Part shown: positions 1 to 54,765 of the stretch, piece by piece
How the letters are laid out: each line of letters opens with the position of its first letter
Numbering within the stretch: position 1 is the stretch's first letter
Assembly: GCA_965369815.1 (NCBI GenBank)
Contig: CBDUQS010000002.1
Location: 1-54,765, forward strand
Length of the DNA: 54,765 nucleotides
Source: an uncultured bacterium
GTDB taxonomy: Bacteria > Patescibacteriota > Gracilibacteria > UM-FILTER-43-11
Direction of reading: 5' to 3'
The notes under the pieces: generated by a model
Seen by the model: only the letters and a program-made list of their open reading frames with translations
Database searches by the model: none
Told to the model about the DNA's origin: nothing
Made by a program: the position numbers and the translations under genes

Positions 1-120
1 TTTTTCTTTCTGAGGAGGTTCAGTGGTAATAGGTTTTTCTGAAACTTCAGCAGGAACAGAAGCCTGCTCGTTTTTTTCTACCTCCAACTCCCCTTGTAGT
101 GGTTGTTGATCGTCAGCCAT
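1..120 (-). CDS. partial CDS (N-terminus only, continues past window edge); acidic/Pro-rich, function unknown
   Basis: ATG at 120-118 (minus), 5 nt after the rpsB stop and open to the window edge (MADDQQPLQGELEVEKNEQASVPAEV...). tsf often follows rpsB, but the visible 40 aa do not resemble EF-Ts. Confidence 0.45.
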   Translation of the reverse strand, partial: MADDQQPLQGELEVEKNEQASVPAEVSEKPITTEPPQKEK

Positions 121-125
121 AAAAT

Positions 126-830
126 TTAATTTTTAGGAGCTTTTGCAGAGAGAGCTTCTTTAGCCAAAGTCAGAATGTAATTGATTGATTTAATTGCATC
201 ATCGTTCGCAGGAATTCCGTAATCTACCAAATCAGGATCAGCATTACTATCTATAATAGCAACCACAGGAATTTTCAATCGACGAGCTTCACGAACCGCA
301 ATAATATCGCGAACAGTATCAACAACAAAAAGAATATCAGGAGTTTCTTTCATATCCTCCACACCAGATAAAGAAGTGGAAAGATCTTGAATTTTTTTAC
401 GAAGCTTCGATTGCTCTTTCTTTGTATACTTACCAAGAGCACCCGTTCGATCATCATCTTTCAATTGCTTGAAGTAATCGATTCGCTTTTTAATGGTTTT
501 AAAGTTGGTCAAAAGCCCTGGAATCCACTTATCGGTTACAATAGGCTGTTGAGTGTCTTTCTTAATCTCCTGAAGCATTGCATGAGACTGCTGCTTAGTA
601 CCAACAAACAAAATTGTTTTATTGGCACGAGAAGCATTTGCTAAAAAGTCCAAAGCAACAATAAGTGCTTCTGCTGTCTTTTTTAGATCAAAAATGTGAA
701 TCCCATGACGCTTATCATATAAATAAGGCTTCATTTTAGGGTTCCACTTGTGGGTTGGGTGACCAAAATGCACTGCATTTTGAATCATTTCTTTTAAAGA
801 AATATCTGACATAATCCTTGGGGTTAACAC
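126..830 (-). CDS. rpsB: 30S ribosomal protein S2
   Basis: 234-aa ORF with S2-like blocks AVHFGHPTHKWNPKM, ILFVGTKQQ and IPVVAIIDSNADPD. Start is GTG at 830 or, more likely, ATG at 812 (AAGGA just upstream). Confidence 0.95.
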   Translation of the reverse strand: MLTPRIMSDISLKEMIQNAVHFGHPTHKWNPKMKPYLYDKRHGIHIFDLKKTAEALIVALDFLANASRANKTILFVGTKQQSHAMLQEIKKDTQQPIVTDKWIPGLLTNFKTIKKRIDYFKQLKDDDRTGALGKYTKKEQSKLRKKIQDLSTSLSGVEDMKETPDILFVVDTVRDIIAVREARRLKIPVVAIIDSNADPDLVDYGIPANDDAIKSINYILTLAKEALSAKAPKN

Positions 831-967
831 CTTATCTCGTCACTTTCACTCTTTAACTCCAATGAACTATCGGAGCAGGATGAGCGAATCAGAAATAAGA
901 CTTAAAATAATTAATGCTCAAAGATTCTATCAGAGAGAGCTTCAGGGTGCAAGGTAAAAATTAAAAA

Positions 968-996
968 TTGACAAAATAACAAGATAAACTAATAAT
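968..996 (+). promoter_or_regulatory. TTGACA-16/17-TAATAAT promoter candidate
   Basis: Upstream of the ORF at 1020, embedded in a period-7 A-rich array. Confidence 0.45.
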
Positions 997-1019
997 AGGC
1001 TCCATAATAATAAAGTATT

Positions 1020-1487
1020 ATGCTCTCCATACAAGAAACATTTACTGGAATAAAAAGTAAGGCTGAAAAAATATTAGGTCTAGATAAAAAATCTGAACTA
1101 GCTCTTCTAACACGTGATAGGGTTGAAGATTTAGTAAATGGATTTTTAAAATACTATTCCATAGATCAACTCAATGGAAATGAAGCCCTATTCTACCAAA
1201 ATGAAGCCCAGCTTCGACAGGATGTTATAAGGCGGCTCAGAAGAATATTGCCAGATCACATTCTAGAAGATAGTAATTGGCTTGATGTTCAAAATTTATT
1301 TGAAAAATTTTTTTCAAAAGGAGGATTATTGGTTAAGGGTGATGATGAAGAGGTATACAAGGATTTGGCTGAAAGAATGGAGTACTCAGTTGATTTACTT
1401 AAAAAAATAATGTATTGCGTCGGTCGTAGTCAGCGACTAGGAATAAAAACGTCTGGAGTCAATACAGTTGACAAAGTAAAAAAGTAA
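1020..1487 (+). CDS. hypothetical soluble helical protein (155 aa)
   Basis: Only long ORF here. TTGACA-N17-TAATAAT-like promoter at 968-996. No recognisable motif. Confidence 0.6.
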   Translation: MLSIQETFTGIKSKAEKILGLDKKSELALLTRDRVEDLVNGFLKYYSIDQLNGNEALFYQNEAQLRQDVIRRLRRILPDHILEDSNWLDVQNLFEKFFSKGGLLVKGDDEEVYKDLAERMEYSVDLLKKIMYCVGRSQRLGIKTSGVNTVDKVKK

Positions 1488-1495
1488 GGTAAAAT
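1468..1495 (+). promoter_or_regulatory. TTGACA-16-TAAAAT promoter candidate
   Basis: Inside the 3' end of the 1020-1487 ORF, 27 nt upstream of the ATG at 1522. Confidence 0.45.
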
Positions 1496-1521
1496 TAAAC
1501 ACTTAAGTAACCCCCCAAAAA

Positions 1522-1968
1522 ATGACTGAAAAACCGAATCATCATCCAGATGAAGCTACAAAAAACCTAGAAGAGCAACGCCTCAGGCTAGCAAAACAGC
1601 TGGAGCTACCTGAAAACACAACTTCTGAGCAAATAGACACACTGGGAAAGGTAAGGGAATTTAGCGGTCACGAAGAGATGCTTCGTACTCATTTTATCGA
1701 TCATATACGCATTGCCACTTGCCAACCATTTTCCGATGACATGAGCTGGAGTCAAATCAATGAAATAGTTGAAAAACTAATGTTCACCTTAATTCAAAAA
1801 GAATCCGATGAACCAGATGGTCCCAATCTTCTAAAAATGATGAGTGCGGTTCACCCAGATGACTACGAAGAGATAGATAAAAAATTGTGTAAAATTCTTG
1901 GACTCCCAGGGGGTTCAACTGAAGATCTAACTGAATGCATTCAGAAAGGAATTAATTTCGAAAAATAA
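1522..1968 (+). CDS. hypothetical acidic helical protein (148 aa), possible distant paralog of 1020-1487
   Basis: ORF with TTGACA-N16-TAAAAT at 1468-1495. Shares a D-x-S-W...EK(F/L) block and a C-terminal KK(I/L)...G block with the upstream protein (weak similarity, by eye). Confidence 0.6.
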   Translation: MTEKPNHHPDEATKNLEEQRLRLAKQLELPENTTSEQIDTLGKVREFSGHEEMLRTHFIDHIRIATCQPFSDDMSWSQINEIVEKLMFTLIQKESDEPDGPNLLKMMSAVHPDDYEEIDKKLCKILGLPGGSTEDLTECIQKGINFEK

Positions 1969-1996
1969 ATTCAGATGAATAAGTAAAATATTCTAT

Positions 1997-2254
1997 ATGA
2001 AACATTTCAGAAGTGGATTCATAGAAGGTAAGCTCCATGAGGATGGGAAAAAGCCAATCATTCTAGGGGAAACGATTTTCTGCCCCTACTCAGAAGAAGA
2101 ACCATGCCCAGAAAATCATCGAGACTACAGCCCAACAGAAGTTATTATCGATGGAGAAAGACGAATCTTATACAGATGCTTCAATGGTTGCACTAGAAAT
2201 TTAGATGAGGAAGATTATGAACACATTGATGGAAGAATCATCAAGAAAGCTTAA
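1997..2254 (+). CDS. hypothetical small Cys-containing protein (85 aa), possible metal-binding
   Basis: ORF contains CPYSEEEPCPENH and CFNGC. Its 3' end overlaps the convergent methyltransferase gene by 14 nt. Confidence 0.45.
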   Translation: MKHFRSGFIEGKLHEDGKKPIILGETIFCPYSEEEPCPENHRDYSPTEVIIDGERRILYRCFNGCTRNLDEEDYEHIDGRIIKKA

Positions 2255-3410
2255 TCAACTCCACCACTGTTTCCATATGATTGGTCTGAGGGAATAGATC
2301 GAAAACCGCCACGCTTTTTAATTGATAGTGTTTTTTGAATTTCGGCAGATCTTTTTCAAGCTGTTTAATATTACAAGAAATATAAACAATCGCTTTGGGT
2401 TGAATTCGAATCAGTTCTTCAATCGTCTTCGGGTGCATTCCACTCCGAGGAGGATCAGTCACCACATATAAAGGAGCGGAAAGTGTCAGCTTTCGAAGCT
2501 GAGTCGCATCCATATTAATCGCTTCCACATTATCCGTTTTATTCAGCTTAATATTCGCATTAGCAGCAACCGTACAACCCTCAAAACTCTCCACTGTTTT
2601 CACGGTTTTAAATAAATCTGCATTAATAATGCCAAATGTCCCCACTCCCCCATATAAATCCAACAAATGAGTTTTATATTCTTCATTATCTGAATACCCT
2701 TTTAGCAATTCATTCACATATTCATGCATTTTTTCTGCCATCGCATGATTGTTCTGAAAAAACCCCTGAGCACTGTAATGAAAAGTCTTACCCATCATGG
2801 TTTCTTCGAGCATATCGGAACCCTTGATGGCGATAAATTCCTCTCCATAGCTCATATCGGTTTTGGCAGGCATATAGGTAATTAAAACATTGTTCGCAGA
2901 TGTTTTCAGTGAAAAAGCCTTGATCCGCTCCACAGCGTCACCACATTTAGAAGAATCTTTATTTAAAACAAAGGAAATAGAAGAATCGTTCTGAGGCGTG
3001 CGAATCACCGCGTAACGGTAAGTTCCCGTATGCTCCTTTGGCTCAAAATCATCCGCGTCACCAAAAGCATCCCAAACTTCTTTAATCAATTCATTCAATC
3101 GTGGATTCGAAATCGCGCATTCCGGAATACTCACCCGCCACCGCCAGCTCTTCTTTTGCCGAAAGCCAATCCCCTCCTCCGTAAATACCATATCCATTCG
3201 ATTCCGATAAAAATACTCTTCGCCAGAAAACATTTGAACACCTTGCCTACCGGCAGGCAGGTCTTCAAATTCCGTCACCTGAGCAGCTCGTTTTTTCTTA
3301 TTTTCCAGTTGAACTTCATAAGGAATGTGCTGCATCACACAGCCACCACATTTATCACGGAAGCCAGTATCAGGAAGGGCGAAATAAGGACATTTAGGTT
3401 CTCTGGTCAT
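2241..3410 (-). CDS. RumA/TrmA-family SAM-dependent RNA (uracil-5)-methyltransferase, no N-terminal TRAM domain
   Basis: 389 aa. N-terminal Cys cluster (CPYF...CGGCVMQH...PECA, like the RumA Fe-S site), SAM motif LDLYGGVGTFG, VVTDPPRSG, and catalytic-Cys block VYISCN. Confidence 0.85.
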   Translation of the reverse strand: MTREPKCPYFALPDTGFRDKCGGCVMQHIPYEVQLENKKKRAAQVTEFEDLPAGRQGVQMFSGEEYFYRNRMDMVFTEEGIGFRQKKSWRWRVSIPECAISNPRLNELIKEVWDAFGDADDFEPKEHTGTYRYAVIRTPQNDSSISFVLNKDSSKCGDAVERIKAFSLKTSANNVLITYMPAKTDMSYGEEFIAIKGSDMLEETMMGKTFHYSAQGFFQNNHAMAEKMHEYVNELLKGYSDNEEYKTHLLDLYGGVGTFGIINADLFKTVKTVESFEGCTVAANANIKLNKTDNVEAINMDATQLRKLTLSAPLYVVTDPPRSGMHPKTIEELIRIQPKAIVYISCNIKQLEKDLPKFKKHYQLKSVAVFDLFPQTNHMETVVELIKLS

Positions 3411-3437
3411 AGTAAGTTAGTAAGAAACAAGGGTTTT

Positions 3438-3446
3438 TGATATAAT
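3438..3446 (+). promoter_or_regulatory. extended -10 promoter element TGaTATAAT
   Basis: Located 49 nt upstream of the GT2 start at 3495. Confidence 0.5.
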
Positions 3447-3474
3447 GCGGAGCCATAATATATGATAAACTCCC

Positions 3475-3488
3475 CAGTGACTAGTGAC
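3475..3488 (+). repeat. heptamer array YAGTGAC x2
   Basis: cagtgac tagtgac, then taaaaa and the ATG at 3495. A second pair (agtaagt tagtaag) lies at 3411-3424. Confidence 0.6.
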
Positions 3489-3494
3489 TAAAAA

Positions 3495-4538
3495 ATGAAT
3501 TTTCTCCCCAAAGTCAGTATCGGCCTCGTTCTTTACAAAGGCGAAAAATACTTAAAACCTTGCCTTCAAAGCTTGCTCAGTCAGGATTATCCAAATATTG
3601 AGTTCTTATTTCGCGACCAAAGCCCAGATGGAGAAGCTTACGAGTATATTAAAAACGAATTACAGGATTACTTAGGGGGCTTCAAGCTCGAAAAAGGGCC
3701 AAACTTATGGCACAGCGGTGGGCACAACGCATTGATTCGGCGAATGACCGGTGATTATTACATCACCTGCAGTAACGACATGATCTACCCAGAAGATTTT
3801 GTTTCTAAAATCATTCAAACGCTCGAGAAACCACAAAACCGTCACTACGGCTCTGCCACTTGTAAATTAATGGTATGGAATTTTGACCCCGAAAACGGAA
3901 TCAGTGAATCAACCAACACAATCGACAGTTGTGGAATTGGCTTAACCCATTCTCACCATTTTTATGATATCGGCCAAGGAGAAGAAGATAATGATCAATA
4001 CGATTCTGTTAAAGATATTTTTGGACCTTCGGGTGCACTGAGCATTTTCCGAAAAAACGCACTCGACGATATCGCTTACGAAAATGATCGAGGAATCCCC
4101 GAATATTACGATTCTCTACTCCATTATAAAAACGATGTTGATTTAGCCTACCGTCTGCAATGGGCCGGTCATAAAAGCCTTTTTATTCCCCACGTGCAAG
4201 TATGGCACGATAGACAGGCAACCAATCTTCATAAATCCAAACTGCTTGCAAAACGAATCACAAAAGCAAGAGATGACAAATCAATTTTCACCAGAGAAAA
4301 CTCTTTTTTCGGCCAACAAGTAGTGATGCAGAAAAACTTTAACCCAGACTTCTCCCTGAAAGTAAGAGCGAAAAGCCTGGGTTACAAAATCGCCGCCCTC
4401 ACCTACGCCTCCCTGTTCGAACGATACCTTTTAAAACAGCTAGATATCGTCCGGGAATTTAAAGAAGAAATTGAAAACAAGCAAGATTCCATCAAATTCC
4501 GTATGCCACCCAGTTACATTGAACGATTAATGAAATAA
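3495..4538 (+). CDS. family 2 glycosyltransferase (GT-A fold)
   Basis: 347 aa. N-terminal VSIGLVLYKGEKYLKPCLQSLLSQDYPNIEFLFRDQSPDG is typical of GT2. Extended -10 TGaTATAAT at 3438-3446. Confidence 0.8.
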   Translation: MNFLPKVSIGLVLYKGEKYLKPCLQSLLSQDYPNIEFLFRDQSPDGEAYEYIKNELQDYLGGFKLEKGPNLWHSGGHNALIRRMTGDYYITCSNDMIYPEDFVSKIIQTLEKPQNRHYGSATCKLMVWNFDPENGISESTNTIDSCGIGLTHSHHFYDIGQGEEDNDQYDSVKDIFGPSGALSIFRKNALDDIAYENDRGIPEYYDSLLHYKNDVDLAYRLQWAGHKSLFIPHVQVWHDRQATNLHKSKLLAKRITKARDDKSIFTRENSFFGQQVVMQKNFNPDFSLKVRAKSLGYKIAALTYASLFERYLLKQLDIVREFKEEIENKQDSIKFRMPPSYIERLMK

Positions 4539-4540
4539 CT

Positions 4541-4620
4541 CGAATAGTGCGCCAAATAGTGGACCGAATTGTTGTATGACAAACCACTATACGGTGCACT
4601 ATGCGGTCCACCATCCGAAT
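4541..4620 (+). repeat. long imperfect palindromic element, copy A
   Basis: cgaatagtgcgccaaatagtggaccgaattgttgtatgacaaaccactatacggtgcactatgcggtccaccatccgaat. About 85% identical to copy B over 80 nt, and folds as a ~20-bp imperfect hairpin. Confidence 0.8.
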
Positions 4621-4622
4621 CT

Positions 4623-5444
4623 ATGAAGATTAAGGCTTCCATCATCATCCTCGACTTCTTTAAAAGCAAACGAGTTTGTGAGAATGTTAAAAGTATCCTT
4701 AAGCAAAAGGTGGATTTTAAATATGAAGTGATCGTCGTCGACAACAGCGCCAACCCGCTAAATGCCAAAAAGCTGGAATCCCTCAGGAAATTCCCCAACG
4801 TTAAGCTTTATATCAACGATGAAAATGTTGGTTACCCCAAAGGGAATAATCAAGGCGTCGCTCGCTCTAAAGGTGAATATGTATTGATTGTGAATCCCGA
4901 TATTCTGTGGGGAAAGGCGGATACGCTTCAAAAATTGGTGAATGCAATGGAAAAAGATTCAACCATTGGTGTACTCGGCCCCAAACAAATCAACGACGGA
5001 GACAATTCAATCGCCATGACCGTCCGACGCTTCCCCAAACTCACCCTTCAGATCGCAAGGCGCACGAAACTACGAAAGCTACCCATCATCCGTGATCTGG
5101 TCGCCAAAGACGAATGCCGAGATTTAAACTACAGCAAAACTCAGGAAGTCGACTGGCTCCAATCCAGCTTCTGGATCACTCCTCGAAAACTCTGGAACAA
5201 ACTCGGCGGCCTCGACACTCGCTATCGAATTTTCATGACAGATCCAGATTACTGCTGGAAAGCATGGAAAGCGGGCTACCGCGTGATTTATGAACCCTCT
5301 ATCCAAGTCCACGCCGACGGTATCCGCTGCAGCCACGGCGGAGTAAAAGAATTCTTCAGCAAATGGATCCTCCGTCAGCACTTTGTCGACGCCGTGAAAT
5401 ACAGAGTACGGCATTTTGGAAAAAGGAATCCAAGAAGAAAATAA
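4623..5444 (+). CDS. family 2 glycosyltransferase
   Basis: ASIIILDFF...EVIVVDNSANP...GYPKGNNQG...LIVNPD pattern. The ORF track starts at 4569, but those 18 extra codons read through the palindromic repeat element, so ATG at 4623 is preferred. Confidence 0.8.
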   Translation: MKIKASIIILDFFKSKRVCENVKSILKQKVDFKYEVIVVDNSANPLNAKKLESLRKFPNVKLYINDENVGYPKGNNQGVARSKGEYVLIVNPDILWGKADTLQKLVNAMEKDSTIGVLGPKQINDGDNSIAMTVRRFPKLTLQIARRTKLRKLPIIRDLVAKDECRDLNYSKTQEVDWLQSSFWITPRKLWNKLGGLDTRYRIFMTDPDYCWKAWKAGYRVIYEPSIQVHADGIRCSHGGVKEFFSKWILRQHFVDAVKYRVRHFGKRNPRRK

Positions 5445-5462
5445 AATAAATAAAATTTCAAC

Positions 5463-6815
5463 ATGACATTAACAAAAAAATTAGGAATTGTATTTTTCAC
5501 ACTCCTTGTTGTAGCAATAGCCAACACGAGTGTTGTTTATAATTTTCAAACTTCACAAAAAACCGATGCAGCGATCATTGATGCAGCGGGTCGAAACAGA
5601 ATGCTATCTCAGAAAATAGGCTTTCTTGCCGAACAAATAGTCAATGGCAATGAATCGATAAAATCAGAACTTCAAGAAGTCATCTATCTTCACGACACCT
5701 CATTTTTAGCTCTAAAAAACGGAGGAATTGCGCCAGGAATATCAAACAATCGAACTCTGCCAGAAACTATTCCTTCCATTATGCCTTTAGTAGAAAATGC
5801 TGGTGAACTCTGGCTAAAATACAAAGCAAATGCCGAGGTTATTGCAAATAAGCCAATTATTATTAATGAAATTCCCAATCCAGCCGTAATAACTGCATTG
5901 AGCTTTATAGAAAAAAATGCGCTAGAGATGCTGAATAGAAACAATGAAATGACCAAGGCTTACGTGATAAGCAATGAAATAAAGCAAAAAAGTACAAATG
6001 GAGCCCTTTTCATTATCCTAATTATCTACGCAATAGTAATAGGATTTGGCTTTATTGTTTCCCGCTCACTCGTTCACACATTAGAAGTGTTAGATAAGGC
6101 AAAAACAAACCTTGTTTCCTTGATTGCCCACCAGTTAAAAACACCAATCACCGCAATAAGCTGGAATACAGAGACATTATTAAGTGGAGATCATGGAGCG
6201 CTCAACCCTGAGCAGACCGACACACTAAATCAAATCGATAATACAAATGGGAGAATGAAGAAATTAATAAACAGTTTTTTGAATATTTCCAATATTGACT
6301 TGGGAGTAGTAACTATTAAAACTAAGACAATTAATTTTATCGATGTATGCGAAGAGGCACTTAATGGAATGGAACCACAGATCTTAGAAAAAAATCACAC
6401 AATCATCAAAAAATATGATAAAAAATCCTCCATTGCCCCAGCGGATCAAAACTTACTACGAATTATCTTCGAAAACCTTATTTCAAATGCAATCAAGTAC
6501 ACTCCAGAGAATGGAGAAATAACGATTTCAATAGGTGCATTAAATCACGAGATTACATTGAGCGTTTCTAACGGCGGAAATCCAATAACCAAGGAGGATC
6601 AATCAAAAATATTCGATAAATTATACCGAACAGATGATGCACAAAAAATGGACCCCGATGGGAATGGGTTGGGTCTTTACCTAGTAAAAAAGATTGTTAA
6701 AAATGCGGGTGGCCGAATCTGGATTGAATCAAAAAAAGGAAGTAACACCATATTTTCTGTCGCCTTTCCTATTACAGGAATGAAGGAGAGAGAAGGCATT
6801 AAATCATTGTCATAA
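5463..6815 (+). CDS. sensor histidine kinase with PilJ/NarX-type periplasmic N-terminal sensor
   Basis: 450 aa. TM helix, AGRNRMLSQKIGFLAEQ (PilJ/NarX P-box-like), second TM, H-box SLIAHQLKTPITAI, N-box NLISNAIKYTP, G-boxes DGNGLGLYLVKKIV. Confidence 0.85.
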   Translation: MTLTKKLGIVFFTLLVVAIANTSVVYNFQTSQKTDAAIIDAAGRNRMLSQKIGFLAEQIVNGNESIKSELQEVIYLHDTSFLALKNGGIAPGISNNRTLPETIPSIMPLVENAGELWLKYKANAEVIANKPIIINEIPNPAVITALSFIEKNALEMLNRNNEMTKAYVISNEIKQKSTNGALFIILIIYAIVIGFGFIVSRSLVHTLEVLDKAKTNLVSLIAHQLKTPITAISWNTETLLSGDHGALNPEQTDTLNQIDNTNGRMKKLINSFLNISNIDLGVVTIKTKTINFIDVCEEALNGMEPQILEKNHTIIKKYDKKSSIAPADQNLLRIIFENLISNAIKYTPENGEITISIGALNHEITLSVSNGGNPITKEDQSKIFDKLYRTDDAQKMDPDGNGLGLYLVKKIVKNAGGRIWIESKKGSNTIFSVAFPITGMKEREGIKSLS

Positions 6816-6869
6816 TAAGAAATTTTTTGTTAAAATAAGCTTGTTTACAATACTCTACTAAAAAAACCA

Positions 6870-7268
6870 ATGAAAAAAGGACAATCTAAAAAAATAATTC
6901 TCGTAGTCGAAGATGACTCGTCTTTATTAAAAGCGCTCAGCGGAAAGCTAACTCGCGAAGGTTTTAGCGTAATCGAAGCAAAAAATGGATTAACAGGGCT
7001 TAAAAAAGCTTTAAAAGAAAAACCCGACTTGATCATTCTCGATATTCTAATGCCAAAAATGAATGGAATGGAAATGCTAAAAGAGCTAAGAAAAGACGAC
7101 TGGGGTAAGGATATTTACACGATTATGCTAACCAACAAAGAACCTTCAAAGGACCTATTTGAAGAAGCCAAAAGAGCCCCTTATGTATCAACTTATCTAG
7201 CAAAAAGCGACTATAAACTCTCAGAGATTGTAGAAATCGTAAATCAAAAGCTTTCTGATCCAAAATAA
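6870..7268 (+). CDS. single-domain response regulator (CheY-like receiver, no output domain)
   Basis: 132 aa. VVEDD acidic pocket, DLIILDILMPKMNG phospho-acceptor Asp, conserved T and K positions. Immediately downstream of the kinase. Confidence 0.85.
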   Translation: MKKGQSKKIILVVEDDSSLLKALSGKLTREGFSVIEAKNGLTGLKKALKEKPDLIILDILMPKMNGMEMLKELRKDDWGKDIYTIMLTNKEPSKDLFEEAKRAPYVSTYLAKSDYKLSEIVEIVNQKLSDPK

Positions 7269-7286
7269 TATCAAATTTAAAACCCC

Positions 7287-7628
7287 ATGGTCCCAATCGA
7301 ATACCTCCGACAATTTCGTTTCAGCGGATACGCTATTTTCGACTTTATAGCAGCATTTTTAGGGATCTATCTGCTCGCTCCCCTGCTATCAAAACTATTC
7401 CTAAAACTCAGGCTCGACATCCCCAAAAAGAATTGGTTATTTTTAACCCTACCCATTGGAATTCTTTCTCATTTAGCAGTGGGGAACATAACCCCAATGA
7501 CGAGAGACTTTATGGATTTAGGTAGCCATTATATTTTGAAAATTATGATGATAGGATTACTCTTTTTTGGAATAAGGGGGATTAAAGTGGTGAAGAAAGA
7601 CATGAAAAAAAAGAGGGCTCATAAATAA
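7287..7628 (+). CDS. hypothetical small membrane protein (113 aa, ~3 TM)
   Basis: Hydrophobic segments IFDFIAAFLGIYLLAPLL, LFLTLPIGILSHLAV and ILKIMMIGLLFFGI, with a basic C-terminus. Confidence 0.55.
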   Translation: MVPIEYLRQFRFSGYAIFDFIAAFLGIYLLAPLLSKLFLKLRLDIPKKNWLFLTLPIGILSHLAVGNITPMTRDFMDLGSHYILKIMMIGLLFFGIRGIKVVKKDMKKKRAHK

Positions 7629-7630
7629 GG

Positions 7631-7659
7631 TTGCATTTTGATCAAAACTTTATTATAAT
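7631..7659 (+). promoter_or_regulatory. sigma70-type promoter TTGCAT-17-TATAAT
   Basis: Exact 17-nt spacing, 26 nt upstream of the ATG at 7685. Confidence 0.6.
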
Positions 7660-7684
7660 ACAACACTTATTAATTTAGTCTATC

Positions 7685-8161
7685 ATGATCAATCAACCCT
7701 CTTTAGATAATTCTCCAAAAAAACCAAGTCACACCCGTAGCGCACTAAAAGCTTTGGGGCTGGGCTTTATTATGGGAACAACTGCCCTAAGTCCAACTAT
7801 TGTAAATGCACAAGAAAATAGAACCGAAACAATGAATGATGAGGTGGAGGTAATCGCAGCAGCAAAAAATGCGGTAGAAAGATTTGTAAAAGAACAAGGA
7901 GTTGATATGCCTGTATTTAAGGCAAATATCGTCTTCAGAAAAGGACATCCTTTCTTTGACAAAGGAATTAATTGGCTATTAGAGCATGGCTCTGAACGTG
8001 AGGGTGATGTGGTAGATCCAAAAGCAATTGAATATGTTGTTTGCCTAGGAAGCAAACCACTCAAAACTGGAAAAGACGGGGAAGTGGAATTCGACAAAGA
8101 AGGAGATTATGGAGTAGTGGTTCTAGATGCAAACAAGCAAGTTTTAGGAATAGGAGATTAA
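7685..8161 (+). CDS. hypothetical secreted or membrane-anchored protein (158 aa)
   Basis: Signal-like ALKALGLGFIMGTTALSPTIVNAQE. Well-formed promoter TTGCAT-17-TATAAT at 7631-7659. Confidence 0.55.
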   Translation: MINQPSLDNSPKKPSHTRSALKALGLGFIMGTTALSPTIVNAQENRTETMNDEVEVIAAAKNAVERFVKEQGVDMPVFKANIVFRKGHPFFDKGINWLLEHGSEREGDVVDPKAIEYVVCLGSKPLKTGKDGEVEFDKEGDYGVVVLDANKQVLGIGD

Positions 8162-8208
8162 AAGCCAAATCTAAATCCCCGCTGTTTTCTTGACGTCCTG
8201 AATTTCGA

Positions 8209-9033
8209 TTAAAACCACTCTTTTGAGAGCGACTCTGGAATATGTAGTTTTTTTGTCCTAAAATCAACAACCCTATCGAAAGCCGATTTAATATCAAAAT
8301 CTGTCACATCTGGTGAAGGCTTATTTATAATGACAAAATTTGTCTCAGCCAGAGCGGACACTGGACCACTACTCATACGAAAGCCATTAGTATCTTCAGG
8401 CGGACACGTTCGTAAAAGCATATCTGCTGAAGGGTAAACAGGAAGTAACCGTTTATCCAAATTTTGAATCTGAGCCTGGGTAAGGGCATGTGGATCTTTA
8501 GAAAGTAATTCCAAAACTCTCTGCCTTACCCTAACTTCCAAAGCACCATCATAATTGATTAATAAATTAGCAGTAAATTCGTTCGAATCAACCTCCTGCT
8601 CGTCATTCTTAACATCATCAACGAGATCATGCCATGATCGAATTTCTTCTTTCGATTTCAACTCAGCAGGTAAAGAAAATTTTGGTCTGTCAGCACGAGT
8701 AAAAGCACTAAAATGAGTTCCACAATCTCTCAATGTAGCAATTAAATCTTCCCTAATAACATCATGAATGCTGGCAAGTGATGTATCAGTTCTCGACTGA
8801 ACTTCCGATCTGTAAGTTGACGGTCTAGTAAGAAAAATATCAACCATTTTTCCACCCATAGCTCTAAATTCATCAATAACCTGACAACAGAGTTCCGCCC
8901 CCTTCACATACGAATCACGACGAGCAGTTTCAATATCATCATACCCACCATTATCATACTCTTTTTTTGCCCATCGACGATGTCCATCTGGATAAAAACT
9001 TAAACGTGTTGGTGTCCATTTTTCGTTCTGCAT
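8209..9033 (-). CDS. divergent cis-prenyltransferase (UppS)-like protein
   Basis: 274 aa. YPDGHRRWAKK aligns to UppS DGNGRWA; LLINYDG to NYGG; LLRTCPPEDTNGFRMS to (L/V)IRTGGE-RxSNF. The FS-EN substrate block is replaced by TRPSTY. Confidence 0.55.
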   Translation of the reverse strand: MQNEKWTPTRLSFYPDGHRRWAKKEYDNGGYDDIETARRDSYVKGAELCCQVIDEFRAMGGKMVDIFLTRPSTYRSEVQSRTDTSLASIHDVIREDLIATLRDCGTHFSAFTRADRPKFSLPAELKSKEEIRSWHDLVDDVKNDEQEVDSNEFTANLLINYDGALEVRVRQRVLELLSKDPHALTQAQIQNLDKRLLPVYPSADMLLRTCPPEDTNGFRMSSGPVSALAETNFVIINKPSPDVTDFDIKSAFDRVVDFRTKKLHIPESLSKEWF

Positions 9034-9062
9034 AGCTCTAGATATTATGTTAATAGTGAGCC

Positions 9063-9090
9063 ATTTTAGTCCATAATTCTAATATGTCAA
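9063..9090 (-). promoter_or_regulatory. sigma70-type promoter TTGACA-16-TAAAAT for the UppS-like gene
   Basis: Read on the minus strand, about 30 nt upstream of the ATG at 9033. Confidence 0.55.
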
Positions 9091-9152
9091 TATTGTTCAC
9101 TTAAAAACACTGTCGGAAAAATCAACAACAACTTTTTAAGAGAGGAATCAAA

Positions 9153-9932
9153 TTAAATCCCCGCTGGCTTTTTCACATCTTTCACTTCAAATTGAACCTT
9201 CAAATCCCCTTCTAAGTTCATTCCAAGGTTATTTTCACGAACAATAGTAGAGGCTTTGTATAAACTCTCAAAGGTTCCTGCATCAATCCAGTCTCCTTGT
9301 AATACTTCTGCATTCAAAAGCCCTTGTTCTAAGTAAATATTGGCTAAGTCCACAATTTCTAATTCTCCACGCTTAGATGGTTTTAGGTTTTTAGCATGTT
9401 GAATCACTTTGTTGTCATACATATAAAACCCAACTTGAGCTAAATTCGATTTAGGCTGCTCGGGCTTTTCTTCAATAGAAAGTACCTTTCCGTCCGTTGT
9501 AATATCAATCACCCCAAAACGCTCAGGATCGGTCACTTGCTTAGCAAAAACCGTCGCCCCTCCTTTAAAATTCTGAACGGCTGACGTAAAATCGTGAGTG
9601 AAAATATTGTCTCCTAAGATCATCGCCACATCATCATTTCCAATAAAGTCTTCACCAATAATAAAGGCTTGAGCCAGCCCTTCAGGAGCGTCTTGAACTT
9701 CATAGGCAAAACGAGCGCCAAACTGACGACCAGATCCAAGTAAATTCACAAAATCTCCACTATGATCAGGGGATACAATGATAAGAATATCTTTAATCCC
9801 TGCTTTAAGAAGCGTCTGAAGCGGAAAATAAATCATCGGCTGATTGTAAACAGGCAAAAGCTGTTTACTGGTTACCTTGGTTAACGGATGCAACCGTGTT
9901 CCCGAACCTCCTGCTAAAATAATACCTTTCAA
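9153..9932 (-). CDS. rfbA: glucose-1-phosphate thymidylyltransferase (RmlA-like), short form
   Basis: 259 aa. KGIILAGGSGTRLHPLT..SKQLLPVYNQPMIYFPL, GLAQAFIIGEDFIGNDD, EEKPEQPKSN and RGELEIVD closely follow the E. coli RmlA layout. TTG start. Confidence 0.88.
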   Translation of the reverse strand: MKGIILAGGSGTRLHPLTKVTSKQLLPVYNQPMIYFPLQTLLKAGIKDILIIVSPDHSGDFVNLLGSGRQFGARFAYEVQDAPEGLAQAFIIGEDFIGNDDVAMILGDNIFTHDFTSAVQNFKGGATVFAKQVTDPERFGVIDITTDGKVLSIEEKPEQPKSNLAQVGFYMYDNKVIQHAKNLKPSKRGELEIVDLANIYLEQGLLNAEVLQGDWIDAGTFESLYKASTIVRENNLGMNLEGDLKVQFEVKDVKKPAGI

Positions 9933-9944
9933 AATAAACTTAGT

Positions 9945-11198
9945 TTAATTATAAAATTCTTTCACCCTATCTAGTACATTATTCAGATCCACCATCTCCG
10001 CATCACTTTTATTTCGCTCCTTCCATTCAGCGGTGCGTGTTTCCATGGTGCGAGATGATAGCACAAGTCGCAGAGGAATGCCAATTAAGTCCGCATCGGC
10101 AAATTTAGCACCCGCTCGCTCATCACGATCATCGAAAAGCACCGTAATACCAGCGCCACGAAGAACATTGTATAAATTGTCCGCTTCTTTCAGTGTTTTC
10201 TCATCCGTTCCAAGCGTAGACAGATGCACTTGATAAGGAGCCACTGATTTTGGCCATAAAATACCCTTATCATCATTAAAAATTTCAACCAAAGTCCCCA
10301 TAATACGAGTGGGGCCAATGCCATAACAACCCATAATCACAGGATTCTTCTTTCCAGATTCATCCACATAGCTGAACTTGAATGCATCGGAGAATTTACT
10401 ACCCAATTTAAAAATATTCCCTACCTCAATCCCCTTCTTTTCCACCAAATCTTTACTATCACATTCAGGGCAGGTGTTTTGATCGTCTAATATTTCTTTA
10501 TTCACCGCAACACGGCACTTTTCACAACAATAAATAGTATCTTCCCCCACTTCGGAAAGGATTTGATATTCATGAGAATATTTACTAAAAGCCCCCCCAG
10601 ATGCATAAGTAAGGTAAGTAACTTCTGGATCAAAGCCAAGTCGCTTAAAAACTTTAAAATAAGCCTCTTTCACACGATCATAATACGCATCTAAATCTTC
10701 TTGAGACGCATGAAAAGAATAAAGATCCTTCATTCCGAACTCCCGCCCTCGAAGAATACCAGATTTAGCACGCGCCTCGTTACGGAATTTGTTCTGAAGC
10801 TGAAAAACCGCTGTTGGAAGATCTTTATAAGAAAGAACATAATTCTGAACCAATGGAGTAACAATCTCCTCATGAGTGGCGCCAAGTGCATATTCTTTAT
10901 TTCCCGCCCCTTTCAATCGAAAAAGAACATCCATTGAATCCCAACGATCTGTTTTTACCCAATTTTCTTTAGGAGCCAAAGCAGGCATTAAAATTTCCTG
11001 AGCATCCACTGCCTCCATTTCTTCTCGAATGATTTGTTCAATTTTACGGAGCGCTTTTAACCCTAATGGCAAATAACTGTAAACCCCTGCCGTCTCTTGA
11101 TGAATGAATCCACCCTGAATCAAATATTTCGCATTCGCGCTATCGGCATCATGCGAAACGGACTTAGTGGTTTTACTGAAAAGTTTAGAATATCTCAT
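9945..11198 (-). CDS. proS: prolyl-tRNA synthetase, compact form lacking the INS editing domain
   Basis: 417 aa. Class II motifs (LRGREFGMKDLYSFH, GCYGIGPTR), bacterial-type N-terminus, C-terminal anticodon-binding domain, and a CCEKC...CPEC insert where INS would be. Confidence 0.9.
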   Translation of the reverse strand: MRYSKLFSKTTKSVSHDADSANAKYLIQGGFIHQETAGVYSYLPLGLKALRKIEQIIREEMEAVDAQEILMPALAPKENWVKTDRWDSMDVLFRLKGAGNKEYALGATHEEIVTPLVQNYVLSYKDLPTAVFQLQNKFRNEARAKSGILRGREFGMKDLYSFHASQEDLDAYYDRVKEAYFKVFKRLGFDPEVTYLTYASGGAFSKYSHEYQILSEVGEDTIYCCEKCRVAVNKEILDDQNTCPECDSKDLVEKKGIEVGNIFKLGSKFSDAFKFSYVDESGKKNPVIMGCYGIGPTRIMGTLVEIFNDDKGILWPKSVAPYQVHLSTLGTDEKTLKEADNLYNVLRGAGITVLFDDRDERAGAKFADADLIGIPLRLVLSSRTMETRTAEWKERNKSDAEMVDLNNVLDRVKEFYN

Positions 11199-11202
11199 TT
11201 TT

Positions 11203-11230
11203 AAAAGGACTAAGGAGTACGGACTAGGGA
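11203..11230 (+). repeat. heptamer array NNANGGA x4
   Basis: aaaagga ctaagga gtacgga ctaggga, in the proS/pilin divergent spacer. Confidence 0.65.
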
Positions 11231-11349
11231 ATAAGCTTAGTTCTTAAGTAGCCAATTCTCAGTCCTTAAATTAACAACTCCCATTCTAAAGGAAGATAAG
11301 TTTGCCCTCAAGAGAAAGATTGGTTAAAATGAAACCGTAAAAATTAAAA

Positions 11350-11781
11350 ATGAAAATGAAAAAACCACTAAAAACAATCTTACAGTTCAGCGCCGTCATG
11401 GGATTCACCCTAGTACTGCTTTTTGTAATGGATTCGTCAGCATTAGCTCAATTCAGCCCACCAACGCTTTTACCTACAGAAGATGCAAATATTGGGGGTA
11501 GGGGCGATGTCTGCCAAGGATTGGCTACTATGATCAAAAGCGGAAAAATCGGAACTCGGAATCTTCCCTGCTTTGTAAAGTTCTTCACTCAAACGCTCAT
11601 TGGAATTGCAGGAAGCTTGGCAGTGGTTTTTGTGATGATCGGTGGCTATAAATATGTAATTCCTGGAGATGAGAAAAAAGATGAAGCGAAAAAAACAATC
11701 ACCTACGCCCTCATTGGCTTAGCAGTTTCCCTGCTAGCTTGGGTTATTATCGACCTTGTCCTTCAAATCACCACTGAATAG
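11350..11781 (+). CDS. TrbC/VirB2-like type IV secretion pilin (CPR-type T4SS pilin)
   Basis: 143 aa. Signal peptide ending ALAQ, a conserved Cys pair, then two TM helices flanking a charged loop (IAGSLAVVFVMIGGYKYVIPGDEKKDEAKKTITYALIGLAVSLLAWVII), which is the VirB2/TrbC topology. Confidence 0.6.
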   Translation: MKMKKPLKTILQFSAVMGFTLVLLFVMDSSALAQFSPPTLLPTEDANIGGRGDVCQGLATMIKSGKIGTRNLPCFVKFFTQTLIGIAGSLAVVFVMIGGYKYVIPGDEKKDEAKKTITYALIGLAVSLLAWVIIDLVLQITTE

Positions 11782-11793
11782 CAACGAAGAACT

Positions 11794-11807
11794 CATAATT
11801 CATAATT
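11794..11807 (+). repeat. heptamer array CATAATT x2
   Basis: Same unit as the array upstream of purE. Also reads as tandem -10-like hexamers. Confidence 0.65.
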
Positions 11808-11817
11808 ATTAAAAAAG

Positions 11818-13065
11818 ATGACCATCAAACGCTCCACAAAAACCTTTCTGCGAAAATCACAAAAAAAGATCGATGCTTTAAGGAAAGCACTTCAAACACT
11901 GAGCTTAAAGGAAAAAAAATTAGAAAATGAAGAAAAAAAATTAATTAAAATGGTTGAAAAGCCAGCTCAGGAAGTGAGGGTCAGCCTTTCGATTGACTCC
12001 GTTGTTAGAGCAACCATCGCTATTTTAGGAGTTATAGGATTCACCTATCTTCTTTTCTTCATCAAGCAAATTATTATTATTTTCCTTGTTGCACTGTTCT
12101 TATCAGCCGCTTTTAATCCCGCTGTTGATAGATTAAACAAATACCATATCCCTCGTGGCCTTGGGATTGTTTTTATGTATATTGCGGTTCTGGGAATCAT
12201 CACCATCATTTTTACATCTCTTGTACCGATCATCGCCGATCAAGTAAGTGATTTAGCCAACCAAGTGCGCAACTATGTTCAAAATATTGTCTCTGGAAGC
12301 CCCGAAGACTCATGGTTTATTCGAAAAATACAACCCATTGCCAATCAGGTATGGCAAAATGTAGATCAAACTCAAATTCTAAACAGCTTAACCAGTGGAT
12401 TAAAAGAAATTGGGTCTAAATTAACCAGCTTCGCCGGCAATGCCATTGGGGCAATCTTTACAATCTTTAATGGTATTTTCAATCTTATTCTCGTACTCAT
12501 TATCACTTTCTTTATGGTGGTGAACAAAGAAAACACCAGTAACTTTTTTCACTCCCTATTCCCAAGTAAGTATTCTGGCTATATTTCAGAAAAAACTAAA
12601 AAGATCAGCATTAAAATTGGTGAATGGGTTCGAGGACAAGTCCTTCTCGCGCTCGCCATGGGGCTTCTTACTTTTATTGTTTTCTCACTAATCGGAGTTA
12701 ACTTCGCCCTAACGCTCGCCATGGTTGCAGCACTCGCTGAATTCGTTCCTTATATCGGACCACTCATCACCTTCCTCTCAGCCGCCCTAATAGCCCTCAA
12801 TCAAAGTCCTGTTATCCTACTATGGCTCATCCCTGCTTACGCGGTTATTCAGTTCCTAGAAGGAAACATAATGGTCCCGCTAATTGTTGGAAAATCAGTA
12901 GGTCTCAATCCAGTTGTAATTTTGTTTGCGCTATTATCAGGAGCAACCATCGGAGTAAAAATTGGTGGAAGCTTCGCCCTTGGTTTAGTCGGCATGATTA
13001 TCGCCGTTCCAATGGCCAATGTGATTTCAATTTTTGTTGAAGACTATACGGGGAAAAACAAGTAG
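11818..13065 (+). CDS. AI-2E family transporter (PerM/UPF0118) with coiled-coil N-terminal extension
   Basis: 415 aa. ~60-aa Lys/Glu-rich N-terminus, then ~8 TM segments with a family-typical C-terminal FVPYIGP...NIMVPLIVGKSVGLNP block. Confidence 0.8.
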   Translation: MTIKRSTKTFLRKSQKKIDALRKALQTLSLKEKKLENEEKKLIKMVEKPAQEVRVSLSIDSVVRATIAILGVIGFTYLLFFIKQIIIIFLVALFLSAAFNPAVDRLNKYHIPRGLGIVFMYIAVLGIITIIFTSLVPIIADQVSDLANQVRNYVQNIVSGSPEDSWFIRKIQPIANQVWQNVDQTQILNSLTSGLKEIGSKLTSFAGNAIGAIFTIFNGIFNLILVLIITFFMVVNKENTSNFFHSLFPSKYSGYISEKTKKISIKIGEWVRGQVLLALAMGLLTFIVFSLIGVNFALTLAMVAALAEFVPYIGPLITFLSAALIALNQSPVILLWLIPAYAVIQFLEGNIMVPLIVGKSVGLNPVVILFALLSGATIGVKIGGSFALGLVGMIIAVPMANVISIFVEDYTGKNK

Positions 13066-14814
13066 CTATCCTTGTTCTGTCCGGTCTAATTGGCTCAAAA
13101 GTTGCTTGAAATCAATCGCCTTTAAGCGATCTTTAAATAAATTATAAAGTTCTTCCTTACTTGAGTCAGCCTCAGTCGCACCTTGAAGATCATTTTTAAT
13201 CTGAGACAAGCCTTTTTCAATTGCGATAAAGGGGTCTTCAAAATTATTCACAACATTTAAATGAGAAGTATCCATCAAGCGATCACAAAGAGAAAACAAA
13301 ACACCTATTTCAGGAAGGTTAGAAAGCTTAGATAATTCATGAAGAATCTTTTCTCGTTCGCGCTCTACATTAAAAAGACGAGTAACCGTTAAGCCACGAG
13401 ACGCTGCATGATTAATAATAGTGTAGTCTTTTTGCTCCATCCCTTCAGAAGCCAGATTAATAGAAGACTGAATTTCATCAGCATAAAAGTTAAATGGACG
13501 AATTCGAAGCCTTGAAATCGGACGAATATATCCAAGAAGCCTAGGATCTCCTGTTTGTATTAACTTCTCAAAAGCCTCTCCATGTTGAGAGATTAGTTTT
13601 TCAGACTCAATAATCAAAATGTCGAGAGATTGCTCATCTTCCGGCGAAGCGAGAGATTTTCCATAAACCTCAAAACGCCTATTTTTAATGCGATTGATAA
13701 TTTTAACTATTTTAGCACAAGCTACTGGGAGGTTCTCTCGACCCAAACGATCCTTAAATCCCAATGCCTTCAGTCGACCCAACTCATTTAAAACCGTTTT
13801 CTTATTATAATTGATTGCTTTTTCAAATTGATCAATCAATATAACCAATCCCTCAATAATTGCTGTTTTTTCCTCCGTATCACCTTTTTTAAAGTTAAGA
13901 GCTCGCTGATGTAAAACTCGAATATCTTCTTGGGCTCGAATAATCATCGGAATCTCAGCCTTATAATAGCGATCCGCATAATCGGTTTTACGTCGAGCTC
14001 CGTAAGCGCCCTCAAAACACTGCAAAGTCTTTCCTGAACGCCGATAAGAACGAGTATGAAGAAGCATCCCCTCTTGTGTCCAATGCAACCGATAATTTTT
14101 TCTTCTTAGGTCTTCTCCATTTTTAGGAAGTGGAAAGACAGAATGGGTAAAAAACTCCTTCAATTGGGGAATTAATTCAGCTTTAAACTTCATCTTCTCA
14201 AAAGAAGTTAGCCCCTCTGGCATCGAAACACCCAAGTGCTTCAAAAATCCGTCTCGAATCAAAGCGGGATCCACCACACAAGGGGTTAAAGGTAAATCAT
14301 CATCATCCATATAGGAATAATTTGATCCATCAACAGGAAGAATTCGGTCCTCCAAACGACAAAAAACATCTTGGAAAACACGAAAACGTGAATTTTTGGT
14401 TTTAAAATAATCTCGTCCACCTTTTTGAAACCCCTCCCTTGAGGGATGATCCTCTTGGTCAGCTCGAGGAGTAAAATCAGCCAATTCTTCTAAATCTGCA
14501 CGCAAATGGGCGATCAAAAAAGAAATTTCTTCTTCAAGCGCCTCCATACCCTCAATTTCCACCTTTTTATTTTCACGTCGACTGGTCGTGATTCCAAGCT
14601 TTCGAGTCTCCCAAATTTCTTCCGCTGTTTCAGTCTGCCCCATATCTTTAAACGCTTTCACTTGAGCAAAGTATTTTTGCTTCCGATCAAGGGTTTCAAG
14701 ATGCTTTTTAAGAATAACTCGAGCTTCTTTAATTTTTTCAGGCAGTTCAACTTGCCTCCTCTCAGCCTCTGAAAGGCGATCAGTCGTTGAGCGATGTAAA
14801 TCAGGATATTCCAT
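13066..14814 (-). CDS. hypothetical cytoplasmic helical protein (582 aa)
   Basis: Long uninterrupted ORF with no TM segments or recognisable catalytic motif. Its stop abuts the stop of the convergent transporter gene with no spacer. Confidence 0.7.
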   Translation of the reverse strand: MEYPDLHRSTTDRLSEAERRQVELPEKIKEARVILKKHLETLDRKQKYFAQVKAFKDMGQTETAEEIWETRKLGITTSRRENKKVEIEGMEALEEEISFLIAHLRADLEELADFTPRADQEDHPSREGFQKGGRDYFKTKNSRFRVFQDVFCRLEDRILPVDGSNYSYMDDDDLPLTPCVVDPALIRDGFLKHLGVSMPEGLTSFEKMKFKAELIPQLKEFFTHSVFPLPKNGEDLRRKNYRLHWTQEGMLLHTRSYRRSGKTLQCFEGAYGARRKTDYADRYYKAEIPMIIRAQEDIRVLHQRALNFKKGDTEEKTAIIEGLVILIDQFEKAINYNKKTVLNELGRLKALGFKDRLGRENLPVACAKIVKIINRIKNRRFEVYGKSLASPEDEQSLDILIIESEKLISQHGEAFEKLIQTGDPRLLGYIRPISRLRIRPFNFYADEIQSSINLASEGMEQKDYTIINHAASRGLTVTRLFNVEREREKILHELSKLSNLPEIGVLFSLCDRLMDTSHLNVVNNFEDPFIAIEKGLSQIKNDLQGATEADSSKEELYNLFKDRLKAIDFKQLLSQLDRTEQG

Positions 14815-14927
14815 AAGGGCAATTTAAATTAAGGGGAATATTCTACATGCTTTTAGTTGTTTTGTCGATGTATGAAAAAAATAGGATGACGAATAAGAAA
14901 AGCTCTGATAGACTATCCTCTGTGCAT

Positions 14928-15004
14928 GCCCACATAGCTCAGCTGGATAGAGCACTGGTCTTCGGAACCAGGTGTCGGGGGTTCGAATCCCTCTGTGGGC
15001 ACCA
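14928..15004 (+). tRNA. tRNA-Arg (anticodon UCG), CCA encoded
   Basis: Cloverleaf read by eye: acceptor GCCCACA/TGTGGGC, D arm GCTC-AGCTGGATA-GAGC, anticodon stem CTGGT/ACCAG with loop CTTCGGA, T arm GGGGG-TTCGAAT-CCCTC, discriminator A, CCA. Confidence 0.95.
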
Positions 15005-15046
15005 TGAAAAATGTTCTCTCGGCAAAGCCAAGAGGTTATTTTTCAT
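15004..15046. terminator. bidirectional hairpin between tRNA-Arg and the secF 3' end
   Basis: ATGAAAAAT (15004-15012) pairs with ATTTTTCAT (15038-15046). This encloses an inner stem CTCTCGGC/GCCAAGAG, and A/T runs lie on both sides. Confidence 0.55.
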
Positions 15047-15060
15047 CTACGAAAATAAAA

Positions 15061-15978
15061 TTATCGCACTCGTTTCCGCTCCTGCCAAATGGTAAGAATT
15101 GGGCTCGCAATAAAAATAGAAGAGTAAGTTCCGACAACCACACCAACAATCAATGCAAACACAAAAATACGAATCGATTCAGCTCCTAAAAAGTAAAGGG
15201 CTACCAATGTAAACAAAGTTGAAATCGATGTATTAATCGATCGAGAAAGCGTTTGATTAAGGCTCATGTCGGCAACTTTGCCAAAAGTATCATCACGACC
15301 CTGATTCTTAAGATTCTCACGAATACGATCGAAAACCACAATGGTGTCGTGAACTGAGAAACCCATAATAGTTAGAAGTGCCGTAATAAAGAATGCATCC
15401 ACTTCAAACCCAAGAATGGCGAAGATTCCAAGAGTGATTAACACATCGTGAACTAAAGCAAAAATAGCACACATTCCAAAACGCCAAGGGCTCACTCGCT
15501 TAGGAACACGACGAAAGGCGTAAGCAATATAAAAAACAATTGCGAACATCGCGACAATAAGTGCAACAAAAGCTTTCTGCTTTAAAGTTTCACCAATTTT
15601 TGGACCAATCGTTGTAAAACGAATCTCTTCAAAGGTGCCCATAGAAGCCTCAATAGAAGCATTCACCGCATCATGTTCTTCTTCAGAAATATCTTTTCCA
15701 TGAATAATATAAGTATCAAGATCAGTAACTGTGATCTGACTAACGGTATTAGGAGCAGCATTATCAATTGCCTCTCGAAGTTGACTGACTGAATCGGTAT
15801 TCGCCTCATCAAACTGAAGTTCCATTAAGGTTCCTCCTGTAAAATCAATTCCCATTGAAATCGCCTGACCATAACGAATCTTATTGCTAATCATGGCGCC
15901 AGCACCAATTAGAATTAGAATAGAAGAGATGGTAAGCCAAACTTTAGTGTATTTAATAAATTTAAACTGAGTTTTCAT
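15061..15978 (-). CDS. secF: protein translocase subunit SecF
   Basis: 305 aa. GIDFTGGT motif and six TM segments with a SecF-type C-terminal half (VHDTIVVFDRIREN). No secD is adjacent. Confidence 0.9.
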   Translation of the reverse strand: MKTQFKFIKYTKVWLTISSILILIGAGAMISNKIRYGQAISMGIDFTGGTLMELQFDEANTDSVSQLREAIDNAAPNTVSQITVTDLDTYIIHGKDISEEEHDAVNASIEASMGTFEEIRFTTIGPKIGETLKQKAFVALIVAMFAIVFYIAYAFRRVPKRVSPWRFGMCAIFALVHDVLITLGIFAILGFEVDAFFITALLTIMGFSVHDTIVVFDRIRENLKNQGRDDTFGKVADMSLNQTLSRSINTSISTLFTLVALYFLGAESIRIFVFALIVGVVVGTYSSIFIASPILTIWQERKRVR

Positions 15979-16035
15979 GACAAGTAGTTAGAAGTGAATA
16001 GAAATGAATGGTTTAGTACGTTACCTATGTAAGGA

Positions 16036-18090
<2,055 letters not shown>

Positions 18091-18204
18091 TTATTTATCA
18101 AGTTAATACAGAGTCCCGTAGTTCGGAACACTCTAAAAAATAGCCACCCCATTTTATAGGATAGCCCCTCTTTTCGCAAGAGTGAATTTTACCAAAAAAA
18201 CAGA

Positions 18205-21195
18205 TTAGATCTCTTCATCAACAGGAATTGATGGAGTGTCTTCCAAAAGCTCTTCAATCGGTTCTTCAATTGTCTCTTCAGAAGGCTCTTCTTCAGCAGG
18301 CTCCTCAACAGGTGCCTCAACCGGTTTTGGATTTCCTTTAATATTTGCAAATTCCTCAAAAGATAATGAGTTAACAACAGAATCAACTCCATGAATCGAA
18401 ATATTAGCCAAGCGATTACTATTAACCTCAAAAGTAAAATTCAAAATTTTATCGCCTCGTTCGTAATCTTCAATTTTAACCCTCTCAGCAGGAAGTGGCG
18501 TAATAATATTTACCTCAGTAAGCTCAATCCCCTGCTTCGTCAAATAGTCAATCAGCCATAATTCAGATAAATAAGAAATATATTCTTTAACACCTTGGTT
18601 ATCAGCTACTAAAAGCTTGTGATCTGTTGAAATAAAGGTTTTGGAAGCACGATTAAAGGTGCCAGCAAATTCAATCGGCATAATGTCCAATCGAACTTTT
18701 TTAAATTCAACAATATTACGATCAGAATCAGCAAAGCGAATGTCTCGCTCGTCGATAACAAGGTTAAGGGCTACAAATTCTTTAACCGTGGAGCGAACTG
18801 CTTCAACCTCCTGTTCTTTGCCATACAAGGAAGTAAAAACAACATTAACCAAACGATCAATTGAGAGGGTAGAAGGTAAGCCAACATTCTGATCCTCTTT
18901 AAGAGAAATATCAGAAGCAATCTTATTCGATGTATTGTATTTAAAGGAAATTGATGTTTTCCTGTTGTCATCATCTTCAATAAACACATTGGAAACTTTA
19001 AATTCATTCAAGGTTGCTGTGTTTAAAATAGTCATTTGCTGATCACTTGAGATTAAAATCCCAAAACCTTCCAATTCCTTTATCGTCAACTGAATCGCAA
19101 GATCCTGAGCCGTCGCCTGAGAACGAGCCGCCTCTTCACTAGTATCTAAATTTAAGAAATCGACAAGGTCACCTGCATCTGGATCGGGAAGATGATCGAT
19201 CTTAATTGAAGCTTCAGGACTTTTAGCGATACGAACAAAATCATCAAGCGTAAAGCTTCCGCCAAGTGGATCATCATTCAGCACAATGTCATAAATTCCA
19301 TTGGTCGAATAATCGTACTGAGCCGAGAAAGAAACCAAAGTACCATCCTGAGCCCGATCCACGAATCGAGCGCTCTTGATTTCAAATGAAAAAGGATCTT
19401 CTGTATCAACAGCAATATCCTCTTCCAAAAGGGCAATACGAGCAACAGTAAATCGCTGAGAAACCTCATGCAATGTAGGATACAAAATCACATCATCCTG
19501 AGGCTCCTCTTCTTTAAGAATTTCTTCGAATCGTTCAGAAAGCGTCTTATCACGTTCCTGATTGGCCAAATAGTCTTTAAATTGAGCCTGCTCGGCTTCT
19601 TCTTCAGCAGCTGCTCGAAGTGACTGCTCAGCAAAGGCGATCCGATCCGCAAGAAGCGCTGCTTCTTGAATGAATAAGTCACGGGCTGCTGAGGTTTCTT
19701 TTTCTGATAAATTAAGCTGTGAATAGCTCGTTTTTAAGTAAGTTTTTGCCTCCGGGTAGCGAAGGGCAGCAATTAAATATTTGCTTACTTCAAGCCGCTC
19801 TAGGGCGATCTCAAACAAAGTTTCATCACCCTCCTCTGCATTGGCAAGACGGTAATCCCCTATTTTATCCAAAATAGTGAGTAGCTTTGTATCGATTCGA
19901 TCCGCATAAGAAAGAAGAATATTTTGATAAATGCGAACCTGTTGATCAAACTCATCTCGATGAGATTTTTTAAAGCCGGGCTTCCATTGCTCAACCCAGT
20001 GCTCAGTAAGCTCAATAGCCTTCTTATTATCCTCAGAACGAAGTAAATAATCCAAATCAGCCAAATAAGTTCTTAAAATCTCAGGGTTTTTATCTCGAGA
20101 TAATAAATATTGTCTCAAATACTCCTTTGTTAAATAAGCGGAACTTCCTTTGGGGACATTGTAAATTGAATAAAATTGAGATTCTAAAAGATTATTAAAT
20201 AATGGATCCCCAGTTAAGATCTCTTTTAGATCATCTAATTCCGCCAGTAAACTTTCGGCTTTTTCAGAATCATTGTCTTTATGAACACCTCCTAAAAGAT
20301 ATTGAAATTTCAACTCAGCTAACTGAAGTCGTTCCATACGCTTCTGAGAAGGGATAAGAGCTAATTTTTCACGAAACTCATGATACCGACTTCTAACTTC
20401 ATAAATACTTGTTGAATAAATAACATCATTGACACTCAATAAGCGAATGACATCGTTCTTCGCATTTCGCTGAACCCACTCCTCTTCAAAAATAGCAGGT
20501 GAAACAGGTCCCATTTTAAGTTCTTTTTTCATCTTAGTGTATTCCAAACGTGCGTATTCCGGAATAATTTGAGAATCAGCAAATACAATTTGATTTTTAA
20601 GAGGAATGACAAAGCGAGCCAACTCCTCACCGTCAGAGCCTTTTAAATTCAAATCCACGTTCCCAGTAATAGAAAAAACACGGTTGAGAGGCCGATTATA
20701 AGTGTAAGATCCAACAGAATGACTGAATTGAGCATCCCCCCTAGGGGTAGAAATAATAATCGGGTCAAAAGCATTTACCCAAACACTTCCTGATTCAAGC
20801 TGAAAAACAAAACGTGGGAAATGACGACTTAGAAAATGATTTTCTAAAAATCGAATCTCCGTATTCTGATCCAAACGAATCACATTATCCTCAATGCGAA
20901 TTTCTGCAAAGCTCTGATCACCCGTTTTAATATAAGAGTTGGTCAAAAGGACCTGGTCAGGCTGAGCCGATAGATAAGTAGAATCGTAAGGTGTCTTTAG
21001 AGAAACCTCCTGCCCTTCTGAAAACACAATACGAGGGGCTACTTCTCGAAAAGGACCCACTGACTGCTGAACAACAGCAAGGCTAAACCAAGCTGCATTC
21101 ACCAAGAGGAAAAGAAGGCTCAGAAACAATACCTTTTTTGAGAAGTGATAGAGAATACTCTGAGTCGAATTGTCGTTTTGATTTTCGTTTTCCAA
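18205..21195 (-). CDS. giant membrane-anchored envelope protein (996 aa), FecR-like N-terminal beta domain, acidic Pro/Glu tail
   Basis: TTG start. TM helix LFLSLLFLLVNAAWFSLAVV, then a FecR-like block (IKTGDQSFAEIRIEDNVIRLDQNTEIRF), a long helical region, and C-terminal PVEAPVEEPAEEEPSEE. Driven by promoter cassette copy b. Confidence 0.8.
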   Translation of the reverse strand: MENENQNDNSTQSILYHFSKKVLFLSLLFLLVNAAWFSLAVVQQSVGPFREVAPRIVFSEGQEVSLKTPYDSTYLSAQPDQVLLTNSYIKTGDQSFAEIRIEDNVIRLDQNTEIRFLENHFLSRHFPRFVFQLESGSVWVNAFDPIIISTPRGDAQFSHSVGSYTYNRPLNRVFSITGNVDLNLKGSDGEELARFVIPLKNQIVFADSQIIPEYARLEYTKMKKELKMGPVSPAIFEEEWVQRNAKNDVIRLLSVNDVIYSTSIYEVRSRYHEFREKLALIPSQKRMERLQLAELKFQYLLGGVHKDNDSEKAESLLAELDDLKEILTGDPLFNNLLESQFYSIYNVPKGSSAYLTKEYLRQYLLSRDKNPEILRTYLADLDYLLRSEDNKKAIELTEHWVEQWKPGFKKSHRDEFDQQVRIYQNILLSYADRIDTKLLTILDKIGDYRLANAEEGDETLFEIALERLEVSKYLIAALRYPEAKTYLKTSYSQLNLSEKETSAARDLFIQEAALLADRIAFAEQSLRAAAEEEAEQAQFKDYLANQERDKTLSERFEEILKEEEPQDDVILYPTLHEVSQRFTVARIALLEEDIAVDTEDPFSFEIKSARFVDRAQDGTLVSFSAQYDYSTNGIYDIVLNDDPLGGSFTLDDFVRIAKSPEASIKIDHLPDPDAGDLVDFLNLDTSEEAARSQATAQDLAIQLTIKELEGFGILISSDQQMTILNTATLNEFKVSNVFIEDDDNRKTSISFKYNTSNKIASDISLKEDQNVGLPSTLSIDRLVNVVFTSLYGKEQEVEAVRSTVKEFVALNLVIDERDIRFADSDRNIVEFKKVRLDIMPIEFAGTFNRASKTFISTDHKLLVADNQGVKEYISYLSELWLIDYLTKQGIELTEVNIITPLPAERVKIEDYERGDKILNFTFEVNSNRLANISIHGVDSVVNSLSFEEFANIKGNPKPVEAPVEEPAEEEPSEETIEEPIEELLEDTPSIPVDEEI

Positions 21196-21217
21196 AGGGT
21201 TTATTTCAAATTTATCT

Positions 21218-21253
21218 TATTATTATACCAAATTTACCCCTAAAAATCAATAC
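21218..21253 (-). promoter_or_regulatory. promoter cassette copy b, for the 996-aa gene
   Basis: The minus strand reads GTATTGATTTTTAGGGGTAAATTTGGTATAATAATA. -10 is at 21227-21222, -35 at 21250-21245, and the TTG start at 21195. Confidence 0.75.
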
Positions 21254-21270
21254 TATATAAAGCAAGTTTC

Positions 21271-21340
21271 TTGACCCCCTCTAAATCTCCCCCTTAATTA
21301 AGGGGGAGCCGACCCCGAACACGGGGACGGAGGGGGTCAA
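21271..21340. other. GC-rich three-stem structured element (candidate structured RNA or repeat module)
   Basis: Outer stem TTGACCCCCTC/GAGGGGGTCAA (11 bp). It encloses hairpin CTCCCCCTT-aatt-AAGGGGGAG (9 bp) and hairpin CCCCG-aaca-CGGGG (5 bp). Confidence 0.45.
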
Positions 21341-21347
21341 TGTCCTC

Positions 21348-21413
21348 TTGTCATTCCCGCGAAGGCGGGAATCTATAATTTGAATCAGATTCCCGCCTTC
21401 GCGGGAATGACAA
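21348..21413. repeat. GTCATTCC-family element, perfect 26-nt inverted pair
   Basis: TTGTCATTCCCGCGAAGGCGGGAATC (21348-21373), 14-nt spacer, GATTCCCGCCTTCGCGGGAATGACAA (21388-21413). Each arm also has its own CCCGC-gaag-GCGGG hairpin. Confidence 0.85.
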
Positions 21414-21460
21414 ATTAGTTGAACAAATTATTTATACATGAACAATTTTTGTATACAACA

Positions 21461-21495
21461 AAAACTGTAAACTAGAAACTACAAACTGCAAACTG
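21461..21495 (+). repeat. heptamer array NAAACTR x5
   Basis: aaaactg taaacta gaaacta caaactg caaactg, directly 3' of the prfA stop (minus strand). Confidence 0.8.
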
Positions 21496-21499
21496 TTTT

Positions 21500-22594
21500 T
21501 TAACTCTGAAACTGAGCCAATTTTTTCGCCTGATCTTCAATCGTTAATTTTTCAATAATATCCGTAATTTCACCATCCATAATTCCTGGTAAATTACTCC
21601 AACTTTGATGAATGCGATGATCGGTTACACGATCTTGTGGAAAATTGTAAGTTCGAATCTTTTCACTACGATCCCCAGATCCAACCATATCAGACCGCAT
21701 ATCCCCTCTTTCTTTGGCTAACCTCTCTTCTTCAAGTTGATACAAACGTGCTCGAAGAACCGACATAGCTTTTGTCTTATTTTTAAGCTGAGATTTTTCG
21801 TCCTGACAGGTCACCACCAAATTAGTTGGTGTGTGAGTGATGCGAACCGCACTATCCGTTGTATTCACGCTCTGACCACCATTTCCACTACTTCTGTATA
21901 CATCAACACGCAAGTCCTCATCTCGAATTTCAATATCCACTTCTTCTGCCTCTGGCAAAACCGCCACGGTCACCGCCGACGTATGAATACGCCCCTGACT
22001 CTCAGTAGAAGGAATACGCTGAACCCGATGAGTACCACTTTCAAACTTCAACTTACTATAAGCTCCATGCCCATCGATTCTAAAAATAATTTCTTTAATT
22101 CCCCCACTGTCAGCTTCATTTTTATTAATCACTTCTGTTTTAAAATTCTGGTCCTCCGCATAACGCATATATGATCGGGAAAGCTCAGCTGCAAAAAGCG
22201 CCGCCTCTTCCCCGCCAGCCCCTGCCCGAATTTCTACAATCACACTTTTCTCATCATTCGAATCCTTTGGAAGTAAAGCAACCTTCAAATCCTCTTCCAA
22301 CTGTTCTTTTTCTTCTTTAGCTCCAACCAAATCCTCCTTAGCCATTGCAATCATTTCTTCATCTTTTTCAGTACTCAAAAGCTCTTCAGATTCCTCAATA
22401 GTTTTTAAAGCTTTTTCGTAAGCATTAATTAGCTCAACAACAGGGCGAAGCTGAGCCCCCTTTTGACCCAATTTACGAAACAAATCCGGATTCGACGCAT
22501 TATTCGGATCGGAAAGATCCTTATTCACCTGTTCATACTCCGCTTTGATTTGAAGTAGCTTATCGAGCATTTTTAAAAGACTATAACGAGACAA
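21500..22594 (-). CDS. prfA: peptide chain release factor 1
   Basis: 364 aa. RF1 tripeptide region [17 protein letters not shown] and GGQ motif [20 protein letters not shown]. Confidence 0.95.
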
Positions 22595-22670
22595 CGTATA
22601 ACTTATAACAGAAAAAAACCTCCCTCACAACGTCACGACATTATGGTGTCATTAAAACATAACCTTCATG

Positions 22671-22706
22671 GTATTGATTTTTAGAGAGAAATTTGGTATA
22701 ATAATA
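22671..22706 (+). promoter_or_regulatory. promoter cassette copy a: TTGATT-17-TATAAT with TGg extended -10
   Basis: GTATTGATTTTTAGAGAGAAATTTGGTATAATAATA. -35 at 22674-22679, -10 at 22697-22702, and ATG at 22725. Confidence 0.75.
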
Positions 22707-22724
22707 GGATTTAAATAAAAACAA

Positions 22725-23255
22725 ATGCCAGAAGAAAAAAACCAAGCAACAGAAATACAAGAAGACGCTTCCCATCCGGGAGCTCATCACAACAAGCTTC
22801 TCCTTACATGGAAAGCCCCTGAATTCATCAATCACCAGAGAAGTAATCGATGGTTTTGGATAGCAGGAATTCTTGTTCTTCTTCTTGTTCTATATGCGCT
22901 TTACACAAATTCTGCCACGATGGCGATCGTTTTTGTCGTTTTGGCTGGAGTGTACTACCTCACTCACAATCAGGAACCAAAAATAATCGATATCAAATTA
23001 ACTGAATTGGGGATTTACGTGGATCAAAAATTCCATCCATACAATCAAATCAATTCTTTTTGGGTGGTTTACCATCCCCCATTCGTTCATACGTTGAATT
23101 TAAGATTGGGAAACAAGAGTTACACAAAGGTAGCGATACAGCTAGACAATCAAAACCCTGTTGAAGTACGAGAAACACTTGCAAAAGAAATCCCAGAAAT
23201 TGAAGGTGAAGGAGAATCTTTAGGAGACATAATGACCCGATTACTACGACTATAA
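22725..23255 (+). CDS. hypothetical two-TM membrane protein with C-terminal beta-rich domain (176 aa), first gene of orphan operon
   Basis: WKAPEF...RWFWIAGILVLLLVLYALY and MAIVFVVLAGVYYL helices. The stop overlaps the next start (TAATG at 23253-23257). Confidence 0.7.
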   Translation: MPEEKNQATEIQEDASHPGAHHNKLLLTWKAPEFINHQRSNRWFWIAGILVLLLVLYALYTNSATMAIVFVVLAGVYYLTHNQEPKIIDIKLTELGIYVDQKFHPYNQINSFWVVYHPPFVHTLNLRLGNKSYTKVAIQLDNQNPVEVRETLAKEIPEIEGEGESLGDIMTRLLRL

Positions 23256-25681
23256 TGCTTTTACATCTTTTCGATCATCGGGAGCACAAACCAACCTTCC
23301 TTTTTGCAAAGCAGGAAGGGGCTGAAACCGCGACCATTTTTGAAGGCAAAGAGGCAGAGAAGAAAGTCATGGAATCTTTTTTCAATGAAGAGGAGCTTAA
23401 AGAATTAACAAAAAAAAGCCCTGAAGAGGTAAGGCAATTTGTAGATGAGAAATTTGAAGAAAGATTCGGAAAAGAGTCTTACGAAAATGAGCTTGAACAG
23501 CATTTTAAGTCATACAGAGTAGCTCCAATGGTAAAAGAACGGCTAATGAAAGACTCAATGGCGCGATACGAAGCTAACTACCGAAGTACACTCGCCCGTT
23601 TCTATCGTCATACAGAAAGTAAAATCAGTCATTTTGAAGATTTAATGGAAGAAACTCGATCTTCCACACGAGATGAGCTTAGTAAATTAAGCCAAGCGAT
23701 TGAAAACGTTCAAGCAGTCGAGTCATCCACTCCCGAATTAGAAAACGTAGTAAACCCTGTCGAAAAATTAACTTTTGGTGGAACTTGGGCTCATAAAATC
23801 CCACTTGTCGGACCTTTATTTGAACATACCGATATTCCGATTTTATCTCCAGTAATCACGCCAGCAGAGTACCGAGAATACCGAGAATTCCAAGGGGAAA
23901 CCACGGGGCAATTCATTAGTTTTACAGAGGCACTCAGTGATCAATTTCTAAATCCAGATCTAATGGAGGATCATTTAACTAAAGATGAGCTAGATGAATA
24001 CAAAACATTAGCTGGACACGACTGGTTCACTGACGGATTTAGTGATGGAATGGAGGATTACGTTGAAAAACAGCTTAAGGATATATTTGAAAATACAAAA
24101 GACGCTGACGAGCTTAAAAAACAACTCACCCTGTTAAGAGGCTATATTGTTGAAAGATACACGACCTATGCCAATGAAGATGGGTTAATTGATTTACATG
24201 AACTCAGAAGGCTCAATAGAGAAGCAAGTCGCTTTGTTGATTTAACAAGTGAACTAAATAAAACCGAAGACCCAGAAGAAATCATTCGATTGCTGGAAGC
24301 TAATCAATTTATGAAGCCCGAAGTATTAGAAAGAGCAACAGGAGTCATGCTCGACCAAATGCTGAAAGACTCAATCCGAAATGGAACCGAAACCCATTTA
24401 ATTCAATTTGTTGAAGAGAAAACGGGCGAAAGTGATTTAAGCTTCCGCCAAGCAAGCAATAAGCTAGATGAATTAATGAAAGACCGCGTTGAAAGCGGTG
24501 CCGTTGCACTCACCGAGCTAATCACCGAACTGAATGAAGCTGTGAATGGAGAAAGGGTAGAGTTTCTGAAAATTCCTGAAACCGATTCAAAGGCAATGAA
24601 AGGGTTAGCACTCAAACAACGTGACTTAATTTTAAGTCGTCGGATTGAACCAAAGAACGTCGATGATCGGCTTGTGGCCGAATTCATGAGTACAGGGTTT
24701 CTCGGAAGAAAAACAATGCTCGATAATAAAACGGAAAGAGCTGCTCTCTTTCAGGCTATTCAAAGCATTAAAGAGCATTACCCAAGAATCTACAACGAGC
24801 GACACCAAAGTTCAATCTCTGAAACAACAGATATAAGATACAGTGATGACCCCTCTGATCCAAGTGGACACGACAAAATTGCACGACTACTAGCAATGAC
24901 CGCCTTAGCTAAAGAGGCAGGATGGATTGTTGGGAATTTAAGCTCATCGGAGGATTTCAAAGAAGAAAACCTTTCAGTGCAATTAGAAGAGACTGAAATC
25001 GATGAAACTCCCCCAAAAATTTATTCAGAATTTCGAGATCGACTAAAAATGCATTCTACACGCTATCGAACTCAAGCTTCTCGATCGGGATTCAATGGAC
25101 GGGACATAGCACTCAATGGCCTTAAGGTACTAGGCGGAATAACACTCTTAATTAATTACATGAATTTCCGAAAAGAGTATGGAACCATTGAGGGGGCAAT
25201 CAAATTAACTACCAATCCATGGGCTGCCCTTGCAGCTGGAACCGTTTACGGCGCTCATAAAGTTCAAGATCGACCTGAAGTTGCAGGATACCTCTTTGAA
25301 AGCGAAGGAAGTCAAGAACGAATTGCAACCACATTAGGGCTCGACAGTCTTTCTAAGAAGATAGGAAGGCATCCTCTACTTTCTTTTATAGGAAATGCAA
25401 ATGAATTCAAAGCAATGTCCTCTCTCATGAAAGATCCACAAGAAGGGGTGAATATTATTGGACAATTAAATAAAAAAGCAGTGGAAAGAGATGGGAAAAA
25501 TCCCGTGATCACAAAAGATGACCTTAAGGAGGCGTTGAATACCGCAACTGGAAGTGATGCTGTATGGAGTCAGTTACCCAACTTCTCAAACGACCGAACT
25601 CGATACCTATTTTATTCAAAATTCCTAACCAAGGCCAGAAACGTCCGTCAGCTCAAGCACAACTGCGAAACCTGGATTTAA
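23255..25681 (+). CDS. hypothetical 808-aa acidic helical protein with two C-proximal hydrophobic helices
   Basis: Translationally coupled to the upstream gene. Hydrophobic LKVLGGITLLINYMNF and WAALAAGTVYGA lie near residues ~620-670. No recognisable domain. Confidence 0.75.
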   Translation: MLLHLFDHREHKPTFLFAKQEGAETATIFEGKEAEKKVMESFFNEEELKELTKKSPEEVRQFVDEKFEERFGKESYENELEQHFKSYRVAPMVKERLMKDSMARYEANYRSTLARFYRHTESKISHFEDLMEETRSSTRDELSKLSQAIENVQAVESSTPELENVVNPVEKLTFGGTWAHKIPLVGPLFEHTDIPILSPVITPAEYREYREFQGETTGQFISFTEALSDQFLNPDLMEDHLTKDELDEYKTLAGHDWFTDGFSDGMEDYVEKQLKDIFENTKDADELKKQLTLLRGYIVERYTTYANEDGLIDLHELRRLNREASRFVDLTSELNKTEDPEEIIRLLEANQFMKPEVLERATGVMLDQMLKDSIRNGTETHLIQFVEEKTGESDLSFRQASNKLDELMKDRVESGAVALTELITELNEAVNGERVEFLKIPETDSKAMKGLALKQRDLILSRRIEPKNVDDRLVAEFMSTGFLGRKTMLDNKTERAALFQAIQSIKEHYPRIYNERHQSSISETTDIRYSDDPSDPSGHDKIARLLAMTALAKEAGWIVGNLSSSEDFKEENLSVQLEETEIDETPPKIYSEFRDRLKMHSTRYRTQASRSGFNGRDIALNGLKVLGGITLLINYMNFRKEYGTIEGAIKLTTNPWAALAAGTVYGAHKVQDRPEVAGYLFESEGSQERIATTLGLDSLSKKIGRHPLLSFIGNANEFKAMSSLMKDPQEGVNIIGQLNKKAVERDGKNPVITKDDLKEALNTATGSDAVWSQLPNFSNDRTRYLFYSKFLTKARNVRQLKHNCETWI

Positions 25682-25687
25682 TTCAAT

Positions 25688-25715
25688 ATTCTTAATCCTT
25701 AATCCTTAGTCCTTA
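25688..25715 (+). repeat. heptamer array ATTCTTA ATCCTTA ATCCTTA GTCCTTA
   Basis: Fills the spacer between the 808-aa gene stop and the ATG at 25721. Confidence 0.85.
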
Positions 25716-25720
25716 CCTAA

Positions 25721-25981
25721 ATGATCAACGAAATTCCAAAACCACAAGAAGGTCAAGAAAATCTCTCCACGAGAGAAAGGCAAGGAATGGTAAAAAATCG
25801 AGTGAATCAACAGGGAGAAAAAATGACTCCCCGATTAGCTGGACAAAAAAGAGTACAACCAAACGAGCAACAAACAAACACTCCTTCCAATAAAGCTAAA
25901 AAAGGCATGGGCAAATGGGCCATTGCTGCCGTATCTGGCAGTGCTGCCGCCGGAGGACTTGTAACCTATTTAATAAGTTAA
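25721..25981 (+). CDS. hypothetical 86-aa basic peptide with C-terminal small-residue TM tail
   Basis: Gln/Lys/Asn-rich N-terminal part, then WAIAAVSGSAAAGGLVTYLIS. Lies 4 nt upstream of the next gene. Confidence 0.55.
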   Translation: MINEIPKPQEGQENLSTRERQGMVKNRVNQQGEKMTPRLAGQKRVQPNEQQTNTPSNKAKKGMGKWAIAAVSGSAAAGGLVTYLIS

Positions 25982-25985
25982 AAAT

Positions 25986-28358
25986 ATGAATCGCATCAAA
26001 CAAACAATAAAAGGATTATTTTTAACCGCATTGATTGTGGGGGCCTTTGGTTTAAACTTAAACGCTCAGTGGTCAAGTGATGCAGGTAAAACTACAAGCG
26101 TAAGCACTCATATTGAAAACTTACTAACTACCAATACTTTTGCTGCAACGGCACAGGAAATACAAAGAGAAATGGACGAAATAAAAACAAGGGGAGAACA
26201 GGGAAATGCACGCGCGGGAGATGCGGAAAAGCTAGAGACACTAGGTCAAGACCTAGAGGCGGCAGAAGAGCTAGGTGATCAAGTAGAATACAAAATATCT
26301 GAAAAACTCAAAACAGCAATCTTAGGAGCCTCCGATCTTATTAATAAAGTTTTCGACCCCGCCATATTCACCATCACCAACTCTATAGGAGGTCTACTGG
26401 GGAACGACTATATTTTTGCGGGAGCTATGGGGAAAATGCTCCATGAAATATGGGTGGTAAGTCGAAATATCGTCAATATTGTATTCGTTCTCATCCTCTT
26501 ATTTTTAGCCCTACGTCATATTTTTGGATCAGAAGAAAGCAGTGAATTAAAAAAAGCATTGCCCAAGTTTGTCATTATGCTGATCGCCATCAACTTTTCA
26601 TGGCTAGGAGCACGATTAGTTCTAGATGCCGCCAATGTCGCCACCAATGTCGCCTTTGCAATTCCAGCGGGAACAAAGGGGATAGTGGAACTGGAAGCAG
26701 AAGAATGTAACCTTAATAACAACGGAGGGGCAGAAGGAAGCTGTGGGCTTGTTTCCCTATACAAACCCTTTGATGCAACTGACGACAGCAGTATCATAAT
26801 AAAAACCGAAGAGGACAAGGAAGCAAAATGCAACCTAAAAGCTTTATACGACGACGCCTATGGAGTCGACGCAGATGGGGAAAAGATAGAAGGGTATACC
26901 CCCCCTGGCAAAGAGAATGCATATTATCAAACAACCACCTACTGCTGGGAAAACAGAAAACTTGATAAATTCAGTAAAAGCAATGCGGCTTATCATTTAA
27001 CCTATAGCATGGCAAAGGTACAAAACTTGCCCAAAGCCACTGCAGTAGGAACCACGGCTGAAACCTTTGCCAAAATTGGGATTGGAACCTTGTTTTCGCT
27101 CTTCTTTCAAATTGTTTATTTAATTGCATTTGCATCTTTATTCATAGTCCTCATCTTCCGTGTAGCCGCCTTGTGGTTCATGGTAGCCTTTTCACCCTTT
27201 TTAGTTCTTCTGCTCTATCTATCGCAAGACAGTCAACTAAGTGGGATAGGGAAAAGTATTGAGAGTAAATTCAGCATTGCACAATTCGCCAATTGGGCAT
27301 TCGCCCCTGCAAAAGTTGGCCTAGTGTGGTCAGTTGGATTTCTTATGATAACAACGGGGCAAATATCGACAAAAGAGGTTGCAGTAGCCCTAAATAAGAC
27401 GGGGGATATCACCTCATACGGTTTTTCTGTCAGCTCTCTTTATATGGGAATGGAAAGCATTCAAGAGCTAATGTGGCTCTTAATGACCATTGGAATTATA
27501 TGGGTAGGAACCTTTGCCGTATTCAGTGATCTTGCCGTGGTGAACACCATAACCGATAAGATAAAAAATTACGGAAATGACTTTGCGAAAGAGGTGGCAA
27601 TGTCACCAACATGGGCACCAATCATGCCAATGATTGATCCAAAAACAGGAGGATTAAAACTTGGTTCTTACGGTAAAACAGCAGGTCCTGTTGGAATGCT
27701 TCAAAAAGCGAAAGCCTATCATACAGGTACAGACGATAGGAAATTCGAGAATGCCCACGAAAAACTCAAGACAGCAAAAGATCGAAACCCAAGTGACTTT
27801 GCTAAAATCAGTACTGGAAGTGATGAAGATAGATTTAAAGCCTTTAGTCGACTATCAGGATTAAGCGCTGCAGAAATCAGTAGTGATCCTAGAAAGGTAA
27901 AGAGCATGTTAAAAGATCTAGGAGTCGACGAGAGACACTCTCAGCGAATTATAGACCATGCTGACAAGAACAAAGGGAAACTTGATAGTCCAACTGACAC
28001 AAAGGTGACAGCAGCGGCTTCGTTCTCTGGTACAGACATGAAAACTGCGGTTGCTAGCGCATTAAGTGGAGATCCAAGTTTGAAAAAAATGGCTGAAAAA
28101 GCAGGGGTAAGCCATGAACAAGTGGAGCAACATCTAAGTGCAAAAGATAGAGATTTCAAAAACCTATCAAGAAATGATGTTGAAGAAGCAATAAGACTTG
28201 GTGAGGAAGATGTTATTAAGGATAAAAAGAGGGGCGATGTTAGTGACGCACCAACAACAACATCAGATCCAGCAGCGGATGCAGCAGCGGCAAGGGCAGC
28301 AGCAGATGCAGCAGAAGGAAGAGCGCCAAGAGAAGGACAACCGCCACCGCAAGTGTAA
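25986..28358 (+). CDS. polytopic membrane protein (790 aa), VirB6/TrbL-like topology, long charged C-terminal tail
   Basis: Signal/TM LFLTALIVGAFGLNLNAQ. Helices IVNIVFVLILLFLAL, FVIMLIAINFSWLGARLVL, IGTLFSLFFQIVYLIAFASLFIVLIF, WFMVAFSPFLVLLLYL, VGLVWSVGFLMITTG and LMWLLMTIGIIWVGTFAVF. A 4-Cys loop and an Ala/Pro-rich end. Confidence 0.75.
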   Translation: MNRIKQTIKGLFLTALIVGAFGLNLNAQWSSDAGKTTSVSTHIENLLTTNTFAATAQEIQREMDEIKTRGEQGNARAGDAEKLETLGQDLEAAEELGDQVEYKISEKLKTAILGASDLINKVFDPAIFTITNSIGGLLGNDYIFAGAMGKMLHEIWVVSRNIVNIVFVLILLFLALRHIFGSEESSELKKALPKFVIMLIAINFSWLGARLVLDAANVATNVAFAIPAGTKGIVELEAEECNLNNNGGAEGSCGLVSLYKPFDATDDSSIIIKTEEDKEAKCNLKALYDDAYGVDADGEKIEGYTPPGKENAYYQTTTYCWENRKLDKFSKSNAAYHLTYSMAKVQNLPKATAVGTTAETFAKIGIGTLFSLFFQIVYLIAFASLFIVLIFRVAALWFMVAFSPFLVLLLYLSQDSQLSGIGKSIESKFSIAQFANWAFAPAKVGLVWSVGFLMITTGQISTKEVAVALNKTGDITSYGFSVSSLYMGMESIQELMWLLMTIGIIWVGTFAVFSDLAVVNTITDKIKNYGNDFAKEVAMSPTWAPIMPMIDPKTGGLKLGSYGKTAGPVGMLQKAKAYHTGTDDRKFENAHEKLKTAKDRNPSDFAKISTGSDEDRFKAFSRLSGLSAAEISSDPRKVKSMLKDLGVDERHSQRIIDHADKNKGKLDSPTDTKVTAAASFSGTDMKTAVASALSGDPSLKKMAEKAGVSHEQVEQHLSAKDRDFKNLSRNDVEEAIRLGEEDVIKDKKRGDVSDAPTTTSDPAADAAAARAAADAAEGRAPREGQPPPQV

Positions 28359-28391
28359 GAAAAACTAGTAACACTATAAATTCCTAAAAAC

Positions 28392-28427
28392 AAAACCCCC
28401 GATCCTCATTTGAGAATCGGGGGTTTT
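28392..28427. terminator. strong bidirectional rho-independent terminator
   Basis: AAAACCCCCGAT (28392-28403) and ATCGGGGGTTTT (28416-28427) form a perfect 12-bp GC-cored stem flanked by A/T runs. It lies between convergent genes. Confidence 0.85.
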
Positions 28428-28434
28428 GATAAAA

Positions 28435-28466
28435 TTGCATCGCAGGTTAGAAAACCTTCTCTGCAA
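28435..28466. repeat. CAGGTTAGAAAACCT-family hairpin element, single copy
   Basis: ttgcatcgcaggttagaaaaccttctctgcaa, with nested stems TTGCA/TGCAA and AGGTT/AACCT. Lies in the 3' region of the ATPase gene. Confidence 0.6.
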
Positions 28467-28521
28467 TTAAAAAATATCCAACACCCATGTCGGAACGAAA
28501 ACTTTCCAGTCTACGAGACGA

Positions 28522-31059
28522 CTACACCTTTTTATCCTCACCACTCGGTTCATCCGTAATCTTCGTTCCTACACGCCGATAGATCTCCCGTTCTACAAAC
28601 TGACGCTCGCGAGAATACTTAAGACGTGAGAGCTGACGGAAGGCTTCAGCAGCCTCAACATCCCCTTTCGACGGATCGTAAACGGTCGACATAGAGAAAG
28701 CCCGTGAAGTAGCGTTATCGATGTTCAACTTAATATAAGCTTGGTAATTCGCAATATTCACCAAATCCTGTTCACTGAACACCGGTGCGAACTCTTTCGC
28801 CATATATTCCGCATCCTGAGCACCAATTTTAAAACACATCATTGAGCCCACATTACCGAATACGGCATCGCGAATGGTGGTGTCTTCATGAGTCCCCTTT
28901 CCACCTCCGCTCATTTTCGTGATCTGAGAAATATACTGATGTGCGATGGTTAAGCTTAATCGGTATTTTCGAGCTTCTGAAAGAATTGAAGCAAAGCTTT
29001 CCGTCACAAAATTCTGGAATTCATCCACGTACATATAAAAGTCCTTTCGCTCCTCCTCCGGCATATCCACACGGCTCATGGCAGACATCTGAAGCTTAGA
29101 GACCATAACCATACCCAGTAGCTGGGCGTTTAAGTCTCCCAACTTACCTTTCGAAAGATTACAAAGTAGTATCTTCCCGGAATCCATTACTTCGCGGAAG
29201 TCGAAACCAGATTTGGTTTGCCCAATAATATTACGAATTTGAGCATTGGTAATGAAAGGGCCAAACTTCGCACTAAAATACGGAATCATCTCCTGTTTTT
29301 CACGAGCGCCTGTCGAAGCCATTTCTTTTTCCCAGAACGATCTCACCACTGGATTTTTAACCTTGGCCACCTTATAGCGCTGCCAACTTTCATCGGTAAA
29401 TAAACGAGGTAAGTCAATCAGCGTTGCACCCTCTTCGTCATCTTCCATAAGTGTTAAGCAACCATTGCGAAAGTAATGCTGAAGACGCGGACCCATAATC
29501 TCTTCACCAAATAATTTAATAAAAATCGCCAACGCCTCCTGAGACATAAACTCTTTCTCCTCTTTTGAATGAGCTTCAAGAATATTCAAGCCCATTGGTC
29601 GCTCTAAATCTCCTGGATCAAAAATAATAACGTCATCCGCACGGCTTCGCGGAATGAATGGCATAACCCCTTCTACTAAATCTCCATGAGGATCGATTAA
29701 ACAAACTCCTTCTTTATCTGCCAAATCTTGATTAATCATTCCTTTTAGAATAGTAGATTTACCAGTACCCGACTTTCCAATAATGTAGAAATGACGACGA
29801 CGATCATCTCGCTTCACATGAACCTTCTTGGATTCACCCCGATAACTATTATTTCCCAAAAATAGACCTTCTTTTGGTAAATTGTTTGGAGCAGGAGCGA
29901 TTTTGAACTCCTGCCACTTAATCACCGGCGATCGGTTGTATTTAATATTTGGGAAATGAAAAACCGAAGCCACCTCTTCAGAACACAAAATCATTGCCCC
30001 TGGGTGGAATAAGCGCTGAAGCCATCCTTTTTTAATATCTCGCAATATAAAACCACGAAGCAAGGCCTTCATTGAAAAATATTTTGTTTTAGCAAAGCCA
30101 TTATTATTGGGGGCGTGGTACTGAACAAAGGAACTCATCACATCCCCAACAATCTGCTTGCTTCGATAGCTGGTTTTCGCAGAAGTAACAATACGAATGA
30201 TGGTTTCAAAACCAACTTTCACATTCTTGGTTTCCATTAACTTCACCTGCTCGTCCATTAAAGGAGTCGTGCGAGTAGTCGCGTTATCGGCCCCCATATT
30301 TTCAGTGAATTTTTCCTGATCCGCACCTTGAACCAAAATGCGAATTAAGGTTCCAATCCAAGCAAAAACGTTCATTTTAGAAAGAAAACTTTTTTCTTTC
30401 TTTCCTTGAAAAAGATCCCCTGCCTTCGTTCTTCCTTTTTCCTGCCAACCGTCCCCTACAGGACGAAGCATAACTTGAACCGCCACCCCTTCATCCACAT
30501 CAATCTTAGAAAGCGCATTGGCGATATTATTAAAAGGGTCTGAACCAAGGAATTGATAAGTTCGAATGGGATACATATTAGGCTTTGCCAAACGCACGTA
30601 CATTCCCGACGTCTTATAACCTTCACGAAAAATATTGTAATCCTCCACCTGCTCGATAAACACATCTGAGTAAAAAGCCGTCACTTGTTTTTCGAACAGC
30701 GACTTTAAGTTCCGCGGAACCACCAAGAAGAATCGAAGCAACCCATCAAGAACAACATATTCACAAGAAAAGAAGTCCTGACCAGTTAATTTATTGATCA
30801 AATCCCCACAATGCATCGCATGAAGCCCTTCATAAAGGTGGGTCATGACATCATTCACCTCTTTAAATGATTTTCCGGATGAATACTGCTCACTTTCCCG
30901 CTCACGATCCTCCTTAGAATCTTTAATGGGAACGGATACTTGTAGAAACACCATATTCAGTGACCGCTCCAAGTTTTTCTTAGCTCGAATTCGCCACGCA
31001 ATCAAAAACCCAATCGCTGCCAAAACGCCGATAATGCCAAGTGTTTGTAAGAAAATCAT
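28522..31059 (-). CDS. TM-anchored FtsK/HerA-superfamily P-loop ATPase (VirB4/VirD4/TraG-like T4SS-type)
   Basis: 845 aa. N-terminal TM LGIIGVLAAIGFLIAW and a ~400-aa unknown domain. Walker A HFYIIGKSGTGKST then LIDPHGDL, Walker B FYMYVDEFQNF, ARKYRLSLTIAHQYISQI. Confidence 0.8.
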   Translation of the reverse strand: MIFLQTLGIIGVLAAIGFLIAWRIRAKKNLERSLNMVFLQVSVPIKDSKEDRERESEQYSSGKSFKEVNDVMTHLYEGLHAMHCGDLINKLTGQDFFSCEYVVLDGLLRFFLVVPRNLKSLFEKQVTAFYSDVFIEQVEDYNIFREGYKTSGMYVRLAKPNMYPIRTYQFLGSDPFNNIANALSKIDVDEGVAVQVMLRPVGDGWQEKGRTKAGDLFQGKKEKSFLSKMNVFAWIGTLIRILVQGADQEKFTENMGADNATTRTTPLMDEQVKLMETKNVKVGFETIIRIVTSAKTSYRSKQIVGDVMSSFVQYHAPNNNGFAKTKYFSMKALLRGFILRDIKKGWLQRLFHPGAMILCSEEVASVFHFPNIKYNRSPVIKWQEFKIAPAPNNLPKEGLFLGNNSYRGESKKVHVKRDDRRRHFYIIGKSGTGKSTILKGMINQDLADKEGVCLIDPHGDLVEGVMPFIPRSRADDVIIFDPGDLERPMGLNILEAHSKEEKEFMSQEALAIFIKLFGEEIMGPRLQHYFRNGCLTLMEDDEEGATLIDLPRLFTDESWQRYKVAKVKNPVVRSFWEKEMASTGAREKQEMIPYFSAKFGPFITNAQIRNIIGQTKSGFDFREVMDSGKILLCNLSKGKLGDLNAQLLGMVMVSKLQMSAMSRVDMPEEERKDFYMYVDEFQNFVTESFASILSEARKYRLSLTIAHQYISQITKMSGGGKGTHEDTTIRDAVFGNVGSMMCFKIGAQDAEYMAKEFAPVFSEQDLVNIANYQAYIKLNIDNATSRAFSMSTVYDPSKGDVEAAEAFRQLSRLKYSRERQFVEREIYRRVGTKITDEPSGEDKKV

Positions 31060-31099
31060 TTTTTATTTTGAAGAGAGTGGACTCACAGTCAACAAACAG

Positions 31100-31127
31100 T
31101 ATATACCACTCTAACTGACACTTACAA
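31100..31127 (-). promoter_or_regulatory. promoter of the ATPase gene (TTGTAA-16-TATATA, TGg extended -10)
   Basis: The minus strand reads TTGTAAGTGTCAGTTAGAGTGGTATATA. It shares the TTAGAG...TGGTATA elements of the cassette, with a shorter spacer between them. Confidence 0.5.
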
Positions 31128-31138
31128 TAAAAAATCCG

Positions 31139-31194
31139 AAATTCTAAACCCTAAATTCTAAAATTTTCGAGCTTCGAGCTTCGGATTTCGAGTT
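31139..31194 (+). repeat. two abutting heptamer arrays: AAAYYCT x4 then TCGRRYT x4
   Basis: aaattct aaaccct aaattct aaaattt | tcgagct tcgagct tcggatt tcgagtt, between the 204-aa gene stop and the ATPase promoter. Confidence 0.85.
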
Positions 31195-31202
31195 TAAAAC
31201 AT

Positions 31203-31817
31203 TTAGATATCTAACTCTTCCTCCAAATCCGCATCCTTCTTCTCTTTCACATCATCAACTTCCTCACCAAATTTTGGCAATGCCGCTTCAATCGCTCCCC
31301 AATCAGATTCTTCATTCATTGGAATAATAAGGGTGACCTCGTCCCCCACTTCCGCACGAAAGTAAGTGACTGATGCTAAAAGAACGCTATAAGCTTTGTC
31401 ATTTGCTAAAACCTGATAACGACCATCATTATAAACCAAAGGACCAATAATGGTTTTCCGTTCAACAGGACCAATTTGTTTATAAAGGAACTTTCCTTCT
31501 TCAGTAACCGTTAATTTAAGAACATCTCCTGGAATCAATTTAGATTTACTGGCGTAATTAGCAGGAACAGGGTAAACACTTCCTTTTTTATCCACCATAT
31601 TCTGACCATTAAACACACCCTCAATAACTTTTCCACCACTCTCACCTGGACTCTCTTTAGTAAAGGTAGCTGCCTTTTCTTTATAGGTACCCGTTTCGAT
31701 ACTTTCACCTTCATGAAGCCCCATAGAATCCGCCAAAAGCTGATTAGCAACCTTAAGAGCAGATTCTGCATTATCCATGAGTTCTTTTATGCGAACGAGT
31801 TTTTTTAAATCAGTCAT
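31203..31817 (-). CDS. hypothetical protein (204 aa), two beta-rich repeats, acidic tail
   Basis: N-terminal helix, then VIEGVFNGQNMVDKKGSVYPVPANYASKSKLIPGDVL and a second similar beta segment. C-terminal EEVDDVKEKKDADLEEELDI. Confidence 0.65.
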   Translation of the reverse strand: MTDLKKLVRIKELMDNAESALKVANQLLADSMGLHEGESIETGTYKEKAATFTKESPGESGGKVIEGVFNGQNMVDKKGSVYPVPANYASKSKLIPGDVLKLTVTEEGKFLYKQIGPVERKTIIGPLVYNDGRYQVLANDKAYSVLLASVTYFRAEVGDEVTLIIPMNEESDWGAIEAALPKFGEEVDDVKEKKDADLEEELDI

Positions 31818-31888
31818 TCTGTTTTTATTAATAATTATTTATCGTGATATTAACCATTCCGAGTTTCTCCTCGGAAACTTGAGCTAGG

Positions 31889-32977
31889 TTATGTTAGTTT
31901 AGTACTTGTTACGCAAATGTCAAGTAATTTTAATTTTTTAGTGATTTCTTCAGGACTTAGTAATCCTTCCTGCGCCCCAAAAAAATTCACTACACTATGT
32001 GCATTCACCGTACCAAACTTAAGTGCCTCTTTCAAGTCTTCACCTAGCGCAATGGCGCCTGTAAAGCCAGTCGAGAAGGCATCTCCCGCACCAAGGGTAT
32101 CCACACGCTTATGAGTCACCACTGGGCAAAAGTAAAGTCGCTTTCGATCGCTCGCCTGTGCTCCATTACGTCCATCGGTAATCACCACATTTTTAACCTT
32201 AGTTCGATTAAAAAACTGATACATAATCTCGCCCACATCATCCGCATAGGGAGGAAGAAATGATTTTGAAATATGTACATGGCACTTGGGATCATCTTTC
32301 TTAATTCCTGCAGGCTGATAGGGCGTGCGGGCAAAAAGTGAAGCCTCTTCTTTATTAACAAAAAGAATTTCAGTGTGATCCAAAAGAGCTTTCCACTTTT
32401 TAATCCCCTGCTCCAATTGCTCCTTCCCAGGATTCCAAGCAAATTTGATATGAGGATTCTTTTTCAGGATTTTTAAAATCTCAGCTGGAATATGACTATC
32501 CATTTTTGCTAAATGATTGAGAAAAATCCAATCCGCATTCTCTATTTCTTCCAAAGGTAAGTCTTTAACATTTAAATACTGATTTGCCCCCGCATAAGCT
32601 AAAACCGTTCGATCCCCTTCAAAAGTATTTAAAATAGTAGAAAAAGCGGTTTTATCACGAGTTGTATTCCTTATATAACGAACATCCACATTCTCCCTCG
32701 CTAAATTGGCAATCACTTTATCACCGTAATCTGCTCCCACTTTAGCCACAGTACAAACATCAAAACCCATTCGAGAAAAGCCAACTCCTGTATTGGTAGC
32801 ACCTCCTCCAAAGGTTTCACGAATCTCATCGATTTTCACCTTTCCTCCATAATCAAGACAAACAAAGCTTTTTGAACCCTCTTGATTTTTAAGACGCATG
32901 ATTGAATGATCATGAGCCTTGATAAACATATCGAAGGTCGCCCCGCCAATGGTGAATATTTTTGTTTTATTTTTCAT
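31889..32977 (-). CDS. PfkB-family carbohydrate kinase (ribokinase-like)
   Basis: 362 aa. GGGATNTGVGFSRMG (PfkB signature 1 region) and DTLGAGDAFSTGF (signature 2). Confidence 0.85.
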   Translation of the reverse strand: MKNKTKIFTIGGATFDMFIKAHDHSIMRLKNQEGSKSFVCLDYGGKVKIDEIRETFGGGATNTGVGFSRMGFDVCTVAKVGADYGDKVIANLARENVDVRYIRNTTRDKTAFSTILNTFEGDRTVLAYAGANQYLNVKDLPLEEIENADWIFLNHLAKMDSHIPAEILKILKKNPHIKFAWNPGKEQLEQGIKKWKALLDHTEILFVNKEEASLFARTPYQPAGIKKDDPKCHVHISKSFLPPYADDVGEIMYQFFNRTKVKNVVITDGRNGAQASDRKRLYFCPVVTHKRVDTLGAGDAFSTGFTGAIALGEDLKEALKFGTVNAHSVVNFFGAQEGLLSPEEITKKLKLLDICVTSTKLT

Positions 32978-33000
32978 TTTCCTTCAAGTCCATTCTAACG

Positions 33001-33028
33001 TAAAAATTAAAAATTAAAAATTAAAAAT
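33001..33028 (+). repeat. heptamer tandem array TAAAAAT x4 (perfect)
   Basis: Lies between the MFS stop (33029) and the PfkB kinase start (32977). The same unit occurs twice at 955-968. Confidence 0.9.
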
Positions 33029-34267
33029 TTACTCTGAAGAGCTAAGTGTTAAATCGTAGCTCCTAAAATTCAAAGACATTGCCCCCAATCCAAAAGCGAC
33101 CACTGCAATCAAAAGAAAGGTGATCTGAATTCCATAAACATCAGCAATAACACCCATAAGAATAGGGCCAACAATGCGCCCCAAGCGCTCAATAAAATTA
33201 TTAACCCCTGTTATTTCTCCATACATACGGCGTGGCGTTAAGCGAGTGATCGCTCCATTATAAGCAGGGCGGATAATAGCTATAGAAAGAGAAATTGAAG
33301 CCGCTAAAACCATAATCCAAGCCTCTTGGACAATAAAGAAAAGGGAGATAAAAGAAATAGCTCCAATAAAAAGCCCTGTTGCGATCACATTCATTTGACG
33401 CATACGATCGGTAAGCTCCGAAATAAACCAACTGAATACAAACGGCATGTACATCACAGCCATAAGCAAGGCAATAGAGGAATAGCTTAAGTTTATGCTC
33501 AAAGCAAAGAGAGGAATGAAAATAAATACGAACATTCTTAATGCTCCATCAAAAAAAGCTAAAATAAAGAAAAAAATCATCTTGGGGTTCAAATCCCGAC
33601 AATCCTGAAAAATACTCAATACATCGTTTCGTCCATGAAAATAACGTTTAAAACCCCTGAAAAGAGATTTAATTCCTCTTTCGTGTAAACGCGGTAACAC
33701 AAAGAAGCTCATCAAAATACCCGGCATTACAAAAAAGAACATATTGTTCAAATTATAATACGGAACCAAAAAGGCCGCTAAAAGCATTCCCACAATCCAG
33801 CCCAAATAATCCAAAGCAACGTAATAAGCAAAAGGACCTGACTTCCCTTTTCCATTATGCTTTCGAATATAAGCTTCCGTTCCTACCACCACAAAGGTTT
33901 GAGCGATTCCATTAAAGAAAAGAGCTAAAACTAAAAGGGGTAAGCTCTGAAAAGCACCCGCTACAAAGTAACCAATCGCCACGCAAAAGTATAAAAGCTC
34001 TCCATCTTTAATAATAGTCCCCTCTTTCATTTTATCTGTCAGACGCATGAGTGGAATAACGGCTAAAAGTGCACTAAAAGACATTACAGAAGTAAGCAAT
34101 CCGACCATGGTGTAATGCTCGCTGAACTGCTGTAAATAAACAGACCAGTAAGGATCCACGAATCCCCATCCAAGACTTCGAAGAAAAATCACGAACACCA
34201 CCAACTTAATACCAAGGGTAATAGAGAGATAGTCTTTCCTGAAAAGTTTAAGCGTTTTAGCGAACAT
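33029..34267 (-). CDS. MFS transporter
   Basis: 412 aa, ~12 hydrophobic segments. An MFS-like loop (LTDKMKEG; ELTDRMRQMN) follows TM2 and TM8. Confidence 0.8.
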   Translation of the reverse strand: MFAKTLKLFRKDYLSITLGIKLVVFVIFLRSLGWGFVDPYWSVYLQQFSEHYTMVGLLTSVMSFSALLAVIPLMRLTDKMKEGTIIKDGELLYFCVAIGYFVAGAFQSLPLLVLALFFNGIAQTFVVVGTEAYIRKHNGKGKSGPFAYYVALDYLGWIVGMLLAAFLVPYYNLNNMFFFVMPGILMSFFVLPRLHERGIKSLFRGFKRYFHGRNDVLSIFQDCRDLNPKMIFFFILAFFDGALRMFVFIFIPLFALSINLSYSSIALLMAVMYMPFVFSWFISELTDRMRQMNVIATGLFIGAISFISLFFIVQEAWIMVLAASISLSIAIIRPAYNGAITRLTPRRMYGEITGVNNFIERLGRIVGPILMGVIADVYGIQITFLLIAVVAFGLGAMSLNFRSYDLTLSSSE

Positions 34268-34292
34268 GATTGCTTTTTATTGAGTGATGAAA

Positions 34293-36914
34293 TTAATTAA
34301 CGTTGTTTTTTTGAACAATTTTTCGCTTGTGATGATAGAGGAAGTACGCAAAAACAAATGAGAACAAAATAACCCAATTCGTCTCAGGGCCTGTTTTATC
34401 GGTGCTAGGCACACGACTCAATTGATCCCGATGAATATTTTGATCGAAAGACCCAGAACTAGGAGGATTCACCTGTCCACTGTCATAAGGGATTGGTGAA
34501 GGAGCAGAAGGACGGAATCCAGCACCAGAAGGCATTGCTAGAACTTCCTGAGAAAGAGGTGAAATTTGCTGACCATTAACATCCAGCGCTGCCACCGAAA
34601 AATAATAAGGAACATTGTTAATCAAATCATAAACGGTAGCCGATGTACGATTATCCGCCGTTACAATCGAATCATTGTACTGCATAGGAGCAAAGCCCAT
34701 CGAAATACGATAGTAATAAGCCTGAACTCCTGGGAATTGAGGCCATGAAAGTGATACAGAGCTATCGAATGGAATGGCTTGAATCTGATTAACAGTTGAA
34801 CCTGAAAAAGGATTGTTATAAGGATTGTTATTTGGATCAAATACAGGATTTTGATTTTGATTTGAATCAACAACAGGAACTTCAGGCTCTGGCTCAATAT
34901 TACAAGTTAAACCAGACCACCCTTCATCACATTCACAAACTCCTTCGCTACAAACACCATAGTCTCCACATTGAATATTTTCACAAAGGTCAGGAGCAAT
35001 CGGTGTTACAGCAATGGTCACACTCTTTTCTTCACTCTCCAATCCTTGGCTATCCACAGCGGTAACCGCAATAAAATACTGGGTTTCGTTGTTAAGACCA
35101 CGAAGCTCCCAAGCAGGAGTATCATCTTGTGTATCCATTGTCTGATCCATACTCTCCATTTGAGCCCCATAATAAAGACGATAATGCTGAACCGGTCGTT
35201 CATGAGATTCAAGTGAAGTCCATTCCAACTGAACGAAAGAATCACCAACAATACCTTCAAGACCTTCTACCTGAGGAGGGCTATTGGGCTTGGGTGTCAA
35301 AACTTCAATAATTCCTTTGTTGGTAAATTCACCGCGATTCGAAAGAGAATCAAGTAAAATCACATCCACAGGAAATTGACCATCTTGAACGGGTGAAACT
35401 ACGGTCACTTCATAGGTTCCAGGATCGGTTTCATTCATAAACTCTTCAACGCCTTGAACACGAACTTTTGCCTCTTCAAGGCCTGGTTCAGAAGTTAAAG
35501 AAATAGAAACTTGAGTGCCAGGAACCACAGGTCCATCGACGTCCATTTCAAATGAATTCAAAACGGGTGGAAGTGTATCAATAGTAACTGTAATTGCTTT
35601 AGAAACTTCGCTATTTTCAGTCATCACATAAAACACATGAACACTGCTTTCAAGATTCTGAACCTCAAAGCTGAAAAACCCGTCTGCATCCGTTTCTGTA
35701 TCTCCAATCTTCACATCGTTATCAAAAACCTTAAGGTTAATGTTCTCATTCCCCTGCCCTGTTAAAATAACCAAATTACTTCCCAGTTCCGATCCATCTC
35801 CAGGAGATTTAATCATAATATCATCAGAAGTTGGCGATTGAACAACAGACTGTTCTGGAACCACTTCAATAGAATATTCACCAGCAATCTTAAAGCTGCT
35901 TTTATCAAAAATTTGAACCACCTGATTACCAAGCTTTGTGAATTCCAAAGAGAGATCAAAAGTAAATTTACCCTGATCAGAAGCTTTAAAAGTATATTCA
36001 CCATTACTCGGTAAAATTGCATTGTCATCTTCAGGAACTGAAATAAGAATCGTTCCCGTATAGTTTTTAGCGGTATTATTATCGTTATCTTGAGCCACTA
36101 CGGTCATTGAAAGCTGTTCACCCACCTTAACTGTAGAAGGAAGTCCCTGGATAGAAAAATGATCCACAGGGCCAGGTAAAACATCACCATCTCCTCCAAT
36201 GTCTGCTTTCAAAAGATCGATAAATGAATTATTGGAAACCTTTGGAGCAACGGGGGTAAAAAACACAACCTCCTCTCGATCGCTCAAAACCTGATTCATC
36301 GTCACATCCATCGCCGTAAAAACCGAAACTCCAGGAAAATTTGAAGTGACTTTAAAATTCGTTCGTCCATTCTGATCCGTCACCCCTTCCTGTAAAACTT
36401 CAATACTGTCTTCTGGGCGACTGGAAATCAATTTAACTAAATGATCTTTAATTGGATTACGGTACTGATCGTAAAGCGTTACCACCAAAAAGGTTACATC
36501 ACTACCAGCCTCTACCATCTGTACAGTGCTTCGAAGTGAAGACTGGGAAGCAGAAACAGAATCTGGATAAACCGTGAAAATTGACTGAGGAGAAGAATTA
36601 TCCGAACCTGGATAAACCACCGCTGACCTATAAGATCCCGCAATCTTAGTCTGATGACCAAAGAAATCAGTTTTAGCTACCCCATCCATATCCGCCTGAG
36701 CAGGAATTTGAATCACAGCACCATCGGGTTTCTCCACCACAAATCGCACATCCTGATAAGGATCCACGAGCGACGTACGAAGCGCAGACGGGTAGCCTGC
36801 AACGGTATCAGTCGCATACACCTGAACTGGTAGAAAATCAGCCGAAACAGTTGGCATAAAAATCGCTAAAGCGATCATGGAAATAAAAAAGTTTTTTAAT
36901 GTTTGGAATTTCAC
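34293..36914 (-). CDS. giant tail-anchored surface protein: Big/Ig-like domains, FN3 - EGF-like - FN3, C-terminal TM
   Basis: 873 aa, GTG start, signal peptide MIALAIFMPTVSA. Invasin-type Ig block (VTFLVVTLYDQYRNPIKDHLV...TDQNGRTNFKVTS) and two FN3-like units. 6-Cys CENIQCGDYGVCSEGVCECDEGWSGLTC and TM WVILFSFVFAYFLY. Promoter cassette copy c. Confidence 0.85.
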   Translation of the reverse strand: MKFQTLKNFFISMIALAIFMPTVSADFLPVQVYATDTVAGYPSALRTSLVDPYQDVRFVVEKPDGAVIQIPAQADMDGVAKTDFFGHQTKIAGSYRSAVVYPGSDNSSPQSIFTVYPDSVSASQSSLRSTVQMVEAGSDVTFLVVTLYDQYRNPIKDHLVKLISSRPEDSIEVLQEGVTDQNGRTNFKVTSNFPGVSVFTAMDVTMNQVLSDREEVVFFTPVAPKVSNNSFIDLLKADIGGDGDVLPGPVDHFSIQGLPSTVKVGEQLSMTVVAQDNDNNTAKNYTGTILISVPEDDNAILPSNGEYTFKASDQGKFTFDLSLEFTKLGNQVVQIFDKSSFKIAGEYSIEVVPEQSVVQSPTSDDIMIKSPGDGSELGSNLVILTGQGNENINLKVFDNDVKIGDTETDADGFFSFEVQNLESSVHVFYVMTENSEVSKAITVTIDTLPPVLNSFEMDVDGPVVPGTQVSISLTSEPGLEEAKVRVQGVEEFMNETDPGTYEVTVVSPVQDGQFPVDVILLDSLSNRGEFTNKGIIEVLTPKPNSPPQVEGLEGIVGDSFVQLEWTSLESHERPVQHYRLYYGAQMESMDQTMDTQDDTPAWELRGLNNETQYFIAVTAVDSQGLESEEKSVTIAVTPIAPDLCENIQCGDYGVCSEGVCECDEGWSGLTCNIEPEPEVPVVDSNQNQNPVFDPNNNPYNNPFSGSTVNQIQAIPFDSSVSLSWPQFPGVQAYYYRISMGFAPMQYNDSIVTADNRTSATVYDLINNVPYYFSVAALDVNGQQISPLSQEVLAMPSGAGFRPSAPSPIPYDSGQVNPPSSGSFDQNIHRDQLSRVPSTDKTGPETNWVILFSFVFAYFLYHHKRKIVQKNNVN

Positions 36915-36951
36915 GGGTTTATTTGGTTTAATTTGTTTTTATTTAAATCTT

Positions 36952-36985
36952 TATATTATACCAAATTTCTCTCTAAACATCAATC
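36952..36985 (-). promoter_or_regulatory. promoter cassette copy c, for the 873-aa surface protein gene
   Basis: The minus strand reads GATTGATGTTTAGAGAGAAATTTGGTATAATATA. It shares 23 nt perfectly with copy a. The GTG start is at 36914. Confidence 0.75.
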
Positions 36986-37039
36986 ATATATAGGGGTATA
37001 AAACAAGATAAGTCAAATACGTCAATATCTTTTGGATTC

Positions 37040-37125
37040 GTAAAAAAACCCAAATTCCCGCATCACAGGTTGGAAAACCTACTCTGCGGATCATCCGACT
37101 TGGAATGTAGGTTTTCTAACCTGCG
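37040..37125 (-). terminator. possible prmC terminator built from the inverted repeat plus a downstream T-run
   Basis: On the minus strand the 17-bp hairpin is followed after ~16 nt by GGTTTTTTTA. The gap is longer than in a canonical intrinsic terminator. Confidence 0.35.
37057..37125. repeat. CAGGTTnGAAAACCTAC-family element, inverted pair (17-bp arms)
   Basis: caggttggaaaacctac (37066-37082) pairs with gtaggttttctaacctg (37107-37123), with one G-T pair. The right arm matches the 28441-28457 sequence perfectly over 17 nt in reverse orientation. Confidence 0.7.
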
Positions 37126-37152
37126 TTTCAAGTCAAGTTTCCAGCCTGCGTT

Positions 37153-38067
37153 TTAAGCCCCTCTCTCCATACACAAAACCCTCGCATTCCCGCTCATATT
37201 TTCCACGTATTTCAACCGATAATCAGGTAAATGGGGTTTTAAAATTGCAATCTGTTCCTCAAAAAGCTCAAAAAAGATCACCCGTGGCTTTATCTCCTTA
37301 AGTTGCTCCGTCAATTTTCGATAAACATCCGCCCCATCATCACCTCCATATAAAGAAATGGAAGGTTCATAAGCCAATTCTGGACTCACTTGAAAATTAA
37401 CGGGAATGTAAGGAAGGTTAGCCGTCACAATCAAATTTTTTCCTTTAATTTTCCCCAAATCAACCCCTTCGAGTAAATCAGATTTCACTAATTGAATTCG
37501 TCGCATCAATCCATGCTTTTTCACATTCTTTCGAGCAATAGAAAGGGCTTTAGAAGAAATATCAGTCGCCATCGCTTTCAAACCCTCCACATTCTTACAA
37601 ACCGCAATCGGAATGCAACCACTCCCCGTCCCAATATCCAACAACATGAAATCTCGAAATCCGAAATTCGAAATTCGAATATTTTTTGAGGGTGTATCTG
37701 ATTTACTGCATCGTTTTTCGTGCTTCGAATTTCGTGCTTCAGATTTAAAATACGAGATGACGCAGCCAACGAGTATTTCCGTATCCGGCCGCGGAACCAG
37801 TACATGCCGATTCACCGCTAGATCCAAACAAAAAAACTCTTTATGACCCACTAAATAAGCCACTGGCTCCCCTTTTTTACGTCGTTCAATCAATCGTTTG
37901 TATCGCCATAAGCTCCAAAAACCCACCTCTGAATCATTATGAGAAAGTAAGAATGTTGTCGGTTTTTTCAACACATGAGCCAGTACGACCTCTGCGTCCA
38001 AACGAGCACTGTCGGATGTCAGTAAAAGCGTCTCATGTCCCCATTTTAAAACATCTTTAATAAGCAT
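37153..38067 (-). CDS. prmC: release-factor glutamine N5-methyltransferase (PrmC/HemK) with ~25-30-aa in-frame insertion
   Basis: 304 aa. HemK N-domain, VLVPRPDTE, motif I LLDIGTGSGCI, motif IV NLPYIP (NPPY variant). The insert SEARNSKHEKRCSKSDTPSKNIRISNFGFRDF is encoded by heptamer arrays. Confidence 0.85.
   Translation of the reverse strand: MLIKDVLKWGHETLLLTSDSARLDAEVVLAHVLKKPTTFLLSHNDSEVGFWSLWRYKRLIERRKKGEPVAYLVGHKEFFCLDLAVNRHVLVPRPDTEILVGCVISYFKSEARNSKHEKRCSKSDTPSKNIRISNFGFRDFMLLDIGTGSGCIPIAVCKNVEGLKAMATDISSKALSIARKNVKKHGLMRRIQLVKSDLLEGVDLGKIKGKNLIVTANLPYIPVNFQVSPELAYEPSISLYGGDDGADVYRKLTEQLKEIKPRVIFFELFEEQIAILKPHLPDYRLKYVENMSGNARVLCMERGA
37648..37744. repeat. inverted pair of TTCG-type heptamer arrays embedded in-frame in prmC
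   Basis: gaaatct cgaaatc cgaaatt cgaaatt cgaatat (37648-37682), 34-nt spacer, ttcgtgc ttcgaat ttcgtgc ttcagat (37717-37744). Same TTCG unit type as 31167-31194. Confidence 0.8.
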
Positions 38068-38082
38068 GCTGTCAGTATATCT

Positions 38083-38103
38083 CTACAGCCTACAAGCTAC
38101 AAC
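38083..38103 (+). repeat. heptamer array CTACARN x3
   Basis: ctacagc ctacaag ctacaac, between the 95-aa gene stop and the prmC start. Confidence 0.75.
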
Positions 38104-38109
38104 TTAAAC

Positions 38110-38397
38110 TTAAGCAACCCCAGAAACATGAGCACGCACTTGTTCAACGTGATCCATTAATATAGCCAAAAGAGAAATATCAAGCTGATCAGAATCCTCA
38201 ACAGCTTGCTCAAGGACTTGAGAAGTTTCTTCTCTCAATCGCTGTAAATACAAATCAAGAGCCCCCTCATGCTCTTCAGTTAAAATCCCAGAAAATTCAA
38301 CAATAGAATCACGCACTGAATCACTAAGCAGATCCTTGCGCTCATCCAAAATTTGAATAACTTCTGATTTTAATTGATTGGCGTTTTTTGCTGGCAT
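38110..38397 (-). CDS. hypothetical small acidic helical protein (95 aa)
   Basis: Clean ORF in an operon-like minus-strand series. No motif recognised. Confidence 0.55.
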   Translation of the reverse strand: MPAKNANQLKSEVIQILDERKDLLSDSVRDSIVEFSGILTEEHEGALDLYLQRLREETSQVLEQAVEDSDQLDISLLAILMDHVEQVRAHVSGVA

Positions 38398-38420
38398 AAT
38401 TAAATTTTAATGAATGCTTT

Positions 38421-38738
38421 TTAATTATTGGAAAATAAAACCTCTTCAGCTCTTTCACGAACCTGACGAATCAATTTTCTTGGCTTTCGGTTTAAAAAAT
38501 GAAGACAAGCCTGTTGCTCATCTGTGAGGTCATTCATACTCACAATATCAAGTGTCATTAAATAATTAGTAGCGTTTTTAAATTCATAAAGTAGCTTTTC
38601 CATCATATCCTCATCTAAATTCATTAAAATCTCTTTAAATTTAATATCTGTAGAAGGATCCTGGTGAGGAGTGATAGATTCAAGAACTTCCAAAAAAGTC
38701 TCTCGAACGGATGGGTTTTCTGAAGGAGTGTTAGGCAT
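38421..38738 (-). CDS. hypothetical small helical protein (~105 aa)
   Basis: The ORF track begins at 38813, but the first 25 codons are AT-rich promoter-like sequence. ATG at 38738 (MPNTPSENPS...) is preferred. Confidence 0.5.
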   Translation of the reverse strand: MPNTPSENPSVRETFLEVLESITPHQDPSTDIKFKEILMNLDEDMMEKLLYEFKNATNYLMTLDIVSMNDLTDEQQACLHFLNRKPRKLIRQVRERAEEVLFSNN

Positions 38739-38843
38739 GTCAAAAAAATAAATGATAATTACTATAATATAGTAACAGCTTAGAGTGAATATGTCAAACA
38801 ATAAAAGGGTCAAAAAGCCAGTTAATAAAAGTAAAACTAAGGC

Positions 38844-40301
38844 CTACAAACTATTTAACATTGCGCGAGTTTTAGGGCCAACACGCCCAGCGCCCACACT
38901 ATTTGTATTCGACACAATCCCCTGCTCTATTTGAAGCTTAACTAAAGCTTGCTGGGTTTGATTGCCGAAATAACCCGTTTTAAGAGAACTGGAAAGGTGC
39001 CCCTTATCAATCAAAATCTGTTGCAAAGCAAATATATCTTTACCTTTATTATTCAAACTTAAATCAATTAAAAAAGCTTTTCCTTTCACCTGCCCTTGAG
39101 CAAGAACCGGATCGAAATAGAGCGGCTTCTTTTGGTGCACTGTTTTTAACTCAAGTTGATTAAGGGTTGGCAAAGCCACCTTAGCCGGCACCCACACCTG
39201 CATTTCAGCAGGATAATAAGCTAATCGGCGCATCTTCTCATTCACCGCTGAAACCAAAGCTTCGTGAGTCTTTTTACCAAAGTAACCCGCTCCTGTATCC
39301 CAATCATTCTGAACCACTCCGTGATCTCGTTGGAATTCGAAAACCGCAGCAATCGTATCGACATTATAATGACCGCTCAAATCCCCATGATAATAACCAA
39401 GCTCCCATAGCATCTGTTGAACGCGATAAACTTCTTTACCTTCTGCATTCTTCCCAAGCCCTGCTGTGATCGACTTTACATTACTACGAAGACGTTCTTG
39501 TTCTTTAACAATATGAGAGTTGAAGTTTTCCGATTTAGACTTAAGCGCTGCACGAGTTTTAGGGCCAAAATTACCCGCTCCCACCGCAGTAGGGTCAGGA
39601 ATAACCCCTTCGTCCAATTGAAAGGTTAAAACCGCCTCTTGGGTTTCGTTTGTATACACTCCATTTACCTCTCCGTGGTAATAACCAAATAGAGCTAAAG
39701 CTTCTTGAAGCTCACGAATACTGGTTTTTGGAGACGTTTGAGTAATCGGTTGAACAAACGCTTGCGGGTTGATCAGTGTTTTAGATTTTAAACGATTCAA
39801 AGTACCAGACGGCAACTGAGAACTCACCCAGCCAAATGAAAGGCCTGGCTGAACTTGCTGAGCCTGCCAAAATACCTCCCCTTCCACCAAACGCATTCCC
39901 CAGTTAAGTGCTCGGGAAAGCCCATCTTCACCATACCCCATCCATACATCAATACGATCGTAATTCAAACGAGCCTTAATCGCTCCACCGCGGTCATGAA
40001 CCTCTCCAACACCCAAACCAGGAATGCTGATTCGTGTCCCGAAAGGATACGTTCGCGGAGCCGCCAAAAGACCAGTATAAACTTCTGTTCCATCTGCTCC
40101 ATTCGTCCCACGTCCATTCAAGCGAATATCCGCCTCATAACTACCGCGCATATAAAAACTCTGATTCGGTAATGGCGAGTAATAAGCCGACACCATCAGC
40201 ATTCGTTTTTCACCAGGAACCTGAGCTTTCACAGCAGGAACTAGAGTGAATAACTGAATCAAAACAACAGCCAGTGCTAAAATTTTGTTTTTTATTTTCA
40301 T
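38844..40301 (-). CDS. secreted cell-wall protein: 3D domain plus three PG_binding_1 repeats
   Basis: 485 aa, signal peptide ending VKAQ. 3D-domain block (TGLLAAPRTYPFGTRISIPGLGVGEVHDRGGAI...DRIDVWMG). Three repeats of LQxxLxxxGYYxGxxxGxYxxxTxxAVxxFQ...GxFGxKT. Confidence 0.8.
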   Translation of the reverse strand: MKIKNKILALAVVLIQLFTLVPAVKAQVPGEKRMLMVSAYYSPLPNQSFYMRGSYEADIRLNGRGTNGADGTEVYTGLLAAPRTYPFGTRISIPGLGVGEVHDRGGAIKARLNYDRIDVWMGYGEDGLSRALNWGMRLVEGEVFWQAQQVQPGLSFGWVSSQLPSGTLNRLKSKTLINPQAFVQPITQTSPKTSIRELQEALALFGYYHGEVNGVYTNETQEAVLTFQLDEGVIPDPTAVGAGNFGPKTRAALKSKSENFNSHIVKEQERLRSNVKSITAGLGKNAEGKEVYRVQQMLWELGYYHGDLSGHYNVDTIAAVFEFQRDHGVVQNDWDTGAGYFGKKTHEALVSAVNEKMRRLAYYPAEMQVWVPAKVALPTLNQLELKTVHQKKPLYFDPVLAQGQVKGKAFLIDLSLNNKGKDIFALQQILIDKGHLSSSLKTGYFGNQTQQALVKLQIEQGIVSNTNSVGAGRVGPKTRAMLNSL

Positions 40302-40403
40302 AAGATCTCTAAAGAAATCCTATTATTTTAGCAGATTTAAGCCATTTTTTCAACTGGGTAGGGTTGCGGAAAGCAGAAAGTATTTTATAAAATTTTCAAA
40401 TTC

Positions 40404-41132
40404 TTAAATATCTTCACACTCAAGCTCTAACTCTTCATCTTCATCAATCTGATTATAACAACCAAAGCATGTCCTCGTTTTGGTCGCTGTGTTCTGAATA
40501 TAGTCGTAATCGTAATACGTATACCCAACACATCCAGCATCTCCAAAAACAGCCGTCACCGGAACAATGGAGCCACTACGTTTACCAAACTCACTAAACT
40601 GAGCATTGCAAGTATCAAGATCTACACCATTGTAACTAGACTCTTCTAAAAAATCATTTTCAATGTCATAACGAACCAAGTTCCCCAAACGACAATAGGC
40701 GTCGCTAATGGTTGCAATTACCAAAGAAGCATCCGCAGAATAACAAAGTTCCGAAACACCCTTCGTCAACCCCTCCGCAATCTCAGGTTCAAATTTCTTT
40801 TCATCCGAAAAATTAAAATCATAAACTGCCGTTAAAAAACCATCAAACCATTCAGAATCCTCATAATCCACTGCTTTTCCACATCCATCAAAGCGAGCTT
40901 CTTTGTAATTCGCTGGAGGCAACCTCTTAACAATAACCTTCGTCACCTCTTCAACAGGTGGCGGAGTGTCACCAGGTTCCATTTTCGGCTCTTCTTCAGG
41001 AATCATCTCTCCATGTTTTTCAGGGGCTAATGGTAACTCAGACACTTCCTTAGAAGGCGATGAGATCTGTTGCTGACAGCCCATTAAAAACAAAGTAGTA
41101 GCTAAGCTAACAATAAATAAAATTTTACCCAT
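40404..41132 (-). CDS. lipoprotein, function unknown
   Basis: Lipobox LFLMGC after MGKILFIVSLATT, Pro/Glu-rich linker, Cys-rich globular part. ATG at 41132 is preferred over TTG at 41141. Confidence 0.65.
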   Translation of the reverse strand: MGKILFIVSLATTLFLMGCQQQISSPSKEVSELPLAPEKHGEMIPEEEPKMEPGDTPPPVEEVTKVIVKRLPPANYKEARFDGCGKAVDYEDSEWFDGFLTAVYDFNFSDEKKFEPEIAEGLTKGVSELCYSADASLVIATISDAYCRLGNLVRYDIENDFLEESSYNGVDLDTCNAQFSEFGKRSGSIVPVTAVFGDAGCVGYTYYDYDYIQNTATKTRTCFGCYNQIDEDEELELECEDI

Positions 41133-41186
41133 AATTCTCAATTTAAAAAATAGGGAAAATAACTTTAGTATGTTTTAAATCTTATG

Positions 41187-42248
41187 TCAAATTTTCAAAA
41201 TCCTCAATTCCTTCGAAACCGCTCCCGTCAAAACCTCCACCTTTCCTTTCTCGTTCACATAAACCATATCCTCAATACGAACCCCACCTAAGTGATCCAA
41301 GTAGATCCCCGGCTCAATGGTAAACAGCATCCCAGGCTGAATAATGGTTTTTGATCGCTCTGTTACATTCGGGTCTTCATGAACCTCTAAACCCACTCCA
41401 TGACCAGTAGAATGCCCGAATCGATCCGCGTAGCCCGCTTTCTCAATCACCAATCGTGCCGCTCGATCGACAGTACTAAATTTAACACCCAATTTAATCG
41501 CCTCAATGGCCGCTTGATTAGCTTCCAAAACAGCTGTATAAATTTTTTGTTCAACAGCGGTGGGCTTCTTGGTATAAAACACTCGCGTCATATCCGTCAT
41601 ATATCGCTGATAACGAATCCCAAAATCAATCAAAACGTTCTCCCCTTTTTTCAACTTATTCGGCTCCTTCTGATGATGAACGTCCGCCGTATTTTTTCCA
41701 AAACTGATAATGGGAGTGAAAGAAAACTTATCCGCTCCAAGTTTTCTACAAATAGAAAATAAATTCCATTCCATTTCGTCCTCAGATTGTCCGATTTTGA
41801 TGGTTTTAACAAACTGTTCAAAAGCTTTATTAGCAATATTCACTGCCTTTCGAATCACTTTGATCTCATCCTTGCCTTTAATCATCCGCATTTGCTCCAC
41901 CAAACCCGAAACGGGTTTCAATCGAACTCCATCTAAGGCCTTTTTGTAATCCAAAAAACGAGCATGAGTCATATGCTCATCTTCAATGCCCAAATTTTTA
42001 AAGCGTCCCAAAAGTTTTTTAAGCCCCCCCTTCTGATCATAGACCTCAATTTTTTTTGGAATTTGTTTTTTAGCCGAACGAAGATAGCGAAAATCCGTGA
42101 TCAGCACCGCTTTTTTAGGGGTGATTAAAAGCCGCCCATTCGTTCCTGCAAAACCACACAGATAATAAATATTCTGTGGTTTTGAGATCAAAACTGCACT
42201 CAATTTATTGGTTCGAAGCTGTGTTTGAATGACTTGAATTCTTTTCAT
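41187..42248 (-). CDS. M24-family Xaa-Pro aminopeptidase/dipeptidase
   Basis: 353 aa. Creatinase-like N-domain, metal ligands in VLIDFG...D, HSTGHGVGLEVHE, FTIEPGIY and VRIEDMV. Confidence 0.88.
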   Translation of the reverse strand: MKRIQVIQTQLRTNKLSAVLISKPQNIYYLCGFAGTNGRLLITPKKAVLITDFRYLRSAKKQIPKKIEVYDQKGGLKKLLGRFKNLGIEDEHMTHARFLDYKKALDGVRLKPVSGLVEQMRMIKGKDEIKVIRKAVNIANKAFEQFVKTIKIGQSEDEMEWNLFSICRKLGADKFSFTPIISFGKNTADVHHQKEPNKLKKGENVLIDFGIRYQRYMTDMTRVFYTKKPTAVEQKIYTAVLEANQAAIEAIKLGVKFSTVDRAARLVIEKAGYADRFGHSTGHGVGLEVHEDPNVTERSKTIIQPGMLFTIEPGIYLDHLGGVRIEDMVYVNEKGKVEVLTGAVSKELRILKI

Positions 42249-42279
42249 TTTTTAAGGGTTCCAAATTAGGTAAATTTTA

Positions 42280-42340
42280 TCACACATCTCCCAAAAATCA
42301 CACAAATCCCCTATCTCCCAAAAATAGTTTCACACAAAGG
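42280..42340. promoter_or_regulatory. direct-repeat array in the divergent pepP-like/purC spacer (candidate operator)
   Basis: ATCTCCCAAAAAT occurs at 42286-42298 and 42313-42325. It is interleaved with three TCACACA(AA) units at about 42280, 42298 and 42330. Confidence 0.4.
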
Positions 42341-42386
42341 TCATTTTTCGGTAAACTAAAAGTCGTCTGTTTAACCAAAAACCACC

Positions 42387-43361
42387 ATGCCCAACCGAGA
42401 TCTCATTCGACAAAACCTTTACAACACCCTGAGCGAGACGGATTTTGAACGACTCGCCAAAGTTTATACGGGGAAAGTAAGGGATATTTACGAAATCGCT
42501 GGTAAAAAAATATTCATCACCACCGATCGGCAATCCGCCTTCGACCGTATTCTTGCCTCGGTTCCATTTAAAGGAGCGGTTTTAAATCAATTCAGTCAAT
42601 TCTGGTTCGAAAAAACTAAAGATCTTGTTCCAAATCACATGATCGCCGTTCCAGATCCAAATGTAATGATTGTTCGTCCTGTTAGAATCTTCCCAATCGA
42701 AGTCGTGGTACGCGGATACATCACCGGTTCAACCGACACCTCTGCATGGATAAATTACGAAAAAGGAGAGCGTCTTTTCTGCGGTGTTCAGCTCCCAGAA
42801 GGGTTAAAAAAGAATCAGAAATTTAATGAGCCAATTCTAACTCCAACCACCAAAGCAGAAGATCACGATGAAAAAATCTCACGAGAAGAGATCATCGCTC
42901 AAGGACTCGTTTCCGAAGAAAAATGGAATAAGATTGAAGAATATGCCATGGCCGTTTTCAAAAGAGGTCAAGAAATCGCCGCCGAGAAAGGCTTTATTCT
43001 TGTTGACACTAAATATGAGTTTGGTGAAGATGAGGAAGGAAACATACTATTGGCCGATGAAGTCCACACACCCGACAGCTCACGTTATTGGGTAGCCAGT
43101 ACTTACGAAGAACGCTTCAGTACAGATCAAGAGCCTGAGAACTTCGATAAAGAGTTCCTACGTTTATGGTTCAAAGAAAATTGTGACCCTTATAACGACG
43201 AAACACTTCCAGCTGCCCCCGAAGACTTAGTAGAAGAACTTGCCTTCCGATATATCGAAATTTACGAAAAGCTCACCGGTCAAACTTTTGAATACAACGC
43301 TGAGGTACCCATTGCCGAACGCATCCAAGACAATCTCGATACCTACATCAGCTCTCTATAA
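42387..43361 (+). CDS. purC: SAICAR synthetase, long (yeast Ade1-like) form
   Basis: 324 aa. GKVRDIY, TDRQSAFD, VVRGYITGS and a C-terminal extension typical of the long PurC class. Confidence 0.9.
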   Translation: MPNRDLIRQNLYNTLSETDFERLAKVYTGKVRDIYEIAGKKIFITTDRQSAFDRILASVPFKGAVLNQFSQFWFEKTKDLVPNHMIAVPDPNVMIVRPVRIFPIEVVVRGYITGSTDTSAWINYEKGERLFCGVQLPEGLKKNQKFNEPILTPTTKAEDHDEKISREEIIAQGLVSEEKWNKIEEYAMAVFKRGQEIAAEKGFILVDTKYEFGEDEEGNILLADEVHTPDSSRYWVASTYEERFSTDQEPENFDKEFLRLWFKENCDPYNDETLPAAPEDLVEELAFRYIEIYEKLTGQTFEYNAEVPIAERIQDNLDTYISSL

Positions 43362-43363
43362 AA

Positions 43364-43445
43364 CCGAATAGTGGACCGAATAGTGGACCAAATTGTTGTA
43401 TGGCAAACCACTATACGGTGCACAATACGGCCCACAAGCCGAAAT
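43364..43445 (+). repeat. long imperfect palindromic element, copy B
   Basis: ccgaatagtggaccgaatagtggaccaaattgttgtatggcaaaccactatacggtgcacaatacggcccacaagccgaaat, located between purC and purE. Confidence 0.8.
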
Positions 43446-43446
43446 A

Positions 43447-43467
43447 TATAATTCATAATTCATAATT
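43447..43467 (+). repeat. heptamer array YATAATT x3
   Basis: tataatt cataatt cataatt, ending 4 nt before the purE ATG. The same unit occurs twice at 11794-11807, before the ATG at 11818. Confidence 0.8.
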
Positions 43468-43471
43468 AAAT

Positions 43472-43921
43472 ATGCTAGTACCTATTCTAATGGGATCAAA
43501 ATCCGACGAAGAGCACGCTCGCAAAATAGCGGGACATTTAGGTAAATTCGGTGTCAAAGCAGAACTTTACGTCGCTTCTGCCCACAAAGTACCTGAACTG
43601 GTTTTAGATATTGTGAATGACTTCAATAAATCCAGTGAAGAAATCTGCTACATCACGATCGCCGGACGATCTAATGGCCTTTCCGGAGTCGTTTCTGCTA
43701 GTGCTATCCATCCTGTCATCGCCTGCCCACCTTTTAGTGATAAAGCGGATTATCTAGCCAACATTCATTCCTCCACCATGATGCCAAGCGACACGCCAGC
43801 AATGGTTGTGGTCGACCCACAAAACGCCGCCATGGCTGCCATCCGAATTCTCGCTCTTACCGACAAAAAGCTACGAAAACAAGTCGTGCAGCATATCAGC
43901 GAAATTAAGGAAAGCTTTTAA
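43472..43921 (+). CDS. purE: PurE, class II-like (AIR carboxylase type)
   Basis: 149 aa. ILMGSKSDEEHA, ASAHKVPE (SAHK as in human PAICS; E. coli has SAHR), AGRSNGLSGVVSA...PVIACPP (PAICS-like; class I has AGGAAHLPGM). Confidence 0.85.
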   Translation: MLVPILMGSKSDEEHARKIAGHLGKFGVKAELYVASAHKVPELVLDIVNDFNKSSEEICYITIAGRSNGLSGVVSASAIHPVIACPPFSDKADYLANIHSSTMMPSDTPAMVVVDPQNAAMAAIRILALTDKKLRKQVVQHISEIKESF

Positions 43922-43927
43922 AATTTA

Positions 43928-44029
43928 GGAATTTGCATTTTTGATTTTGCAATCAATTTAGCATTTTCAAACTTAACAATTAAATGAGGAAATCTTGAAA
44001 TGAAAAATTAAATACCAAATGCAAATTCC
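43928..44029. repeat. 11-bp perfect inverted repeat bracketing the purE-purB spacer, with flanking opposed heptamer arrays
   Basis: GGAATTTGCAT (43928-43938) pairs with ATGCAAATTCC (44019-44029). gaatttg cattttt gattttg lies on the left and caaatt(c) caaaata caaaata on the right. Confidence 0.6.
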
Positions 44030-44072
44030 AAAATACAAAATAAATCGTATTATTAAATAAAGTAAAACAAGT

Positions 44073-45413
44073 ATGATTACATCTCTATCACCCCTAGATG
44101 GTCGTTACGCCAGTAAAGTCAGTGAACTCAATGAATACTTCTCCGAATACGGACTCATTAAACATCGCCTGATTGTTGAAATTAGTTTTTTTATGATGCT
44201 TTCCTCTGAACCAGGAATCAAAGAGCTCCCTCCTTTTTCAGATAAAGAGCTTAAGATTCTTGAAAATTTGATAAAAAACTTTGATGAAAAAGAAGCGGAA
44301 GCAGTGAAAAAGATCGAAAGAGTTACCAATCACGATGTAAAAGCGGTGGAATACTATATTAAAAAGAAACTTGAAAAAACCACGCTTAAAAAGCATTTGG
44401 AATTCATTCATTTCGCCTGCACTTCCGAGGACATCAACAATCTCTCAATCGCACTCATGATTCAAGGAGCGGGAAATAATGTACTTTTACCAACCATGAA
44501 AGAGTTGAACAAAAAAGTTGTACAACTTGCAAAGAAATGGCAAAAGGTTCCCATGCTCAGCCTCACTCACGGACAACCCGCCTCCCCCACCACCGTAGGC
44601 AAAGAGTTTCTGGTTTTCGCTAAACGACTAGAACGGCAGATGAAAGCATTGGATAAACAAGAAACATTGGGGAAAATCAACGGAGCAACAGGAAATTTCA
44701 ACGCTCATTTATCCGCTTATCCAAAGGTAAATTGGGAAAGGTTGAGCAAAAATTTTGTTCAGAAACTCGGCTTAACTTGGAACAGTCACACTACTCAAAT
44801 TGAATCACATGATTTCCAATCTGAAATTTATGACACAATGGCCCGATTCAACACCATTCTAATCGATCTAAACCGCGACGTTTGGACATACATCAGCCGT
44901 GGAGCTTTCAAACAAAGCGTCGTTGCGGGAGAAGTGGGATCTTCAACCATGCCCCACAAAGTAAACCCAATCGACTTTGAAAACTCTGAAGGGAATCTAG
45001 GGCTCGCCAATGCACTCCTTCGACATCTATCCGAAAAACTACCGATCAGCCGAATGCAAAGAGACCTAACCGACAGCACTGTTCAGAGAAATATTGGAAC
45101 CGCTTGGGGTTATAGTATTTTGGCTTATAAAAGCGCATTAAAAGGGTTAAGTAAGCTAGAGCTGAACAAAAAAGTTGTACAAGAAGAGCTGGATAAAAAC
45201 TGGGCACTGCTCGCTGAACCCATTCAAACGGTTATGCGAAAACACGCCGTTCCCAAGGCCTACGAGAAGCTTAAAGAACTCACTCGTGGAAAAGAGGTGA
45301 ACAAAAAAGTTGTACAAGAATTCGTTTCAAGCCTAAAGATTCCAAAAGAAGATAAAGAAAGGCTACTAAAGCTCTCCCCTTCTACTTATATTGGGATTGC
45401 AGATAAGCTTTAA
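44073..45413 (+). CDS. purB: adenylosuccinate lyase
   Basis: 446 aa, collinear with E. coli PurB: SPLDGRY, TNHDVKAVEY, HFACTSEDINN, THGQPASPTT, GSSTMPHKVNPIDFENSEGN. Confidence 0.95.
   Translation: MITSLSPLDGRYASKVSELNEYFSEYGLIKHRLIVEISFFMMLSSEPGIKELPPFSDKELKILENLIKNFDEKEAEAVKKIERVTNHDVKAVEYYIKKKLEKTTLKKHLEFIHFACTSEDINNLSIALMIQGAGNNVLLPTMKELNKKVVQLAKKWQKVPMLSLTHGQPASPTTVGKEFLVFAKRLERQMKALDKQETLGKINGATGNFNAHLSAYPKVNWERLSKNFVQKLGLTWNSHTTQIESHDFQSEIYDTMARFNTILIDLNRDVWTYISRGAFKQSVVAGEVGSSTMPHKVNPIDFENSEGNLGLANALLRHLSEKLPISRMQRDLTDSTVQRNIGTAWGYSILAYKSALKGLSKLELNKKVVQEELDKNWALLAEPIQTVMRKHAVPKAYEKLKELTRGKEVNKKVVQEFVSSLKIPKEDKERLLKLSPSTYIGIADKL
44506..44525 (+). repeat. purB intragenic 20-mer, copy 1
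   Basis: TGAACAAAAAAGTTGTACAA preceded by GAGt. Encodes ELNKKVVQ. Confidence 0.9.
45163..45182 (+). repeat. purB intragenic 20-mer, copy 2
   Basis: Identical 20-mer preceded by GAGc, in the same codon phase. Encodes ELNKKVVQ. Confidence 0.9.
45298..45317 (+). repeat. purB intragenic 20-mer, copy 3
   Basis: Identical 20-mer preceded by GAGg, in the same codon phase. Encodes EVNKKVVQ. Confidence 0.9.
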
Positions 45414-45424
45414 CTTATTATTTT

Positions 45425-46177
45425 ATGAAAAAGATTTTTTTATTTTTAGGCGGTCTTGTTTTAGGCGGTCTTTTGGTTGGACTTTATTTTAATAACACTC
45501 AGCAAATAAAAGAAAAAAGGACAGAAAAACCAACGCTTGAAGTGGAAAAAGAAGTTGTAAATAAGTCAGTTTCTAAAGCAAATATACAGATTGAATACAA
45601 GACAGAAACCTCTCCAGACGGACTATATTCTGTAACCATAGCTGATGCAGGATGCTGTAGTAGCGAACAACAAGAGAAAGAATTCATAAGAGTAATCCAT
45701 AATGAAACAGGTGAAGAAAGGCTTAAATTAACAATAAATGAGATTGAGGGCATATCCACAAATGAAAACATCATTAGCTGGTCAGTAAATGAAAAAACTT
45801 TATGGATTCAAGTAAACAGCATTTATACAATTCTTGCTTTTTATAAAATTGACCTAGAAACATGGGGGCTAGAAAAATATGATTTTAAAATACCAATATC
45901 AAGCGAAGCTAAATTCAATCCGCACAACGGGATAGTCCTTTATGAAGATAGGCCAATGTGGCAAGACCCCCCACCACAAGAAGAAATTGATAACTCTTCA
46001 TGTAAAATGGCTACTTATAATCTTCGTACAAAAGAAGTAAAGGTTTTAGAGGAGGTAAAACCAGCAACTGCAATTAATTGCTTTAATTATGAATGGGATA
46101 CAAGTTCAAAAAATATACTAAGATTCAGTCGCCCAAACGAAAAACTAAAGGATTATATCTTTAATGACTCAGAATAG
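45425..46177 (+). CDS. hypothetical N-terminally anchored extracytoplasmic protein (250 aa)
   Basis: TM IFLFLGGLVLGGLLVGLYF followed by a beta-rich domain. No motif recognised. Confidence 0.65.
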   Translation: MKKIFLFLGGLVLGGLLVGLYFNNTQQIKEKRTEKPTLEVEKEVVNKSVSKANIQIEYKTETSPDGLYSVTIADAGCCSSEQQEKEFIRVIHNETGEERLKLTINEIEGISTNENIISWSVNEKTLWIQVNSIYTILAFYKIDLETWGLEKYDFKIPISSEAKFNPHNGIVLYEDRPMWQDPPPQEEIDNSSCKMATYNLRTKEVKVLEEVKPATAINCFNYEWDTSSKNILRFSRPNEKLKDYIFNDSE

Positions 46178-46207
46178 TTAAAAAAATGAAATTAATCGAT
46201 TAAAAAT

Positions 46208-46429
46208 ATGAAAGAATCTCTCATCAAAGCCGGGAAATATCAGCACTACAAAGGAAACTTCTATAAAGTAATCGGAGTTGCCAAGCATTCTGAAAATCAG
46301 GAAAATATGGTGGTGTATAAATCACTAGACGATGATCATCAACTCTGGGTTCGCTCTTATGATGAGTTCATAGAAAAAGTAAGCAAAGAAGGAGAACCTC
46401 CAATTCCTCGTTTTAGATTCATTGGATAA
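46208..46429 (+). CDS. DUF1653-like small protein
   Basis: 73 aa. YQHYKGNFYKVIGVAKHSENQENMVVYKSL...LWVRSYDEF matches the DUF1653 pattern from memory. Confidence 0.65.
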   Translation: MKESLIKAGKYQHYKGNFYKVIGVAKHSENQENMVVYKSLDDDHQLWVRSYDEFIEKVSKEGEPPIPRFRFIG

Positions 46430-46458
46430 GAATAATCCAAGTTGCTGCCAGATTACTA

Positions 46459-46489
46459 TCAAATTGCCAGCCATTTGAAAGCAATTTGA
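46459..46489. promoter_or_regulatory. palindromic motif TCAAATTGC-N13-GCAATTTGA upstream of the aminotransferase gene
   Basis: 9-bp perfect arms at 46459-46467 and 46481-46489. The same motif with the same spacing occurs at 48397-48427. Confidence 0.45.
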
Positions 46490-46523
46490 AGGCTATTTGA
46501 AAACCACTTGAACTATTTGAAAT
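46471..46523 (+). repeat. degenerate ~11-nt tandem array (NNATTTGAANN x5)
   Basis: ccatttgaaag caatttgaagg ctatttgaaaa ccacttgaa ctatttgaaat, ending about 10 nt from the ORF-track ATG at 46533. Confidence 0.6.
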
Positions 46524-46532
46524 TTAAATAAT

Positions 46533-47777
46533 ATGAATAATAGATCTGCCCTAACAGCCGCAGGCCATCAATTTCGGGAACACAAAATGAGTCGTCGTGT
46601 AAAAAACATGATTGTTTCTCCAATCAAAGAAATGATGATGTTGGCTGCTCAACTTGAAAACCCGTTTTTACTGGCTCAAGGAATCCCCGCAGAAGATACG
46701 CCCGATCATATCAAGCAAGCCATTATCGAAGCCATTCAAGGTCCTCAAGCCTCCAAATATTCGATGTTATCGGGAATGAAAGAATGTCGAGAAGCCGTCG
46801 CTAAGCGATACAAAAGGTATTACAACGTTGATGTTGATTCTGATTCCGAAATTGGAATCACTGCGGGTGGGATGGAAGCGTGCATGATCACCTGTATGGC
46901 CACGATCGACCCAAGCGATGAAGTGATACTGACCGCTCCTTGCTTCTCTTCACACATCGAACAGATTCTCGCCTGCGAAGGAATACCAGTCCTCGTGCAA
47001 ACCAATGAAAAAGAAGGATGGATTTTGGATGTAGAAGCGATTCGAAAGGCAATCAATCCAAAAACCAAAGCCATTTACGTCACCAACCCAAGTAATCCAA
47101 CAGGCGCCGTATTCCCAGAGAATCAGGTGCGCGAATTGGCAAAAATCGCTTTGGAAAACGATCTGTTTATTTTTGCCGATGAAACGTACGACTTTTTAAC
47201 ATATAATAACAAACCATTCTTCAGCTTCTGTCAGATCCCAGAACTCAAAAATAATTTGATTCTAATCGGCAGTAGCTCCAAAGAGCATCGAATGACTGGC
47301 TACCGCCTTGGATGGGTAATTGCTCCGAATGATATTTTAAATCAGCTCTTCAAACTTCACGACGCTACCACAGTATGCGCTTGCGTGGTCTCGCAATTCG
47401 GATTCATTGCCGCCATCAACGGCCCACAAGATTCTGTAAAAGAGCTAAAAAAAGGAATGCAGGAACGTCGAGATCTGATCTGCGACCGCCTCGATAAAGT
47501 ACCTCACCTATTTAGATATTATAAAAAACCAGAAGGCGCTTACTACATTCTACCGGAAATCGTATTCCCTCACGAAAGTTCCATTCAGGTCGCCATGGAT
47601 ATACAAGCCGCCACCAGCGTCGTCACCGTTCCAGGAATCGCATTCGGCCCTGCCAGCGAAGGTCATATACGCTTCTCATTCGGCGGTGGAGCAAGTCGCG
47701 GACCAAAGGGAAAGGAACTAATCAACGAAGCCTTCGACCGACTGGAAGAATGGGGTAAGCAATTTAAAAATTCTTAA
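46533..47777 (+). CDS. class I/II PLP-dependent aminotransferase (aspartate aminotransferase-like)
   Basis: TNPSNPTG, FADETYD and PLP-Lys block GSSSKEHRMTGYRLGW. The start may instead be ATG at 46587 (MSRRVKNM). Confidence 0.85.
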   Translation: MNNRSALTAAGHQFREHKMSRRVKNMIVSPIKEMMMLAAQLENPFLLAQGIPAEDTPDHIKQAIIEAIQGPQASKYSMLSGMKECREAVAKRYKRYYNVDVDSDSEIGITAGGMEACMITCMATIDPSDEVILTAPCFSSHIEQILACEGIPVLVQTNEKEGWILDVEAIRKAINPKTKAIYVTNPSNPTGAVFPENQVRELAKIALENDLFIFADETYDFLTYNNKPFFSFCQIPELKNNLILIGSSSKEHRMTGYRLGWVIAPNDILNQLFKLHDATTVCACVVSQFGFIAAINGPQDSVKELKKGMQERRDLICDRLDKVPHLFRYYKKPEGAYYILPEIVFPHESSIQVAMDIQAATSVVTVPGIAFGPASEGHIRFSFGGGASRGPKGKELINEAFDRLEEWGKQFKNS

Positions 47778-47805
47778 TTCTTAATTCTTAATTCTTAATT
47801 CTTAT
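47771..47805 (+). repeat. heptamer tandem array TTCTTAA x5
   Basis: Four perfect copies plus TTCTTAT. The array contains the aminotransferase stop codon and ends 3 nt before the ATG at 47809. Confidence 0.9.
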
Positions 47806-47808
47806 AAA

Positions 47809-48369
47809 ATGATTATCGGACTCACTGGCCCAATGGCCTCCGGCAAAACCACTATTGTTGAAGCGCTTAAGAAAGAGGGCTTTGAACACATAACTCTATC
47901 CGATGCAATCCGCGAAGAAGCAACTAAACGAGGTGTTCCTGAAGAAAGAGAACATTTAATGGAAGTCGGACAATCCCTTCGGGAAGAGTTTGGCGCAGGA
48001 GTCCTTGCGATACGTGCCATTGAAAAAACGAAAGAAAGTCCAGATAAAAAATGGCTTATTGATGGCATACGAAACCCCGCTGAAATCGATGAATTACGAA
48101 AAATTCCAGGATCCATTGTTATCGCGAATACCGCTCCAGAAAAAATGATTATCGAAAGAATCCTCTCTCGAAAACGATCCGATGATACCCTGGAAGAAGA
48201 AGCGATTCGCCACAAACTTCGTCGTGAATGGGGTGAAGGTGAACCCGAAGACGGACAGCAAGTGGGAAAATGTGTCGCAATGGCAGATTATGTGTTTGAA
48301 AACATCGTCCCAATCGAGAAAGTTGAAGAAGAATTCATGAAGCTGTATAATCAAATAACCAATCAATAA
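47809..48369 (+). CDS. P-loop nucleotide/nucleoside kinase (dephospho-CoA kinase / UPF0200-like fold)
   Basis: 186 aa. Walker A IIGLTGPMASGKTT and DGIRNPAEI (NMP-binding-like). Specific substrate cannot be called. Confidence 0.7.
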   Translation: MIIGLTGPMASGKTTIVEALKKEGFEHITLSDAIREEATKRGVPEEREHLMEVGQSLREEFGAGVLAIRAIEKTKESPDKKWLIDGIRNPAEIDELRKIPGSIVIANTAPEKMIIERILSRKRSDDTLEEEAIRHKLRREWGEGEPEDGQQVGKCVAMADYVFENIVPIEKVEEEFMKLYNQITNQ

Positions 48370-48396
48370 AAATCTCATATTGCTTTCAAATAGCCT

Positions 48397-48427
48397 TCAA
48401 ATTGCTAGCGATCTGAGAGCAATTTGA
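48397..48427. promoter_or_regulatory. second copy of the palindromic motif TCAAATTGC-N13-GCAATTTGA, upstream of the dCMP deaminase gene
   Basis: Arms at 48397-48405 and 48419-48427. The 55-nt block 48384-48438 is the reverse complement of 46448-46502 (23-nt perfect plus 18/20 segments). Confidence 0.45.
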
Positions 48428-48456
48428 TAGCCATCTGGAATTTAAATAAATAAATT

Positions 48457-49077
48457 ATGAATGATTACCCTCATCCACGCCCATCCAAAGATCAGTACTA
48501 CCTCGATTTAGCTAAAAGCGTTTGTAAACGTTCTACTTGTACGAAGGTAGAAATCGGAGCCGTGGTCATACGCGAAGATCAAGTGGTTGCCACCGGTTAT
48601 TGCGGTGCCCCTCGAGGAACCAAGAGTTCTCAGGAGCACAACTTTTGCTTACGAAAACAACTTGGAATTCCCTCAGGTCAACGTTACGAAATCTGTCGAT
48701 CGGTTCACGCCGAACAAAACGCCATCATCAACGCCGCTCGCTCAGGAACCGCATTACTTGGAGGTGATATGTATATTTACGGAAAAATTGAAGGAGATGA
48801 CAGCACGGAGGTTTTAGATGCCTTTCCTTGTTTCATTTGTAAAAAAATGCTGATCAATTGCGGTCTCAAACGCGTGATCTGTAGCTTAAAAGAAGGGGGA
48901 TATAAAATTTTTGAAGTGGATCAATGGGTGGAAGATTGGCGTAAAGGAGATATTATCGACGATAAATTTCAATATGGAATAGACGCCGAAACCGGAAAAC
49001 CAGCAATAAACGATCAACCAATTAAAATTTCTGCTACCATTAAAGAAAAAATTGCCAAAGAGAAAGAATCAGCCTAA
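48457..49077 (+). CDS. dCMP deaminase (ComEB-type) with C-terminal extension
   Basis: 206 aa. Zinc motifs VHAEQNAI and PCFICKKMLINCG. Confidence 0.88.
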   Translation: MNDYPHPRPSKDQYYLDLAKSVCKRSTCTKVEIGAVVIREDQVVATGYCGAPRGTKSSQEHNFCLRKQLGIPSGQRYEICRSVHAEQNAIINAARSGTALLGGDMYIYGKIEGDDSTEVLDAFPCFICKKMLINCGLKRVICSLKEGGYKIFEVDQWVEDWRKGDIIDDKFQYGIDAETGKPAINDQPIKISATIKEKIAKEKESA

Positions 49078-49140
49078 AATCACCAAGTAAAAGCATCTGA
49101 ATCCTGCTATCACGGGATAAGCTGATTGAAGAACGTCGAT

Positions 49141-49185
49141 TCAAACCACTATTCGGCCCACGATACGGCCCACCATTCGATTAGT
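49141..49185 (+). repeat. half copy (right arm only) of the palindromic element, copy C
   Basis: tcaaaccactattcggcccacgatacggcccaccattcgatt matches the right arms of copies A and B. It lies in the ileS leader. Confidence 0.6.
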
Positions 49186-49274
49186 AGACCAATCCGGAGA
49201 CCTCACTCCGTCATCAAATTAAATTAAGTATTAGCCTAGGTGGTAACTTTTCTCACTTTGCTCACCAAATGACG

Positions 49275-49310
49275 ATTGTCATTCCGAGCAAAGCCGAGGA
49301 ACCGAGGCAC
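49275..49310 (+). repeat. GTCATTCC-family element, single arm
   Basis: attgtcattccgagcaaagccgaggaaccgaggcac, preceded by AATGAC (tail-to-head remnant). It creates the spurious ileS N-terminal extension. Confidence 0.65.
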
Positions 49311-49333
49311 TCATTGTTATTATTGAGTGTTTT
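49308..49333 (+). promoter_or_regulatory. weak hairpin plus T-run just upstream of the ileS start (attenuator-like)
   Basis: CACTCA (49308-49313) pairs with TGAGTG (49324-49329), then TTTT. The stem is AT-rich and of low stability. Confidence 0.3.
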
Positions 49334-49353
49334 AATTTGTAATTTGCAATTAA
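49333..49353 (+). repeat. heptamer array TAATTTG x2 plus CAATTAA
   Basis: Ends 2 nt before the preferred ileS ATG at 49356. Confidence 0.65.
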
Positions 49354-49355
49354 TC

Positions 49356-52300
49356 ATGTTTCAGCCCGTAGACCCAAAACAATCCTTTCCAAAAATGGAA
49401 GAAGCACTACTGAAATATTGGAAAGCTGAAAAAACATTTGAAAAATCAGTCACCAAAGGAAAAAAGGACTATGTTTTTTACGATGGACCTCCATTTGCCA
49501 CCGGACTTCCTCACTACGGACACTTGCTCGCAGGAACTTTAAAGGACGTCATGCCACGATACTTCACCATGCAAGGATACCGAGTGGATCGAAAATGGGG
49601 ATGGGACTGCCATGGATTACCTGTAGAAAATGAAGTGGAAAAAGAGCTAAAGTTAGGAAGTAAAACCGATATTGAAGAATATGGTATAGATAAATTCAAC
49701 GAATACTGCCGAAAGATCGTTTTGAAATACGCCGATGAATGGAAAGGAACCGTGGAGCGTATGGGTCGATGGGTCGATATGGAAAACGACTACAAAACTA
49801 TGGACCCAGAATATATGGAAAGTATTTGGTGGGTATTTAAAAGCTTATGGGATAAAAAATTGATTTACGAAGGGAATAAAGTGGTTCCTTACTGCATTCG
49901 CTGTGCCACTCCCCTTTCCAACTTTGAAACCAATCAGGGATACAAAGACAAGCAAGACCCCGCATTAACGGTTAAATTTGAACTCGTAAATGAACCAGGA
50001 ACCTATTTACTCGCTTGGACAACGACTCCTTGGACACTTCCAAGTAATTTAGCCGTTGCGATGGGACCAGAACTTACCTATGCAAAAATCAAAGATTCAA
50101 ATGGTGAAAAGTATATTATTGCACTCGATCGCATCCCGAATTACTACAAAAGCCCAGACGATTACGAAGTACTGGAAGAGTTTTTAGGCAAAACCTTAGA
50201 GGGGGAAAAATACACTCCGCTCCTCCCCTACTACGCCGATAAACCCGAAGAAAAAGTATTCACGGTAACCATGGGTAATTTTGTAACCCTTGAAAGTGGA
50301 ACCGGCCTCGTTCACATGGCACCCTTTGGTGAAGATGATATGGCAATGCTAAAAAAAATGGAGATTGAAGTGGTTCATCCACTCGACGCCGAAGGGAAAT
50401 TCAACAGCGACGTCAAAGAATTTAAAGGAAAGGATGTTTTCACGGCGAATCCAGAGATCATCAAAAAGCTGAAAGATGAAAATAAAGTCGTGAAGCACGA
50501 AACTTGTAATCACAGCTACCCTTTCTGCTGGCGTTGCGATACTCCATTGATTTACCGCCCCATTTCCACATGGTTCGTAAAAGTGGAACAAATGAGAGAA
50601 AAACTTTTAAAAACCAATAAAGAAATTAACTGGATTCCCGATCACCTAAAAGAAGGACGATTCGGGAAATGGCTGGAAGGCGCCAGGGATTGGGCGGTAT
50701 CAAGAAATAGATACTGGGGAGCTCCCCTGCCCATTTGGCGTTGCGACGACTGTGAAGATTTAAAAGTATTCGGTTCCATTAAAGAGCTAGAAAAAGAAAG
50801 TGGTGAAACAGTGAAAGATCTTCACAAACATTTTGTGGATAAAATTGAATTAAAATGTAAATGTGGCAAAAAAATGATCCGCGTCCCCGAAGTTCTCGAC
50901 TGCTGGTTTGAATCGGGTTCTATGCCATACGCCCAACTACACTACCCATTTGAGAACAAGAAAAGGTTTGAAGAAAACTTCCCTGCCCAGTTCATTGCGG
51001 AAGGATTGGATCAAACCCGAGGATGGTTTTATACCCTTCATGTGCTGGCCAACTCACTTTTCGATAAACCCGCCTTTAAAAATGTAATTGTAAATGGAAC
51101 GATGCTCGCCGAAGACGGACAGAAAATGAGCAAGCGACTGAAGAACTATCCAGATCCAAATCAAGTCATGCACGATCATGGAGCAGACGCCCTGCGCTTT
51201 TATTTAATGAATTCTCCCGTCGTTAAAGCCGATGACATGCGCTTCAGCGAAAAAGGGGTATCCGACGTGGTACGAAACATGATTCTGCCCATATGGAATG
51301 CTTATAGCTTCTTCGTGACCTATGCCAATATCGACCAATGGGCTCCAGAAAAGAAGAAAAAGGATTCAGACAACAAGCTTGATCAATGGATCTTAGAAGA
51401 GTTGAACAAATTAATTGTTCAAGAAACAGAATATATGGAAAGTTATGACCTTCAGAAAGCCAGTAACCTAATTTACAAATTCGTCGATAACCTCACCAAC
51501 TGGTACATCCGCCGTTCCCGAAGACGTTTCTGGAAATCGGAAGACGATGGGGATAAAAAGATGGCCTATCAAACGCTTTACACCGTCCTCACCAATCTCT
51601 GCCAAATCGTCGCTCCCTTCATGCCATTCGTAAGCGAAGAGATTTACCGAAACTTAACAGGCGAAGAATCAGTTCATTTATCTAAATATCCATCCTCAAC
51701 CGTAGGTCAGGATAATTATCCTGACCTACGGCAGGAAATGTTCCTCACCAAAACCATCGTTTCCCTTGGTCTCGCCGGTCGAGCGAAAACAAAGATAAAA
51801 GTACGTCAGCCACTCTCCAAAGTTCAAATCGCTCTCGGGGATCAATACGACTCAAAGCTGCTGAACGATCAAATGGATATTGTTAAAGAGGAATTGAATG
51901 TAAAAGAAGTGGAGGTTATTAAAAATCCAAGCGACCTTGCCACCGTGATTGCCAAGCCGAACGCCAAATTACTCGGACCTAAATACGGAAAAGACGTTCA
52001 AAAAATAATCATGGAAGCTAAATCGGGTAACTTTGAACGCCTTAAAAACGGAAATTTAAAAGTATTGGATTTCGAGCTTCTACCGGAGGAGATGGAAATC
52101 GCCTACTTAGGTAAAGACGGCACCGACGTAGAAACCGAAGAAGGAATTTTGGTGGCTTTAGATACTAAAATAACCCCCGAACTAGAGCAAGAAGGCTTAG
52201 CCCGTGATCTCGTCCGACAAATTCAAGACCTACGAAAAGCTGCGGACTATAAAGTGGATGACCGCATCCAAATTGCTCTCGTTAATGTTGATAAAAACCT

Positions 52301-52421
52301 TCTCAAAAATCACGGTGATTACATAAAATCGGAAACACTGGCCACTTCGATTGAAGATGACTTAGAAGACGCTGATCAATTCGCTGAATATGAAGGAACG
52401 ACTATTAAAATAAGACGGTAG
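49356..52421 (+). CDS. ileS: isoleucyl-tRNA synthetase, type 2 (eukaryote-like)
   Basis: HIGH = HYGHLLAG, KMSKS = KMSKRL, WAVSRNRYWGAPLPIW, CP1 editing domain present. The ORF-track start at 49269 translates a repeat element (VIPSKAEEP), so ATG at 49356 (MFQPVDPKQ) is preferred. Confidence 0.95.
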   Translation: MFQPVDPKQSFPKMEEALLKYWKAEKTFEKSVTKGKKDYVFYDGPPFATGLPHYGHLLAGTLKDVMPRYFTMQGYRVDRKWGWDCHGLPVENEVEKELKLGSKTDIEEYGIDKFNEYCRKIVLKYADEWKGTVERMGRWVDMENDYKTMDPEYMESIWWVFKSLWDKKLIYEGNKVVPYCIRCATPLSNFETNQGYKDKQDPALTVKFELVNEPGTYLLAWTTTPWTLPSNLAVAMGPELTYAKIKDSNGEKYIIALDRIPNYYKSPDDYEVLEEFLGKTLEGEKYTPLLPYYADKPEEKVFTVTMGNFVTLESGTGLVHMAPFGEDDMAMLKKMEIEVVHPLDAEGKFNSDVKEFKGKDVFTANPEIIKKLKDENKVVKHETCNHSYPFCWRCDTPLIYRPISTWFVKVEQMREKLLKTNKEINWIPDHLKEGRFGKWLEGARDWAVSRNRYWGAPLPIWRCDDCEDLKVFGSIKELEKESGETVKDLHKHFVDKIELKCKCGKKMIRVPEVLDCWFESGSMPYAQLHYPFENKKRFEENFPAQFIAEGLDQTRGWFYTLHVLANSLFDKPAFKNVIVNGTMLAEDGQKMSKRLKNYPDPNQVMHDHGADALRFYLMNSPVVKADDMRFSEKGVSDVVRNMILPIWNAYSFFVTYANIDQWAPEKKKKDSDNKLDQWILEELNKLIVQETEYMESYDLQKASNLIYKFVDNLTNWYIRRSRRRFWKSEDDGDKKMAYQTLYTVLTNLCQIVAPFMPFVSEEIYRNLTGEESVHLSKYPSSTVGQDNYPDLRQEMFLTKTIVSLGLAGRAKTKIKVRQPLSKVQIALGDQYDSKLLNDQMDIVKEELNVKEVEVIKNPSDLATVIAKPNAKLLGPKYGKDVQKIIMEAKSGNFERLKNGNLKVLDFELLPEEMEIAYLGKDGTDVETEEGILVALDTKITPELEQEGLARDLVRQIQDLRKAADYKVDDRIQIALVNVDKNLLKNHGDYIKSETLATSIEDDLEDADQFAEYEGTTIKIRR

Positions 52422-52455
52422 TCCTCTTTTGTCATCCTGAGAGAAGCCGAAGGAT
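52421..52455 (+). repeat. GTCATTCC-family element, single arm, immediately after the ileS stop
   Basis: gtcctcttttgtcatcctgagagaagccgaaggat. The GTCCTCTT(TT)GTCAT lead-in is shared with 21342-21355. Confidence 0.65.
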
Positions 52456-52525
52456 TAAAAGATAATTTCAACTTTGAAAAATCGAATAATCTGATAAGAT
52501 GAAGATTGATTTATAAACGGTAAAA

Positions 52526-52906
52526 ATGAGCTTCCTACGAAGACTACTCGCCCACATCGTCGCCAACGCCGCCGCCCTTTACTTTGTAACCGAGTTATTG
52601 AGTGGAAACTTTGTAATAACCGGTAGCTACAAAGGGTATTTAATCGCCGCAGTACTTTTCGGTATTTTAAATGGAGTGATCAAACCAATCCTAAAACTCC
52701 TTTCACTTCCATTCATTCTCATCAGTGCAGGGGTCTTTATTTTGGTGATCAATGTATTCCTGGTTTGGTTTGCCAAATACGCACTCGATATTCTCCAATT
52801 TGAAGGGGTACGGATCTTGATTGAAGGAGGTCCTGCCACTTACCTTTACGCTGGCCTCACAATCAGTATTATCAACATGATCATCACTTGGCTACTTAAA
52901 AAATAG
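52526..52906 (+). CDS. phage-holin-family-4/DUF360-like small membrane protein
   Basis: 126 aa, 4 TM. GVIKPILKLLSLPFILISAGVFILVINVFLVW matches the family pattern from memory. Confidence 0.65.
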   Translation: MSFLRRLLAHIVANAAALYFVTELLSGNFVITGSYKGYLIAAVLFGILNGVIKPILKLLSLPFILISAGVFILVINVFLVWFAKYALDILQFEGVRILIEGGPATYLYAGLTISIINMIITWLLKK

Positions 52907-52911
52907 ATTGA

Positions 52912-53121
52912 ATGAATTGGAAATTAATCCTATTTTTCATTATCACTTTGTTCACACTTTTGTACTTAGTGGAATTTTGGGAAAACCGCCACACCAAAAT
53001 AAACTTTCAAATGTTCGGACAGAAGATTGAAATGACTCTCGGCCTCCTCCTCTTCGCCGTATTCATCGACGGCTCCATCCTAACCTTAATCATCCTTTGG
53101 TTATTAGGAGTTTTTGGATAA
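52912..53121 (+). CDS. small two-TM membrane protein (LapA/DUF1049-like)
   Basis: 69 aa with two hydrophobic helices. Lies 5 nt downstream of the previous gene. Confidence 0.5.
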   Translation: MNWKLILFFIITLFTLLYLVEFWENRHTKINFQMFGQKIEMTLGLLLFAVFIDGSILTLIILWLLGVFG

Positions 53122-53130
53122 TTAACCTTT

Positions 53131-53228
53131 TTTTGTCATTTCGAGCCTGTCGAGAAATCCCTTTGCTAAATACCACCCATAATAGAAATAAGGATAGGGA
53201 TTCCTCCGCATGGGTCGGAATGACAAAA
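53131..53228. repeat. GTCATT-family element, inverted pair with diverged cores (MITE-like, 98 nt)
   Basis: Left arm TTTTGTCATTTCGAGCCTGTCGAGAAATCCC, right arm GGGATTCCTCCGCATGGGTCGGAATGACAAAA. The termini TTTTGTCATT/AATGACAAAA are inverted. It lies between convergent genes. Confidence 0.7.
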
Positions 53229-53250
53229 TAAGAGTAAGACTAAAAACCCA

Positions 53251-53285
53251 CAATCTAAAATCTGAAATCTGAGATCAGAGATATT
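53251..53285 (+). repeat. heptamer array (A/C)A(A/G)ATCTR x5
   Basis: caatcta aaatctg aaatctg agatcag agatatt, abutting the pilT stop. Confidence 0.75.
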
Positions 53286-54465
53286 ATTGTTCTTCCTTTT
53301 GAATGAATTGGTTCAATTGCTCCTGATTAATGACACCACGCTCAGAAAGCTGGTAAGCATAGCTATCCATGGTGATCATCCCCTGCTCTGCAGAAGATTG
53401 GATGGCGGTTCGAAGTTGAACAAAATTACCACGCTTAATCACATTCCGAATACTGTCATTCATAAACATAAACTCAAACACTGCAATCAAACCAGGTTGA
53501 TCCTGACGCTGAACCAAATCCTGCGCCAAAGCACTAGTTAGGTTGTCAGAAAGACGATCCTGAGCTTGTTTTCGAAGATCCTGAGGATAGAGGCTAATAA
53601 TACGCTCAATTGTCTGAGGAACATCACGAGTGAGCATAGAAGCAATCACTAAATGACCCGTTTCAACCAAATTAAGTAATTTATCAAAGGTTTCGAAGTC
53701 GTTCACCTCATCCAGCATCACAATGTTCGCATCCTCACGAATTGCAGACTGCAAAGCATTTTCTTTTAAAAGAGTATCTTTTCCTACCTCTCTCTGAGTA
53801 AACATCGACTTTTCATTTTCAAACACATATTCAATTGGATTTTCGATGGTAAGAACATGTTGAACAAAATTTTTGTTCACATGCTGAAGCATTGACTGAA
53901 TGGTAGTCGATTTACCAGACCCAGCAGTTCCACAAACTAAAATAAGTCCTTCACGAAGGCCAAGAAAACCTTTCACGGCCTCTGGGACCCCCAATTCCTC
54001 TAAAGTTGGAATGTTTTTTGAAATCATACGCATAACACAAGCCAATTTACCTTTTTGGAAAAACGCATTCACACGAAAGTTAACTCCATTGGTATGAGTG
54101 AAAGAAAAGTCAATTTCACGATCCTTTTCAAGTCGAGCACCCTCCTCTTCACTAGAAATCATCAAATTAAGCATAGCCTCTGTGTCTTCTTTAGTAAGAG
54201 CCTCAATATTTTCAACAAAAATAATTTTACCCCCCACACGAAGAGCAACACGCGATCCCTCACGAAAGTGAACATCAGACGCTCCTTTTTCAATACATAA
54301 ATTAACCAACTGATCCAAAGTAATTTTAACGTCTGAAGACCCTTCAGCTACTGAAGTAGTAGTATCAGCGGCGTCAGATGTAGCAACAACTGGGGCTTGG
54401 GGCTCAACTGCCTGAGGGGCAGGAGTGATAGCGGGCTGAGAAGGATTAATGTTTGCGTCTTCCAT
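53284..54465 (-). CDS. pilT: PilT-family type IV pilus retraction ATPase with Ala/Pro/Thr-rich N-terminal extension
   Basis: 393 aa. DVHFREGSRVALRVGG, Walker A GTAGSGKSTT, Asp-box AIREDANIVMLDE, His-box region GHLVIASMLTRD (variant of GHLVFGTLHT). Confidence 0.85.
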   Translation of the reverse strand: MEDANINPSQPAITPAPQAVEPQAPVVATSDAADTTTSVAEGSSDVKITLDQLVNLCIEKGASDVHFREGSRVALRVGGKIIFVENIEALTKEDTEAMLNLMISSEEEGARLEKDREIDFSFTHTNGVNFRVNAFFQKGKLACVMRMISKNIPTLEELGVPEAVKGFLGLREGLILVCGTAGSGKSTTIQSMLQHVNKNFVQHVLTIENPIEYVFENEKSMFTQREVGKDTLLKENALQSAIREDANIVMLDEVNDFETFDKLLNLVETGHLVIASMLTRDVPQTIERIISLYPQDLRKQAQDRLSDNLTSALAQDLVQRQDQPGLIAVFEFMFMNDSIRNVIKRGNFVQLRTAIQSSAEQGMITMDSYAYQLSERGVINQEQLNQFIQKEEQ

Positions 54466-54483
54466 AATAATTAATTAGAAAAA

Positions 54484-54765
54484 TTACTGTTTATTGCCAT
54501 CAACACGACAACCCGAAGATAAATACTGCTGTATTGCGGCTTGACGTTGGTTTTTAATTAAAACAATTAAAAGAAAAACAATGGCGACTAAGGCGACTAG
54601 GCCAAATAGTAATCCAGCCAAACCGAACACAATAAACAATGCATTGTTGGCTTGAATAGCTGGAACAGGTGCAGCCGAATGAACCTCAGGAGAAGTAGCT
54701 TCGCCAGGAAGAACCGTCTGATCAGGATCAAGACCTCTCGTTTTGATGATCTGCCCTTCATAATT
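54484..54765 (-). CDS. partial CDS (C-terminal 93 aa), tail-anchored membrane protein
   Basis: Open frame from the window edge to TAA at 54486-54484. Ends ...NNALFIVFGLAGLLFGLVALVAIVFLLIVLIKNQRQAAIQQYLSSGCRVDGNKQ. Absent from the ORF track because its start lies outside the window. Confidence 0.55.
   Translation of the reverse strand, partial: NYEGQIIKTRGLDPDQTVLPGEATSPEVHSAAPVPAIQANNALFIVFGLAGLLFGLVALVAIVFLLIVLIKNQRQAAIQQYLSSGCRVDGNKQ

Follow-up and report, generated by a model that had tools for sequence, protein, structure and literature searches.

Results

Heptamer arrays in a compact genome

The window analyzed here is a 54,765-nt stretch of DNA from an uncultured bacterium (GCA_965369815.1 CBDUQS010000002.1:1-54765), whose genome is compact (~93% coding), poor in Shine–Dalgarno sequences, and Peregrinibacteria-like (CPR). 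TRF combined with a count of exact runs located 15 period-7 tandem arrays in the spacers of the window and one inside a gene (Table 1). Every array listed in the original prediction, which was made from the sequence alone, is present at the coordinates given. That prediction had arrays filling the spacers, with a different unit at each locus. Arrays are indeed many, but the 15 spacer arrays account for only ~437 nt (11%) of the spacer bases and occupy 14 of 46 spacers. Units are likewise many but not all different, as TAAAAAT-type, CATAATT, and TYCTTAR units are each found at two to three loci. The heptamer arrays are G-poor and 76% A+T. Hairpin elements adjoin several arrays and are distinct from them.

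Table 1. Period-7 arrays of the window, with coordinates counted from its first nucleotide.
Unit and copies	Coordinates	Strand	Context
TAAAAAT x2.1	955..969	+	Divergent spacer, directly 5′ of promoter-like TTGACA-N17-AATAAT, 50 nt before ATG at 1020
AGTGACT x2.1	3476..3490	+	4 nt from array end to ATG at 3495
Degenerate TCCTTAG-type x4 (sense strand)	11203..11233	-	4 nt before tRNA-synthetase gene start (9945-11198); identical in L212
AAAAATK x3.7	11339..11363	+	Spans pilin-like gene start at 11350; kept in L212
TCATAAT x2.1	11793..11807	+	Within 36-nt intercistronic spacer (pilin to AI-2E transporter)
AAACTGN x4.9	21462..21495	-	Starts 4 nt past stop of gene 21500-22594 (-)
ATYCTTA x4	25688..25715	+	72% of 39-nt intercistronic spacer; ATG 5 nt beyond
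AAATTCT/AAACCCT x3.4	31139..31162	-	3′ of stop of gene 31203-31817 (-)
TTCGAGC-type x4	31166..31195	-	Adjoins array 31139..31162; missing in L085
TAAAAAT x4.1	33001..33029	-	From MFS-gene stop codon to 23 nt before PfkB start; x4 in L086
GAATTTC (sense) x4.4	37648..37679	-	Intragenic, PrmC-like methyltransferase, variable loop before LLDIGTGSG motif
CTACARN x3	38083..38103	-	Within 42-nt intercistronic spacer
ATAATTC x2.9	43448..43467	+	3′ of 12-mer hairpin element; 4 nt before purE ATG
AATTCTT x5.1	47769..47804	+	Unit 1 contains aminotransferase stop codon; next ATG 4 nt downstream
TAATTTG x2.7	49333..49351	+	Between terminator-like hairpin and real ileS ATG at 49357
AATCTGA-type x3.6	53252..53276	-	Starts 7 nt past PilT-like gene stop; missing in orthologous L081 spacer

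Degenerate arrays combine an invariant core with mismatches bunched in adjacent columns (P = 0.001 in 12 arrays, a value that edge units may inflate). For example, the AAACT core of the array at 21462..21495 is invariant and is followed by GT, AG, AC, GC, and G, and two adjacent columns vary.

Period 7 is in excess and confined to spacers

Exact tandem repeats of at least two units were counted per period in the window spacers with 10-nt flanks (4842 nt), and 200 dinucleotide shuffles of the spacer sequence served as the null. Period 7 yielded 12 exact arrays, compared with 0.64 ± 0.72 expected and a shuffle maximum of 3, whereas period 6 (2 observed, 2.0 expected) and period 8 (0 observed, 0.26 expected) showed no excess. 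Coding sequence of the window likewise lacked a period-7 excess (3 exact arrays versus 4.3 expected). Autocorrelation of the window spacers gave z scores of +6.2 at lag 7 and +3.4 at lag 14; lags 6 and 8 scored −0.3 and +2.0, respectively. The shuffle-controlled preference for period 7 over its neighbors, on which the original prediction depended, is therefore borne out. Masking the 15 arrays dropped the lag-7 signal to z = 1.2, which indicates that the periodicity resides in separate, individual arrays and is not spread diffusely through the spacers.

Ten loci of the clade gave the same picture: their 12.8 kb of spacer contained 32 period-7 arrays (~2.5 per kb), 0 to 5 arrays for each other period from 5 to 13, and 6 for period 14; the corresponding 140.7 kb of coding sequence held an unremarkable 7 period-7 arrays. 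Clade arrays are two to six units long and comprise more than 10 different units. Metagenome contigs picked for one TCCTTAR array contained 100 further period-7 arrays, whereas periods 6 and 8 were represented by 32 and 37 arrays, respectively. These data confirm that intergenic heptamer arrays exist in numbers well above those expected by chance, and that the period-7 excess is a feature of spacers.

Arrays lie close to gene ends

When spacers offering 40 nt or more of free room were considered, 12 of their 23 clade arrays were no farther than 10 nt from a start or stop codon, compared with 4.1 expected (P = 1e-4), in agreement with the prediction that arrays abut these codons. Half of the window arrays (8 of 16) end 4 to 10 nt upstream of an ATG. 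About half of the clade arrays are downstream of stop codons, and arrays also occur in one promoter region and in convergent 3′ spacers. The genes downstream of arrays are mostly housekeeping genes (purE, ileS, nucleotide kinase, tRNA synthetase). Array-bearing leaders tend to be less folded than other leaders, with minimum free energies of −2.3 and −3.8 kcal/mol, respectively (P = 0.066), and most array-free genes have leaders that are equally A/T-rich.

Arrays turn over rapidly between relatives

Comparison of orthologous spacers revealed copy-number change, replacement, and loss. Seven arrays could be compared at 94 to 95% protein identity: two were identical, one had changed in copy number, and four were replaced or absent, whereas array-free spacers were nearly unchanged over this divergence. 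The five TTCTTAA units at 47769 correspond to three in L081 and L082, and in the coding loop of the PrmC-like gene CACAAAT is present as x5.6 in L089 versus x4.6 in L091. Elsewhere the unit itself differs. The ileS leader carries TAATTTG in the window and TCCTTAR x4.6 at the same position in L081 and L082; the spacer between the pilin and AI-2E transporter genes carries TCATAAT in the window, a GCTTATT-type x5 array in L212, and NTTCTTA x4 in L213; and an unrelated CTATTTN x3.9 array takes the place of 31139..31162 in L085 (95% protein identity). Some arrays are nonetheless unchanged across 84 to 94% protein identity, as is the fourfold TAAAAAT at 33001 in L086 (84%). Array evolution is thus fast, with gain and loss of whole units as well as unit turnover at one site. 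Because orthologous sites can differ in unit yet keep the same period, these observations uphold the proposal of a period-specific generating process in place of a mobile repeat. A dispersed MITE- or REP-like element was also considered and rejected, since units differ by locus and have neither shared flanks nor terminal inverted repeats.

Arrays within a coding sequence

The variable loop of the PrmC-like methyltransferase holds GAATTTC x4.4 in the window, GGACTAA x4.4 in L087, CACAAAT in L089 and L091, and no array in L090. Three different units are thus found across four genomes, and the arrays are translated in frame. In L087, the single unit with a would-be in-frame TAA reads TAC. In-frame loop arrays in four genomes imply that the array-making process ignores coding status.

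Discussion

A probable slippage-type process filtered by selection

The arrays have the features of a simple sequence repeat class: head-to-tail 7-nt units, an excess over composition, concentration in noncoding DNA as befits a unit length that is not a multiple of 3, and changes by whole units. A process at the DNA level is also favored by the lack of any RNA-level signature: strand composition is balanced, stop content matches both the antisense strand and the shuffled null, and folding energies match those of shuffles. They are probably heptanucleotide simple sequence repeats that arise by a slippage-type 7-nt process and are filtered by selection, with no dedicated function as a class. We infer both slippage as the mechanism and the reason for the 7-nt register. 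A DNA-level process would gain or lose whole 7-bp units anywhere in the genome; most likely this is strand slippage as DNA is replicated or repaired, with a built-in bias of the Peregrinibacteria-like lineage toward a 7-nt register. Selection would then purge arrays that disrupt reading frames, promoters, or terminators, so that survivors would remain in the least constrained DNA, namely leaders just 5′ of start codons and positions a few bases past stops. Leaders may tolerate arrays because they contain almost no Shine–Dalgarno sequence that needs preservation, and an occasional array might survive in a tolerant protein loop when its total length preserves the frame. Several arrays contain a stop codon, because arrays arising at the 3′ end of a gene would redefine its stop.

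Several observations sit less easily with slippage. Gene-end proximity exceeds uniform placement and is explained only indirectly, via constraint elsewhere in the spacer. Mismatches bunched in columns around an invariant core are not predicted by simple slippage with random point mutation. The identity of some arrays at 84 to 94% protein identity, the sense-strand position of CTTA-core arrays, and the tendency to less-folded leaders also count against the preferred explanation. It is conceivable, if quite unlikely, that the arrays are made by a lineage-enhanced, fixed-register duplication machine and not by ordinary slippage, for example, a polymerase or a break-repair step that duplicates exactly 7 nt and tends to make errors at the junction. 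Such a machine would account for invariant cores beside hypervariable columns, for two-unit arrays that arise de novo, and for insertion into coding loops. If it exists, a small, array-dense genome set against the array-poor L090 would offer a comparative handle on the prokaryotic preference for 7-nt units.

Functional alternatives

The arrays might instead be selected cis-elements of mRNA leaders in translation without Shine–Dalgarno sequences, serving as A/U-rich landing pads or as platforms for a single-strand-binding protein that contacts ~7 nt per domain (e.g. cold-shock protein or ribosomal protein S1), in which case array copy number would tune initiation. MacGregor proposed a leader role of this kind for TAACTGA repeats, the closest precedent (PMC4679880). 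The frequent position just before an ATG, the nonrandom gene-end placement, the genes without Shine–Dalgarno sequences, the tendency to less leader structure, and the combination of invariant core and variable columns are all consistent with this role, as is the orientation of CTTA-core arrays upstream of start codons, which is sense in all of the independent clade spacers concerned (5 of 5, P only ~0.06). We nevertheless consider it unlikely. The core varies by locus (CTTA, AGTTT, TGTAG, GATTT, TTCG, and others), so a single reader protein cannot explain the arrays; about half of them lie past stop codons or in a protein loop; and more than half were replaced or lost at 5% protein divergence. 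Clade arrays show no compositional strand bias (on the sense strand, 12 arrays have an excess of G over C and 12 the reverse), their folding energy equals that of shuffles, and most array-free genes manage with leaders of similar A/T richness. TCCTTAR arrays in unrelated metagenome contigs are symmetric in orientation relative to ORFs, both at starts (14 versus 14) and at stops (30 versus 30).

Frame-independent insulation of translation, the role originally predicted, would rely on stop-bearing 7-nt units to close every reading frame between densely packed genes. A stop triplet is present on the sense strand in 11 of 15 window units, compared with 46% of background spacer heptamers (P = 0.03), and several arrays of at least three units close all three frames (e.g. 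25688, 33001, 43448, and 47769). The antisense strand is, however, equal in this respect (10 of 15 units with a stop). Across 29 nonredundant clade arrays, the mean number of closed frames was 1.66 (sense) and 1.79 (antisense), indistinguishable from the unit-shuffled null (1.48 ± 0.21, P = 0.40), with all three sense frames closed in 11 arrays and none in nine. Periods other than multiples of 3 would all do equally well, which leaves the choice of 7 over 5, 8, or 10 unexplained; moreover, stop-free units are translated inside a gene, and arrays in the promoter region and convergent 3′ spacers have no downstream gene to insulate. The insulator role is accordingly highly improbable. Only a little more credible are contingency loci, in which copy number would toggle expression of the neighboring gene within a population by phase variation. 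Copy number does differ between close relatives, and arrays do lie between a promoter or stop and a start, like the AGAT repeats of Moraxella uspA2 (as cited in PMC4679880). Phase-variable repeats are expected in or ahead of genes with surface or host-interaction roles, with repeat number switching expression. But the downstream genes are mostly housekeeping genes, arrays in the window have only two to five units, and adding or removing 7 nt in an untranslated leader that lacks a Shine–Dalgarno sequence would have no obvious switching effect. At the level of DNA, duplication of fixed length without slippage, such as the filling-in and rejoining of breaks staggered by 7 nt (the footprint of a nuclease, recombinase, or transposase) with error-prone junctions, would account for the exact unit length, for the de novo two-unit arrays at 955, 3476, and 11793, and for variation in adjacent columns; a family X polymerase gene in the relative L085 and the hairpin elements beside several arrays also fit. 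Yet no transposase, nuclease, or element ends accompany the arrays, perfect arrays of four to six units and polymorphism by whole units are products of slippage, the column test comprised 12 arrays with possible inflation by edge units, and heptamer bias in very different organisms argues for a general property of replication. We regard this route as improbable. Finally, chance is suggested by spacers of ~72% A+T and the shortness of two-unit arrays, but the shuffle and autocorrelation results leave it virtually no room, and an assembly artefact fares no better: the arrays are shorter than sequencing reads, and separately deposited assembly records (L081/L082 and L087/L088) yielded the same arrays.

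Relation to known heptamer repeats

The arrays, which we interpret as products of slippage, probably belong to a class described by Mrázek, Guo, and Shah in 2007 (PNAS 104:8472), the long simple sequence repeats of prokaryotes, built head to tail from units of 1 to 11 nt. Heptanucleotides are the commonest of these repeats, and a polymerase that slips with a footprint of ~7 nt was put forward to explain them (as related in PMC4679880 and PMC4692102). According to these accounts, shared features are head-to-tail heptamers, many units per genome, the dominance of heptamers among 5- to 11-nt repeats, intergenic concentration, and length variation between relatives. The genomes they name as richest in 5- to 11-nt repeats are Burkholderia, Cyanobacteria, Actinobacteria, and Xanthomonas, whereas ours is a CPR, Peregrinibacteria-like genome, compact, with arrays that are short (two to six units), very dense (~2.5 in each kb of spacer), and crowded up to gene ends. 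A fast-evolving simple repeat class is thus already known, and the Peregrinibacteria-like lineage is a new bacterial example.

In the TAACTGA system of marine Beggiatoaceae, some Cyanobacteria, and Bacteroidetes (MacGregor 2015, PMC4679880), two to six direct heptamer copies likewise occur, for the most part, a few nucleotides 5′ of the starts of unrelated genes, many of them housekeeping genes, with non-Shine–Dalgarno leaders. As described there, one forward-oriented unit dominates and related heptamers are rarely repeated, whereas here units are many. About half of our arrays also lie past stops, with no strand bias, unlike the TAACTGA repeats. TAACTGA tandems were absent from the window and from 11 clade loci. 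The STRR1–3 units are CCCCAGT, TTGGTCA, and CAACAGT; tandems of these, of GGGAATC, and of GGGGAYT were likewise absent from the window and clade loci. STRR heptamers belong to heterocystous cyanobacteria and were reported for Calothrix PCC 7601 (cited in PMC4692102), and GGGAATC/GGGGAYT repeats to Xanthomonas and Nostoc (Rehm 2015, PMC4692102). By that account, both are intergenic tandem heptamers that vary in length and sequence at the same positions between close genomes, as ours do, but they have defined, often G-rich units in up to dozens of copies, some capable of forming G-quadruplexes. Ours are short arrays, rich in A/T and poor in G.

Tandem repeats of Borg extrachromosomal elements (Schoelmerich 2023, PMC9879509) also evolve fast and arise independently, lie both in spacers, where they often start inside the end of a gene, and in frame in ORFs, and are absent or different in close relatives. 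Borg units, as reported there, are longer and come in many lengths, and those inside ORFs are invariably multiples of 3 nt. Our arrays keep a 7-nt unit even within an ORF, where three units equal seven codons.

Discrete period-7 arrays in the spacers of a CPR genome

The window (54.8 kb, ~40% GC, ~93% coding) holds 49 ORF-defined genes separated by 46 spacers totaling 3981 nt. Its genes include ordinary chromosomal ones: gyrB, ileS, purC, purE, purB and those for an aminotransferase, a PfkB kinase, a PilT-like ATPase and a tRNA synthetase. Among GTDB species representatives, the top identity of its GyrB is at most 66%, with the best matches in Candidatus Peribacteria and Gracilibacteria MAGs, and source-named homologues of three other window proteins are labelled Candidatus Peregrinibacteria or Patescibacteria. 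Judged by protein sequence, GyrB and these other proteins place the window in a Peregrinibacteria-like CPR lineage. A search of JGI metagenome contigs by protein patterns found no close relatives of the window, and looking up its exact GyrB sequence retrieved no recorded entry. A/T-rich sequence, including A-rich runs such as AAAAATG, lies upstream of nearly all starts; a Shine–Dalgarno motif is essentially lacking across the 49 start regions inspected. Several promoters have TGGTATAAT-type extended −10 boxes 35 to 45 nt 5′ of the start codon.

The heptamer arrays named in the original prediction were all found in place. Exact tandem repeats with two or more units were tallied at every period across the spacers and 10 nt of flank on either side (4842 nt), with 200 dinucleotide-preserving shuffles as the null. 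Period 7 occurred 12 times versus 0.64 ± 0.72 expected (shuffle maximum, 3), against 2 versus 2.0 for period 6 and 0 versus 0.26 for period 8; window coding sequence contained 3 period-7 repeats (4.3 expected). Base autocorrelation of the spacers gave z scores of +6.2, +3.4 and +2.6 at lags 7, 14 and 21, compared with −0.3 and +2.0 at lags 6 and 8. Because both the shuffle counts and the autocorrelation clearly show an excess of period 7 over 6 and 8 with AT-richness controlled, the observation holds and is real and strong. The further claim that the arrays fill the spacers goes too far: the periodicity is confined to discrete arrays in 14 of the 46 and does not pervade spacer DNA as a whole, and the lag-7 z score drops to 1.2 once the 15 arrays (~437 nt, 11% of spacer bases) are masked.

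Arrays turn over at orthologous spacers

Syntenic contigs of relatives share 57 to 95% protein identity with the window: 94 to 95% for L081, L082, L085 and L212; 84 to 88% for L083, L086 and L213; 80% for L084; 71 to 73% for L087, L088 and L091; 63% for L089; and 57% for L090. Comparing orthologous spacers, as the original prediction had proposed, documented unit turnover. Seven arrays were comparable at 94 to 95% identity; two were unchanged, one differed in copy number and four were replaced or absent. Spacers free of arrays, for instance the one from PfkB to the next gene, showed only a few base differences in the same comparison. Where L085 has unrelated sequence in place of the arrays at 31139 and 31166, the promoter and leader alongside are still conserved. 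Two spacers with other kinds of repeat, an 11-nt tandem array and an inverted-repeat spacer, are far shorter in L081.

Repeat features of the window and corresponding sites in other loci
Feature	Position	Window	Other loci
Aminotransferase–kinase spacer	47769-47804	TTCTTAA x5	L081, L082: x3
ileS leader, conserved terminator-like hairpin to ATG		TAATTTG x2.7	L081, L082: TCCTTAR x4.6
Pilin–AI-2E transporter spacer		TCATAAT x2	L212: GCTTATT-type x5; L213: NTTCTTA x4
Paired arrays	31139, 31166	AAATTCT x3.4, TTCGAGC x4	L085: unrelated sequence with CTATTTN x3.9
Array	53252	AATCTGA x3.6	L081: absent
Arrays	11203, 11339	present	L212: identical
Array	33001	ATTTTTA x4	L086: identical
Array in PrmC-like gene	37648-37679	translated as NIRISNFGFRDF	L087: GGACTAA x4.4; L089: CACAAAT x5.6; L091: CACAAAT x4.6; L090: nothing
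11-nt tandem array	46469-46522	AGCWATTTGAA x5	L081: 18-nt spacer
Inverted-repeat spacer	48370-48456	CAAATWGC units	L081: 10-nt spacer
Conserved ileS leader	49078-49330		L081: 4567-4760
~85-nt hairpin element	4539-4611, 43362-43440, 49146-49179		
TTGTCATTCC hairpins	21348(+)/21413(-), 49276(+), 52429(+), 53133(+)/53226(-)		
Hairpin in PrmC-like gene			L087: ~5190-5250
tRNA-Arg(TCG) segment	14900-15050		L212: 7390-7499, inverted
Contig-end arrays			L087: 11100-11199, ACCACTAATGG, at least x8; L089: 14504-14590, TTATCATTTATCAA x6.2
CAATTGA, ATTGTCA arrays			L062: 5706-5737, 11931-12084, 12590-12620, 16228-16259 (x4.4-4.6)

The trait is strongly enhanced in the window clade

For the window plus nine loci (L081, L083 to L087 and L089 to L091; 12.8 kb of spacer, 140.7 kb coding), Tandem Repeats Finder reported 32 period-7 arrays in spacers, with 0, 0, 3, 3, 2, 4, 5, 1 and 6 arrays at periods 5, 6, 8, 9, 10, 11, 12, 13 and 14. 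Period 7 was unremarkable in coding sequence (7 arrays). Nine arrays fall within the 14.6 kb of L089, and L090 has none in 21 kb. Across 80 gyrB loci, whole-locus period-7 counts were too noisy with two-unit arrays and informative only at 2.8 or more copies. At that threshold the window clade (77 kb) had 14 period-7 arrays, with periods 5, 8 and 9 unrepresented; 15 CPR-labelled loci (267 kb) had 9, 14, 7 and 7 arrays of periods 6 to 9, and 55 loci from other bacteria (910 kb) had 13, 20, 25 and 24. From these counts, the period-7 trait is strongly enhanced in the window clade, is perhaps mildly present CPR-wide and is not general to bacteria.

Scanning public metagenome contigs for (TCCTTAR)x3 gave at least 120 matching stretches, of which 80 (GC 34% to 67%) were analysed. 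Among these listed matches, and with query-type arrays excluded, 100 further arrays had period 7, as against 32 at period 6, 37 at period 8 and 52 at period 9. A genome that has one heptamer array therefore tends to contain numerous others with differing units. The contigs carry no taxonomic assignment, and the presence of AAACCCT arrays suggests that some may be eukaryotic. At L062, a 62% GC Christensenellales MAG locus, three of the CAATTGA/ATTGTCA arrays are regularly spaced by 61 nt.

An array within a conserved methyltransferase gene

One window array lies within the gene for a PrmC-like methyltransferase, in a variable loop directly before the LLDIGTGSG motif, and three relatives carry arrays at the same site. 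The L087 array has TAC in place of TAA in the single unit where TAA would be in frame. These in-frame arrays, which make 7-residue peptide repeats in the protein, thus indicate that the generator works on DNA irrespective of coding status and that selection decides which arrays survive.

The L087 gene also contains, inserted in frame in its N-terminal domain, a hairpin (TTGTTCATTCC...GGAATGACAA) of the TTGTCATTCC family. The insert adds ~14 residues (CSFLHFGRNDKTKL...), is missing in the window and in three further relatives, and recalls the Rickettsia palindromic elements.

Arrays abut gene ends

Half of 16 window arrays end 4 to 10 nt 5′ of an ATG on the sense strand, and 7 of 16 start at a stop codon or no more than 11 nt from one; several make up 42 to 87% of very short intercistronic spacers. 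Where clade spacers leave 40 nt or more of free room, 12 of 23 arrays are found no more than 10 nt from a gene end, whereas uniform placement predicts 4.1 (P = 1e-4). In eight cases the array takes in some or all of the stop codon, and the first unit of the aminotransferase–kinase array consists of the last aminotransferase codons plus TAA, in both the window and L081. In long spacers, constrained elements (promoters, hairpins, a conserved leader) would take up the remainder, and the bases directly before a start lacking a Shine–Dalgarno sequence and directly after a stop would be free for arrays; an array born in the 3′ end of a gene would merely reset the position of the stop. Arrays move gene ends and start-codon calls. 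The mechanical ileS ORF call, for example, is over-extended by 88 nt (49269-49356) across the TAATTTG array; in the alignment with L081 the true start is ATG 49357.

Generation of the arrays and tests of function

A role as frame-independent translation insulators had been proposed for the arrays. A stop triplet does occur in 11 of 15 window units on the sense strand, versus 46% of background spacer heptamers (P = 0.03), and also in 10 of 15 on the antisense strand. Of 29 nonredundant clade arrays, 11 close three frames and 9 close none; on average 1.66 frames are closed in sense versus 1.79 in antisense, and arrays of base-shuffled units close 1.48 ± 0.21 (P = 0.40). With no enrichment over the antisense strand or shuffled units, the insulator role finds no support beyond composition, and it would not favour a period of 7 over 5 or 8. 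That the arrays guarantee structure-free RNA was likewise rejected. Leaders bearing arrays (−40 to +20) had a mean MFE of −2.3 kcal/mol versus −3.6 for their own shuffles, and other leaders −3.8 versus −4.0, a difference between leader classes that is a trend only (Mann–Whitney P = 0.066, n = 10); low leader structure follows from A/T-richness. The arrays themselves fold much as shuffles do (−1.33 versus −1.06, P = 0.32), and self-complementary units such as TTTCGAA exist. Nor did sense-strand composition reveal selection at the RNA level, C exceeding G in 12 arrays, G exceeding C in 12 and the two being equal in 7. In metagenome contigs among the matches listed, TCCTTAR arrays were not preferentially oriented with respect to ORFs (14 sense versus 14 antisense before starts; 30 versus 30 after stops). 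CTTA-core (CTTANNN) arrays lie on the sense strand directly 5′ of starts in five independent clade spacers, a placement that is suggestive and not significant.

The period-specific generator of the original prediction found support. We consider it reasonably probable that slippage-type gain and loss of units, favouring 7 nt, gives rise to the arrays and that selection then filters them. In 12 degenerate arrays, mismatches bunch in neighbouring columns while the core stays invariant, as in AAACT followed by GT, AG, AC, GC or G; the summed longest invariant run is 50 versus 38.9 ± 3.3 (P = 0.001), a value that edge units may inflate. This clustering keeps alive both a model of duplication with junction errors and weak functional models.

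Relation to known heptanucleotide repeats

That heptanucleotide repeats are over-represented in the intergenic DNA of bacteria has been recognized since 2007, and for cyanobacteria since 1990. As reported in two later papers (PMC4679880, PMC4692102), Mrázek et al. (2007) found heptanucleotides to be the most abundant class among long simple sequence repeats of 5- to 11-nt units and proposed that slippage is favoured at ~7 nt, the length of the segment contacting the polymerase. Rehm et al. (2015; PMC4692102) found heptameric repeats strongly over-represented between the genes of Xanthomonas and Nostoc, their length and sequence varying extensively between close relatives. MacGregor (2015; PMC4679880) reported TAACTGA x2-6 in 169 sets, most of them directly 5′ of starts in leaders without Shine–Dalgarno sequences, and binding of S1, Csp or CsrA was proposed. 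Borg tandem repeats (Schoelmerich 2023; PMC9879509) are similar in their fast independent origin and mixed spacer and in-ORF locations but lack the fixed 7-nt unit.

None of the named units (TAACTGA, those of Xanthomonas and Nostoc, and STRR units) occurred in tandem in the loci searched. A cyanobacterial STRR reading, prompted by GC content and heptamers, was ruled out by this absence of STRR tandems and by the Peregrinibacteria-like CPR proteins. Full-text literature searches retrieved no paper describing heptamer arrays in CPR, Patescibacteria or Peregrinibacteria. The arrays belong to the known heptanucleotide simple sequence repeat class, here in a new, unusually compact lineage, to which they add in-frame arrays in a conserved enzyme and unit turnover documented at orthologous sites. 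The phenomenon is thereby extended to a streamlined, host-dependent CPR lineage whose genes lack Shine–Dalgarno sequences and whose spacers are short enough for arrays to occupy the greater part of some intercistronic gaps. From array-dense (window, L089) to array-poor (L090), the clade forms a compact comparative series in which to seek the cause, with orthologous turnover sites and in-frame arrays in the same enzyme. Arrays also coincide with contig breaks in related assemblies: two relatives' contigs end within longer perfect arrays, one with a 14-nt unit (twice 7; TTATCATTTATCAA), and long perfect arrays probably break assemblies.

Hairpin elements and the ileS leader

About 150 nt of the ileS leader are conserved between the window and L081 and contain a T-box-like AGGTGGTA motif with a terminator-like hairpin after it. 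A T-box riboswitch was considered on the basis of the GGTGGTA motif and this conservation, and was rejected on finding no Rfam match in the window or L081, even at E ≤ 1. The leader also holds a half copy of an ~85-nt hairpin element, replaced by 10 unrelated bases in L081; two full copies lie 3′ of stop codons. The element is built of tandem 12-mers in inverted arrangement: (ACCGAATAGTGG)n, a loop ATTGTTGTATGRCAA and (CCACTATWCGGY)n.

Hairpins of the small family starting TTGTCATTCC are all intergenic in the window (6/6), include two inverted pairs and gave no Rfam match at the gathering threshold; their stems vary by compensatory changes (CCCGCGAAGGCGGG, CCGAGCAAAGCCGAGG, TTCGAGCCTGTCGAGAA and others). 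The tRNA-Arg(TCG) gene and an adjacent hairpin are inverted relative to L212 (94% protein identity), and the inverted segment is flanked by ATGAAAAAT / ATTTTTCAT inverted repeats.

What the first reader, a model, noticed from the sequence alone, without database searches (positions are those of the whole stretch)
21218..22706. Near-identical ~36-nt promoter cassette drives the orphan operon and two giant envelope proteins
Three blocks are almost the same sequence. Copy (a) is on the plus strand at 22671-22706: GTATTGATTTTTAGAGAGAAATTTGGTATAATAATA. Copy (b) is on the minus strand at 21218-21253: GTATTGATTTTTAGGGGTAAATTTGGTATAATAATA. Copy (c) is on the minus strand at 36952-36985: GATTGATGTTTAGAGAGAAATTTGGTATAATATA. 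Each parses as TTGAT(T/G)-17 nt-TATAAT with a TGg extended -10, about 15-35 nt upstream of a start codon. Copies a and c share 23 nt perfectly; copies a and b share 14+18 nt. Conservation of the spacer, which RNA polymerase does not need, points to a shared regulator site or recent cassette spread. The cassette links the 22725-28358 operon, the 996-aa FecR-like protein and the 873-aa FN3/EGF adhesin into one putative regulon. The ATPase promoter (31100-31127) carries the TTAGAG...TGGTATA pieces with a shorter spacer.
Basis: seen in the sequence. Interest (0 to 1): 0.72.

Follow-up and report, generated by a model that had tools for sequence, protein, structure and literature searches.

The report
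Conserved strong promoter for envelope genes
Three nearly identical promoter-plus-leader blocks in this Peregrinibacteria genome are real. They belong to a phylum-wide promoter class that sits in front of the same few cell-envelope and secretion genes in every relative examined, and it is most likely read by RNA polymerase itself rather than by a special regulator.

Summary
The three blocks are at the stated coordinates. The 23-mer with up to 3 mismatches hits only these three sites, against 0 expected.

The a/c similarity runs 54 nt at 93%, from the -35 element to the start codon of copy a.

The window is from a Candidatus Peregrinibacteria genome. I found relatives by protein similarity, not by DNA pattern. 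In them, every ortholog of the 176-aa operon, the 996-aa gene and the 873-aa fn3 gene keeps the same promoter type. None of about 100 neighbouring genes has it.

All 16 protein-anchored promoters share these features:
- TTG at -35
- a 17-nt spacer
- TGn followed by TATAAT
- a 5-nt A/T discriminator
- GAT

Elsewhere in the phylum the same block precedes PrgI/VirB3-like, PilT-like, MscS-type, M23/SLH and 3D-domain genes. tRNA and rpsB promoters lack it.

The spacer fits the four-region layout (T-tract, GC-richer centre, AT-tract, G-rich end with TG) published as general for sigma-70 promoters. A regulator site is therefore not needed to explain it. Orthologous conservation rules out recent spread. 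The ATPase promoter is a different type.

Best reading: an all-elements-optimal primary-sigma promoter class reserved for envelope genes. Expression is untested.

The parts
22664..22724 (+). Cassette a. -35 TTGATT at 22674-22679; 17-nt spacer at 22680-22696 (TTTAGAGAGAAATTTGG, with TGG as the extended -10); -10 TATAAT at 22697-22702; discriminator AATAG at 22703-22707; GAT at 22708-22710 (predicted start A at 22709); A/U-rich leader up to ATG 22725.
   Evidence: The leader is unstructured, with minimum free energy 0 kcal/mol.
21196..21260 (-). Cassette b. -35 TTGATT at 21250-21245; spacer TTTAGGGGTAAATTTGG; -10 TATAAT at 21227-21222; discriminator AATAA at 21221-21217; GAT at 21216-21214; leader GATAAATTTGAAATAAACCCT up to TTG 21195.
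36915..36993 (-). Cassette c. -35 TTGATG at 36983-36978; spacer TTTAGAGAGAAATTTGG; -10 TATAAT at 36960-36955; discriminator ATAAA at 36954-36950; GAT at 36949-36947; leader GATTTAAATAAAAACAAATTAAACCAAATAAACCC up to GTG 36914.
   Evidence: The first 18 nt of the leader are identical in the ortholog on L128, whose protein is 51% identical.
22725..28358 (+). Operon driven by a. Four genes: 176 aa (one hydrophobic segment called at my cut-off, residues 43-61; weak DUF5673 hit), 808 aa (no family), 86 aa, and 790 aa (signal peptide plus about 4 transmembrane segments, no family or fold match).
   Evidence: Gene order is conserved in L120-L127.
18205..21195 (-). 996-aa single-pass membrane protein driven by b. 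It has a sub-threshold FecR-type domain at residues 89-156.
   Evidence: Orthologs on L029/L082 (51% identical over about 950 aa), L120, L121 and L124 keep the promoter type.
34293..36914 (-). 873-aa secreted Big_1 / fn3 / EGF-like surface protein driven by c. The GTG start at 36914 gives a normal signal peptide, MKFQTLKNFFISMIALAIFMPTVSA.
   Evidence: Orthologs on L128-L131 keep the promoter type.
40317..40353 (-). Weak, peripheral member: the promoter of the 485-aa PG_binding_1 protein (38844-40301). It reads TTGAAA, 17 nt (ending TGC), TAAAAT, AATAG, GATTT. It is the best non-cassette matrix score in the window (4.6 bits).
   Evidence: It is not conserved in orthologs.
53284..54765 (-). PilT-like ATPase (53284-54465) and the cut-off 3' end of a surface-protein gene (54490-54732 aligned). 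In the close relative L001 this two-gene unit is preceded by the same cassette. In the window that cassette would lie beyond the right edge.
31098..31127 (-). NOT a member: the promoter of the 845-aa VirD4/TrwB-like ATPase. It shares the string TTAGAG..TGGTATA, but its orthologs conserve only their own -10, GTATA(TA)CT.
   Evidence: ATPase family.

Best explanation
The three blocks are copies of a discrete promoter-plus-leader class that is conserved across Candidatus Peregrinibacteria.

In this class every element that RNA polymerase with its primary (sigma-70/SigA-type) sigma factor can read is at or near its optimum:
- TTG at -35.
- An exact 17-nt spacer laid out as T-tract, GC-richer centre, AT-tract, then TGn.
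- A perfect TATAAT.
- A 5-nt A/T-only discriminator.
- A fixed G-A-T at the predicted start (A is the 7th base after the -10).
- A short, unstructured A/U-rich leader, in a lineage that does not use Shine-Dalgarno sequences.

The class is reserved for a limited set of cell-envelope, secretion and surface genes. It most likely gives them uniformly high, largely constitutive expression.

The spacer is conserved because the polymerase senses its composition and shape, not because a separate regulator sits on it. In the window's own sub-lineage the spacer is frozen almost base for base (TTTAGRGNKAAATTTGG). This looks like purifying selection toward one lineage-specific optimum, perhaps helped by gene conversion.

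Shown: the sequence anatomy, its discreteness, its orthologous conservation and its gene association.
Inferred: that the primary sigma reads it, where transcription starts, and that it is strong.
For: 1. The class is discrete. Window copies score 63-70 bits and the next site 4.6 bits.

2. It is conserved at orthologous positions. I found loci by protein similarity, not by DNA pattern. All 7 operon orthologs, 3 orthologs of the 996-aa gene and 4 orthologs of the fn3 gene have it. None of about 100 other genes in those loci scores above 0.

3. Together with the 3 window copies this gives 16 promoters. All 16 share TTG, a 17-nt spacer, TGn, TATAAT, an A/W4 discriminator and GAT. Genome GC ranges from 35% to 54%.

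4. The features travel together. In 356 kb of Peregrinibacteria DNA there are 46 TGnTATAAT sites. 34 have GAT at +6 to +8, and 33 of those have TTG placed 17 nt upstream. 11 of the 12 without GAT lack that TTG; the exception is the L051 variant, which has GAA.

5. The spacer layout and the AT-rich 5-bp discriminator match what Kuo et al. 2025 report as general for sigma-70 promoters. They found that spacer composition changes promoter strength by up to 600-fold (PMC12641261).

6. The spacer centre differs between genomes (AGAGAG, GGGGT, GCCG, CACAG, CTCTCT) and has no dyad symmetry.

7. The leaders are unstructured, with minimum free energy of 0, -1.4 and 0 kcal/mol. The lineage lacks Shine-Dalgarno motifs: GGAG and GAGG occur upstream of 0 of 102 genes.

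8. The downstream genes are all envelope or secretion proteins: PrgI/VirB3-like, PilT-like, MscS-type, M23+SLH, 3D+PG-binding, and large surface proteins.
Against: - There are no expression data and no mapped 5' ends. Strength and start site are inferred.
- If this were simply 'the strong promoter', tRNA and ribosomal-protein promoters should have it. Seven tRNA promoters and rpsB do not, and neither does the T4SS pilin gene (11350-11781, with the family). Something about the gene set matters.
- The invariant GAT is purine-purine-pyrimidine, not the YRY start element reported as the general optimum.
- The near-identity inside the window genome is 0.78-0.94 at variable positions, against about 0.50 between genomes (permutation p = 0.003). 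This is more than a loose compositional optimum predicts.
- The sample of each genome is local. It covers syntenic regions and pattern-selected contigs, not whole genomes.
Confidence: 0.6

Rival explanations
1. A true regulon with a dedicated trans-acting factor. A transcription factor, an alternative or lineage-modified sigma factor, or a start-site-dependent mechanism recognises the non-canonical invariants. These are the A/T discriminator, GAT at the start, and in this sub-lineage TTTAG...AAATTT. The factor co-regulates the envelope and secretion genes, for example on host contact.
For: - The gene set is restricted and functionally coherent.
- Stable-RNA and rpsB promoters are excluded.
- GAT is invariant yet is not the general YRY start optimum.
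- Non-orthologous promoters within one genome resemble each other more than orthologous promoters between genomes. This fits co-evolution with a factor encoded in that genome.
- Leaders of unrelated genes share a recurrent TTGAA(A/C)C motif at about +8 to +14.
Against: - There is no dyad or direct-repeat operator.
- The spacer centre is not conserved between genomes.
- The -35 and -10 are those of a housekeeping sigma factor, not of sigma-54, sigma-28 or ECF types.
- No DNA-binding regulator gene is linked to the loci. The window holds only a histidine kinase and a receiver-only protein, at 5463-7268.
- The within-genome signal is weak once the window genome is removed (p = 0.09).
Confidence: 0.22
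2. Recent duplication, or ongoing gene conversion, of a promoter cassette within this genome. In this reading the reader's 'cassette spread' is the main reason the three copies are nearly identical.
For: - Identity among the window copies is 0.78-0.94 at positions that vary between genomes. Other genomes show only 0.44-0.61.
- The a/c identity runs 54 nt, including the leader.
Against: - The cassette is at the orthologous position for all three genes in distant relatives, so it was not recently inserted.
- The leader GATTTAAATAAAAACAAA of copy c is also present in the L128 ortholog, whose protein is 51% identical.
- The exact spacer TTTAGAGAGAAATTTGG also occurs in L076, where the protein is 62% identical, and in L093 in front of a different gene. 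Selection, not recent copying, therefore preserves these bases.
- Similarity stops at about -45 and +20, with no inverted ends or target duplications.
Confidence: 0.12
3. A generic promoter or a chance resemblance. The three blocks are simply ordinary promoters of an AT-rich genome.
For: Extended -10 promoters (TGnTAWAAT preceded by a T-tract) are the common promoter type in the window.
Against: - 0 of 100 shuffles gives even one 23-mer hit.
- Matrix scores are bimodal.
- About 100 neighbouring genes and all the tRNA genes lack it.
Confidence: 0.02

Closest known systems
Sigma-70/SigA housekeeping promoters with an extended -10 (TGn), as in Firmicutes and E. coli
   Same: TTG at -35, a 17-bp spacer, TGn, a perfect TATAAT, and a purine 7 nt downstream. 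This matches the canonical architecture.
   Different: - Only TTG of the -35 hexamer is fixed.
- The discriminator and the start triplet are invariant.
- The whole unit, including the leader, is conserved across a phylum, but only for a particular set of genes.
The four-region spacer, 5-bp discriminator and 3-bp 'start' element model of bacterial core promoters (Kuo et al., Nucleic Acids Res 2025, PMC12641261)
   Same: The spacer runs T-tract, GC-enriched centre, AT-tract, then a G-rich end with TG. The discriminator is 5 bp and AT-rich, as that paper reports for Terrabacteria. C is enriched just upstream of the -35.
   Different: The start triplet here is GAT (purine-purine-pyrimidine), not YRY or YRR. 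In the window's sub-lineage the spacer is fixed almost base for base, not merely in composition.
Operator-in-spacer regulons, such as MerR-type or repressor-occluded promoters
   Same: Conserved sequence lies between -35 and -10 in front of a functionally related gene set.
   Different: There is no dyad symmetry. The spacer is the optimal 17 bp, not the 19-20 bp of MerR-type promoters. The spacer centre varies between genomes. No linked regulator gene was found.
Patescibacterial type IV secretion and type IV pilus gene sets (PMC12102498)
   Same: Several cassette-driven genes belong to or resemble these systems: PrgI/VirB3-like, PilT-like, and the neighbouring VirD4/TrwB-like ATPase. That paper notes that the T4SS often lies near the origin of replication, a location it calls 'super-expressed'.
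   Different: That work does not describe promoters. The 176/808/86/790 operon has no detectable homology to T4SS parts, and the predicted structure of the 790-aa protein has no match among solved structures.

Membership tests
Primary-sigma (sigma-70/SigA) promoter with extended -10 | -35 element TTGnnn and -10 element TATAAT separated by 16-18 bp | tested here: met
   TTG, 17 nt and TATAAT are present in all 3 window copies and in all 16 promoters of the protein-anchored set.
Primary-sigma (sigma-70/SigA) promoter with extended -10 | TG one base upstream of the -10 hexamer | tested here: met
   TGG, TGC or TGA in 16 of 16.
Primary-sigma (sigma-70/SigA) promoter with extended -10 | Transcripts start 6-8 nt downstream of the -10, and the holoenzyme binds | not testable with these tools
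   No RNA 5'-end or binding data are available. A purine (A of GAT) lies 7 nt after the -10 in every copy.
Optimal core promoter as described by Kuo et al. 2025 | Spacer organised as T-tract, GC-enriched centre, AT-tract, G-rich end with TG | tested here: met
   Column counts: spacer positions 1-3 are mostly T, positions 5-9 are G/C-enriched, positions 10-15 are A/T, and TG then G or C follows.
Optimal core promoter as described by Kuo et al. 2025 | YRY (or YRR) start element centred on the transcription start site | tested here: not met
   The triplet is GAT in 16 of 16 promoters. If the A is +1, the base at -1 is a purine.
Repressor or activator operator shared by a regulon | A conserved dyad-symmetric or direct-repeat site of about 12-20 bp | tested here: not met
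   There is no dyad in the cassette. The only symmetric element is AAATTT. The central 5-6 nt differ between genomes.
Repressor or activator operator shared by a regulon | A cognate DNA-binding regulator encoded in the genome, often nearby | tested here: inconclusive
   Pfam annotation of the window finds only a histidine kinase and a receiver-only protein. The rest of the genome was not available.
Mobile promoter cassette (MITE or IS outward-facing promoter) | Terminal inverted repeats or target-site duplications, and presence/absence variation at orthologous sites | tested here: not met
   Similarity ends at about -45 and +20 without inverted ends. The cassette is present at every orthologous site examined.
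Alternative-sigma promoters (sigma-54, sigma-28, ECF) | Their characteristic consensus elements: GG-N10-GC at -24/-12, TAAA-N15-GCCGATAA, or GAAC-N16-CGTC-like | tested here: not met
   Direct reading of the sequence shows none of these. The elements present are the housekeeping TTG and TATAAT. The consensus sequences are from established knowledge.
Structured 5' leader (riboswitch, thermometer, attenuator) | A stable conserved RNA structure, or a match to an Rfam family | tested here: not met
   Rfam finds no match apart from one tRNA. Leaders fold at 0, -1.4 and 0 kcal/mol, no better than shuffled sequence.

The most novel reading that the evidence does not exclude
The invariant A/T discriminator plus GAT start, together with the lineage-frozen spacer, is the recognition signature of a dedicated control layer. 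That layer could be a factor acting at the start site, a modified sigma-polymerase specificity, or initiating-nucleotide sensing or capping. It would switch the whole host-interaction surface of Peregrinibacteria as one unit: T4SS/PrgI, PilT, cell-wall hydrolases, giant adhesins and the orphan 176/808/86/790 module. If so, the motif would give a sequence-only way to enumerate the epibiont 'attachment regulon' in uncultured genomes.
Probability: 0.2. Interest if true: 0.65.

Novelty: new member of a known kind. Interest (0 to 1): 0.4.

Why it matters
Almost nothing is known about transcription signals in Peregrinibacteria or in most of the candidate phyla radiation. Three searches of the held paper library for promoter descriptions in these groups found none for Peregrinibacteria.

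A compact motif (TTGnnn, 14 nt, TGnTATAAT, five A/T bases, GAT) marks the same envelope and secretion genes across the phylum. This gives three things:
- A sequence-only way to nominate co-expressed, probably highly expressed, surface and host-interaction genes in uncultured genomes. These include orphan genes such as the 176/808/86/790 operon.
- A candidate strong native promoter and leader for future genetic tools.
- A natural example in which spacer, discriminator and start-site positions are under selection as strong as that on the -10 box.

It does not by itself reveal a new mechanism.

Tried and rejected
- Exact look-up of the 176-aa protein in public assemblies found nothing on record.
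- The genome-collection scan with a strict pattern gave only one relative, L001. The source genome itself was not found.
- About 100 of the 118 metagenome pattern hits are unrelated sequences from other organisms. Only about 17 are cassette-type.
- The idea that the cassette encodes a small peptide was rejected. A 16-codon ORF exists in copy a and in L001, but copy b lacks its ATG and copy c has a stop after four codons (direct reading).
- A riboswitch or other structured leader was rejected.
- A non-canonical ribosome-binding motif in the leaders (AAACC/GAACC) shows only 2.6-fold enrichment, in 20 of 102 genes. It is not specific to the cassette.
- The ATPase promoter as a fourth copy was rejected.
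- The PG-binding-protein promoter as a conserved member was rejected. It resembles the cassette only in this genome.
- Assigning a function to the orphan operon failed:
  - Pfam, NCBIfam and a sequence search against solved structures gave nothing for the 808-aa and 790-aa proteins.
  - An AlphaFold model of the 790-aa protein (mean pLDDT 72.5) has no Foldseek match in the PDB (best E = 1.5). The idea that it is a divergent VirB6 is therefore unsupported.
- No paper describing promoters of Peregrinibacteria or Patescibacteria was found in the held paper library.
Full report
**Observation**

The 23-mer TTAGAGAGAAATTTGGTATAATA with up to three mismatches matches only these three sites in the 54.8-kb window. 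It matched nothing in 100 dinucleotide-preserving shuffles.

The repeat finder shows that the similarity is longer than reported. Copies a and c are 93% identical over 54 nt (22673-22726 vs 36931-36984), from the -35 element through the untranslated leader to the ATG of a. Copies a and b are 88% identical over 43 nt. Each copy parses as TTGAT(T/G), 17 nt, TATAAT, with TGG just before the -10. In the 19.5-kb region scanned only five sites reach 10 of 12 consensus matches, and of those only these three also have TG before the -10.

**Organism and gene context**

A collection scan with the cassette pattern found one genome hit, a Candidatus Peregrinibacteria assembly (L001). Its protein is 86% identical to the truncated gene at the window's right edge. 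Homologs of the window proteins are named Peregrinibacteria by NCBI. The window has 40% GC.

The genes behind the three copies are:
- a: a four-gene operon with no family assignment, encoding proteins of 176, 808, 86 and 790 aa.
- b: a 996-aa single-pass membrane protein with only a sub-threshold FecR-type hit.
- c: an 873-aa secreted Big_1/fn3/EGF-like protein.

An 845-aa VirD4/TrwB-like ATPase is encoded convergently to the operon.

**Is it just the generic promoter?**

It is not. Other promoters in the window are of the common type, a T-tract followed by TGnTAWAAT, and usually have no good -35. I built a 61-nt weight matrix from 18 cassette copies, 3 from the window and 15 from related contigs. 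It scores the three window copies at 63-70 bits and the next best window site at 4.6 bits. The three window copies were part of the training set, so the informative result is the gap to every other site.

The following do not have the cassette: the rpsB promoter, the tRNA-Arg promoter, six tRNA promoters in related loci, and the T4SS pilin gene.

**Related sequences**

A metagenome scan with TTTAGNNNNAAATTTGGTATAAT returned 118 loci. About 17 of these also share three features that the pattern did not force:
- TTG exactly 6 nt upstream of the pattern match.
- A purine-rich NNNN.
- A(W)(W)A(N)GAT after the -10.

The genes downstream of these copies are:
- orthologs of the 176-aa operon (L076, L078)
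- orthologs of the 996-aa gene (L029/L082)
- PrgI/VirB3-family proteins (L093, L027)
- a PilT-like ATPase (L062)
- MscS-type TM-helix proteins (L015, L022, L052)
- an M23 peptidase with SLH domains, and a 3D-domain/PG-binding protein (L072)
- small coiled-coil proteins (L002, L051)

In L001 the cassette drives a 379-aa surface protein followed by a PilT-like ATPase. The window's right end carries the orthologous pair, so a fourth cassette probably lies just beyond the window.

**The decisive test: orthologs found by protein, not by DNA pattern**

I took homologs of the 176-aa and 873-aa proteins and fetched their contigs. Synteny is well conserved in most of these loci (L123 and L126 have different neighbours upstream of the operon). 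The order is: 996-aa gene, RF1, the four-gene operon, the convergent ATPase, a gene of about 200 aa, PfkB, sometimes an MFS transporter, then the fn3 gene.

In these loci the only positive matrix scores belong to three groups of promoters:
- the operon orthologs: 7 of 7, scoring 23.5-50.6 bits
- the 996-aa orthologs: 3 of 3, scoring 31-36 bits
- the fn3 orthologs: scoring 18-38 bits on L128-L130. The fourth, on L131, was not scored with the matrix; one search found all the invariant elements there.

About 100 other genes all score below zero.

Aligning the 16 promoters shows invariant TTG, a 17-nt spacer, TGn, TATAAT, a discriminator of A followed by four mostly A/T bases, and GAT. The genomes range from 35% to 54% GC.

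In 356 kb of Peregrinibacteria DNA there are 46 TGnTATAAT sites. Of these, 34 have GAT at +6 to +8, and 33 of those 34 have TTG 17 nt upstream. Of the 12 without GAT, 11 lack that TTG; the exception is the L051 variant, which has GAA. The features therefore form one composite signature.

**What the spacer conservation means**

Kuo et al. (Nucleic Acids Res 2025, PMC12641261) analysed mapped start sites in 49 bacteria and large mutant libraries. They report four findings relevant here:
- Sigma-70 spacers have four regions: a T-rich tract, a weakly GC-enriched region, a second AT-tract, and a G-rich end that includes TG.
- Spacer composition changes promoter strength by up to 600-fold.
- The dominant discriminator is 5 bp long and is AT- or AG-rich in Terrabacteria.
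- A 3-bp 'start' element is centred on the transcription start site.

The cassette spacer TTTA-GAGAG-AAATTT-GG is a textbook instance of that layout, and the discriminator fits too.

Between genomes the spacer centre is free (AGAGAG, GGGGT, GCCG, CACAG, CTCTCT, CCTCTC). It contains no dyad. This argues against a classical operator.

One departure remains. The invariant GAT is purine-purine-pyrimidine, not YRY.

**Concerted similarity within genomes**

I compared the positions that vary between genomes. Identity between different genes within one genome is 0.63 on average. Between genomes it is 0.50, and it makes no difference whether the genes are orthologous (permutation p = 0.003).

The effect comes mainly from the window genome, at 0.78-0.94. 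Without that genome p = 0.09.

The exact spacer TTTAGAGAGAAATTTGG recurs in L076, whose protein is only 62% identical, and in front of an unrelated gene in L093. The leader GATTTAAATAAAAACAAA of copy c recurs in the L128 ortholog, whose protein is 51% identical. These bases are therefore held by selection in a sub-lineage, not by a recent copying event. Gene conversion may contribute.

**Leader**

This lineage essentially lacks Shine-Dalgarno sequences. GGAG and GAGG occur upstream of 0 of 102 genes, and start-codon contexts are A/T-rich. The cassette leaders are 16-35 nt long, A/U-rich and unstructured. This suits SD-independent initiation. Rfam finds nothing in the region.

**The ATPase promoter**

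The string TTAGAGTGGTATA is present. Orthologous ATPase promoters share only their own -10, GTATA(TA)CT, and none of the cassette. It is not a member.

**Conclusion**

The best-supported reading is a phylum-wide class of primary-sigma promoters, with leader, in which every element is near its optimum. The class is reserved for envelope, secretion and surface genes.

A separate regulator is possible but not required. The gene-set specificity, the non-YRY GAT and the genome-specific homogenisation keep that possibility alive at about 0.2. Recent cassette spread is not supported.

No start sites or expression levels could be checked here. A whole-genome census and metatranscriptome 5' ends are the decisive missing data.

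I tried to give the orphan operon a function and failed. The 790-aa polytopic membrane protein has a moderate-confidence model (mean pLDDT 72.5) with no match among solved structures.

Noticed in passing
window 3476-3490, 11793-11807, 21462-21495, 25688-25715, 31139-31183, 32997-33029, 43448-43469, 44022-44042, 47769-47804, 53250-53276; also L129, L123, L131, L002/L029/L076: Period-7 tandem repeats with a different unit sequence in each array fill the intergenic regions. My own scan finds 9 period-7 arrays, 8 of them in the 8.5% of the window that is intergenic; Tandem Repeats Finder adds shorter ones such as 3476-3490 and 11793-11807. Periods 5, 6, 8, 9 and 10 give 0-3 arrays each. Several arrays sit directly upstream of start codons or just after stop codons. 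Related loci have them too, in three cases directly upstream of the cassette -35. From memory, they resemble the cyanobacterial heptanucleotide STRR repeats. Their function is unknown.
   Followed up: partly
window, all genes; L121, L124, L128, L129: Shine-Dalgarno motifs are essentially absent. GGAG and GAGG occur in the 25 nt upstream of 0 of 102 genes. Start-codon contexts are A/T-rich (TAAA and ATAA are enriched 4-5-fold). AACC is mildly enriched (2.6-fold).
   Followed up: partly
window 21275-21413: A cluster of GC-rich hairpins lies between the 3' end of the RF1 gene and promoter b. It includes the perfect palindrome CTCCCCCTTAATTAAGGGGGAG (about 21288-21309). It also includes a 27-nt perfect inverted repeat (21348-21374 and 21387-21413) in which each arm is itself a hairpin (CCCGCGAAGGCGGG). 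This is probably a terminator or insulator. Related TTGTCATTCC... arms occur at 49276-49323 and 53179-53226.
   Followed up: no
window 4541-4619, 43365-43443, 49142-49180: A 79-nt direct repeat (87% identity) is built from 12-nt tandem units (CCACTATACGGT / ACCGAATAGTGG). It is present in three intergenic regions.
   Followed up: no
window 46438-46522 and 48368-48438: 71-nt inverted repeats (75% complementary) made of 11-nt AGCAATTTGAA units flank the aminotransferase gene and the 186-aa gene (46533-48369).
   Followed up: no
window 22725-31059; L120, L124, L125, L127-L131: The 176/808/86/790 operon and a convergently encoded VirD4/TrwB-like ATPase carrying DUF8128 form a module conserved across Peregrinibacteria. 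None of the operon's four proteins reaches a family's cut-off. The AlphaFold model of the 790-aa membrane protein has no match in the PDB.
   Followed up: partly
window 31065-31127; upstream regions of ATPase orthologs in L120, L127, L129, L130: Most ATPase orthologs keep their own conserved -10-like box, GTATA(TA)CT, distinct from the cassette. The match is clear in the window, L120, L127, L129 and L130. L124 has only GTATATTT, and L125 has none.
   Followed up: partly
L082 (promoter of the 176-aa ortholog), L131 (promoter of the fn3 ortholog), L129: The spacer centre is a GA or CT tract in either orientation: AGAGAG in the window, L076, L093 and L129, and CTCTCT or CCTCTC in L082 and L131. 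The tract may matter as a structure rather than as a strand-specific sequence.
   Followed up: no
window 22571-22724; L120 9924-10000: Promoter a shares a short intergenic region (77 nt in L120, about 150 nt in the window) with the divergently transcribed RF1 gene. The reverse complement of TATAATA is TATTATA, which is itself -10-like. The cassette region might therefore also serve RF1.
   Followed up: no
window 5463-7268 and 11350-11781: The window encodes a histidine kinase with a PilJ-type N-terminal domain, followed by a receiver-only response regulator. It also encodes a T4SS pilin (PF18895) gene that has an ordinary, non-cassette promoter.
   Followed up: no

What the first reader, a model, noticed from the sequence alone, without database searches (positions are those of the whole stretch)
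22671..31127. Orphan membrane-machine locus: coupled 4-gene operon convergent with a TM-anchored VirB4/VirD4/HerA-like ATPase
The plus-strand genes are tightly coupled. 22725-23255 encodes a 2-TM protein. A TAATG overlap leads into 23255-25681, an 808-aa acidic helical protein with two C-proximal hydrophobic helices. 25721-25981 encodes an 86-aa basic peptide with a small-residue TM tail. After a 4-nt gap, 25986-28358 encodes a 790-aa protein with a signal peptide, at least 6 TM helices, a 4-Cys loop and a ~260-aa charged tail. A strong bidirectional terminator (28392-28427) separates this operon from the convergent 845-aa ATPase. That ATPase has one TM helix, a ~400-aa unknown domain, Walker A GKSGTGKST followed by DPHGDL, Walker B YVDEFQNF, and RKYRLSLTIAHQ. 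A polytopic VirB6/TrbL-like protein plus a hexameric-type ATPase is the core logic of type IV secretion or conjugation, and a VirB2-like pilin lies 11 kb away. However, no VirB8/9/10, relaxase or PilB/PilC partners are visible. Three of the five proteins have no family I can recognise. This is a candidate reduced or novel DNA/protein translocation or cell-cell attachment apparatus.
Basis: partly seen in the sequence, partly recalled or inferred. Interest (0 to 1): 0.78.

Follow-up and report, generated by a model that had tools for sequence, protein, structure and literature searches.

The report
Conserved unknown membrane operon beside T4SS coupling ATPase
A Peregrinibacteria (candidate phyla radiation) chromosome carries a tightly coupled four-gene membrane-protein operon of unknown function, which recurs with the same gene order in many related uncultured bacteria, and it happens to lie next to a conjugation-type coupling ATPase that is already known to be widespread in this group.

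Summary
The "one orphan machine" reading holds only in part.

- **The ATPase (845 aa):** it is not an orphan. It belongs to the DUF8128 + TrwB/VirD4-type coupling-protein (T4CP) family. This family is 47-97% identical across Gracilibacteria-class genomes and is already reported as near-universal in Patescibacteria. Plasmids of Bacillota and haloarchaea carry relatives that match along most of its length.
- **The four-gene operon:** it is the local form of a much wider conserved operon: a 2-TM protein with a weak, sub-threshold resemblance to PH domains, a helical protein with a hydrophobic hairpin, a tail-anchored protein, and a polytopic ~800-aa protein. Outside the Peregrinibacteria clade a 1000-1470-aa soluble protein follows. 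There the operon usually sits between rpsF-ssb-rpsR and thrS-recF-prsW.
- **Known families:** no operon protein matches any family above threshold. It has no NTPase.
- **Linkage:** operon and ATPase are neighbours only in one clade. That is 18 of 19 close loci, 0 of 51 distant ATPase loci and 0 of 57 operon loci elsewhere.
- **VirB6/VirB3 kinship:** only faint signals support it.

My best reading is two separate units. The operon may be the missing, divergent membrane core of this class's dispersed T4SS (about 0.4), or a new envelope complex (about 0.35).

The parts
22674..22702 (+). Promoter-like site (TTGATT, 17 nt, TATAAT with upstream TG) in front of the operon
   Evidence: It is the best consensus match in the region, 10 of 12. 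It is a consensus match only; function was not shown.
22725..23255 (+). p176: small membrane protein with a two-helix hydrophobic hairpin (about residues 43-80) and a ~95-aa C-terminal soluble domain. It is the first gene of the conserved operon.
   Evidence: ORF. The family alignment A3 has 51% mean column identity. A homologue opens the operon in 29 of 30 distant loci. Only sub-threshold Pfam hits appear: DUF6232 in 7 of 13 members, VirB3 in 5 of 13 (best E 0.0025), and bPH_7.
23255..25681 (+). p808: acidic, mostly helical, soluble-looking protein. It has a conserved C-proximal GGFNGRD motif followed by a hydrophobic hairpin. It is the clade-specific long form of the ~500-aa second operon protein ('P500').
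   Evidence: ORF and TAATG overlap. There is no Pfam, NCBIfam or PDB sequence match. It is homologous to the P500 family (hhalign 96.3%, E 2e-9). It has no Walker A motif and no similarity to VirB4.
25721..25981 (+). p86: short basic protein with a C-terminal Gly/Ala/Ser-rich membrane anchor. It is the short form of the tail-anchored third operon protein.
   Evidence: ORF; pI 10.3. In related loci the gene just before the polytopic protein is 80-616 aa and in most loci ends in a similar basic stretch plus Gly/Ala-rich hydrophobic tail. In L084 it is fused to the polytopic protein.
25986..28358 (+). p790: polytopic membrane protein. It has a signal-like N-terminus, several predicted TM helices (5 here by a strict hydropathy threshold, 7-10 in homologues by a laxer one), a Cys-containing beta-rich loop at about residues 240-325, and a helical charged C-terminal domain. 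It is the anchor gene of the operon.
   Evidence: ORF. AF2 model has pLDDT 69, with the TM core and residues 590-660 at 85-91. The family has 844 representatives at E <= 1e-30. No Pfam hit appears in 55 different members. Foldseek against PDB and BFVD finds nothing significant. There is no match in 72,556 plasmids.
28391..28428 (.). Bidirectional intrinsic-terminator-like hairpin between the convergent operon and the ATPase gene
   Evidence: The stem has 17 pairs (9 G-C), with a flanking A-run and T-run.
28522..31059 (-). T4SS coupling-protein-type ATPase. It has an N-terminal TM helix, a DUF8128 domain (to about residue 400) and a TrwB/VirD4-type P-loop domain (about residues 410-800).
   Evidence: Pfam PF10412 scores 30.1 bits (cut-off 20.5) and PF01935 29.3 bits (cut-off 23.2). 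Precomputed PF26449 (DUF8128) is present on all homologues. Other support: TrwB in PDB at E 8e-5; hhalign to TrwB 94% against 8% or less to single VirB4 seeds and 39% to an alignment of four; relatives on conjugative-type plasmids that cover up to ~80% of its length.
31203..31817 (-). p204: acidic 204-aa protein directly upstream of the ATPase and co-directional with it. It is conserved (61-94% identity) only in the close clade. It may be co-transcribed, and its role is unknown.
   Evidence: ORF; no Pfam hit. It is present upstream of the ATPase in 12 close-clade loci.

Best explanation
The region holds two separately inherited units that are neighbours only in one Peregrinibacteria clade.

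**Unit 1: the operon (22725-28358, + strand).** It is the local version of an operon conserved in many relatives, including at least one lineage that uses genetic code 25. Its order is:
1. a small 2-TM protein with a soluble C-terminal domain that has only weak, sub-threshold PH-domain-like Pfam hits (p176);
2. a soluble helical protein with a hydrophobic hairpin (p808, called P500 elsewhere);
3. a tail-anchored protein (p86);
4. a polytopic ~800-aa protein with a Cys-containing outward loop and a helical cytoplasmic tail (p790).

Outside this clade a 1000-1470-aa soluble protein follows.

From the translational coupling, the fixed gene order and the predicted membrane anchors on all four proteins, I infer that they assemble into one cytoplasmic-membrane complex built around p790. 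The operon encodes no NTPase. Any transport through the complex would therefore need the proton motive force or an ATPase encoded elsewhere.

My most likely single mechanism (about 0.4) is that this is the highly divergent membrane-channel platform of the T4SS of this bacterial class. In that reading p790 plays the VirB6-type role and p176 a VirB3-type role. The recognisable T4SS parts of this class are known to be scattered, and its VirB6 is reported as undetectable.

**Unit 2: the ATPase (28522-31059, - strand).** It is a member of the DUF8128 + VirD4/TrwB coupling-protein family. By family precedent it would be a membrane-anchored hexameric motor that feeds DNA or protein substrates to a T4SS channel.

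**Shown versus inferred.** Shown: gene structure, conservation, the pattern of synteny and the ATPase family assignment. Inferred: complex formation, topology and any T4SS role of the operon.
For: **Operon conservation**
- The order P176 - P500/P808 - tail-anchored protein - P790 holds in 18 Peregrinibacteria-clade loci and in about 60 further loci.
- Where the flanks allow, P176 is present in 29 of 30 loci, P500 in 30 of 30 and the large downstream protein in 30 of 30.
- p808 is homologous to P500 (hhalign 96.3%).
- p176 is homologous to the distant first gene (HMM E 6e-33).
- No NTPase motif occurs in any operon family.

**Independence of the two units**
- 0 of 51 distant ATPase loci hold the operon. 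Of these, 36 have at least 3 kb downstream.
- 0 of 57 distant operon loci hold a T4CP or VirB4 within 10 kb.
- In other clades the ATPase neighbours are mostly housekeeping genes: rsmH-ftsL, dnaE-aspS and rpsB-tsf.

**ATPase family**.

**Hints for the T4SS-platform reading**
- hhalign of the P790 family against TcpH/Orf15 gives 32% over the most conserved TM motif. A reversed control gives 4.6%.
- One family member carries a precomputed weak TrbL_3 hit.
- VirB3 sub-threshold hits occur in 5 of 13 p176 members.
- The operon is adjacent to the T4CP in one clade.
- The literature reports VirB6 as absent and VirB3/TrsD as unlinked to virB4 in Gracilibacteria (PMC12102498).
- The accepted VirB6 of Southlakia (SEML1_0013) is likewise a very large polytopic protein with no Pfam hit and a helical C-terminal domain. 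It was found only by structure, at TM-score 0.50 (PMC10633639 Table S2).
Against: **Against a T4SS role**
- No TrbL/VirB6 Pfam hit appears in 55 family members, even at E <= 10 for ten of them.
- Foldseek against PDB places TrwI/VirB6 only at rank 18 (E 7.8, target TM 0.31).
- P176 against VirB3 seeds gives 0.5%. P808, P500 and the large downstream proteins against VirB4 seeds give 0.3% or less.
- The family has no relatives on 72,556 plasmids.
- No virB4 or T4CP ATPase lies within 10 kb of the operon in 57 loci. Pilins were not specifically searched for there.
- P500, the tail-anchored protein and the large soluble proteins have no T4SS counterpart.

**Against strict independence**
- The convergent operon-ATPase arrangement survives in 18 of 19 close loci even where the genes on the other side of the ATPase differ.

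**Limits**
- Complex formation was not tested.
- The AF2 model of p790 is of moderate quality (pLDDT 69). The ATPase model failed (pLDDT 41).
Confidence: 0.55

Rival explanations
1. One reading: the four operon proteins and the convergent ATPase form one reduced translocation or attachment apparatus. p790 is the VirB6/TrbL-like channel and the ATPase is its dedicated motor.
For: - The convergent arrangement with a shared terminator is kept in 18 of 19 close-clade loci, including loci where the genes on the other side of the ATPase differ.
- The ATPase is a genuine T4CP-type motor.
- The operon lacks an NTPase of its own.
- In this clade the ATPase occupies the position that the large soluble downstream protein holds elsewhere.
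Against: - Adjacency is confined to one clade, in which prfA (and, in part of the clade, pfkB and MFS) also keeps its place. That is ordinary synteny.
- It fails in L075, where the ATPase is 72% identical.
- It fails in all 51 more distant ATPase loci and in all 57 distant operon loci.
- The genes are convergent, not co-transcribed.
- The ATPase is far more conserved than the operon proteins: 75-85% against 23-47% identity in the same genomes. That pattern does not suggest co-evolving partners.
Confidence: 0.15
2. The operon encodes a previously undescribed envelope complex unrelated to T4SS. One possibility is a platform for taking up host-derived material such as lipids or macromolecules. 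Another is a cell-surface or division function particular to these reduced epibiotic bacteria.
For: - None of the four to six operon proteins matches any Pfam, NCBIfam or PDB family.
- Fold search against PDB and viral structures was run only for p790 and found nothing significant.
- The operon sits in a core-genome context: rpsF-ssb-rpsR, thrS, recF, prsW, ATP synthase and pur genes.
- No VirB4/T4CP ATPase lies within 10 kb in 57 loci, and none of the recurrent flanking families annotated is a T4SS gene.
- Several conserved partners have no T4SS analogue.
- From the literature: these bacteria must obtain lipids and other material from hosts by unknown routes (bioRxiv 10.64898/2026.06.21.733656).
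Against: - Faint TrbL/VirB6 and VirB3 signals exist.
- The general build of p790 resembles Gram-positive VirB6-like proteins and SEML1_0013.
- There is no positive evidence for any specific alternative function.
Confidence: 0.35
3. The DUF8128-T4CP ATPase has been taken over for a core chromosomal job, such as DNA translocation during division or DNA uptake, rather than T4SS coupling. It has nothing to do with the neighbouring operon.
For: - Its conservation is unusually high for a T4SS part: 47-97% identity across the 80 Gracilibacteria-class genome loci, and 4894 homologues at E <= 1e-5.
- It is always chromosomal and among housekeeping genes.
- In one clade it directly follows rsmH-ftsL and is followed by a metallo-beta-lactamase-fold protein that I read as ComEC-like; this was not confirmed with a family search.
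- No relaxase was found among the window ORFs scanned.
- The literature notes that most Patescibacteria T4CP homologues lie far from virB4, that the Southlakia copy is not essential for epibiotic growth, and that exaptation is possible (PMC12102498).
Against: - It keeps most of the architecture of bona fide plasmid coupling proteins that sit next to a relaxase and VirB4.
- The FtsK_SpoIIIE Pfam match is below threshold: 13 bits against a 24-bit cut-off.
- No functional data exist.
Confidence: 0.25

Closest known systems
Patescibacteria chromosomal T4SS (Southlakia epibionticum SEML1_0006-0019, Wang et al. 2023, PMC10633639; survey by Quinonero-Coronel et al. 2025, PMC12102498)
   Same: - It is chromosomal, lacks a relaxase, and belongs to a monoderm-type lineage.
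- VirD4-type T4CP homologues occur in about 96% of genomes and mostly lie far from virB4.
- PF18895 pilins are present; the window has one at 11350-11781.
- Its VirB6 (SEML1_0013) is a very large polytopic protein with no Pfam hit and a helical C-terminal domain, like p790 in general build.
   Different: - The window has no VirB4, PrgI, TrsD, VirB8-like gene, cell-wall hydrolase or pilin array next to the operon.
- The operon's other members (P500/p808, the tail-anchored protein and the large soluble protein) are not described T4SS parts.
- Homology of p790 to SEML1_0013 was not tested because the sequence was not at hand.
Gram-positive (MPF-FATA/FA) conjugation modules: Tn916 Orf17-Orf16-Orf15 and pCW3 TcpE-TcpF-TcpG-TcpH
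   Same: - The order and sizes run in parallel: a small 2-TM protein, then an ~800-aa protein, then a ~730-830-aa polytopic protein with a cytoplasmic tail.
- hhalign of the P790 family against TcpH/Orf15 reaches 32% over the conserved TM motif.
   Different: - The middle protein here is not an ATPase: it has no Walker A motif and scores 0.3% or less against VirB4.
- P176 against VirB3-like seeds scores 0.5%.
- No peptidoglycan hydrolase or VirB8-like gene is present.
- The similarity to TcpH is below significance.
Plasmid coupling proteins with a DUF8128 N-terminal domain (for example the 883-aa 'DUF87 domain-containing protein' of Shouchella clausii plasmid NZ_CP012476, and haloarchaeal 'TraM recognition' / VirD4 proteins)
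   Same: - tblastn matches cover residues from about 94-116 onward, so they include part of the DUF8128 region as well as the P-loop domain. The N-terminal TM helix lies outside the matched stretch and was not compared.
- The Walker A and B motifs and the T4CP signature are shared.
   Different: - The plasmid copy is followed by a replication-relaxation (relaxase-type) gene and a block of conjugal-transfer genes with an 837-aa ATP-binding protein that I read as VirB4.
- The window copy is chromosomal. It sits between a 204-aa unknown protein and the convergent operon, with no relaxase or VirB4 among the ORFs scanned.

Membership tests
T4SS coupling protein (VirD4/TraD/TrwB, Pfam PF10412/PF02534/PF12696) - for the 845-aa ATPase | P-loop NTPase domain of the TrwB/VirD4 type with Walker A, Walker B and the conserved R-K...Q motif | tested here: met
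   PF10412 scores 30.1 bits against a 20.5 cut-off, over residues 415-719. TrwB in the PDB matches at E 7.7e-5. hhalign to TrwB gives 94%. The motifs lie at 428, 677 and 697. tblastn reaches annotated T4CPs at up to 36% identity, E 9e-66.
T4SS coupling protein (VirD4/TraD/TrwB) - for the 845-aa ATPase | N-terminal membrane anchor | tested here: met
   A hydrophobic helix spans residues 2-20 (hydropathy 2.41). This is one helix rather than the two that are usual for the family.
T4SS coupling protein (VirD4/TraD/TrwB) - for the 845-aa ATPase | Genetic association with a relaxase and/or the T4SS channel genes | tested here: not met
   No relaxase or VirB4 appears among the 20 flanking window ORFs scanned. 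ATPase neighbours in 80 loci are mostly housekeeping genes. Plasmid homologues do have the association.
VirB4 (PF03135 CagE_TrbE_VirB) - for the 845-aa ATPase | VirB4-type N-terminal and C-terminal domains | tested here: not met
   There is no PF03135 hit. NCBIfam VirB4-type models match only locally, at E 4e-5 to 6e-5 and far below their cut-offs. hhalign to single VirB4 seeds gives 8% or less, and 39% to a four-seed alignment.
FtsK/SpoIIIE (PF01580) - for the 845-aa ATPase | FtsK-type motor domain above the family threshold | tested here: not met
   PF01580 gives E 0.071 and 13 bits against a 24-bit cut-off, over the P-loop only. hhalign to the FtsK-like TcpA gives 64%, over the Walker A region only.
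TrbL/VirB6 (PF04610, TrbL_2/3/4) - for p790 | Sequence match to a TrbL/VirB6 family model | tested here: not met
   No TrbL-type hit appears in 27 + 29 family members (55 different proteins) at E <= 0.1 or 0.01. None appears in ten members at E <= 10. One member (P0298) carries a precomputed weak PF19590 hit that my scan did not reproduce.
TrbL/VirB6 - for p790 | Profile or structural similarity to characterised VirB6-type proteins (TrwI, PrgH, TcpH, Tn916 Orf15) | tested here: inconclusive
   hhalign to a TcpH/Orf15 alignment gives 32% (E 5e-4, 93 columns). The reversed control gives 4.6%. Against single seeds the best is TcpH at 18%, and unrelated membrane controls give 1.1% or less. Foldseek places TrwI at E 7.8 with target TM 0.31.
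TrbL/VirB6 - for p790 | Polytopic topology with a large outward loop and a cytoplasmic C-terminus | tested here: met
   This rests on prediction only. The N-terminus is signal-like; a strict hydropathy threshold finds 5 hydrophobic segments here, and a laxer one finds 7-10 in homologues. A beta-rich loop holds 4 Cys at about residues 240-325. A helical charged tail follows.
TrbL/VirB6 - for p790 | Encoded with VirB4 and other channel genes | tested here: not met
   No VirB4-like ATPase lies within 10 kb in 57 operon loci. This is a weak test for this class, whose T4SS genes are reported as dispersed (PMC12102498).
VirB3/PrgI/TcpE - for p176 | Match to a VirB3-type model, and position directly before VirB4 | tested here: not met
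   PF05101 hits are sub-threshold only: 5 of 13 members, best E 0.0025, 14.3 bits for the window protein against a 23.9 cut-off. hhalign to four VirB3-like seeds gives 0.5%. The next gene is not an ATPase.
Secondary or ABC solute transporters - for p790 | Fold match to a known transporter family | tested here: not met
   Foldseek against PDB gives no match with E < 1. The transporter and GPCR rows are chance-level, at probability 0.06 or less.

The most novel reading that the evidence does not exclude
The operon (2-TM small protein, hairpin-anchored helical protein, tail-anchored protein, polytopic ~800-aa protein, and usually one or two very large soluble proteins) is a previously undescribed envelope machine. 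On this reading it is unrelated to any known secretion system and conserved across the Gracilibacteria-class lineages, possibly more widely in Patescibacteria. It would serve a core need of the epibiotic lifestyle, such as acquiring host material or building the contact site.
Probability: 0.35. Interest if true: 0.8.

Novelty: new variant of a known kind. Interest (0 to 1): 0.55.

Why it matters
**What is missing from the known system.** Patescibacteria depend on host cells, and in the one species tested genetically (Southlakia epibionticum) the unusual chromosomal T4SS is essential for epibiotic growth. Yet the membrane channel subunit (VirB6) cannot be found by sequence in most of them. It is reported as absent from the whole Gracilibacteria class.

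**What this operon could be.** It is a conserved operon in a core-genome setting, built around a VirB6-sized polytopic protein. That makes it either the missing, extremely divergent membrane core of that system or an entirely new envelope complex of these bacteria.

**What the result gives.**
- It defines four to six co-inherited protein families with no annotation.
- It gives a testable set of partners for structure prediction and pull-downs, and for genetics if tools become available in the cultivated members of this class.
- It shows that the neighbouring coupling-type ATPase should not be assumed to belong to the operon.

Tried and rejected
**Family and sequence searches**
- Pfam and NCBIfam scans of all five proteins and of family alignments gave nothing above cut-off for the four operon proteins.
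- Profile searches of the p790 and p808 families against PDB sequences returned only low-complexity noise.
- tblastn of p790 and of a distant family member against 72,556 plasmids found no match.
- The word-index homologue search for p808 returned only one relative. I built the family from fetched loci instead.

**Structure**
- The AF2 model of p790 was searched with Foldseek against PDB and BFVD. No match reached E <= 0.001. The best viral hit, Bacillus phage G Gp153 (E 0.05, target TM 0.62), was not followed up.
- The AF2 model of the ATPase from a 12-sequence alignment failed (pLDDT 41). I did not use it for fold search.

**Profile comparisons (hhalign)**
- p808, P500, the large downstream protein and the ~840-aa protein against VirB4 seeds: rejected at 0.3% or less.
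- p176 against VirB3-like seeds: rejected.
- The 996-aa protein at 18205-21195 as a displaced copy of the large downstream protein: rejected at 0.1%. No homologue of that large protein occurs in the window or in the 80 ATPase loci.

**Other attempts**
- I tried to build a diverse VirB6-like target profile from plasmids. TcpH relatives are almost all near-identical, so only four sequences were usable.
- The supplement of the T4SS survey was searched for the relevant genomes. The stored file is truncated and lacks them.
- Literature searches for DUF8128 or for this operon found nothing.
- Organism names for the wider p790 family could not be obtained.

Full report
**1. The observation**

The fine detail also holds:
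- the TAATG stop/start overlap at 23255 and the 4-nt gap before 25986;
- the acidic 808-aa protein (pI 5.2) and the basic 86-aa protein (pI 10.3) with a small-residue hydrophobic tail;
- four cysteines in the 790-aa protein;
- the four ATPase motifs at residues 428, 456, 677 and 697.

The hairpin at 28391-28428 has 17 pairs with an A-run and a T-run on its flanks. It is the strongest terminator-like site in the region. A good promoter-like site lies at 22674-22702.

The window is a chromosomal piece of a Candidatus Peregrinibacteria genome (GTDB class Gracilibacteria, phylum Patescibacteria). Named homologues carry that label. The flanking genes are housekeeping:
- prfA, gyrB, secF and a class II aminoacyl-tRNA synthetase gene;
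- a PfkB kinase, an MFS transporter and prmC;
- purC, purE and purB.

A PF18895 T4SS pilin gene is indeed present at 11350-11781 (E 5e-12). It is separated from the locus by those housekeeping genes.

**2. The ATPase**

Pfam places residues 415-719 in TrwB_AAD_bind (30.1 bits, cut-off 20.5) and also finds DUF87 (29.3 bits). The FtsK_SpoIIIE match is sub-threshold. Further evidence points the same way:
- The best NCBIfam models are VirD4/TraD types.
- The best PDB sequence is TrwB.
- hhalign gives 94% to TrwB but 8% or less to single VirB4 seeds, and 39% to an alignment of four VirB4 seeds.

Every homologue carries precomputed PF26449 (DUF8128) on the N-terminal ~400 residues.

The family is very conserved. 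Identity is 72-97% within the close clade and 47-62% in Peribacteria and Gracilibacteria relatives, with 4894 homologues at E <= 1e-5.

tblastn against plasmids finds 664 records. The matches start at about residue 94-116, so they include part of the DUF8128 region. They fall on proteins annotated as DUF87, TraM-recognition or VirD4 in Bacillus, Shouchella, Streptomyces and haloarchaeal plasmids. In a Shouchella clausii plasmid the homologue is followed directly by a replication-relaxation gene. A little further on lie conjugal-transfer genes and an 837-aa ATP-binding protein that I take to be VirB4.

The protein is therefore a genuine T4CP-type ATPase of the monoderm and archaeal kind. This family is already described. 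Quinonero-Coronel et al. (PMC12102498) report 5,713 VirD4-type homologues in 2,918 of 3,035 Patescibacteria genomes. Only 148 of these lie near virB4, and the authors raise possible exaptation.

**3. Is the ATPase tied to the operon?**

I fetched 80 genome loci around ATPase homologues. I searched them with tblastn, jackhmmer and, later, broad family HMMs.
- The operon lies convergent to the ATPase in 18 loci, all from the close clade. L021 is truncated and holds only part of the p790 homologue.
- L075 (72% identity) lacks it and has ordinary genes there instead.
- None of the 51 more distant loci has it. Of these, 36 have at least 3 kb downstream and 44 have at least 3 kb upstream.

In the close clade prfA also keeps its place, and in part of the clade pfkB and the MFS gene do too. 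That is what ordinary synteny looks like.

In other clades the ATPase sits in different, mostly housekeeping settings:
- after rsmH-ftsL and before a metallo-beta-lactamase-fold protein that I read as ComEC-like;
- after dnaE-aspS and before a 3D/PG-binding protein;
- after rpsB-tsf and a response regulator.

**4. The operon is widely conserved**

A profile of the p790 family was searched against 1.84 billion cluster representatives. It gave 12,227 hits at E <= 1e-3, 2,163 at E <= 1e-10 and 844 at E <= 1e-30.

I then examined contexts of distant members and 55 metagenome loci. They show one operon, most often arranged like this:

rpsF-ssb-rpsR, then P176, then P500, then a tail-anchored protein of 80-616 aa, then P790, then a 1000-1470-aa soluble protein, sometimes a further ~840-aa soluble protein, then thrS (opposite strand), recF and prsW.

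Where the flanks allow, P176 is present in 29 of 30 loci, P500 in 30 of 30 and the large protein in 30 of 30.

The window genes correspond to these one for one:
- p176 matches the distant first gene at HMM E 6e-33.
- p808 is homologous to P500 over its conserved C-terminal region (hhalign 96.3%, E 2e-9).
- p86 shares the basic stretch and Gly/Ala-rich C-terminal anchor that most of the proteins encoded just before P790 carry. In L084 that protein is fused to P790.

The Peregrinibacteria clade lacks the large downstream protein at this position. No homologue of it occurs elsewhere in the window or in the ATPase loci.

In the 57 operon loci outside that clade there is no T4CP or VirB4 within 10 kb. 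No operon family carries a conserved Walker A motif. The other flanking genes I annotated are purL, purH, purP, uppP, ATP synthase, uvrA and proB.

One locus needs genetic code 25, so the family reaches code-25 lineages of this class. I could not name the organisms of the wider set. Breadth beyond the class Gracilibacteria is therefore not shown.

**5. What are the operon proteins?**

None of them, in any lineage sampled, matches a Pfam or NCBIfam family above threshold.
- **p176** gives only weak hits. These are to families I take to be membrane-anchored bacterial PH-domain proteins (DUF6232 in 7 of 13 members; bPH_7; DUF5673). VirB3 matches in 5 of 13 members, best E 0.0025.
- **p790.** The AF2 model (pLDDT 69, TM core 85-91) shows a signal-like helix, outward amphipathic helices, a helical membrane bundle, a beta-rich Cys loop and a well-predicted helical cytoplasmic domain.
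- **Fold search.** Foldseek finds nothing significant in PDB. TrwI/VirB6 is at rank 18 (E 7.8). Nothing significant appears in BFVD either.

Profile comparison with VirB6-type proteins taken from R388, pCF10, Tn916 and pCW3 gave at best 18% against single sequences. Against an alignment of TcpH, two relatives and Orf15 it gave 32% (E 5e-4). That match covers the most conserved membrane motif, and a reversed control gives 4.6%. One distant family member carries a precomputed weak TrbL_3 hit, which my own scan did not reproduce.

The other operon proteins show no similarity to VirB4. P176 shows none to VirB3-like seeds.

**6. Interpretation**

What is shown:
- There are two units with different evolutionary distributions.
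- The operon is a fixed, translationally coupled set in which all four window proteins (p176, p808, p86, p790) have predicted membrane anchors, and it has no motor of its own.
- The ATPase is a T4CP.

What is inferred:
- The operon proteins form one membrane complex around P790.

Several points favour a divergent T4SS membrane platform (about 0.4):
- the faint TrbL/VirB6 and VirB3 signals;
- the build of P790, which resembles Gram-positive VirB6-like proteins;
- the resemblance to the Southlakia VirB6 candidate SEML1_0013, which has at least 1085 aa, no Pfam hit, Foldseek TM 0.50 and a helical C-terminal domain;
- the published observation that VirB6 is undetectable, and that VirB3/TrsD are unlinked to virB4, in Gracilibacteria;
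- the T4CP adjacency in one clade.

Several points count against it:
- every direct homology test falls below significance;
- there are extra conserved partners with no T4SS counterpart;
- no VirB4 or T4CP gene lies nearby in 57 loci.

The main rival, at about 0.35, is an unrelated and so far undescribed envelope complex.

**7. Verdict**

- The ATPase is an already known kind.
- The operon is a real, conserved, unannotated membrane module. Its assignment to T4SS remains open.
- I found no paper describing the operon.

Noticed in passing
window 11350-11781 (+): A single T4SS pilin gene (PF18895, E 5e-12; TrbC/VirB2 at E 7e-4). It sits between a class II aminoacyl-tRNA synthetase gene and an AI-2E family transporter gene. 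It is not in a pilin array and not next to any other T4SS gene.
   Followed up: partly
window 18205-21195 (-): A 996-aa protein with an N-terminal membrane anchor, a weak FecR-like stretch and an acidic C-terminus. It has no family. It is conserved next to prfA in the Peregrinibacteria clade at 25-52% identity. It is not related to the large protein that follows the operon in other lineages.
   Followed up: partly
window 31203-31817 (-): A 204-aa acidic protein with no family, directly upstream of the ATPase and co-directional with it. It is strikingly conserved in the close clade (61-94% identity) but absent next to the ATPase in other clades.
   Followed up: partly
L022-L025 and L029-L034 (ATPase about 60% identical): In this clade the coupling-type ATPase directly follows rsmH and a small protein I read as FtsL-like. 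That is the start of the division/cell-wall gene cluster. In four of these loci (L025, L032-L034) a convergent metallo-beta-lactamase-fold protein that I read as ComEC-like follows. This hints at a division or DNA-uptake link for the ATPase.
   Followed up: no
window 38844-40301 (-); L036-L044: A 485-aa protein with PG_binding_1 repeats and a sub-threshold 3D-domain hit. In the clade where the ATPase is about 54% identical, its homologue lies immediately downstream of the ATPase.
   Followed up: no
window 34293-36914 (-): An 873-aa likely surface protein with fn3 and teneurin-type EGF domains and a sub-threshold Big_1 hit. Its position is conserved in the close clade. It may be an adhesin.
   Followed up: no
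window 22700-22724, 25696-25720, 25961-25985, 31060-31084: The 25 nt before the start codons of the operon genes and the ATPase gene are A/T-rich, with no clear Shine-Dalgarno motif.
   Followed up: no
window 42387-45413 (+); L093, L094, L142, L147: Purine-synthesis genes occur here and next to the operon in related genomes: purC, purE and purB in the window; purL, purH and purP elsewhere. This is notable for a phylum usually described as lacking nucleotide synthesis.
   Followed up: no
p790 model (window 25986-28358) against BFVD: The best viral structural match is Gp153 of Bacillus phage G (E 0.05, Foldseek probability 1.00, target TM 0.62, 319 aa). Its function is unknown.
   Followed up: no
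L084 2233-6219: In this relative the tail-anchored protein and the polytopic protein are fused into one 1328-aa product. This supports a physical association of the two in the unfused operons.
   Followed up: partly

What the first reader, a model, noticed from the sequence alone, without database searches (positions are those of the whole stretch)
44502..45320. Identical 20-nt sequence written three times, in-frame, into conserved positions of purB
TGAACAAAAAAGTTGTACAA occurs perfectly at 44506, 45163 and 45298. Each copy is preceded by GAG-N and sits in the same codon phase, giving E(L/V)NKKVVQ three times. Aligned by eye to E. coli PurB, the three sites correspond to unrelated segments of equal length (QLIDGIKD, EVNRDHLL, RVDAEGMK). 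The motif has therefore replaced ancestral sequence rather than been inserted. Identical codon choice over 7 codons three times cannot be explained by protein-level selection. A perfect 20-mer recurring by chance in 55 kb is extremely unlikely. The motif combines an A6 run with the palindrome TTGTACAA (AGTTGTACAACT in copy 1). Possible explanations are intragenic gene conversion at microhomology, a protein or sRNA binding site, a modification or uptake-type signal, or a template-directed rewriting process.
Basis: seen in the sequence. Interest (0 to 1): 0.72.

Follow-up and report, generated by a model that had tools for sequence, protein, structure and literature searches.

The report
Conserved in-frame palindromic motif, copied within purB
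The three identical 20-letter stretches in this candidate-phylum bacterium's purB gene are real: they are copies of a 21-base near-palindromic DNA signal kept at the nucleotide level across related species and spread within the gene by very short gene conversion, but what reads the signal is unknown.

Summary
TGAACAAAAAAGTTGTACAA occurs exactly at 44506, 45163 and 45298, in frame in purB (44073-45413) of a Candidatus Peregrinibacteria genome.

- **What the 20-mer is.** It is the local form of a 21-nt quasi-palindrome, TTGAACAA-N5-TTGTWCAA.
- **Further copies.** There is also a perfect copy in ileS (51402) and a 15/16 copy in a T2SSE-type ATPase gene (53860).
- **Distribution.** Across 20 Peregrinibacteria purB genes the motif is present in 1-4 copies. 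It uses minor codons (AAC, YTG) almost invariably and lies on the gene's strongest peaks of synonymous-site conservation. PurB genes of other phyla lack it.
- **Concerted evolution.** Within a genome the copies carry the same variant: GTTGTA three times here, GTTATA three times in another species (permutation p about 0.002). Since the split from a relative whose PurB is 96% identical, site 1 of this genome changed at 4 clustered bases to become an exact copy of sites 2 and 3.
- **What it is not.** It is not a dispersed repeat, uptake signal, DGR target, known RNA family, promoter, terminator or assembly artefact.

Best reading: a nucleotide-level cis element under selection, most likely a protein-binding site inside the coding region. 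It is multiplied and homogenised by short-tract intragenic gene conversion. The ligand and function are not shown.

The parts
44073..45413 (+). purB (adenylosuccinate lyase, 446 aa), the host gene of four motif copies
   Evidence: ORF. Homologues carry PF00206 and PF08328 and are named adenylosuccinate lyase by their sources.
44505..44525 (+). Site 1: TTGAACAAAAAAGTTGTACAA (L145-Q151), inside helix 118-155. It is a recently converted copy. With its flanks it forms a 14-nt perfect palindrome, AAGTTGTACAACTT.
   Evidence: The closest relative L014 has ATT ACT where the window has GTT GTA.
44742..44762 (+). Site 4 (not in the finding): TTGAGCAAAAATTTTGTTCAG (L224-Q230, LSKNFVQ). It is a diverged copy and the strongest synonymous-constraint peak of the gene.
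   Evidence: One search gives p=0.0002 on a tree-aware count.
45120..45140 (+). Codons 350-356 (TTG GCT TAT AAA AGC GCA TTA): an additional stretch of synonymous constraint about 20 nt upstream of site 2. Its relation to the motif is unclear.
   Evidence: p<0.0002.
45162..45182 (+). Site 2: CTGAACAAAAAAGTTGTACAA (L364-Q370). N365 caps helix 366-375. The motif is present in all 16 close relatives sampled.
   Evidence: One search gives p=0.0016.
45297..45317 (+). Site 3: GTGAACAAAAAAGTTGTACAA (V409-Q415). N410 caps helix 411-420. Its presence among relatives is patchy.
51402..51422 (+). Perfect palindrome TTGAACAA-ATTAA-TTGTTCAA in ileS, in the same codon phase (LNKLIVQ).
   Evidence: It is conserved in L014 and L007 with 0 of 9 synonymous differences, against 53% elsewhere in the gene.
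53860..53880 (-). 15/16 palindrome GTGAACAA-AAATT-TTGTTCAA in a T2SSE-type ATPase gene, in the same codon phase (VNKNFVQ). The arms extend to CATG...CATG.
21419..21439 (+). Weak match (3 mismatches) in an intergenic region; possibly chance.
41534..41554 (-). Weak match (3 mismatches) in the M24 peptidase gene, in a different codon phase; possibly chance.

Best explanation
The 20-mer is this genome's version of a 21-bp quasi-palindromic cis element, consensus YTG-ARC-AAA-AAW-DTT-RTW-CAR. The ancestral form is the perfect inverted repeat TTGAACAA-N5-TTGTTCAA. It is written in frame into protein positions that tolerate L-N-K-K-V/I-V/I-Q.

**Shown**
- The element is conserved at the nucleotide level among Peregrinibacteria species, against codon preference. 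It is therefore under selection as DNA or RNA, not as peptide.
- Its copy number in purB ranges from 0 to 4, with repeated gains and losses.
- Copies within one genome are homogenised.
- The window's site 1 acquired 4 clustered base changes that make it an exact copy of sites 2 and 3.

**Inferred**
- The homogenisation is short-tract, RecA-type intragenic gene conversion. It is seeded by the 15-nt identity GAGTTGAACAAAAAA on one side and CAA on the other.
- The element is most likely a binding site for a sequence-specific, probably dimeric, DNA-binding protein that acts inside the transcribed region. It could work as an operator or roadblock, as PurR does in E. coli purB, or as a nucleoid-organising site.
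- Several copies give stronger or cooperative occupancy.
For: - **Codon usage.** AAC is 30% of Asn codons, YTG 25% of Leu and GTA 17% of Val in the window. There is no codon-pair bias.
- **Codons in the motif.** In 16 close purB genes, site 2 is YTG AAC AAA AAA RTT RTW CAR. AAC occurs in 15/16, AAA AAA in 32/32 codons, and Leu is YTG in 16/16. At sites 1 and 3 the TGAAC unit accompanies the full NKK motif in every sampled case and is absent from the two partial AAT sites (L101 VNEK, L103 INKK).
- **Nucleotide toggling.** At site 4, codon 4 switches between AAT (Asn) and AAA (Lys) and is never AAC or AAG. The nucleotide class is kept while the amino acid changes.
- **Constraint scan.** After normalising for codon usage, the top windows are site 4, codons 350-356, site 2 and site 1, with site 3 ranked eighth. 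Tree-aware counts of synonymous changes give site 4 p=0.0002, site 2 p=0.0016 and codons 350-356 p<0.0002.
- **Outgroups.** PurB genes of other phyla (54-59% identity) lack the motif. There were 0 hits in 311 kb of outgroup loci.
- **Deep relatives.** L113 and L114 carry one copy at site 1 as the perfect palindrome, and L112 carries it with one wobble-compatible change (CAG). Their sites 2-4 are ordinary.
- **Concerted evolution.** 9 of 23 within-genome pairs of the variable hexamer are identical (permutation p=0.0016). The window has GTTGTA three times, L096 has GTTATA three times, and L002 and L099 each have two identical copies.
- **Conversion event.** The window and L014 are 90.7% identical in DNA. 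At site 1, ATT ACT became GTT GTA. ATT ACT is also found in L100 and L003, so it is the ancestral state.
- **Same palindrome elsewhere.** A perfect copy lies in ileS and a 15/16 copy in the ATPase gene. There are 8 matches with up to 3 mismatches against 0.93 expected. It is the only recurring 8-5-8 palindrome family in the window. The ileS copy shows 0 of 9 synonymous differences against 53% background.
- **RNA structure is not conserved.** Sites 2 and 3 do not fold, and alifold finds no covarying structure.
- **Precedent.** PurR binds inside the E. coli purB reading frame and blocks elongation (PMC3159470).
Against: - No binding protein was identified, and no regulator candidate lies next to purB.
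- All strong copies are intragenic. There is none in a promoter region, including upstream of purC.
- The right half-site is much less conserved than the left. Positions 16 and 18 vary, and GTA is kept although GTT would make a better palindrome.
- The ancestral site 1, site 4, the ileS copy and the ATPase copy do fold into stable RNA hairpins (z about -2 to -6). L112 extends its stem with G-U-compatible changes, which favours an RNA reading for those copies.
- Sites 1 and 3 alone are not significant in the tree-aware test.
- DNA sampling covers 20 purB genes and only about 140 kb of clade DNA, so genome-wide distribution is unknown.
Confidence: 0.55

Rival explanations
1. The element acts in the mRNA, either as a short hairpin (stem UUGAACAA/UUGUUCAA) or as a linear A-rich motif. 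An RNA-binding protein, an RNase or a small RNA would recognise it and so control purB (and ileS) mRNA stability or translation. Gene conversion still explains the identical copies.
For: The perfect-palindrome copies fold far better than synonymous re-codings of the same peptide. Site 1 in L097, L101 and L112-L114 gives -8.4 to -17.9 kcal/mol with z from -2.2 to -4.7. About half of the site 4 copies are significant. The ileS copy folds at -6.4 and the ATPase copy at -9.5 kcal/mol. Site 4 departs from a DNA palindrome only by changes that give G-U pairs in the sense RNA, and L101 has C6-G16 changed to U6-A16. L112 extends the stem to 13 pairs using two G-U pairs. The left half is three A-R-N triplets.
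Against: Site 2 is among the best-conserved copies in the crown clade and does not fold (mean z -0.35). Site 3 does not fold either. The frequent AAC...ATA/ATT variants put C opposite A in the stem. GTA is preferred over the pairing codon GTT. RNAalifold finds no conserved or covarying structure. The loop A-run is invariant, which a plain stem would not require. There is no Rfam match.
Confidence: 0.22
2. There is no function. Four helix-start peptides drifted towards similar K/N/I-rich sequences in an AT-rich genome. Repeated micro gene conversion, and possibly quasi-palindrome template switching, then made them identical. The cross-species similarity would be a by-product.
For: Intermediate peptide states exist at sites 1 and 3: ITKESVR, INKESVR, INKKTVQ, VNKKIVQ. 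Sites 2 and 3 are both N-caps of helices and site 4 begins a short helix. ELN at site 2 is ancestral in all bacteria. Conversion is well supported.
Against: Unbiased conversion does not slow substitution in a repeat family (population-genetic expectation, not tested here). Yet synonymous positions are nearly frozen among species whose other synonymous sites are close to saturation (0.48 observed against about 0.39 expected same-codon fraction). The frozen codons are minor ones. The same palindrome is conserved in ileS, an unrelated gene. At site 4 the amino acid changes while the nucleotide class is kept.
Confidence: 0.15
3. It is a dispersed genomic signal, such as a DNA-uptake sequence, a restriction-modification or methylation target, or a mobile palindromic element (REP or RPE type) that happens to sit in purB.
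For: The motif is palindromic and occurs in more than one gene. Candidate-phylum bacteria depend on DNA uptake (general knowledge).
Against: The exact 20-mer occurs in only 15 loci among 185,579 species genomes, and 6 of them are purB. The other 9 are single hits in unrelated genes and taxa, about the number an AT-rich 20-mer gives by chance. The genome of the closest relative has it only in purB. The window has 6 strong copies in 55 kb, four of them in one gene. Gene length is unchanged, so nothing was inserted. Viral contigs show only single chance-level hits.
Confidence: 0.04
4. It results from template-directed rewriting by a diversity-generating retroelement or similar system, or it is an assembly or chimera artefact.
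For: DGRs are common in candidate-phylum bacteria (general knowledge). The multi-base change at site 1 looks templated.
Against: The copies are identical rather than diversified at adenines. No template repeat longer than 28 nt exists. No reverse transcriptase was found among the 40 window ORFs scanned. The same sequence appears in independent assemblies from NCBI, ENA, JGI and Logan.
Confidence: 0.02

Closest known systems
PurR operator inside the E. coli purB reading frame (transcriptional roadblock; He and Zalkin 1992, as cited in PMC3159470)
   Same: It is a palindromic, nucleotide-level site inside the coding region of the same gene, purB. Its position within the gene is not tied to the promoter.
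   Different: The sequence is unrelated: no match to ACGCAAACGTTTGCGT in the window. The architecture is 8-5-8 rather than a 16-bp LacI-type box. There are one to four copies, other copies lie in ileS and an ATPase gene, and no repressor is known.
Concerted evolution by short-tract (micro) gene conversion between intragenic or ectopic repeats
   Same: Within-genome copies are identical while orthologous copies differ between genomes. A cluster of 4 base changes reproduces the donor exactly, and microhomology flanks the tract.
   Different: The repeats are only about 20-28 nt long and lie in non-homologous parts of one enzyme. They are not duplicated domains or paralogues. The homology is at or below the usual minimal length for RecA-dependent exchange (general knowledge).
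Chromosomal protein-binding palindromes that lie inside genes and are conserved as DNA (parS for ParB, and the binding sites of Noc, SlmA and MatP)
   Same: They are short palindromes, mostly intragenic, conserved between species and sometimes clustered within about 10 kb. Here 6 strong copies lie within 9.4 kb.
   Different: There is no resemblance to canonical parS beyond chance. The half-sites have the opposite orientation and a 5-bp spacer. No ParB or origin genes are in the window, and genome-wide distribution is unknown.
Rickettsia palindromic elements (selfish palindromic DNA inserted in frame into protein genes)
   Same: Palindromic nucleotide elements are found in frame inside housekeeping genes at structurally tolerant positions.
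   Different: RPEs are 100-150 bp insertions that add residues. Here 21 nt replace existing codons with no length change, and the element is under cross-species purifying selection.
DNA uptake sequences (Neisseria DUS, Pasteurellaceae USS) within coding regions
   Same: A fixed nucleotide word is written into coding sequence in a preferred reading frame at tolerant peptide positions.
   Different: The density is orders of magnitude lower, and four of the six strong copies in this window lie in one gene.

Membership tests
Short-tract intragenic gene conversion (concerted evolution) | Copies within a genome are more alike than orthologous copies between genomes | tested here: met
   9 of 23 within-genome hexamer pairs are identical. 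Permutation gives p=0.0016, or 0.003 and 0.02 after dropping L014 or the window. The window has GTTGTA three times and L096 has GTTATA three times.
Short-tract intragenic gene conversion (concerted evolution) | A clustered multi-base change reproduces a donor sequence exactly and is flanked by identity | tested here: met
   At site 1, ATT ACT (L014, L100, L003) became GTT GTA in the window, matching its sites 2 and 3. The flanks are 15 nt of identity upstream and CAA downstream.
Short-tract intragenic gene conversion (concerted evolution) | Dependence on the homologous recombination machinery | not testable with these tools
   This needs genetics or a complete genome inventory.
Intragenic operator / roadblock site (PurR-purB type) | The site lies inside the transcribed coding region and is conserved as nucleotides | tested here: met
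Intragenic operator / roadblock site (PurR-purB type) | Dyad symmetry compatible with a dimeric DNA-binding protein | tested here: inconclusive
   The dyad is a perfect 8-5-8 in deep relatives, in ileS, and in L097 and L101. The right half is degenerate in most site 2 and site 3 copies.
Intragenic operator / roadblock site (PurR-purB type) | Match to the LacI-type PurR box | tested here: not met
   There are 0 matches to ACGCAAACGTTTGCGT with up to 3 mismatches.
Intragenic operator / roadblock site (PurR-purB type) | A cognate repressor that binds the site and reduces expression | not testable with these tools
   No candidate was identified. The window's only regulator-like genes are a histidine kinase and a receiver-only response regulator.
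Structured cis-regulatory RNA | A conserved secondary structure supported by covariation | tested here: not met
   RNAalifold energies are 0 to -2.9 kcal/mol with no favourable covariation term. Sites 2 and 3 have z near 0. Single compensatory cases occur only in L101.
Structured cis-regulatory RNA | Match to a described RNA family | tested here: not met
   The Rfam gathering-threshold search of the whole window finds one tRNA only.
DNA uptake sequence / dispersed genomic signal | High genomic density (about one per kb) on both strands across the genome | tested here: not met
Diversity-generating retroelement target | A template/variable repeat pair with adenine-specific differences and a nearby reverse transcriptase | tested here: not met
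   No long repeat partner exists. No reverse transcriptase domain was found in the window ORFs scanned. The copies are identical. The rest of the genome was not available.
Rickettsia-type palindromic insertion element | An insertion that lengthens the host protein | tested here: not met
   PurB length is constant at 446 aa with or without motif copies, and the sites align without gaps to E. coli-type PurB.
parS / ParB centromere site | Match to TGTTNCACGTGAAACA | tested here: not met
   Only 3-mismatch hits were found, at chance level and not at the motif sites.

The most novel reading that the evidence does not exclude
A Peregrinibacteria clade has a previously undescribed class of cis element. 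It is a 21-bp palindrome that lives only inside coding sequences, in one reading phase. It is read by an unknown DNA- or RNA-binding factor. It changes copy number by copying itself into tolerant helix-start positions through about 20-nt gene conversion. Regulatory-site gain and loss would then occur by intragenic conversion rather than by point mutation, and purB would act as an array of up to four sites.
Probability: 0.3. Interest if true: 0.8.

Novelty: new variant of a known kind. Interest (0 to 1): 0.6.

Why it matters
Candidate-phylum (Patescibacteria) bacteria are uncultured, have very few recognisable regulators, and almost nothing is known about their cis-regulatory code. This is a clean comparative-genomic case of a nucleotide-level signal hidden inside housekeeping genes. 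It overrides codon preference and even shapes the amino-acid sequence of an essential enzyme.

It also gives unusually direct evidence that gene conversion can act on tracts of about 20 nt between non-homologous parts of one gene. That is one way binding sites could multiply.

If the ligand were found, by pull-down or DAP-seq with the 21-mer, it would open a testable regulatory or chromosome-organising system in a lineage where none is known. The case also warns that in-frame repeats of this kind can mislead alignment-based inference of protein evolution.

Tried and rejected
- **Dispersed repeat or uptake signal.** The scan of all GTDB species genomes gave 15 loci, 6 of them purB. The remaining 9 are single hits in unrelated genes (L4, RelA-like, cysteine desulfurase-like and others) and are consistent with chance.
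- **Phage or mobile origin.** Two scans of viral contigs gave only single chance-level hits and no clusters.
- **Metagenome scan for purB relatives.** It returned one close relative and 79 outgroups. These were useful only as negative controls.
- **General codon-pair bias as the cause of TGAAC.** None was found.
- **Promoter or terminator.** The consensus scan found none in 43900-45600 on either strand.
- **Known RNA family.** None was found.
- **Conserved RNA structure in the crown clade.** RNAalifold found nothing.
- **Long-range pairing between site 2 and site 4.** 12 of 15 first/last base combinations are compatible, against about 11.8 expected. There is no signal (hand tabulation).
- **Programmed frameshifting at the A6 run.** The A_AAA_AAG heptamer is out of phase, and both shifted frames end in short, unconserved tails (read from the sequence).
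- **Internal translation start at NTG.** No spaced Shine-Dalgarno sequence precedes it.
- **Quasi-palindrome template switching as the source of the site 1 change.** It explains at most 2 of the 4 changes, whereas conversion explains all 4.
- **Matches to PurR box and parS.** None.
- **Comparison with other operator consensuses.** B. subtilis PurBox, ARG box, LexA, Rex and ArsR-type operators were compared from memory only. None fits in spacing, and none was formally tested.
- **Motif upstream of purC or between the pur genes.** Absent.
Full report
**1. The observation**

The 20-mer TGAACAAAAAAGTTGTACAA is present exactly at 44506, 45163 and 45298 on the + strand. With up to 3 mismatches there are 5 matches in the window, against 0.02 expected.

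All three copies lie in one ORF, 44073..45413 (446 aa), in the same codon phase. The ORF is adenylosuccinate lyase (PF00206 + PF08328). Its closest relatives are from Candidatus Peregrinibacteria and the Patescibacteria group.

Copies 2 and 3 share 28 nt with one mismatch. The three sites align without gaps to QLIDGIKDL, EVNRDHLLD and RVDAEGMKQ of E. coli-type PurB. Protein length is nearly constant (445-449 aa in most relatives). Sequence was therefore replaced, not inserted.

From the window's own codon usage (Asn AAC 0.30, Leu YTG 0.25, Lys AAA 0.73, Val GTT 0.45, Val GTA 0.17, Gln CAA 0.55), a site that already encodes the peptide would carry exactly these codons with probability about 0.0017. 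There is no general codon-pair effect that favours G|AAC or AAC|AAA.

**2. It is not a dispersed repeat and not an artefact**

A scan of one genome for each of 185,579 species found the exact 20-mer in 15 loci.
- Six are purB of other Peregrinibacteria species, at site 2 and/or site 3 (L002, L003, L006, L007, L012, L014).
- The other nine are single hits in unrelated genes of various taxa. That is about what an AT-rich 20-mer gives by chance in 596 Gb.
- The genome of the closest relative (L014, PurB 96% identical) has the 20-mer only in purB.
- Viral contigs give only single hits.

Independent assemblies from four sources carry the motif, so it is not an assembly artefact.

**3. What the motif really is**

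Read as 21 nt, TTGAACAA-AAAAG-TTGTACAA is a quasi-palindrome, because TTGAACAA is the reverse complement of TTGTTCAA.

A search for TTGAACAA-N5-TTGTTCAA with up to 3 mismatches gives 8 matches against 0.93 expected.
- The three reported sites.
- A fourth site in purB at 44742 (TTGAGCAAAAATTTTGTTCAG, peptide LSKNFVQ).
- A perfect copy in ileS at 51402 (LNKLIVQ).
- A 15/16 copy in a T2SSE-type ATPase gene at 53860 (VNKNFVQ on the gene's strand).
- Two weak hits, at 21419 and 41534.

The six strong copies are all in the same codon phase. One of the other two phases is closed by the TGA.

Among all 8-5-8 inverted repeats of the window, this is the only half-site that recurs.

All six strong copies lie between 44.5 and 53.9 kb.

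**4. Comparative evidence for selection on nucleotides**

I collected purB DNA from 20 Peregrinibacteria.

In the 16 closer relatives, site 2 reads YTG AAC AAA AAA RTT RTW CAR.
- Asn is AAC in 15/16, although AAC is the minor codon.
- Lys is AAA in 32/32 codons.
- Leu is TTG or CTG in 16/16, out of six possible codons.

At sites 1 and 3, the full NKK motif is always accompanied by the TGAAC unit. The two sampled site-3 sequences that have Asn as AAT (L101 VNEK..., L103 INKK...) also lack the preceding G.

At site 4, Leu is always TTG and Phe always TTT. Codon 4 switches between AAT (Asn) and AAA (Lys) but is never AAC or AAG. The nucleotide class is kept while the amino acid changes.

A scan of same-codon frequency among same-residue pairs, normalised for codon usage, puts these windows at the top of the gene, against a mean of 0.09 (sd 0.10):

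| Window | Excess | Rank |
|---|---|---|
| Site 4 | 0.53 | 1 |
| Codons 350-356 | 0.41 | 2 |
| Site 2 | 0.35 | 3 |
| Site 1 | 0.31 | 4 |
| Site 3 | 0.21 | 8 |

A tree-aware count of synonymous changes, compared with columns of the same residues, gives these values:

| Region | p |
|---|---|
| Site 4 | 0.0002 |
| Site 2 | 0.0016 |
| Codons 350-356 | <0.0002 |
| Site 1 (mixes motif and non-motif lineages) | 0.25, not significant |
| Site 3 (mixes motif and non-motif lineages) | 0.21, not significant |

PurB genes of other phyla have ordinary, divergent sequence at all four sites, and there are no palindrome hits in 311 kb of outgroup loci.

The ileS copy is kept in L014 and L007. Against L007, 0 of 9 same-residue codons differ inside the motif, compared with 53% (408/776) elsewhere in the gene. 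The only change there is a non-synonymous one in the spacer.

**5. History and turnover**

Three deep relatives (70-73% identity; L112-L114) carry the motif only at site 1. In L113 and L114 it is the perfect palindrome TTGAACAA-AAAAA-TTGTTCAA, and L112 has one wobble-compatible change (CAG). The arms are extended to 10-13 pairs. Their sites 2, 3 and 4 are ordinary.

In the crown clade, sites 4 and 2 are the usual pair (54 of 120 proteins). Site 1 is present in 24 proteins and site 3 in 12. Five proteins have all four. The most distant relatives have none.

Parsimony on a neighbour-joining tree needs 5 to 21 changes of state per site.

**6. Concerted evolution**

The variable hexamer (positions 13-18) differs among genomes: GTTGTA, GTTATA, GTTATT, ATTGTA, ATTGTT, ATTACT. 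Within a genome it tends to be the same.
- The window has GTTGTA three times.
- L096 has GTTATA three times, so it too has three exact 20-mers, of a different variant.
- L002 and L099 each have two identical copies.

In all, 9 of 23 within-genome pairs are identical. Shuffling within each site across genomes gives p=0.0016.

The window and L014 are 90.7% identical in DNA. At site 1 they differ by 4 bases in two adjacent codons (ATT ACT against GTT GTA). ATT ACT is shared by L014, L100 and L003 and is therefore ancestral. The derived state equals the window's own sites 2 and 3. L096 shows a parallel change to its own variant.

This is the signature of short-tract gene conversion. It would be seeded by GAGTTGAACAAAAAA on one side and CAA on the other. 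Quasi-palindrome template switching explains at most two of the four changes.

**7. DNA or RNA, and what for**

Evidence on RNA folding:
- The perfect-palindrome copies fold into stable hairpins, far better than synonymous re-codings of the same peptide (site 1 in five species, z from -2.2 to -4.7).
- About half of the site 4 copies are significant.
- The ileS copy folds at -6.4 and the ATPase copy at -9.5 kcal/mol.
- Sites 2 and 3 do not fold.
- The common AAC...ATA/ATT variants break the central pair.
- GTA is kept where GTT would pair.
- The A-run is invariant.
- RNAalifold finds no conserved or covarying structure in the crown clade.

No Rfam family, promoter-like site or terminator-like site is present.

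What all copies share is therefore the sequence: a strong left half YTGARCAAAAA and a weaker right half TTRTWCAR. A fold is not shared.

I read this as a binding site for a sequence-specific factor, most likely a dimeric DNA-binding protein. E. coli offers a precedent, since PurR binds inside purB and blocks elongation (PMC3159470). The sequence is unrelated to the PurR box or to parS. No binding protein is identified, and an RNA-level reading remains a serious rival.

**8. Structural context**

An AlphaFold2 model (mean pLDDT 84.8) places the sites as follows.
- Site 1 is inside helix 118-155.
- Site 4 is in helix 221-231.
- N365 of site 2 lies just before helix 366-375.
- N410 of site 3 lies just before helix 411-420.

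These are helical segments that vary among relatives. That fits the idea that the motif can only settle where L-N-K-K-V/I-V/I-Q is tolerated.

**9. Verdict**

The uptake, modification and templated-rewriting options are not.

The finding is better described as a clade-specific, in-frame, palindromic cis element with copy-number turnover and concerted evolution. Function and ligand are unknown.

Noticed in passing
window 4541-4619 and 43365-43443: A 79-nt repeat (87% identical) lies immediately 3' of two + strand genes, a glycosyltransferase and purC. Each copy folds into a long hairpin (-28.2 kcal/mol, z about -4). It looks like a REP-like or terminator-like extragenic palindromic element.
   Followed up: partly
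window 21214-21259 and 36947-36992: A 46-nt repeat (83% identical) lies just upstream of two large - strand ORFs, 18205-21195 (no Pfam hit) and 34293-36914 (fn3/Big_1 surface protein). It may be a shared leader or promoter.
   Followed up: no
window 51402-51422; L014:6847; L007:1558: A perfect TTGAACAA-N5-TTGTTCAA palindrome lies in ileS. It is conserved in two other species with no synonymous change, while 53% of same-residue codons differ elsewhere in the gene.
   Followed up: yes
window 53860-53880 (- strand gene 53284-54465): A 15/16 copy of the same palindrome lies in a T2SSE-type secretion/pilus ATPase gene. Its arms extend to CATG...CATG and the RNA fold is -9.5 kcal/mol. No orthologue DNA was available to test conservation.
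   Followed up: partly
window 45120-45140 (purB codons 350-356): A second stretch of strong synonymous constraint (GCT TAY AAA AGC ... TTA AAA) lies about 20 nt upstream of site 2. It contains a small GCUU-ACAA-AAGC hairpin. Its relation to the motif is unexplained.
   Followed up: partly
window 44505-53880: All six strong palindrome copies lie within 9.4 kb. The other 45 kb of the window has only two weak matches. It is unclear whether this reflects regional clustering or ectopic conversion between neighbours.
   Followed up: no
window 11350-11781 and 28522-31059: There is a type IV secretion-like pilin gene (PF18895) and a TrwB/TraG-like coupling protein gene, with several large ORFs between them that have no Pfam hit (23255-25681, 25986-28358). 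This may be a conjugation- or DNA-transfer-type apparatus.
   Followed up: no
L096 (Logan ERR14790950 contig), purB sites 1-3: Another species carries three exact copies of a different 20-mer variant, TGAACAAAAAAGTTATACAA, at the same three purB sites.
   Followed up: yes
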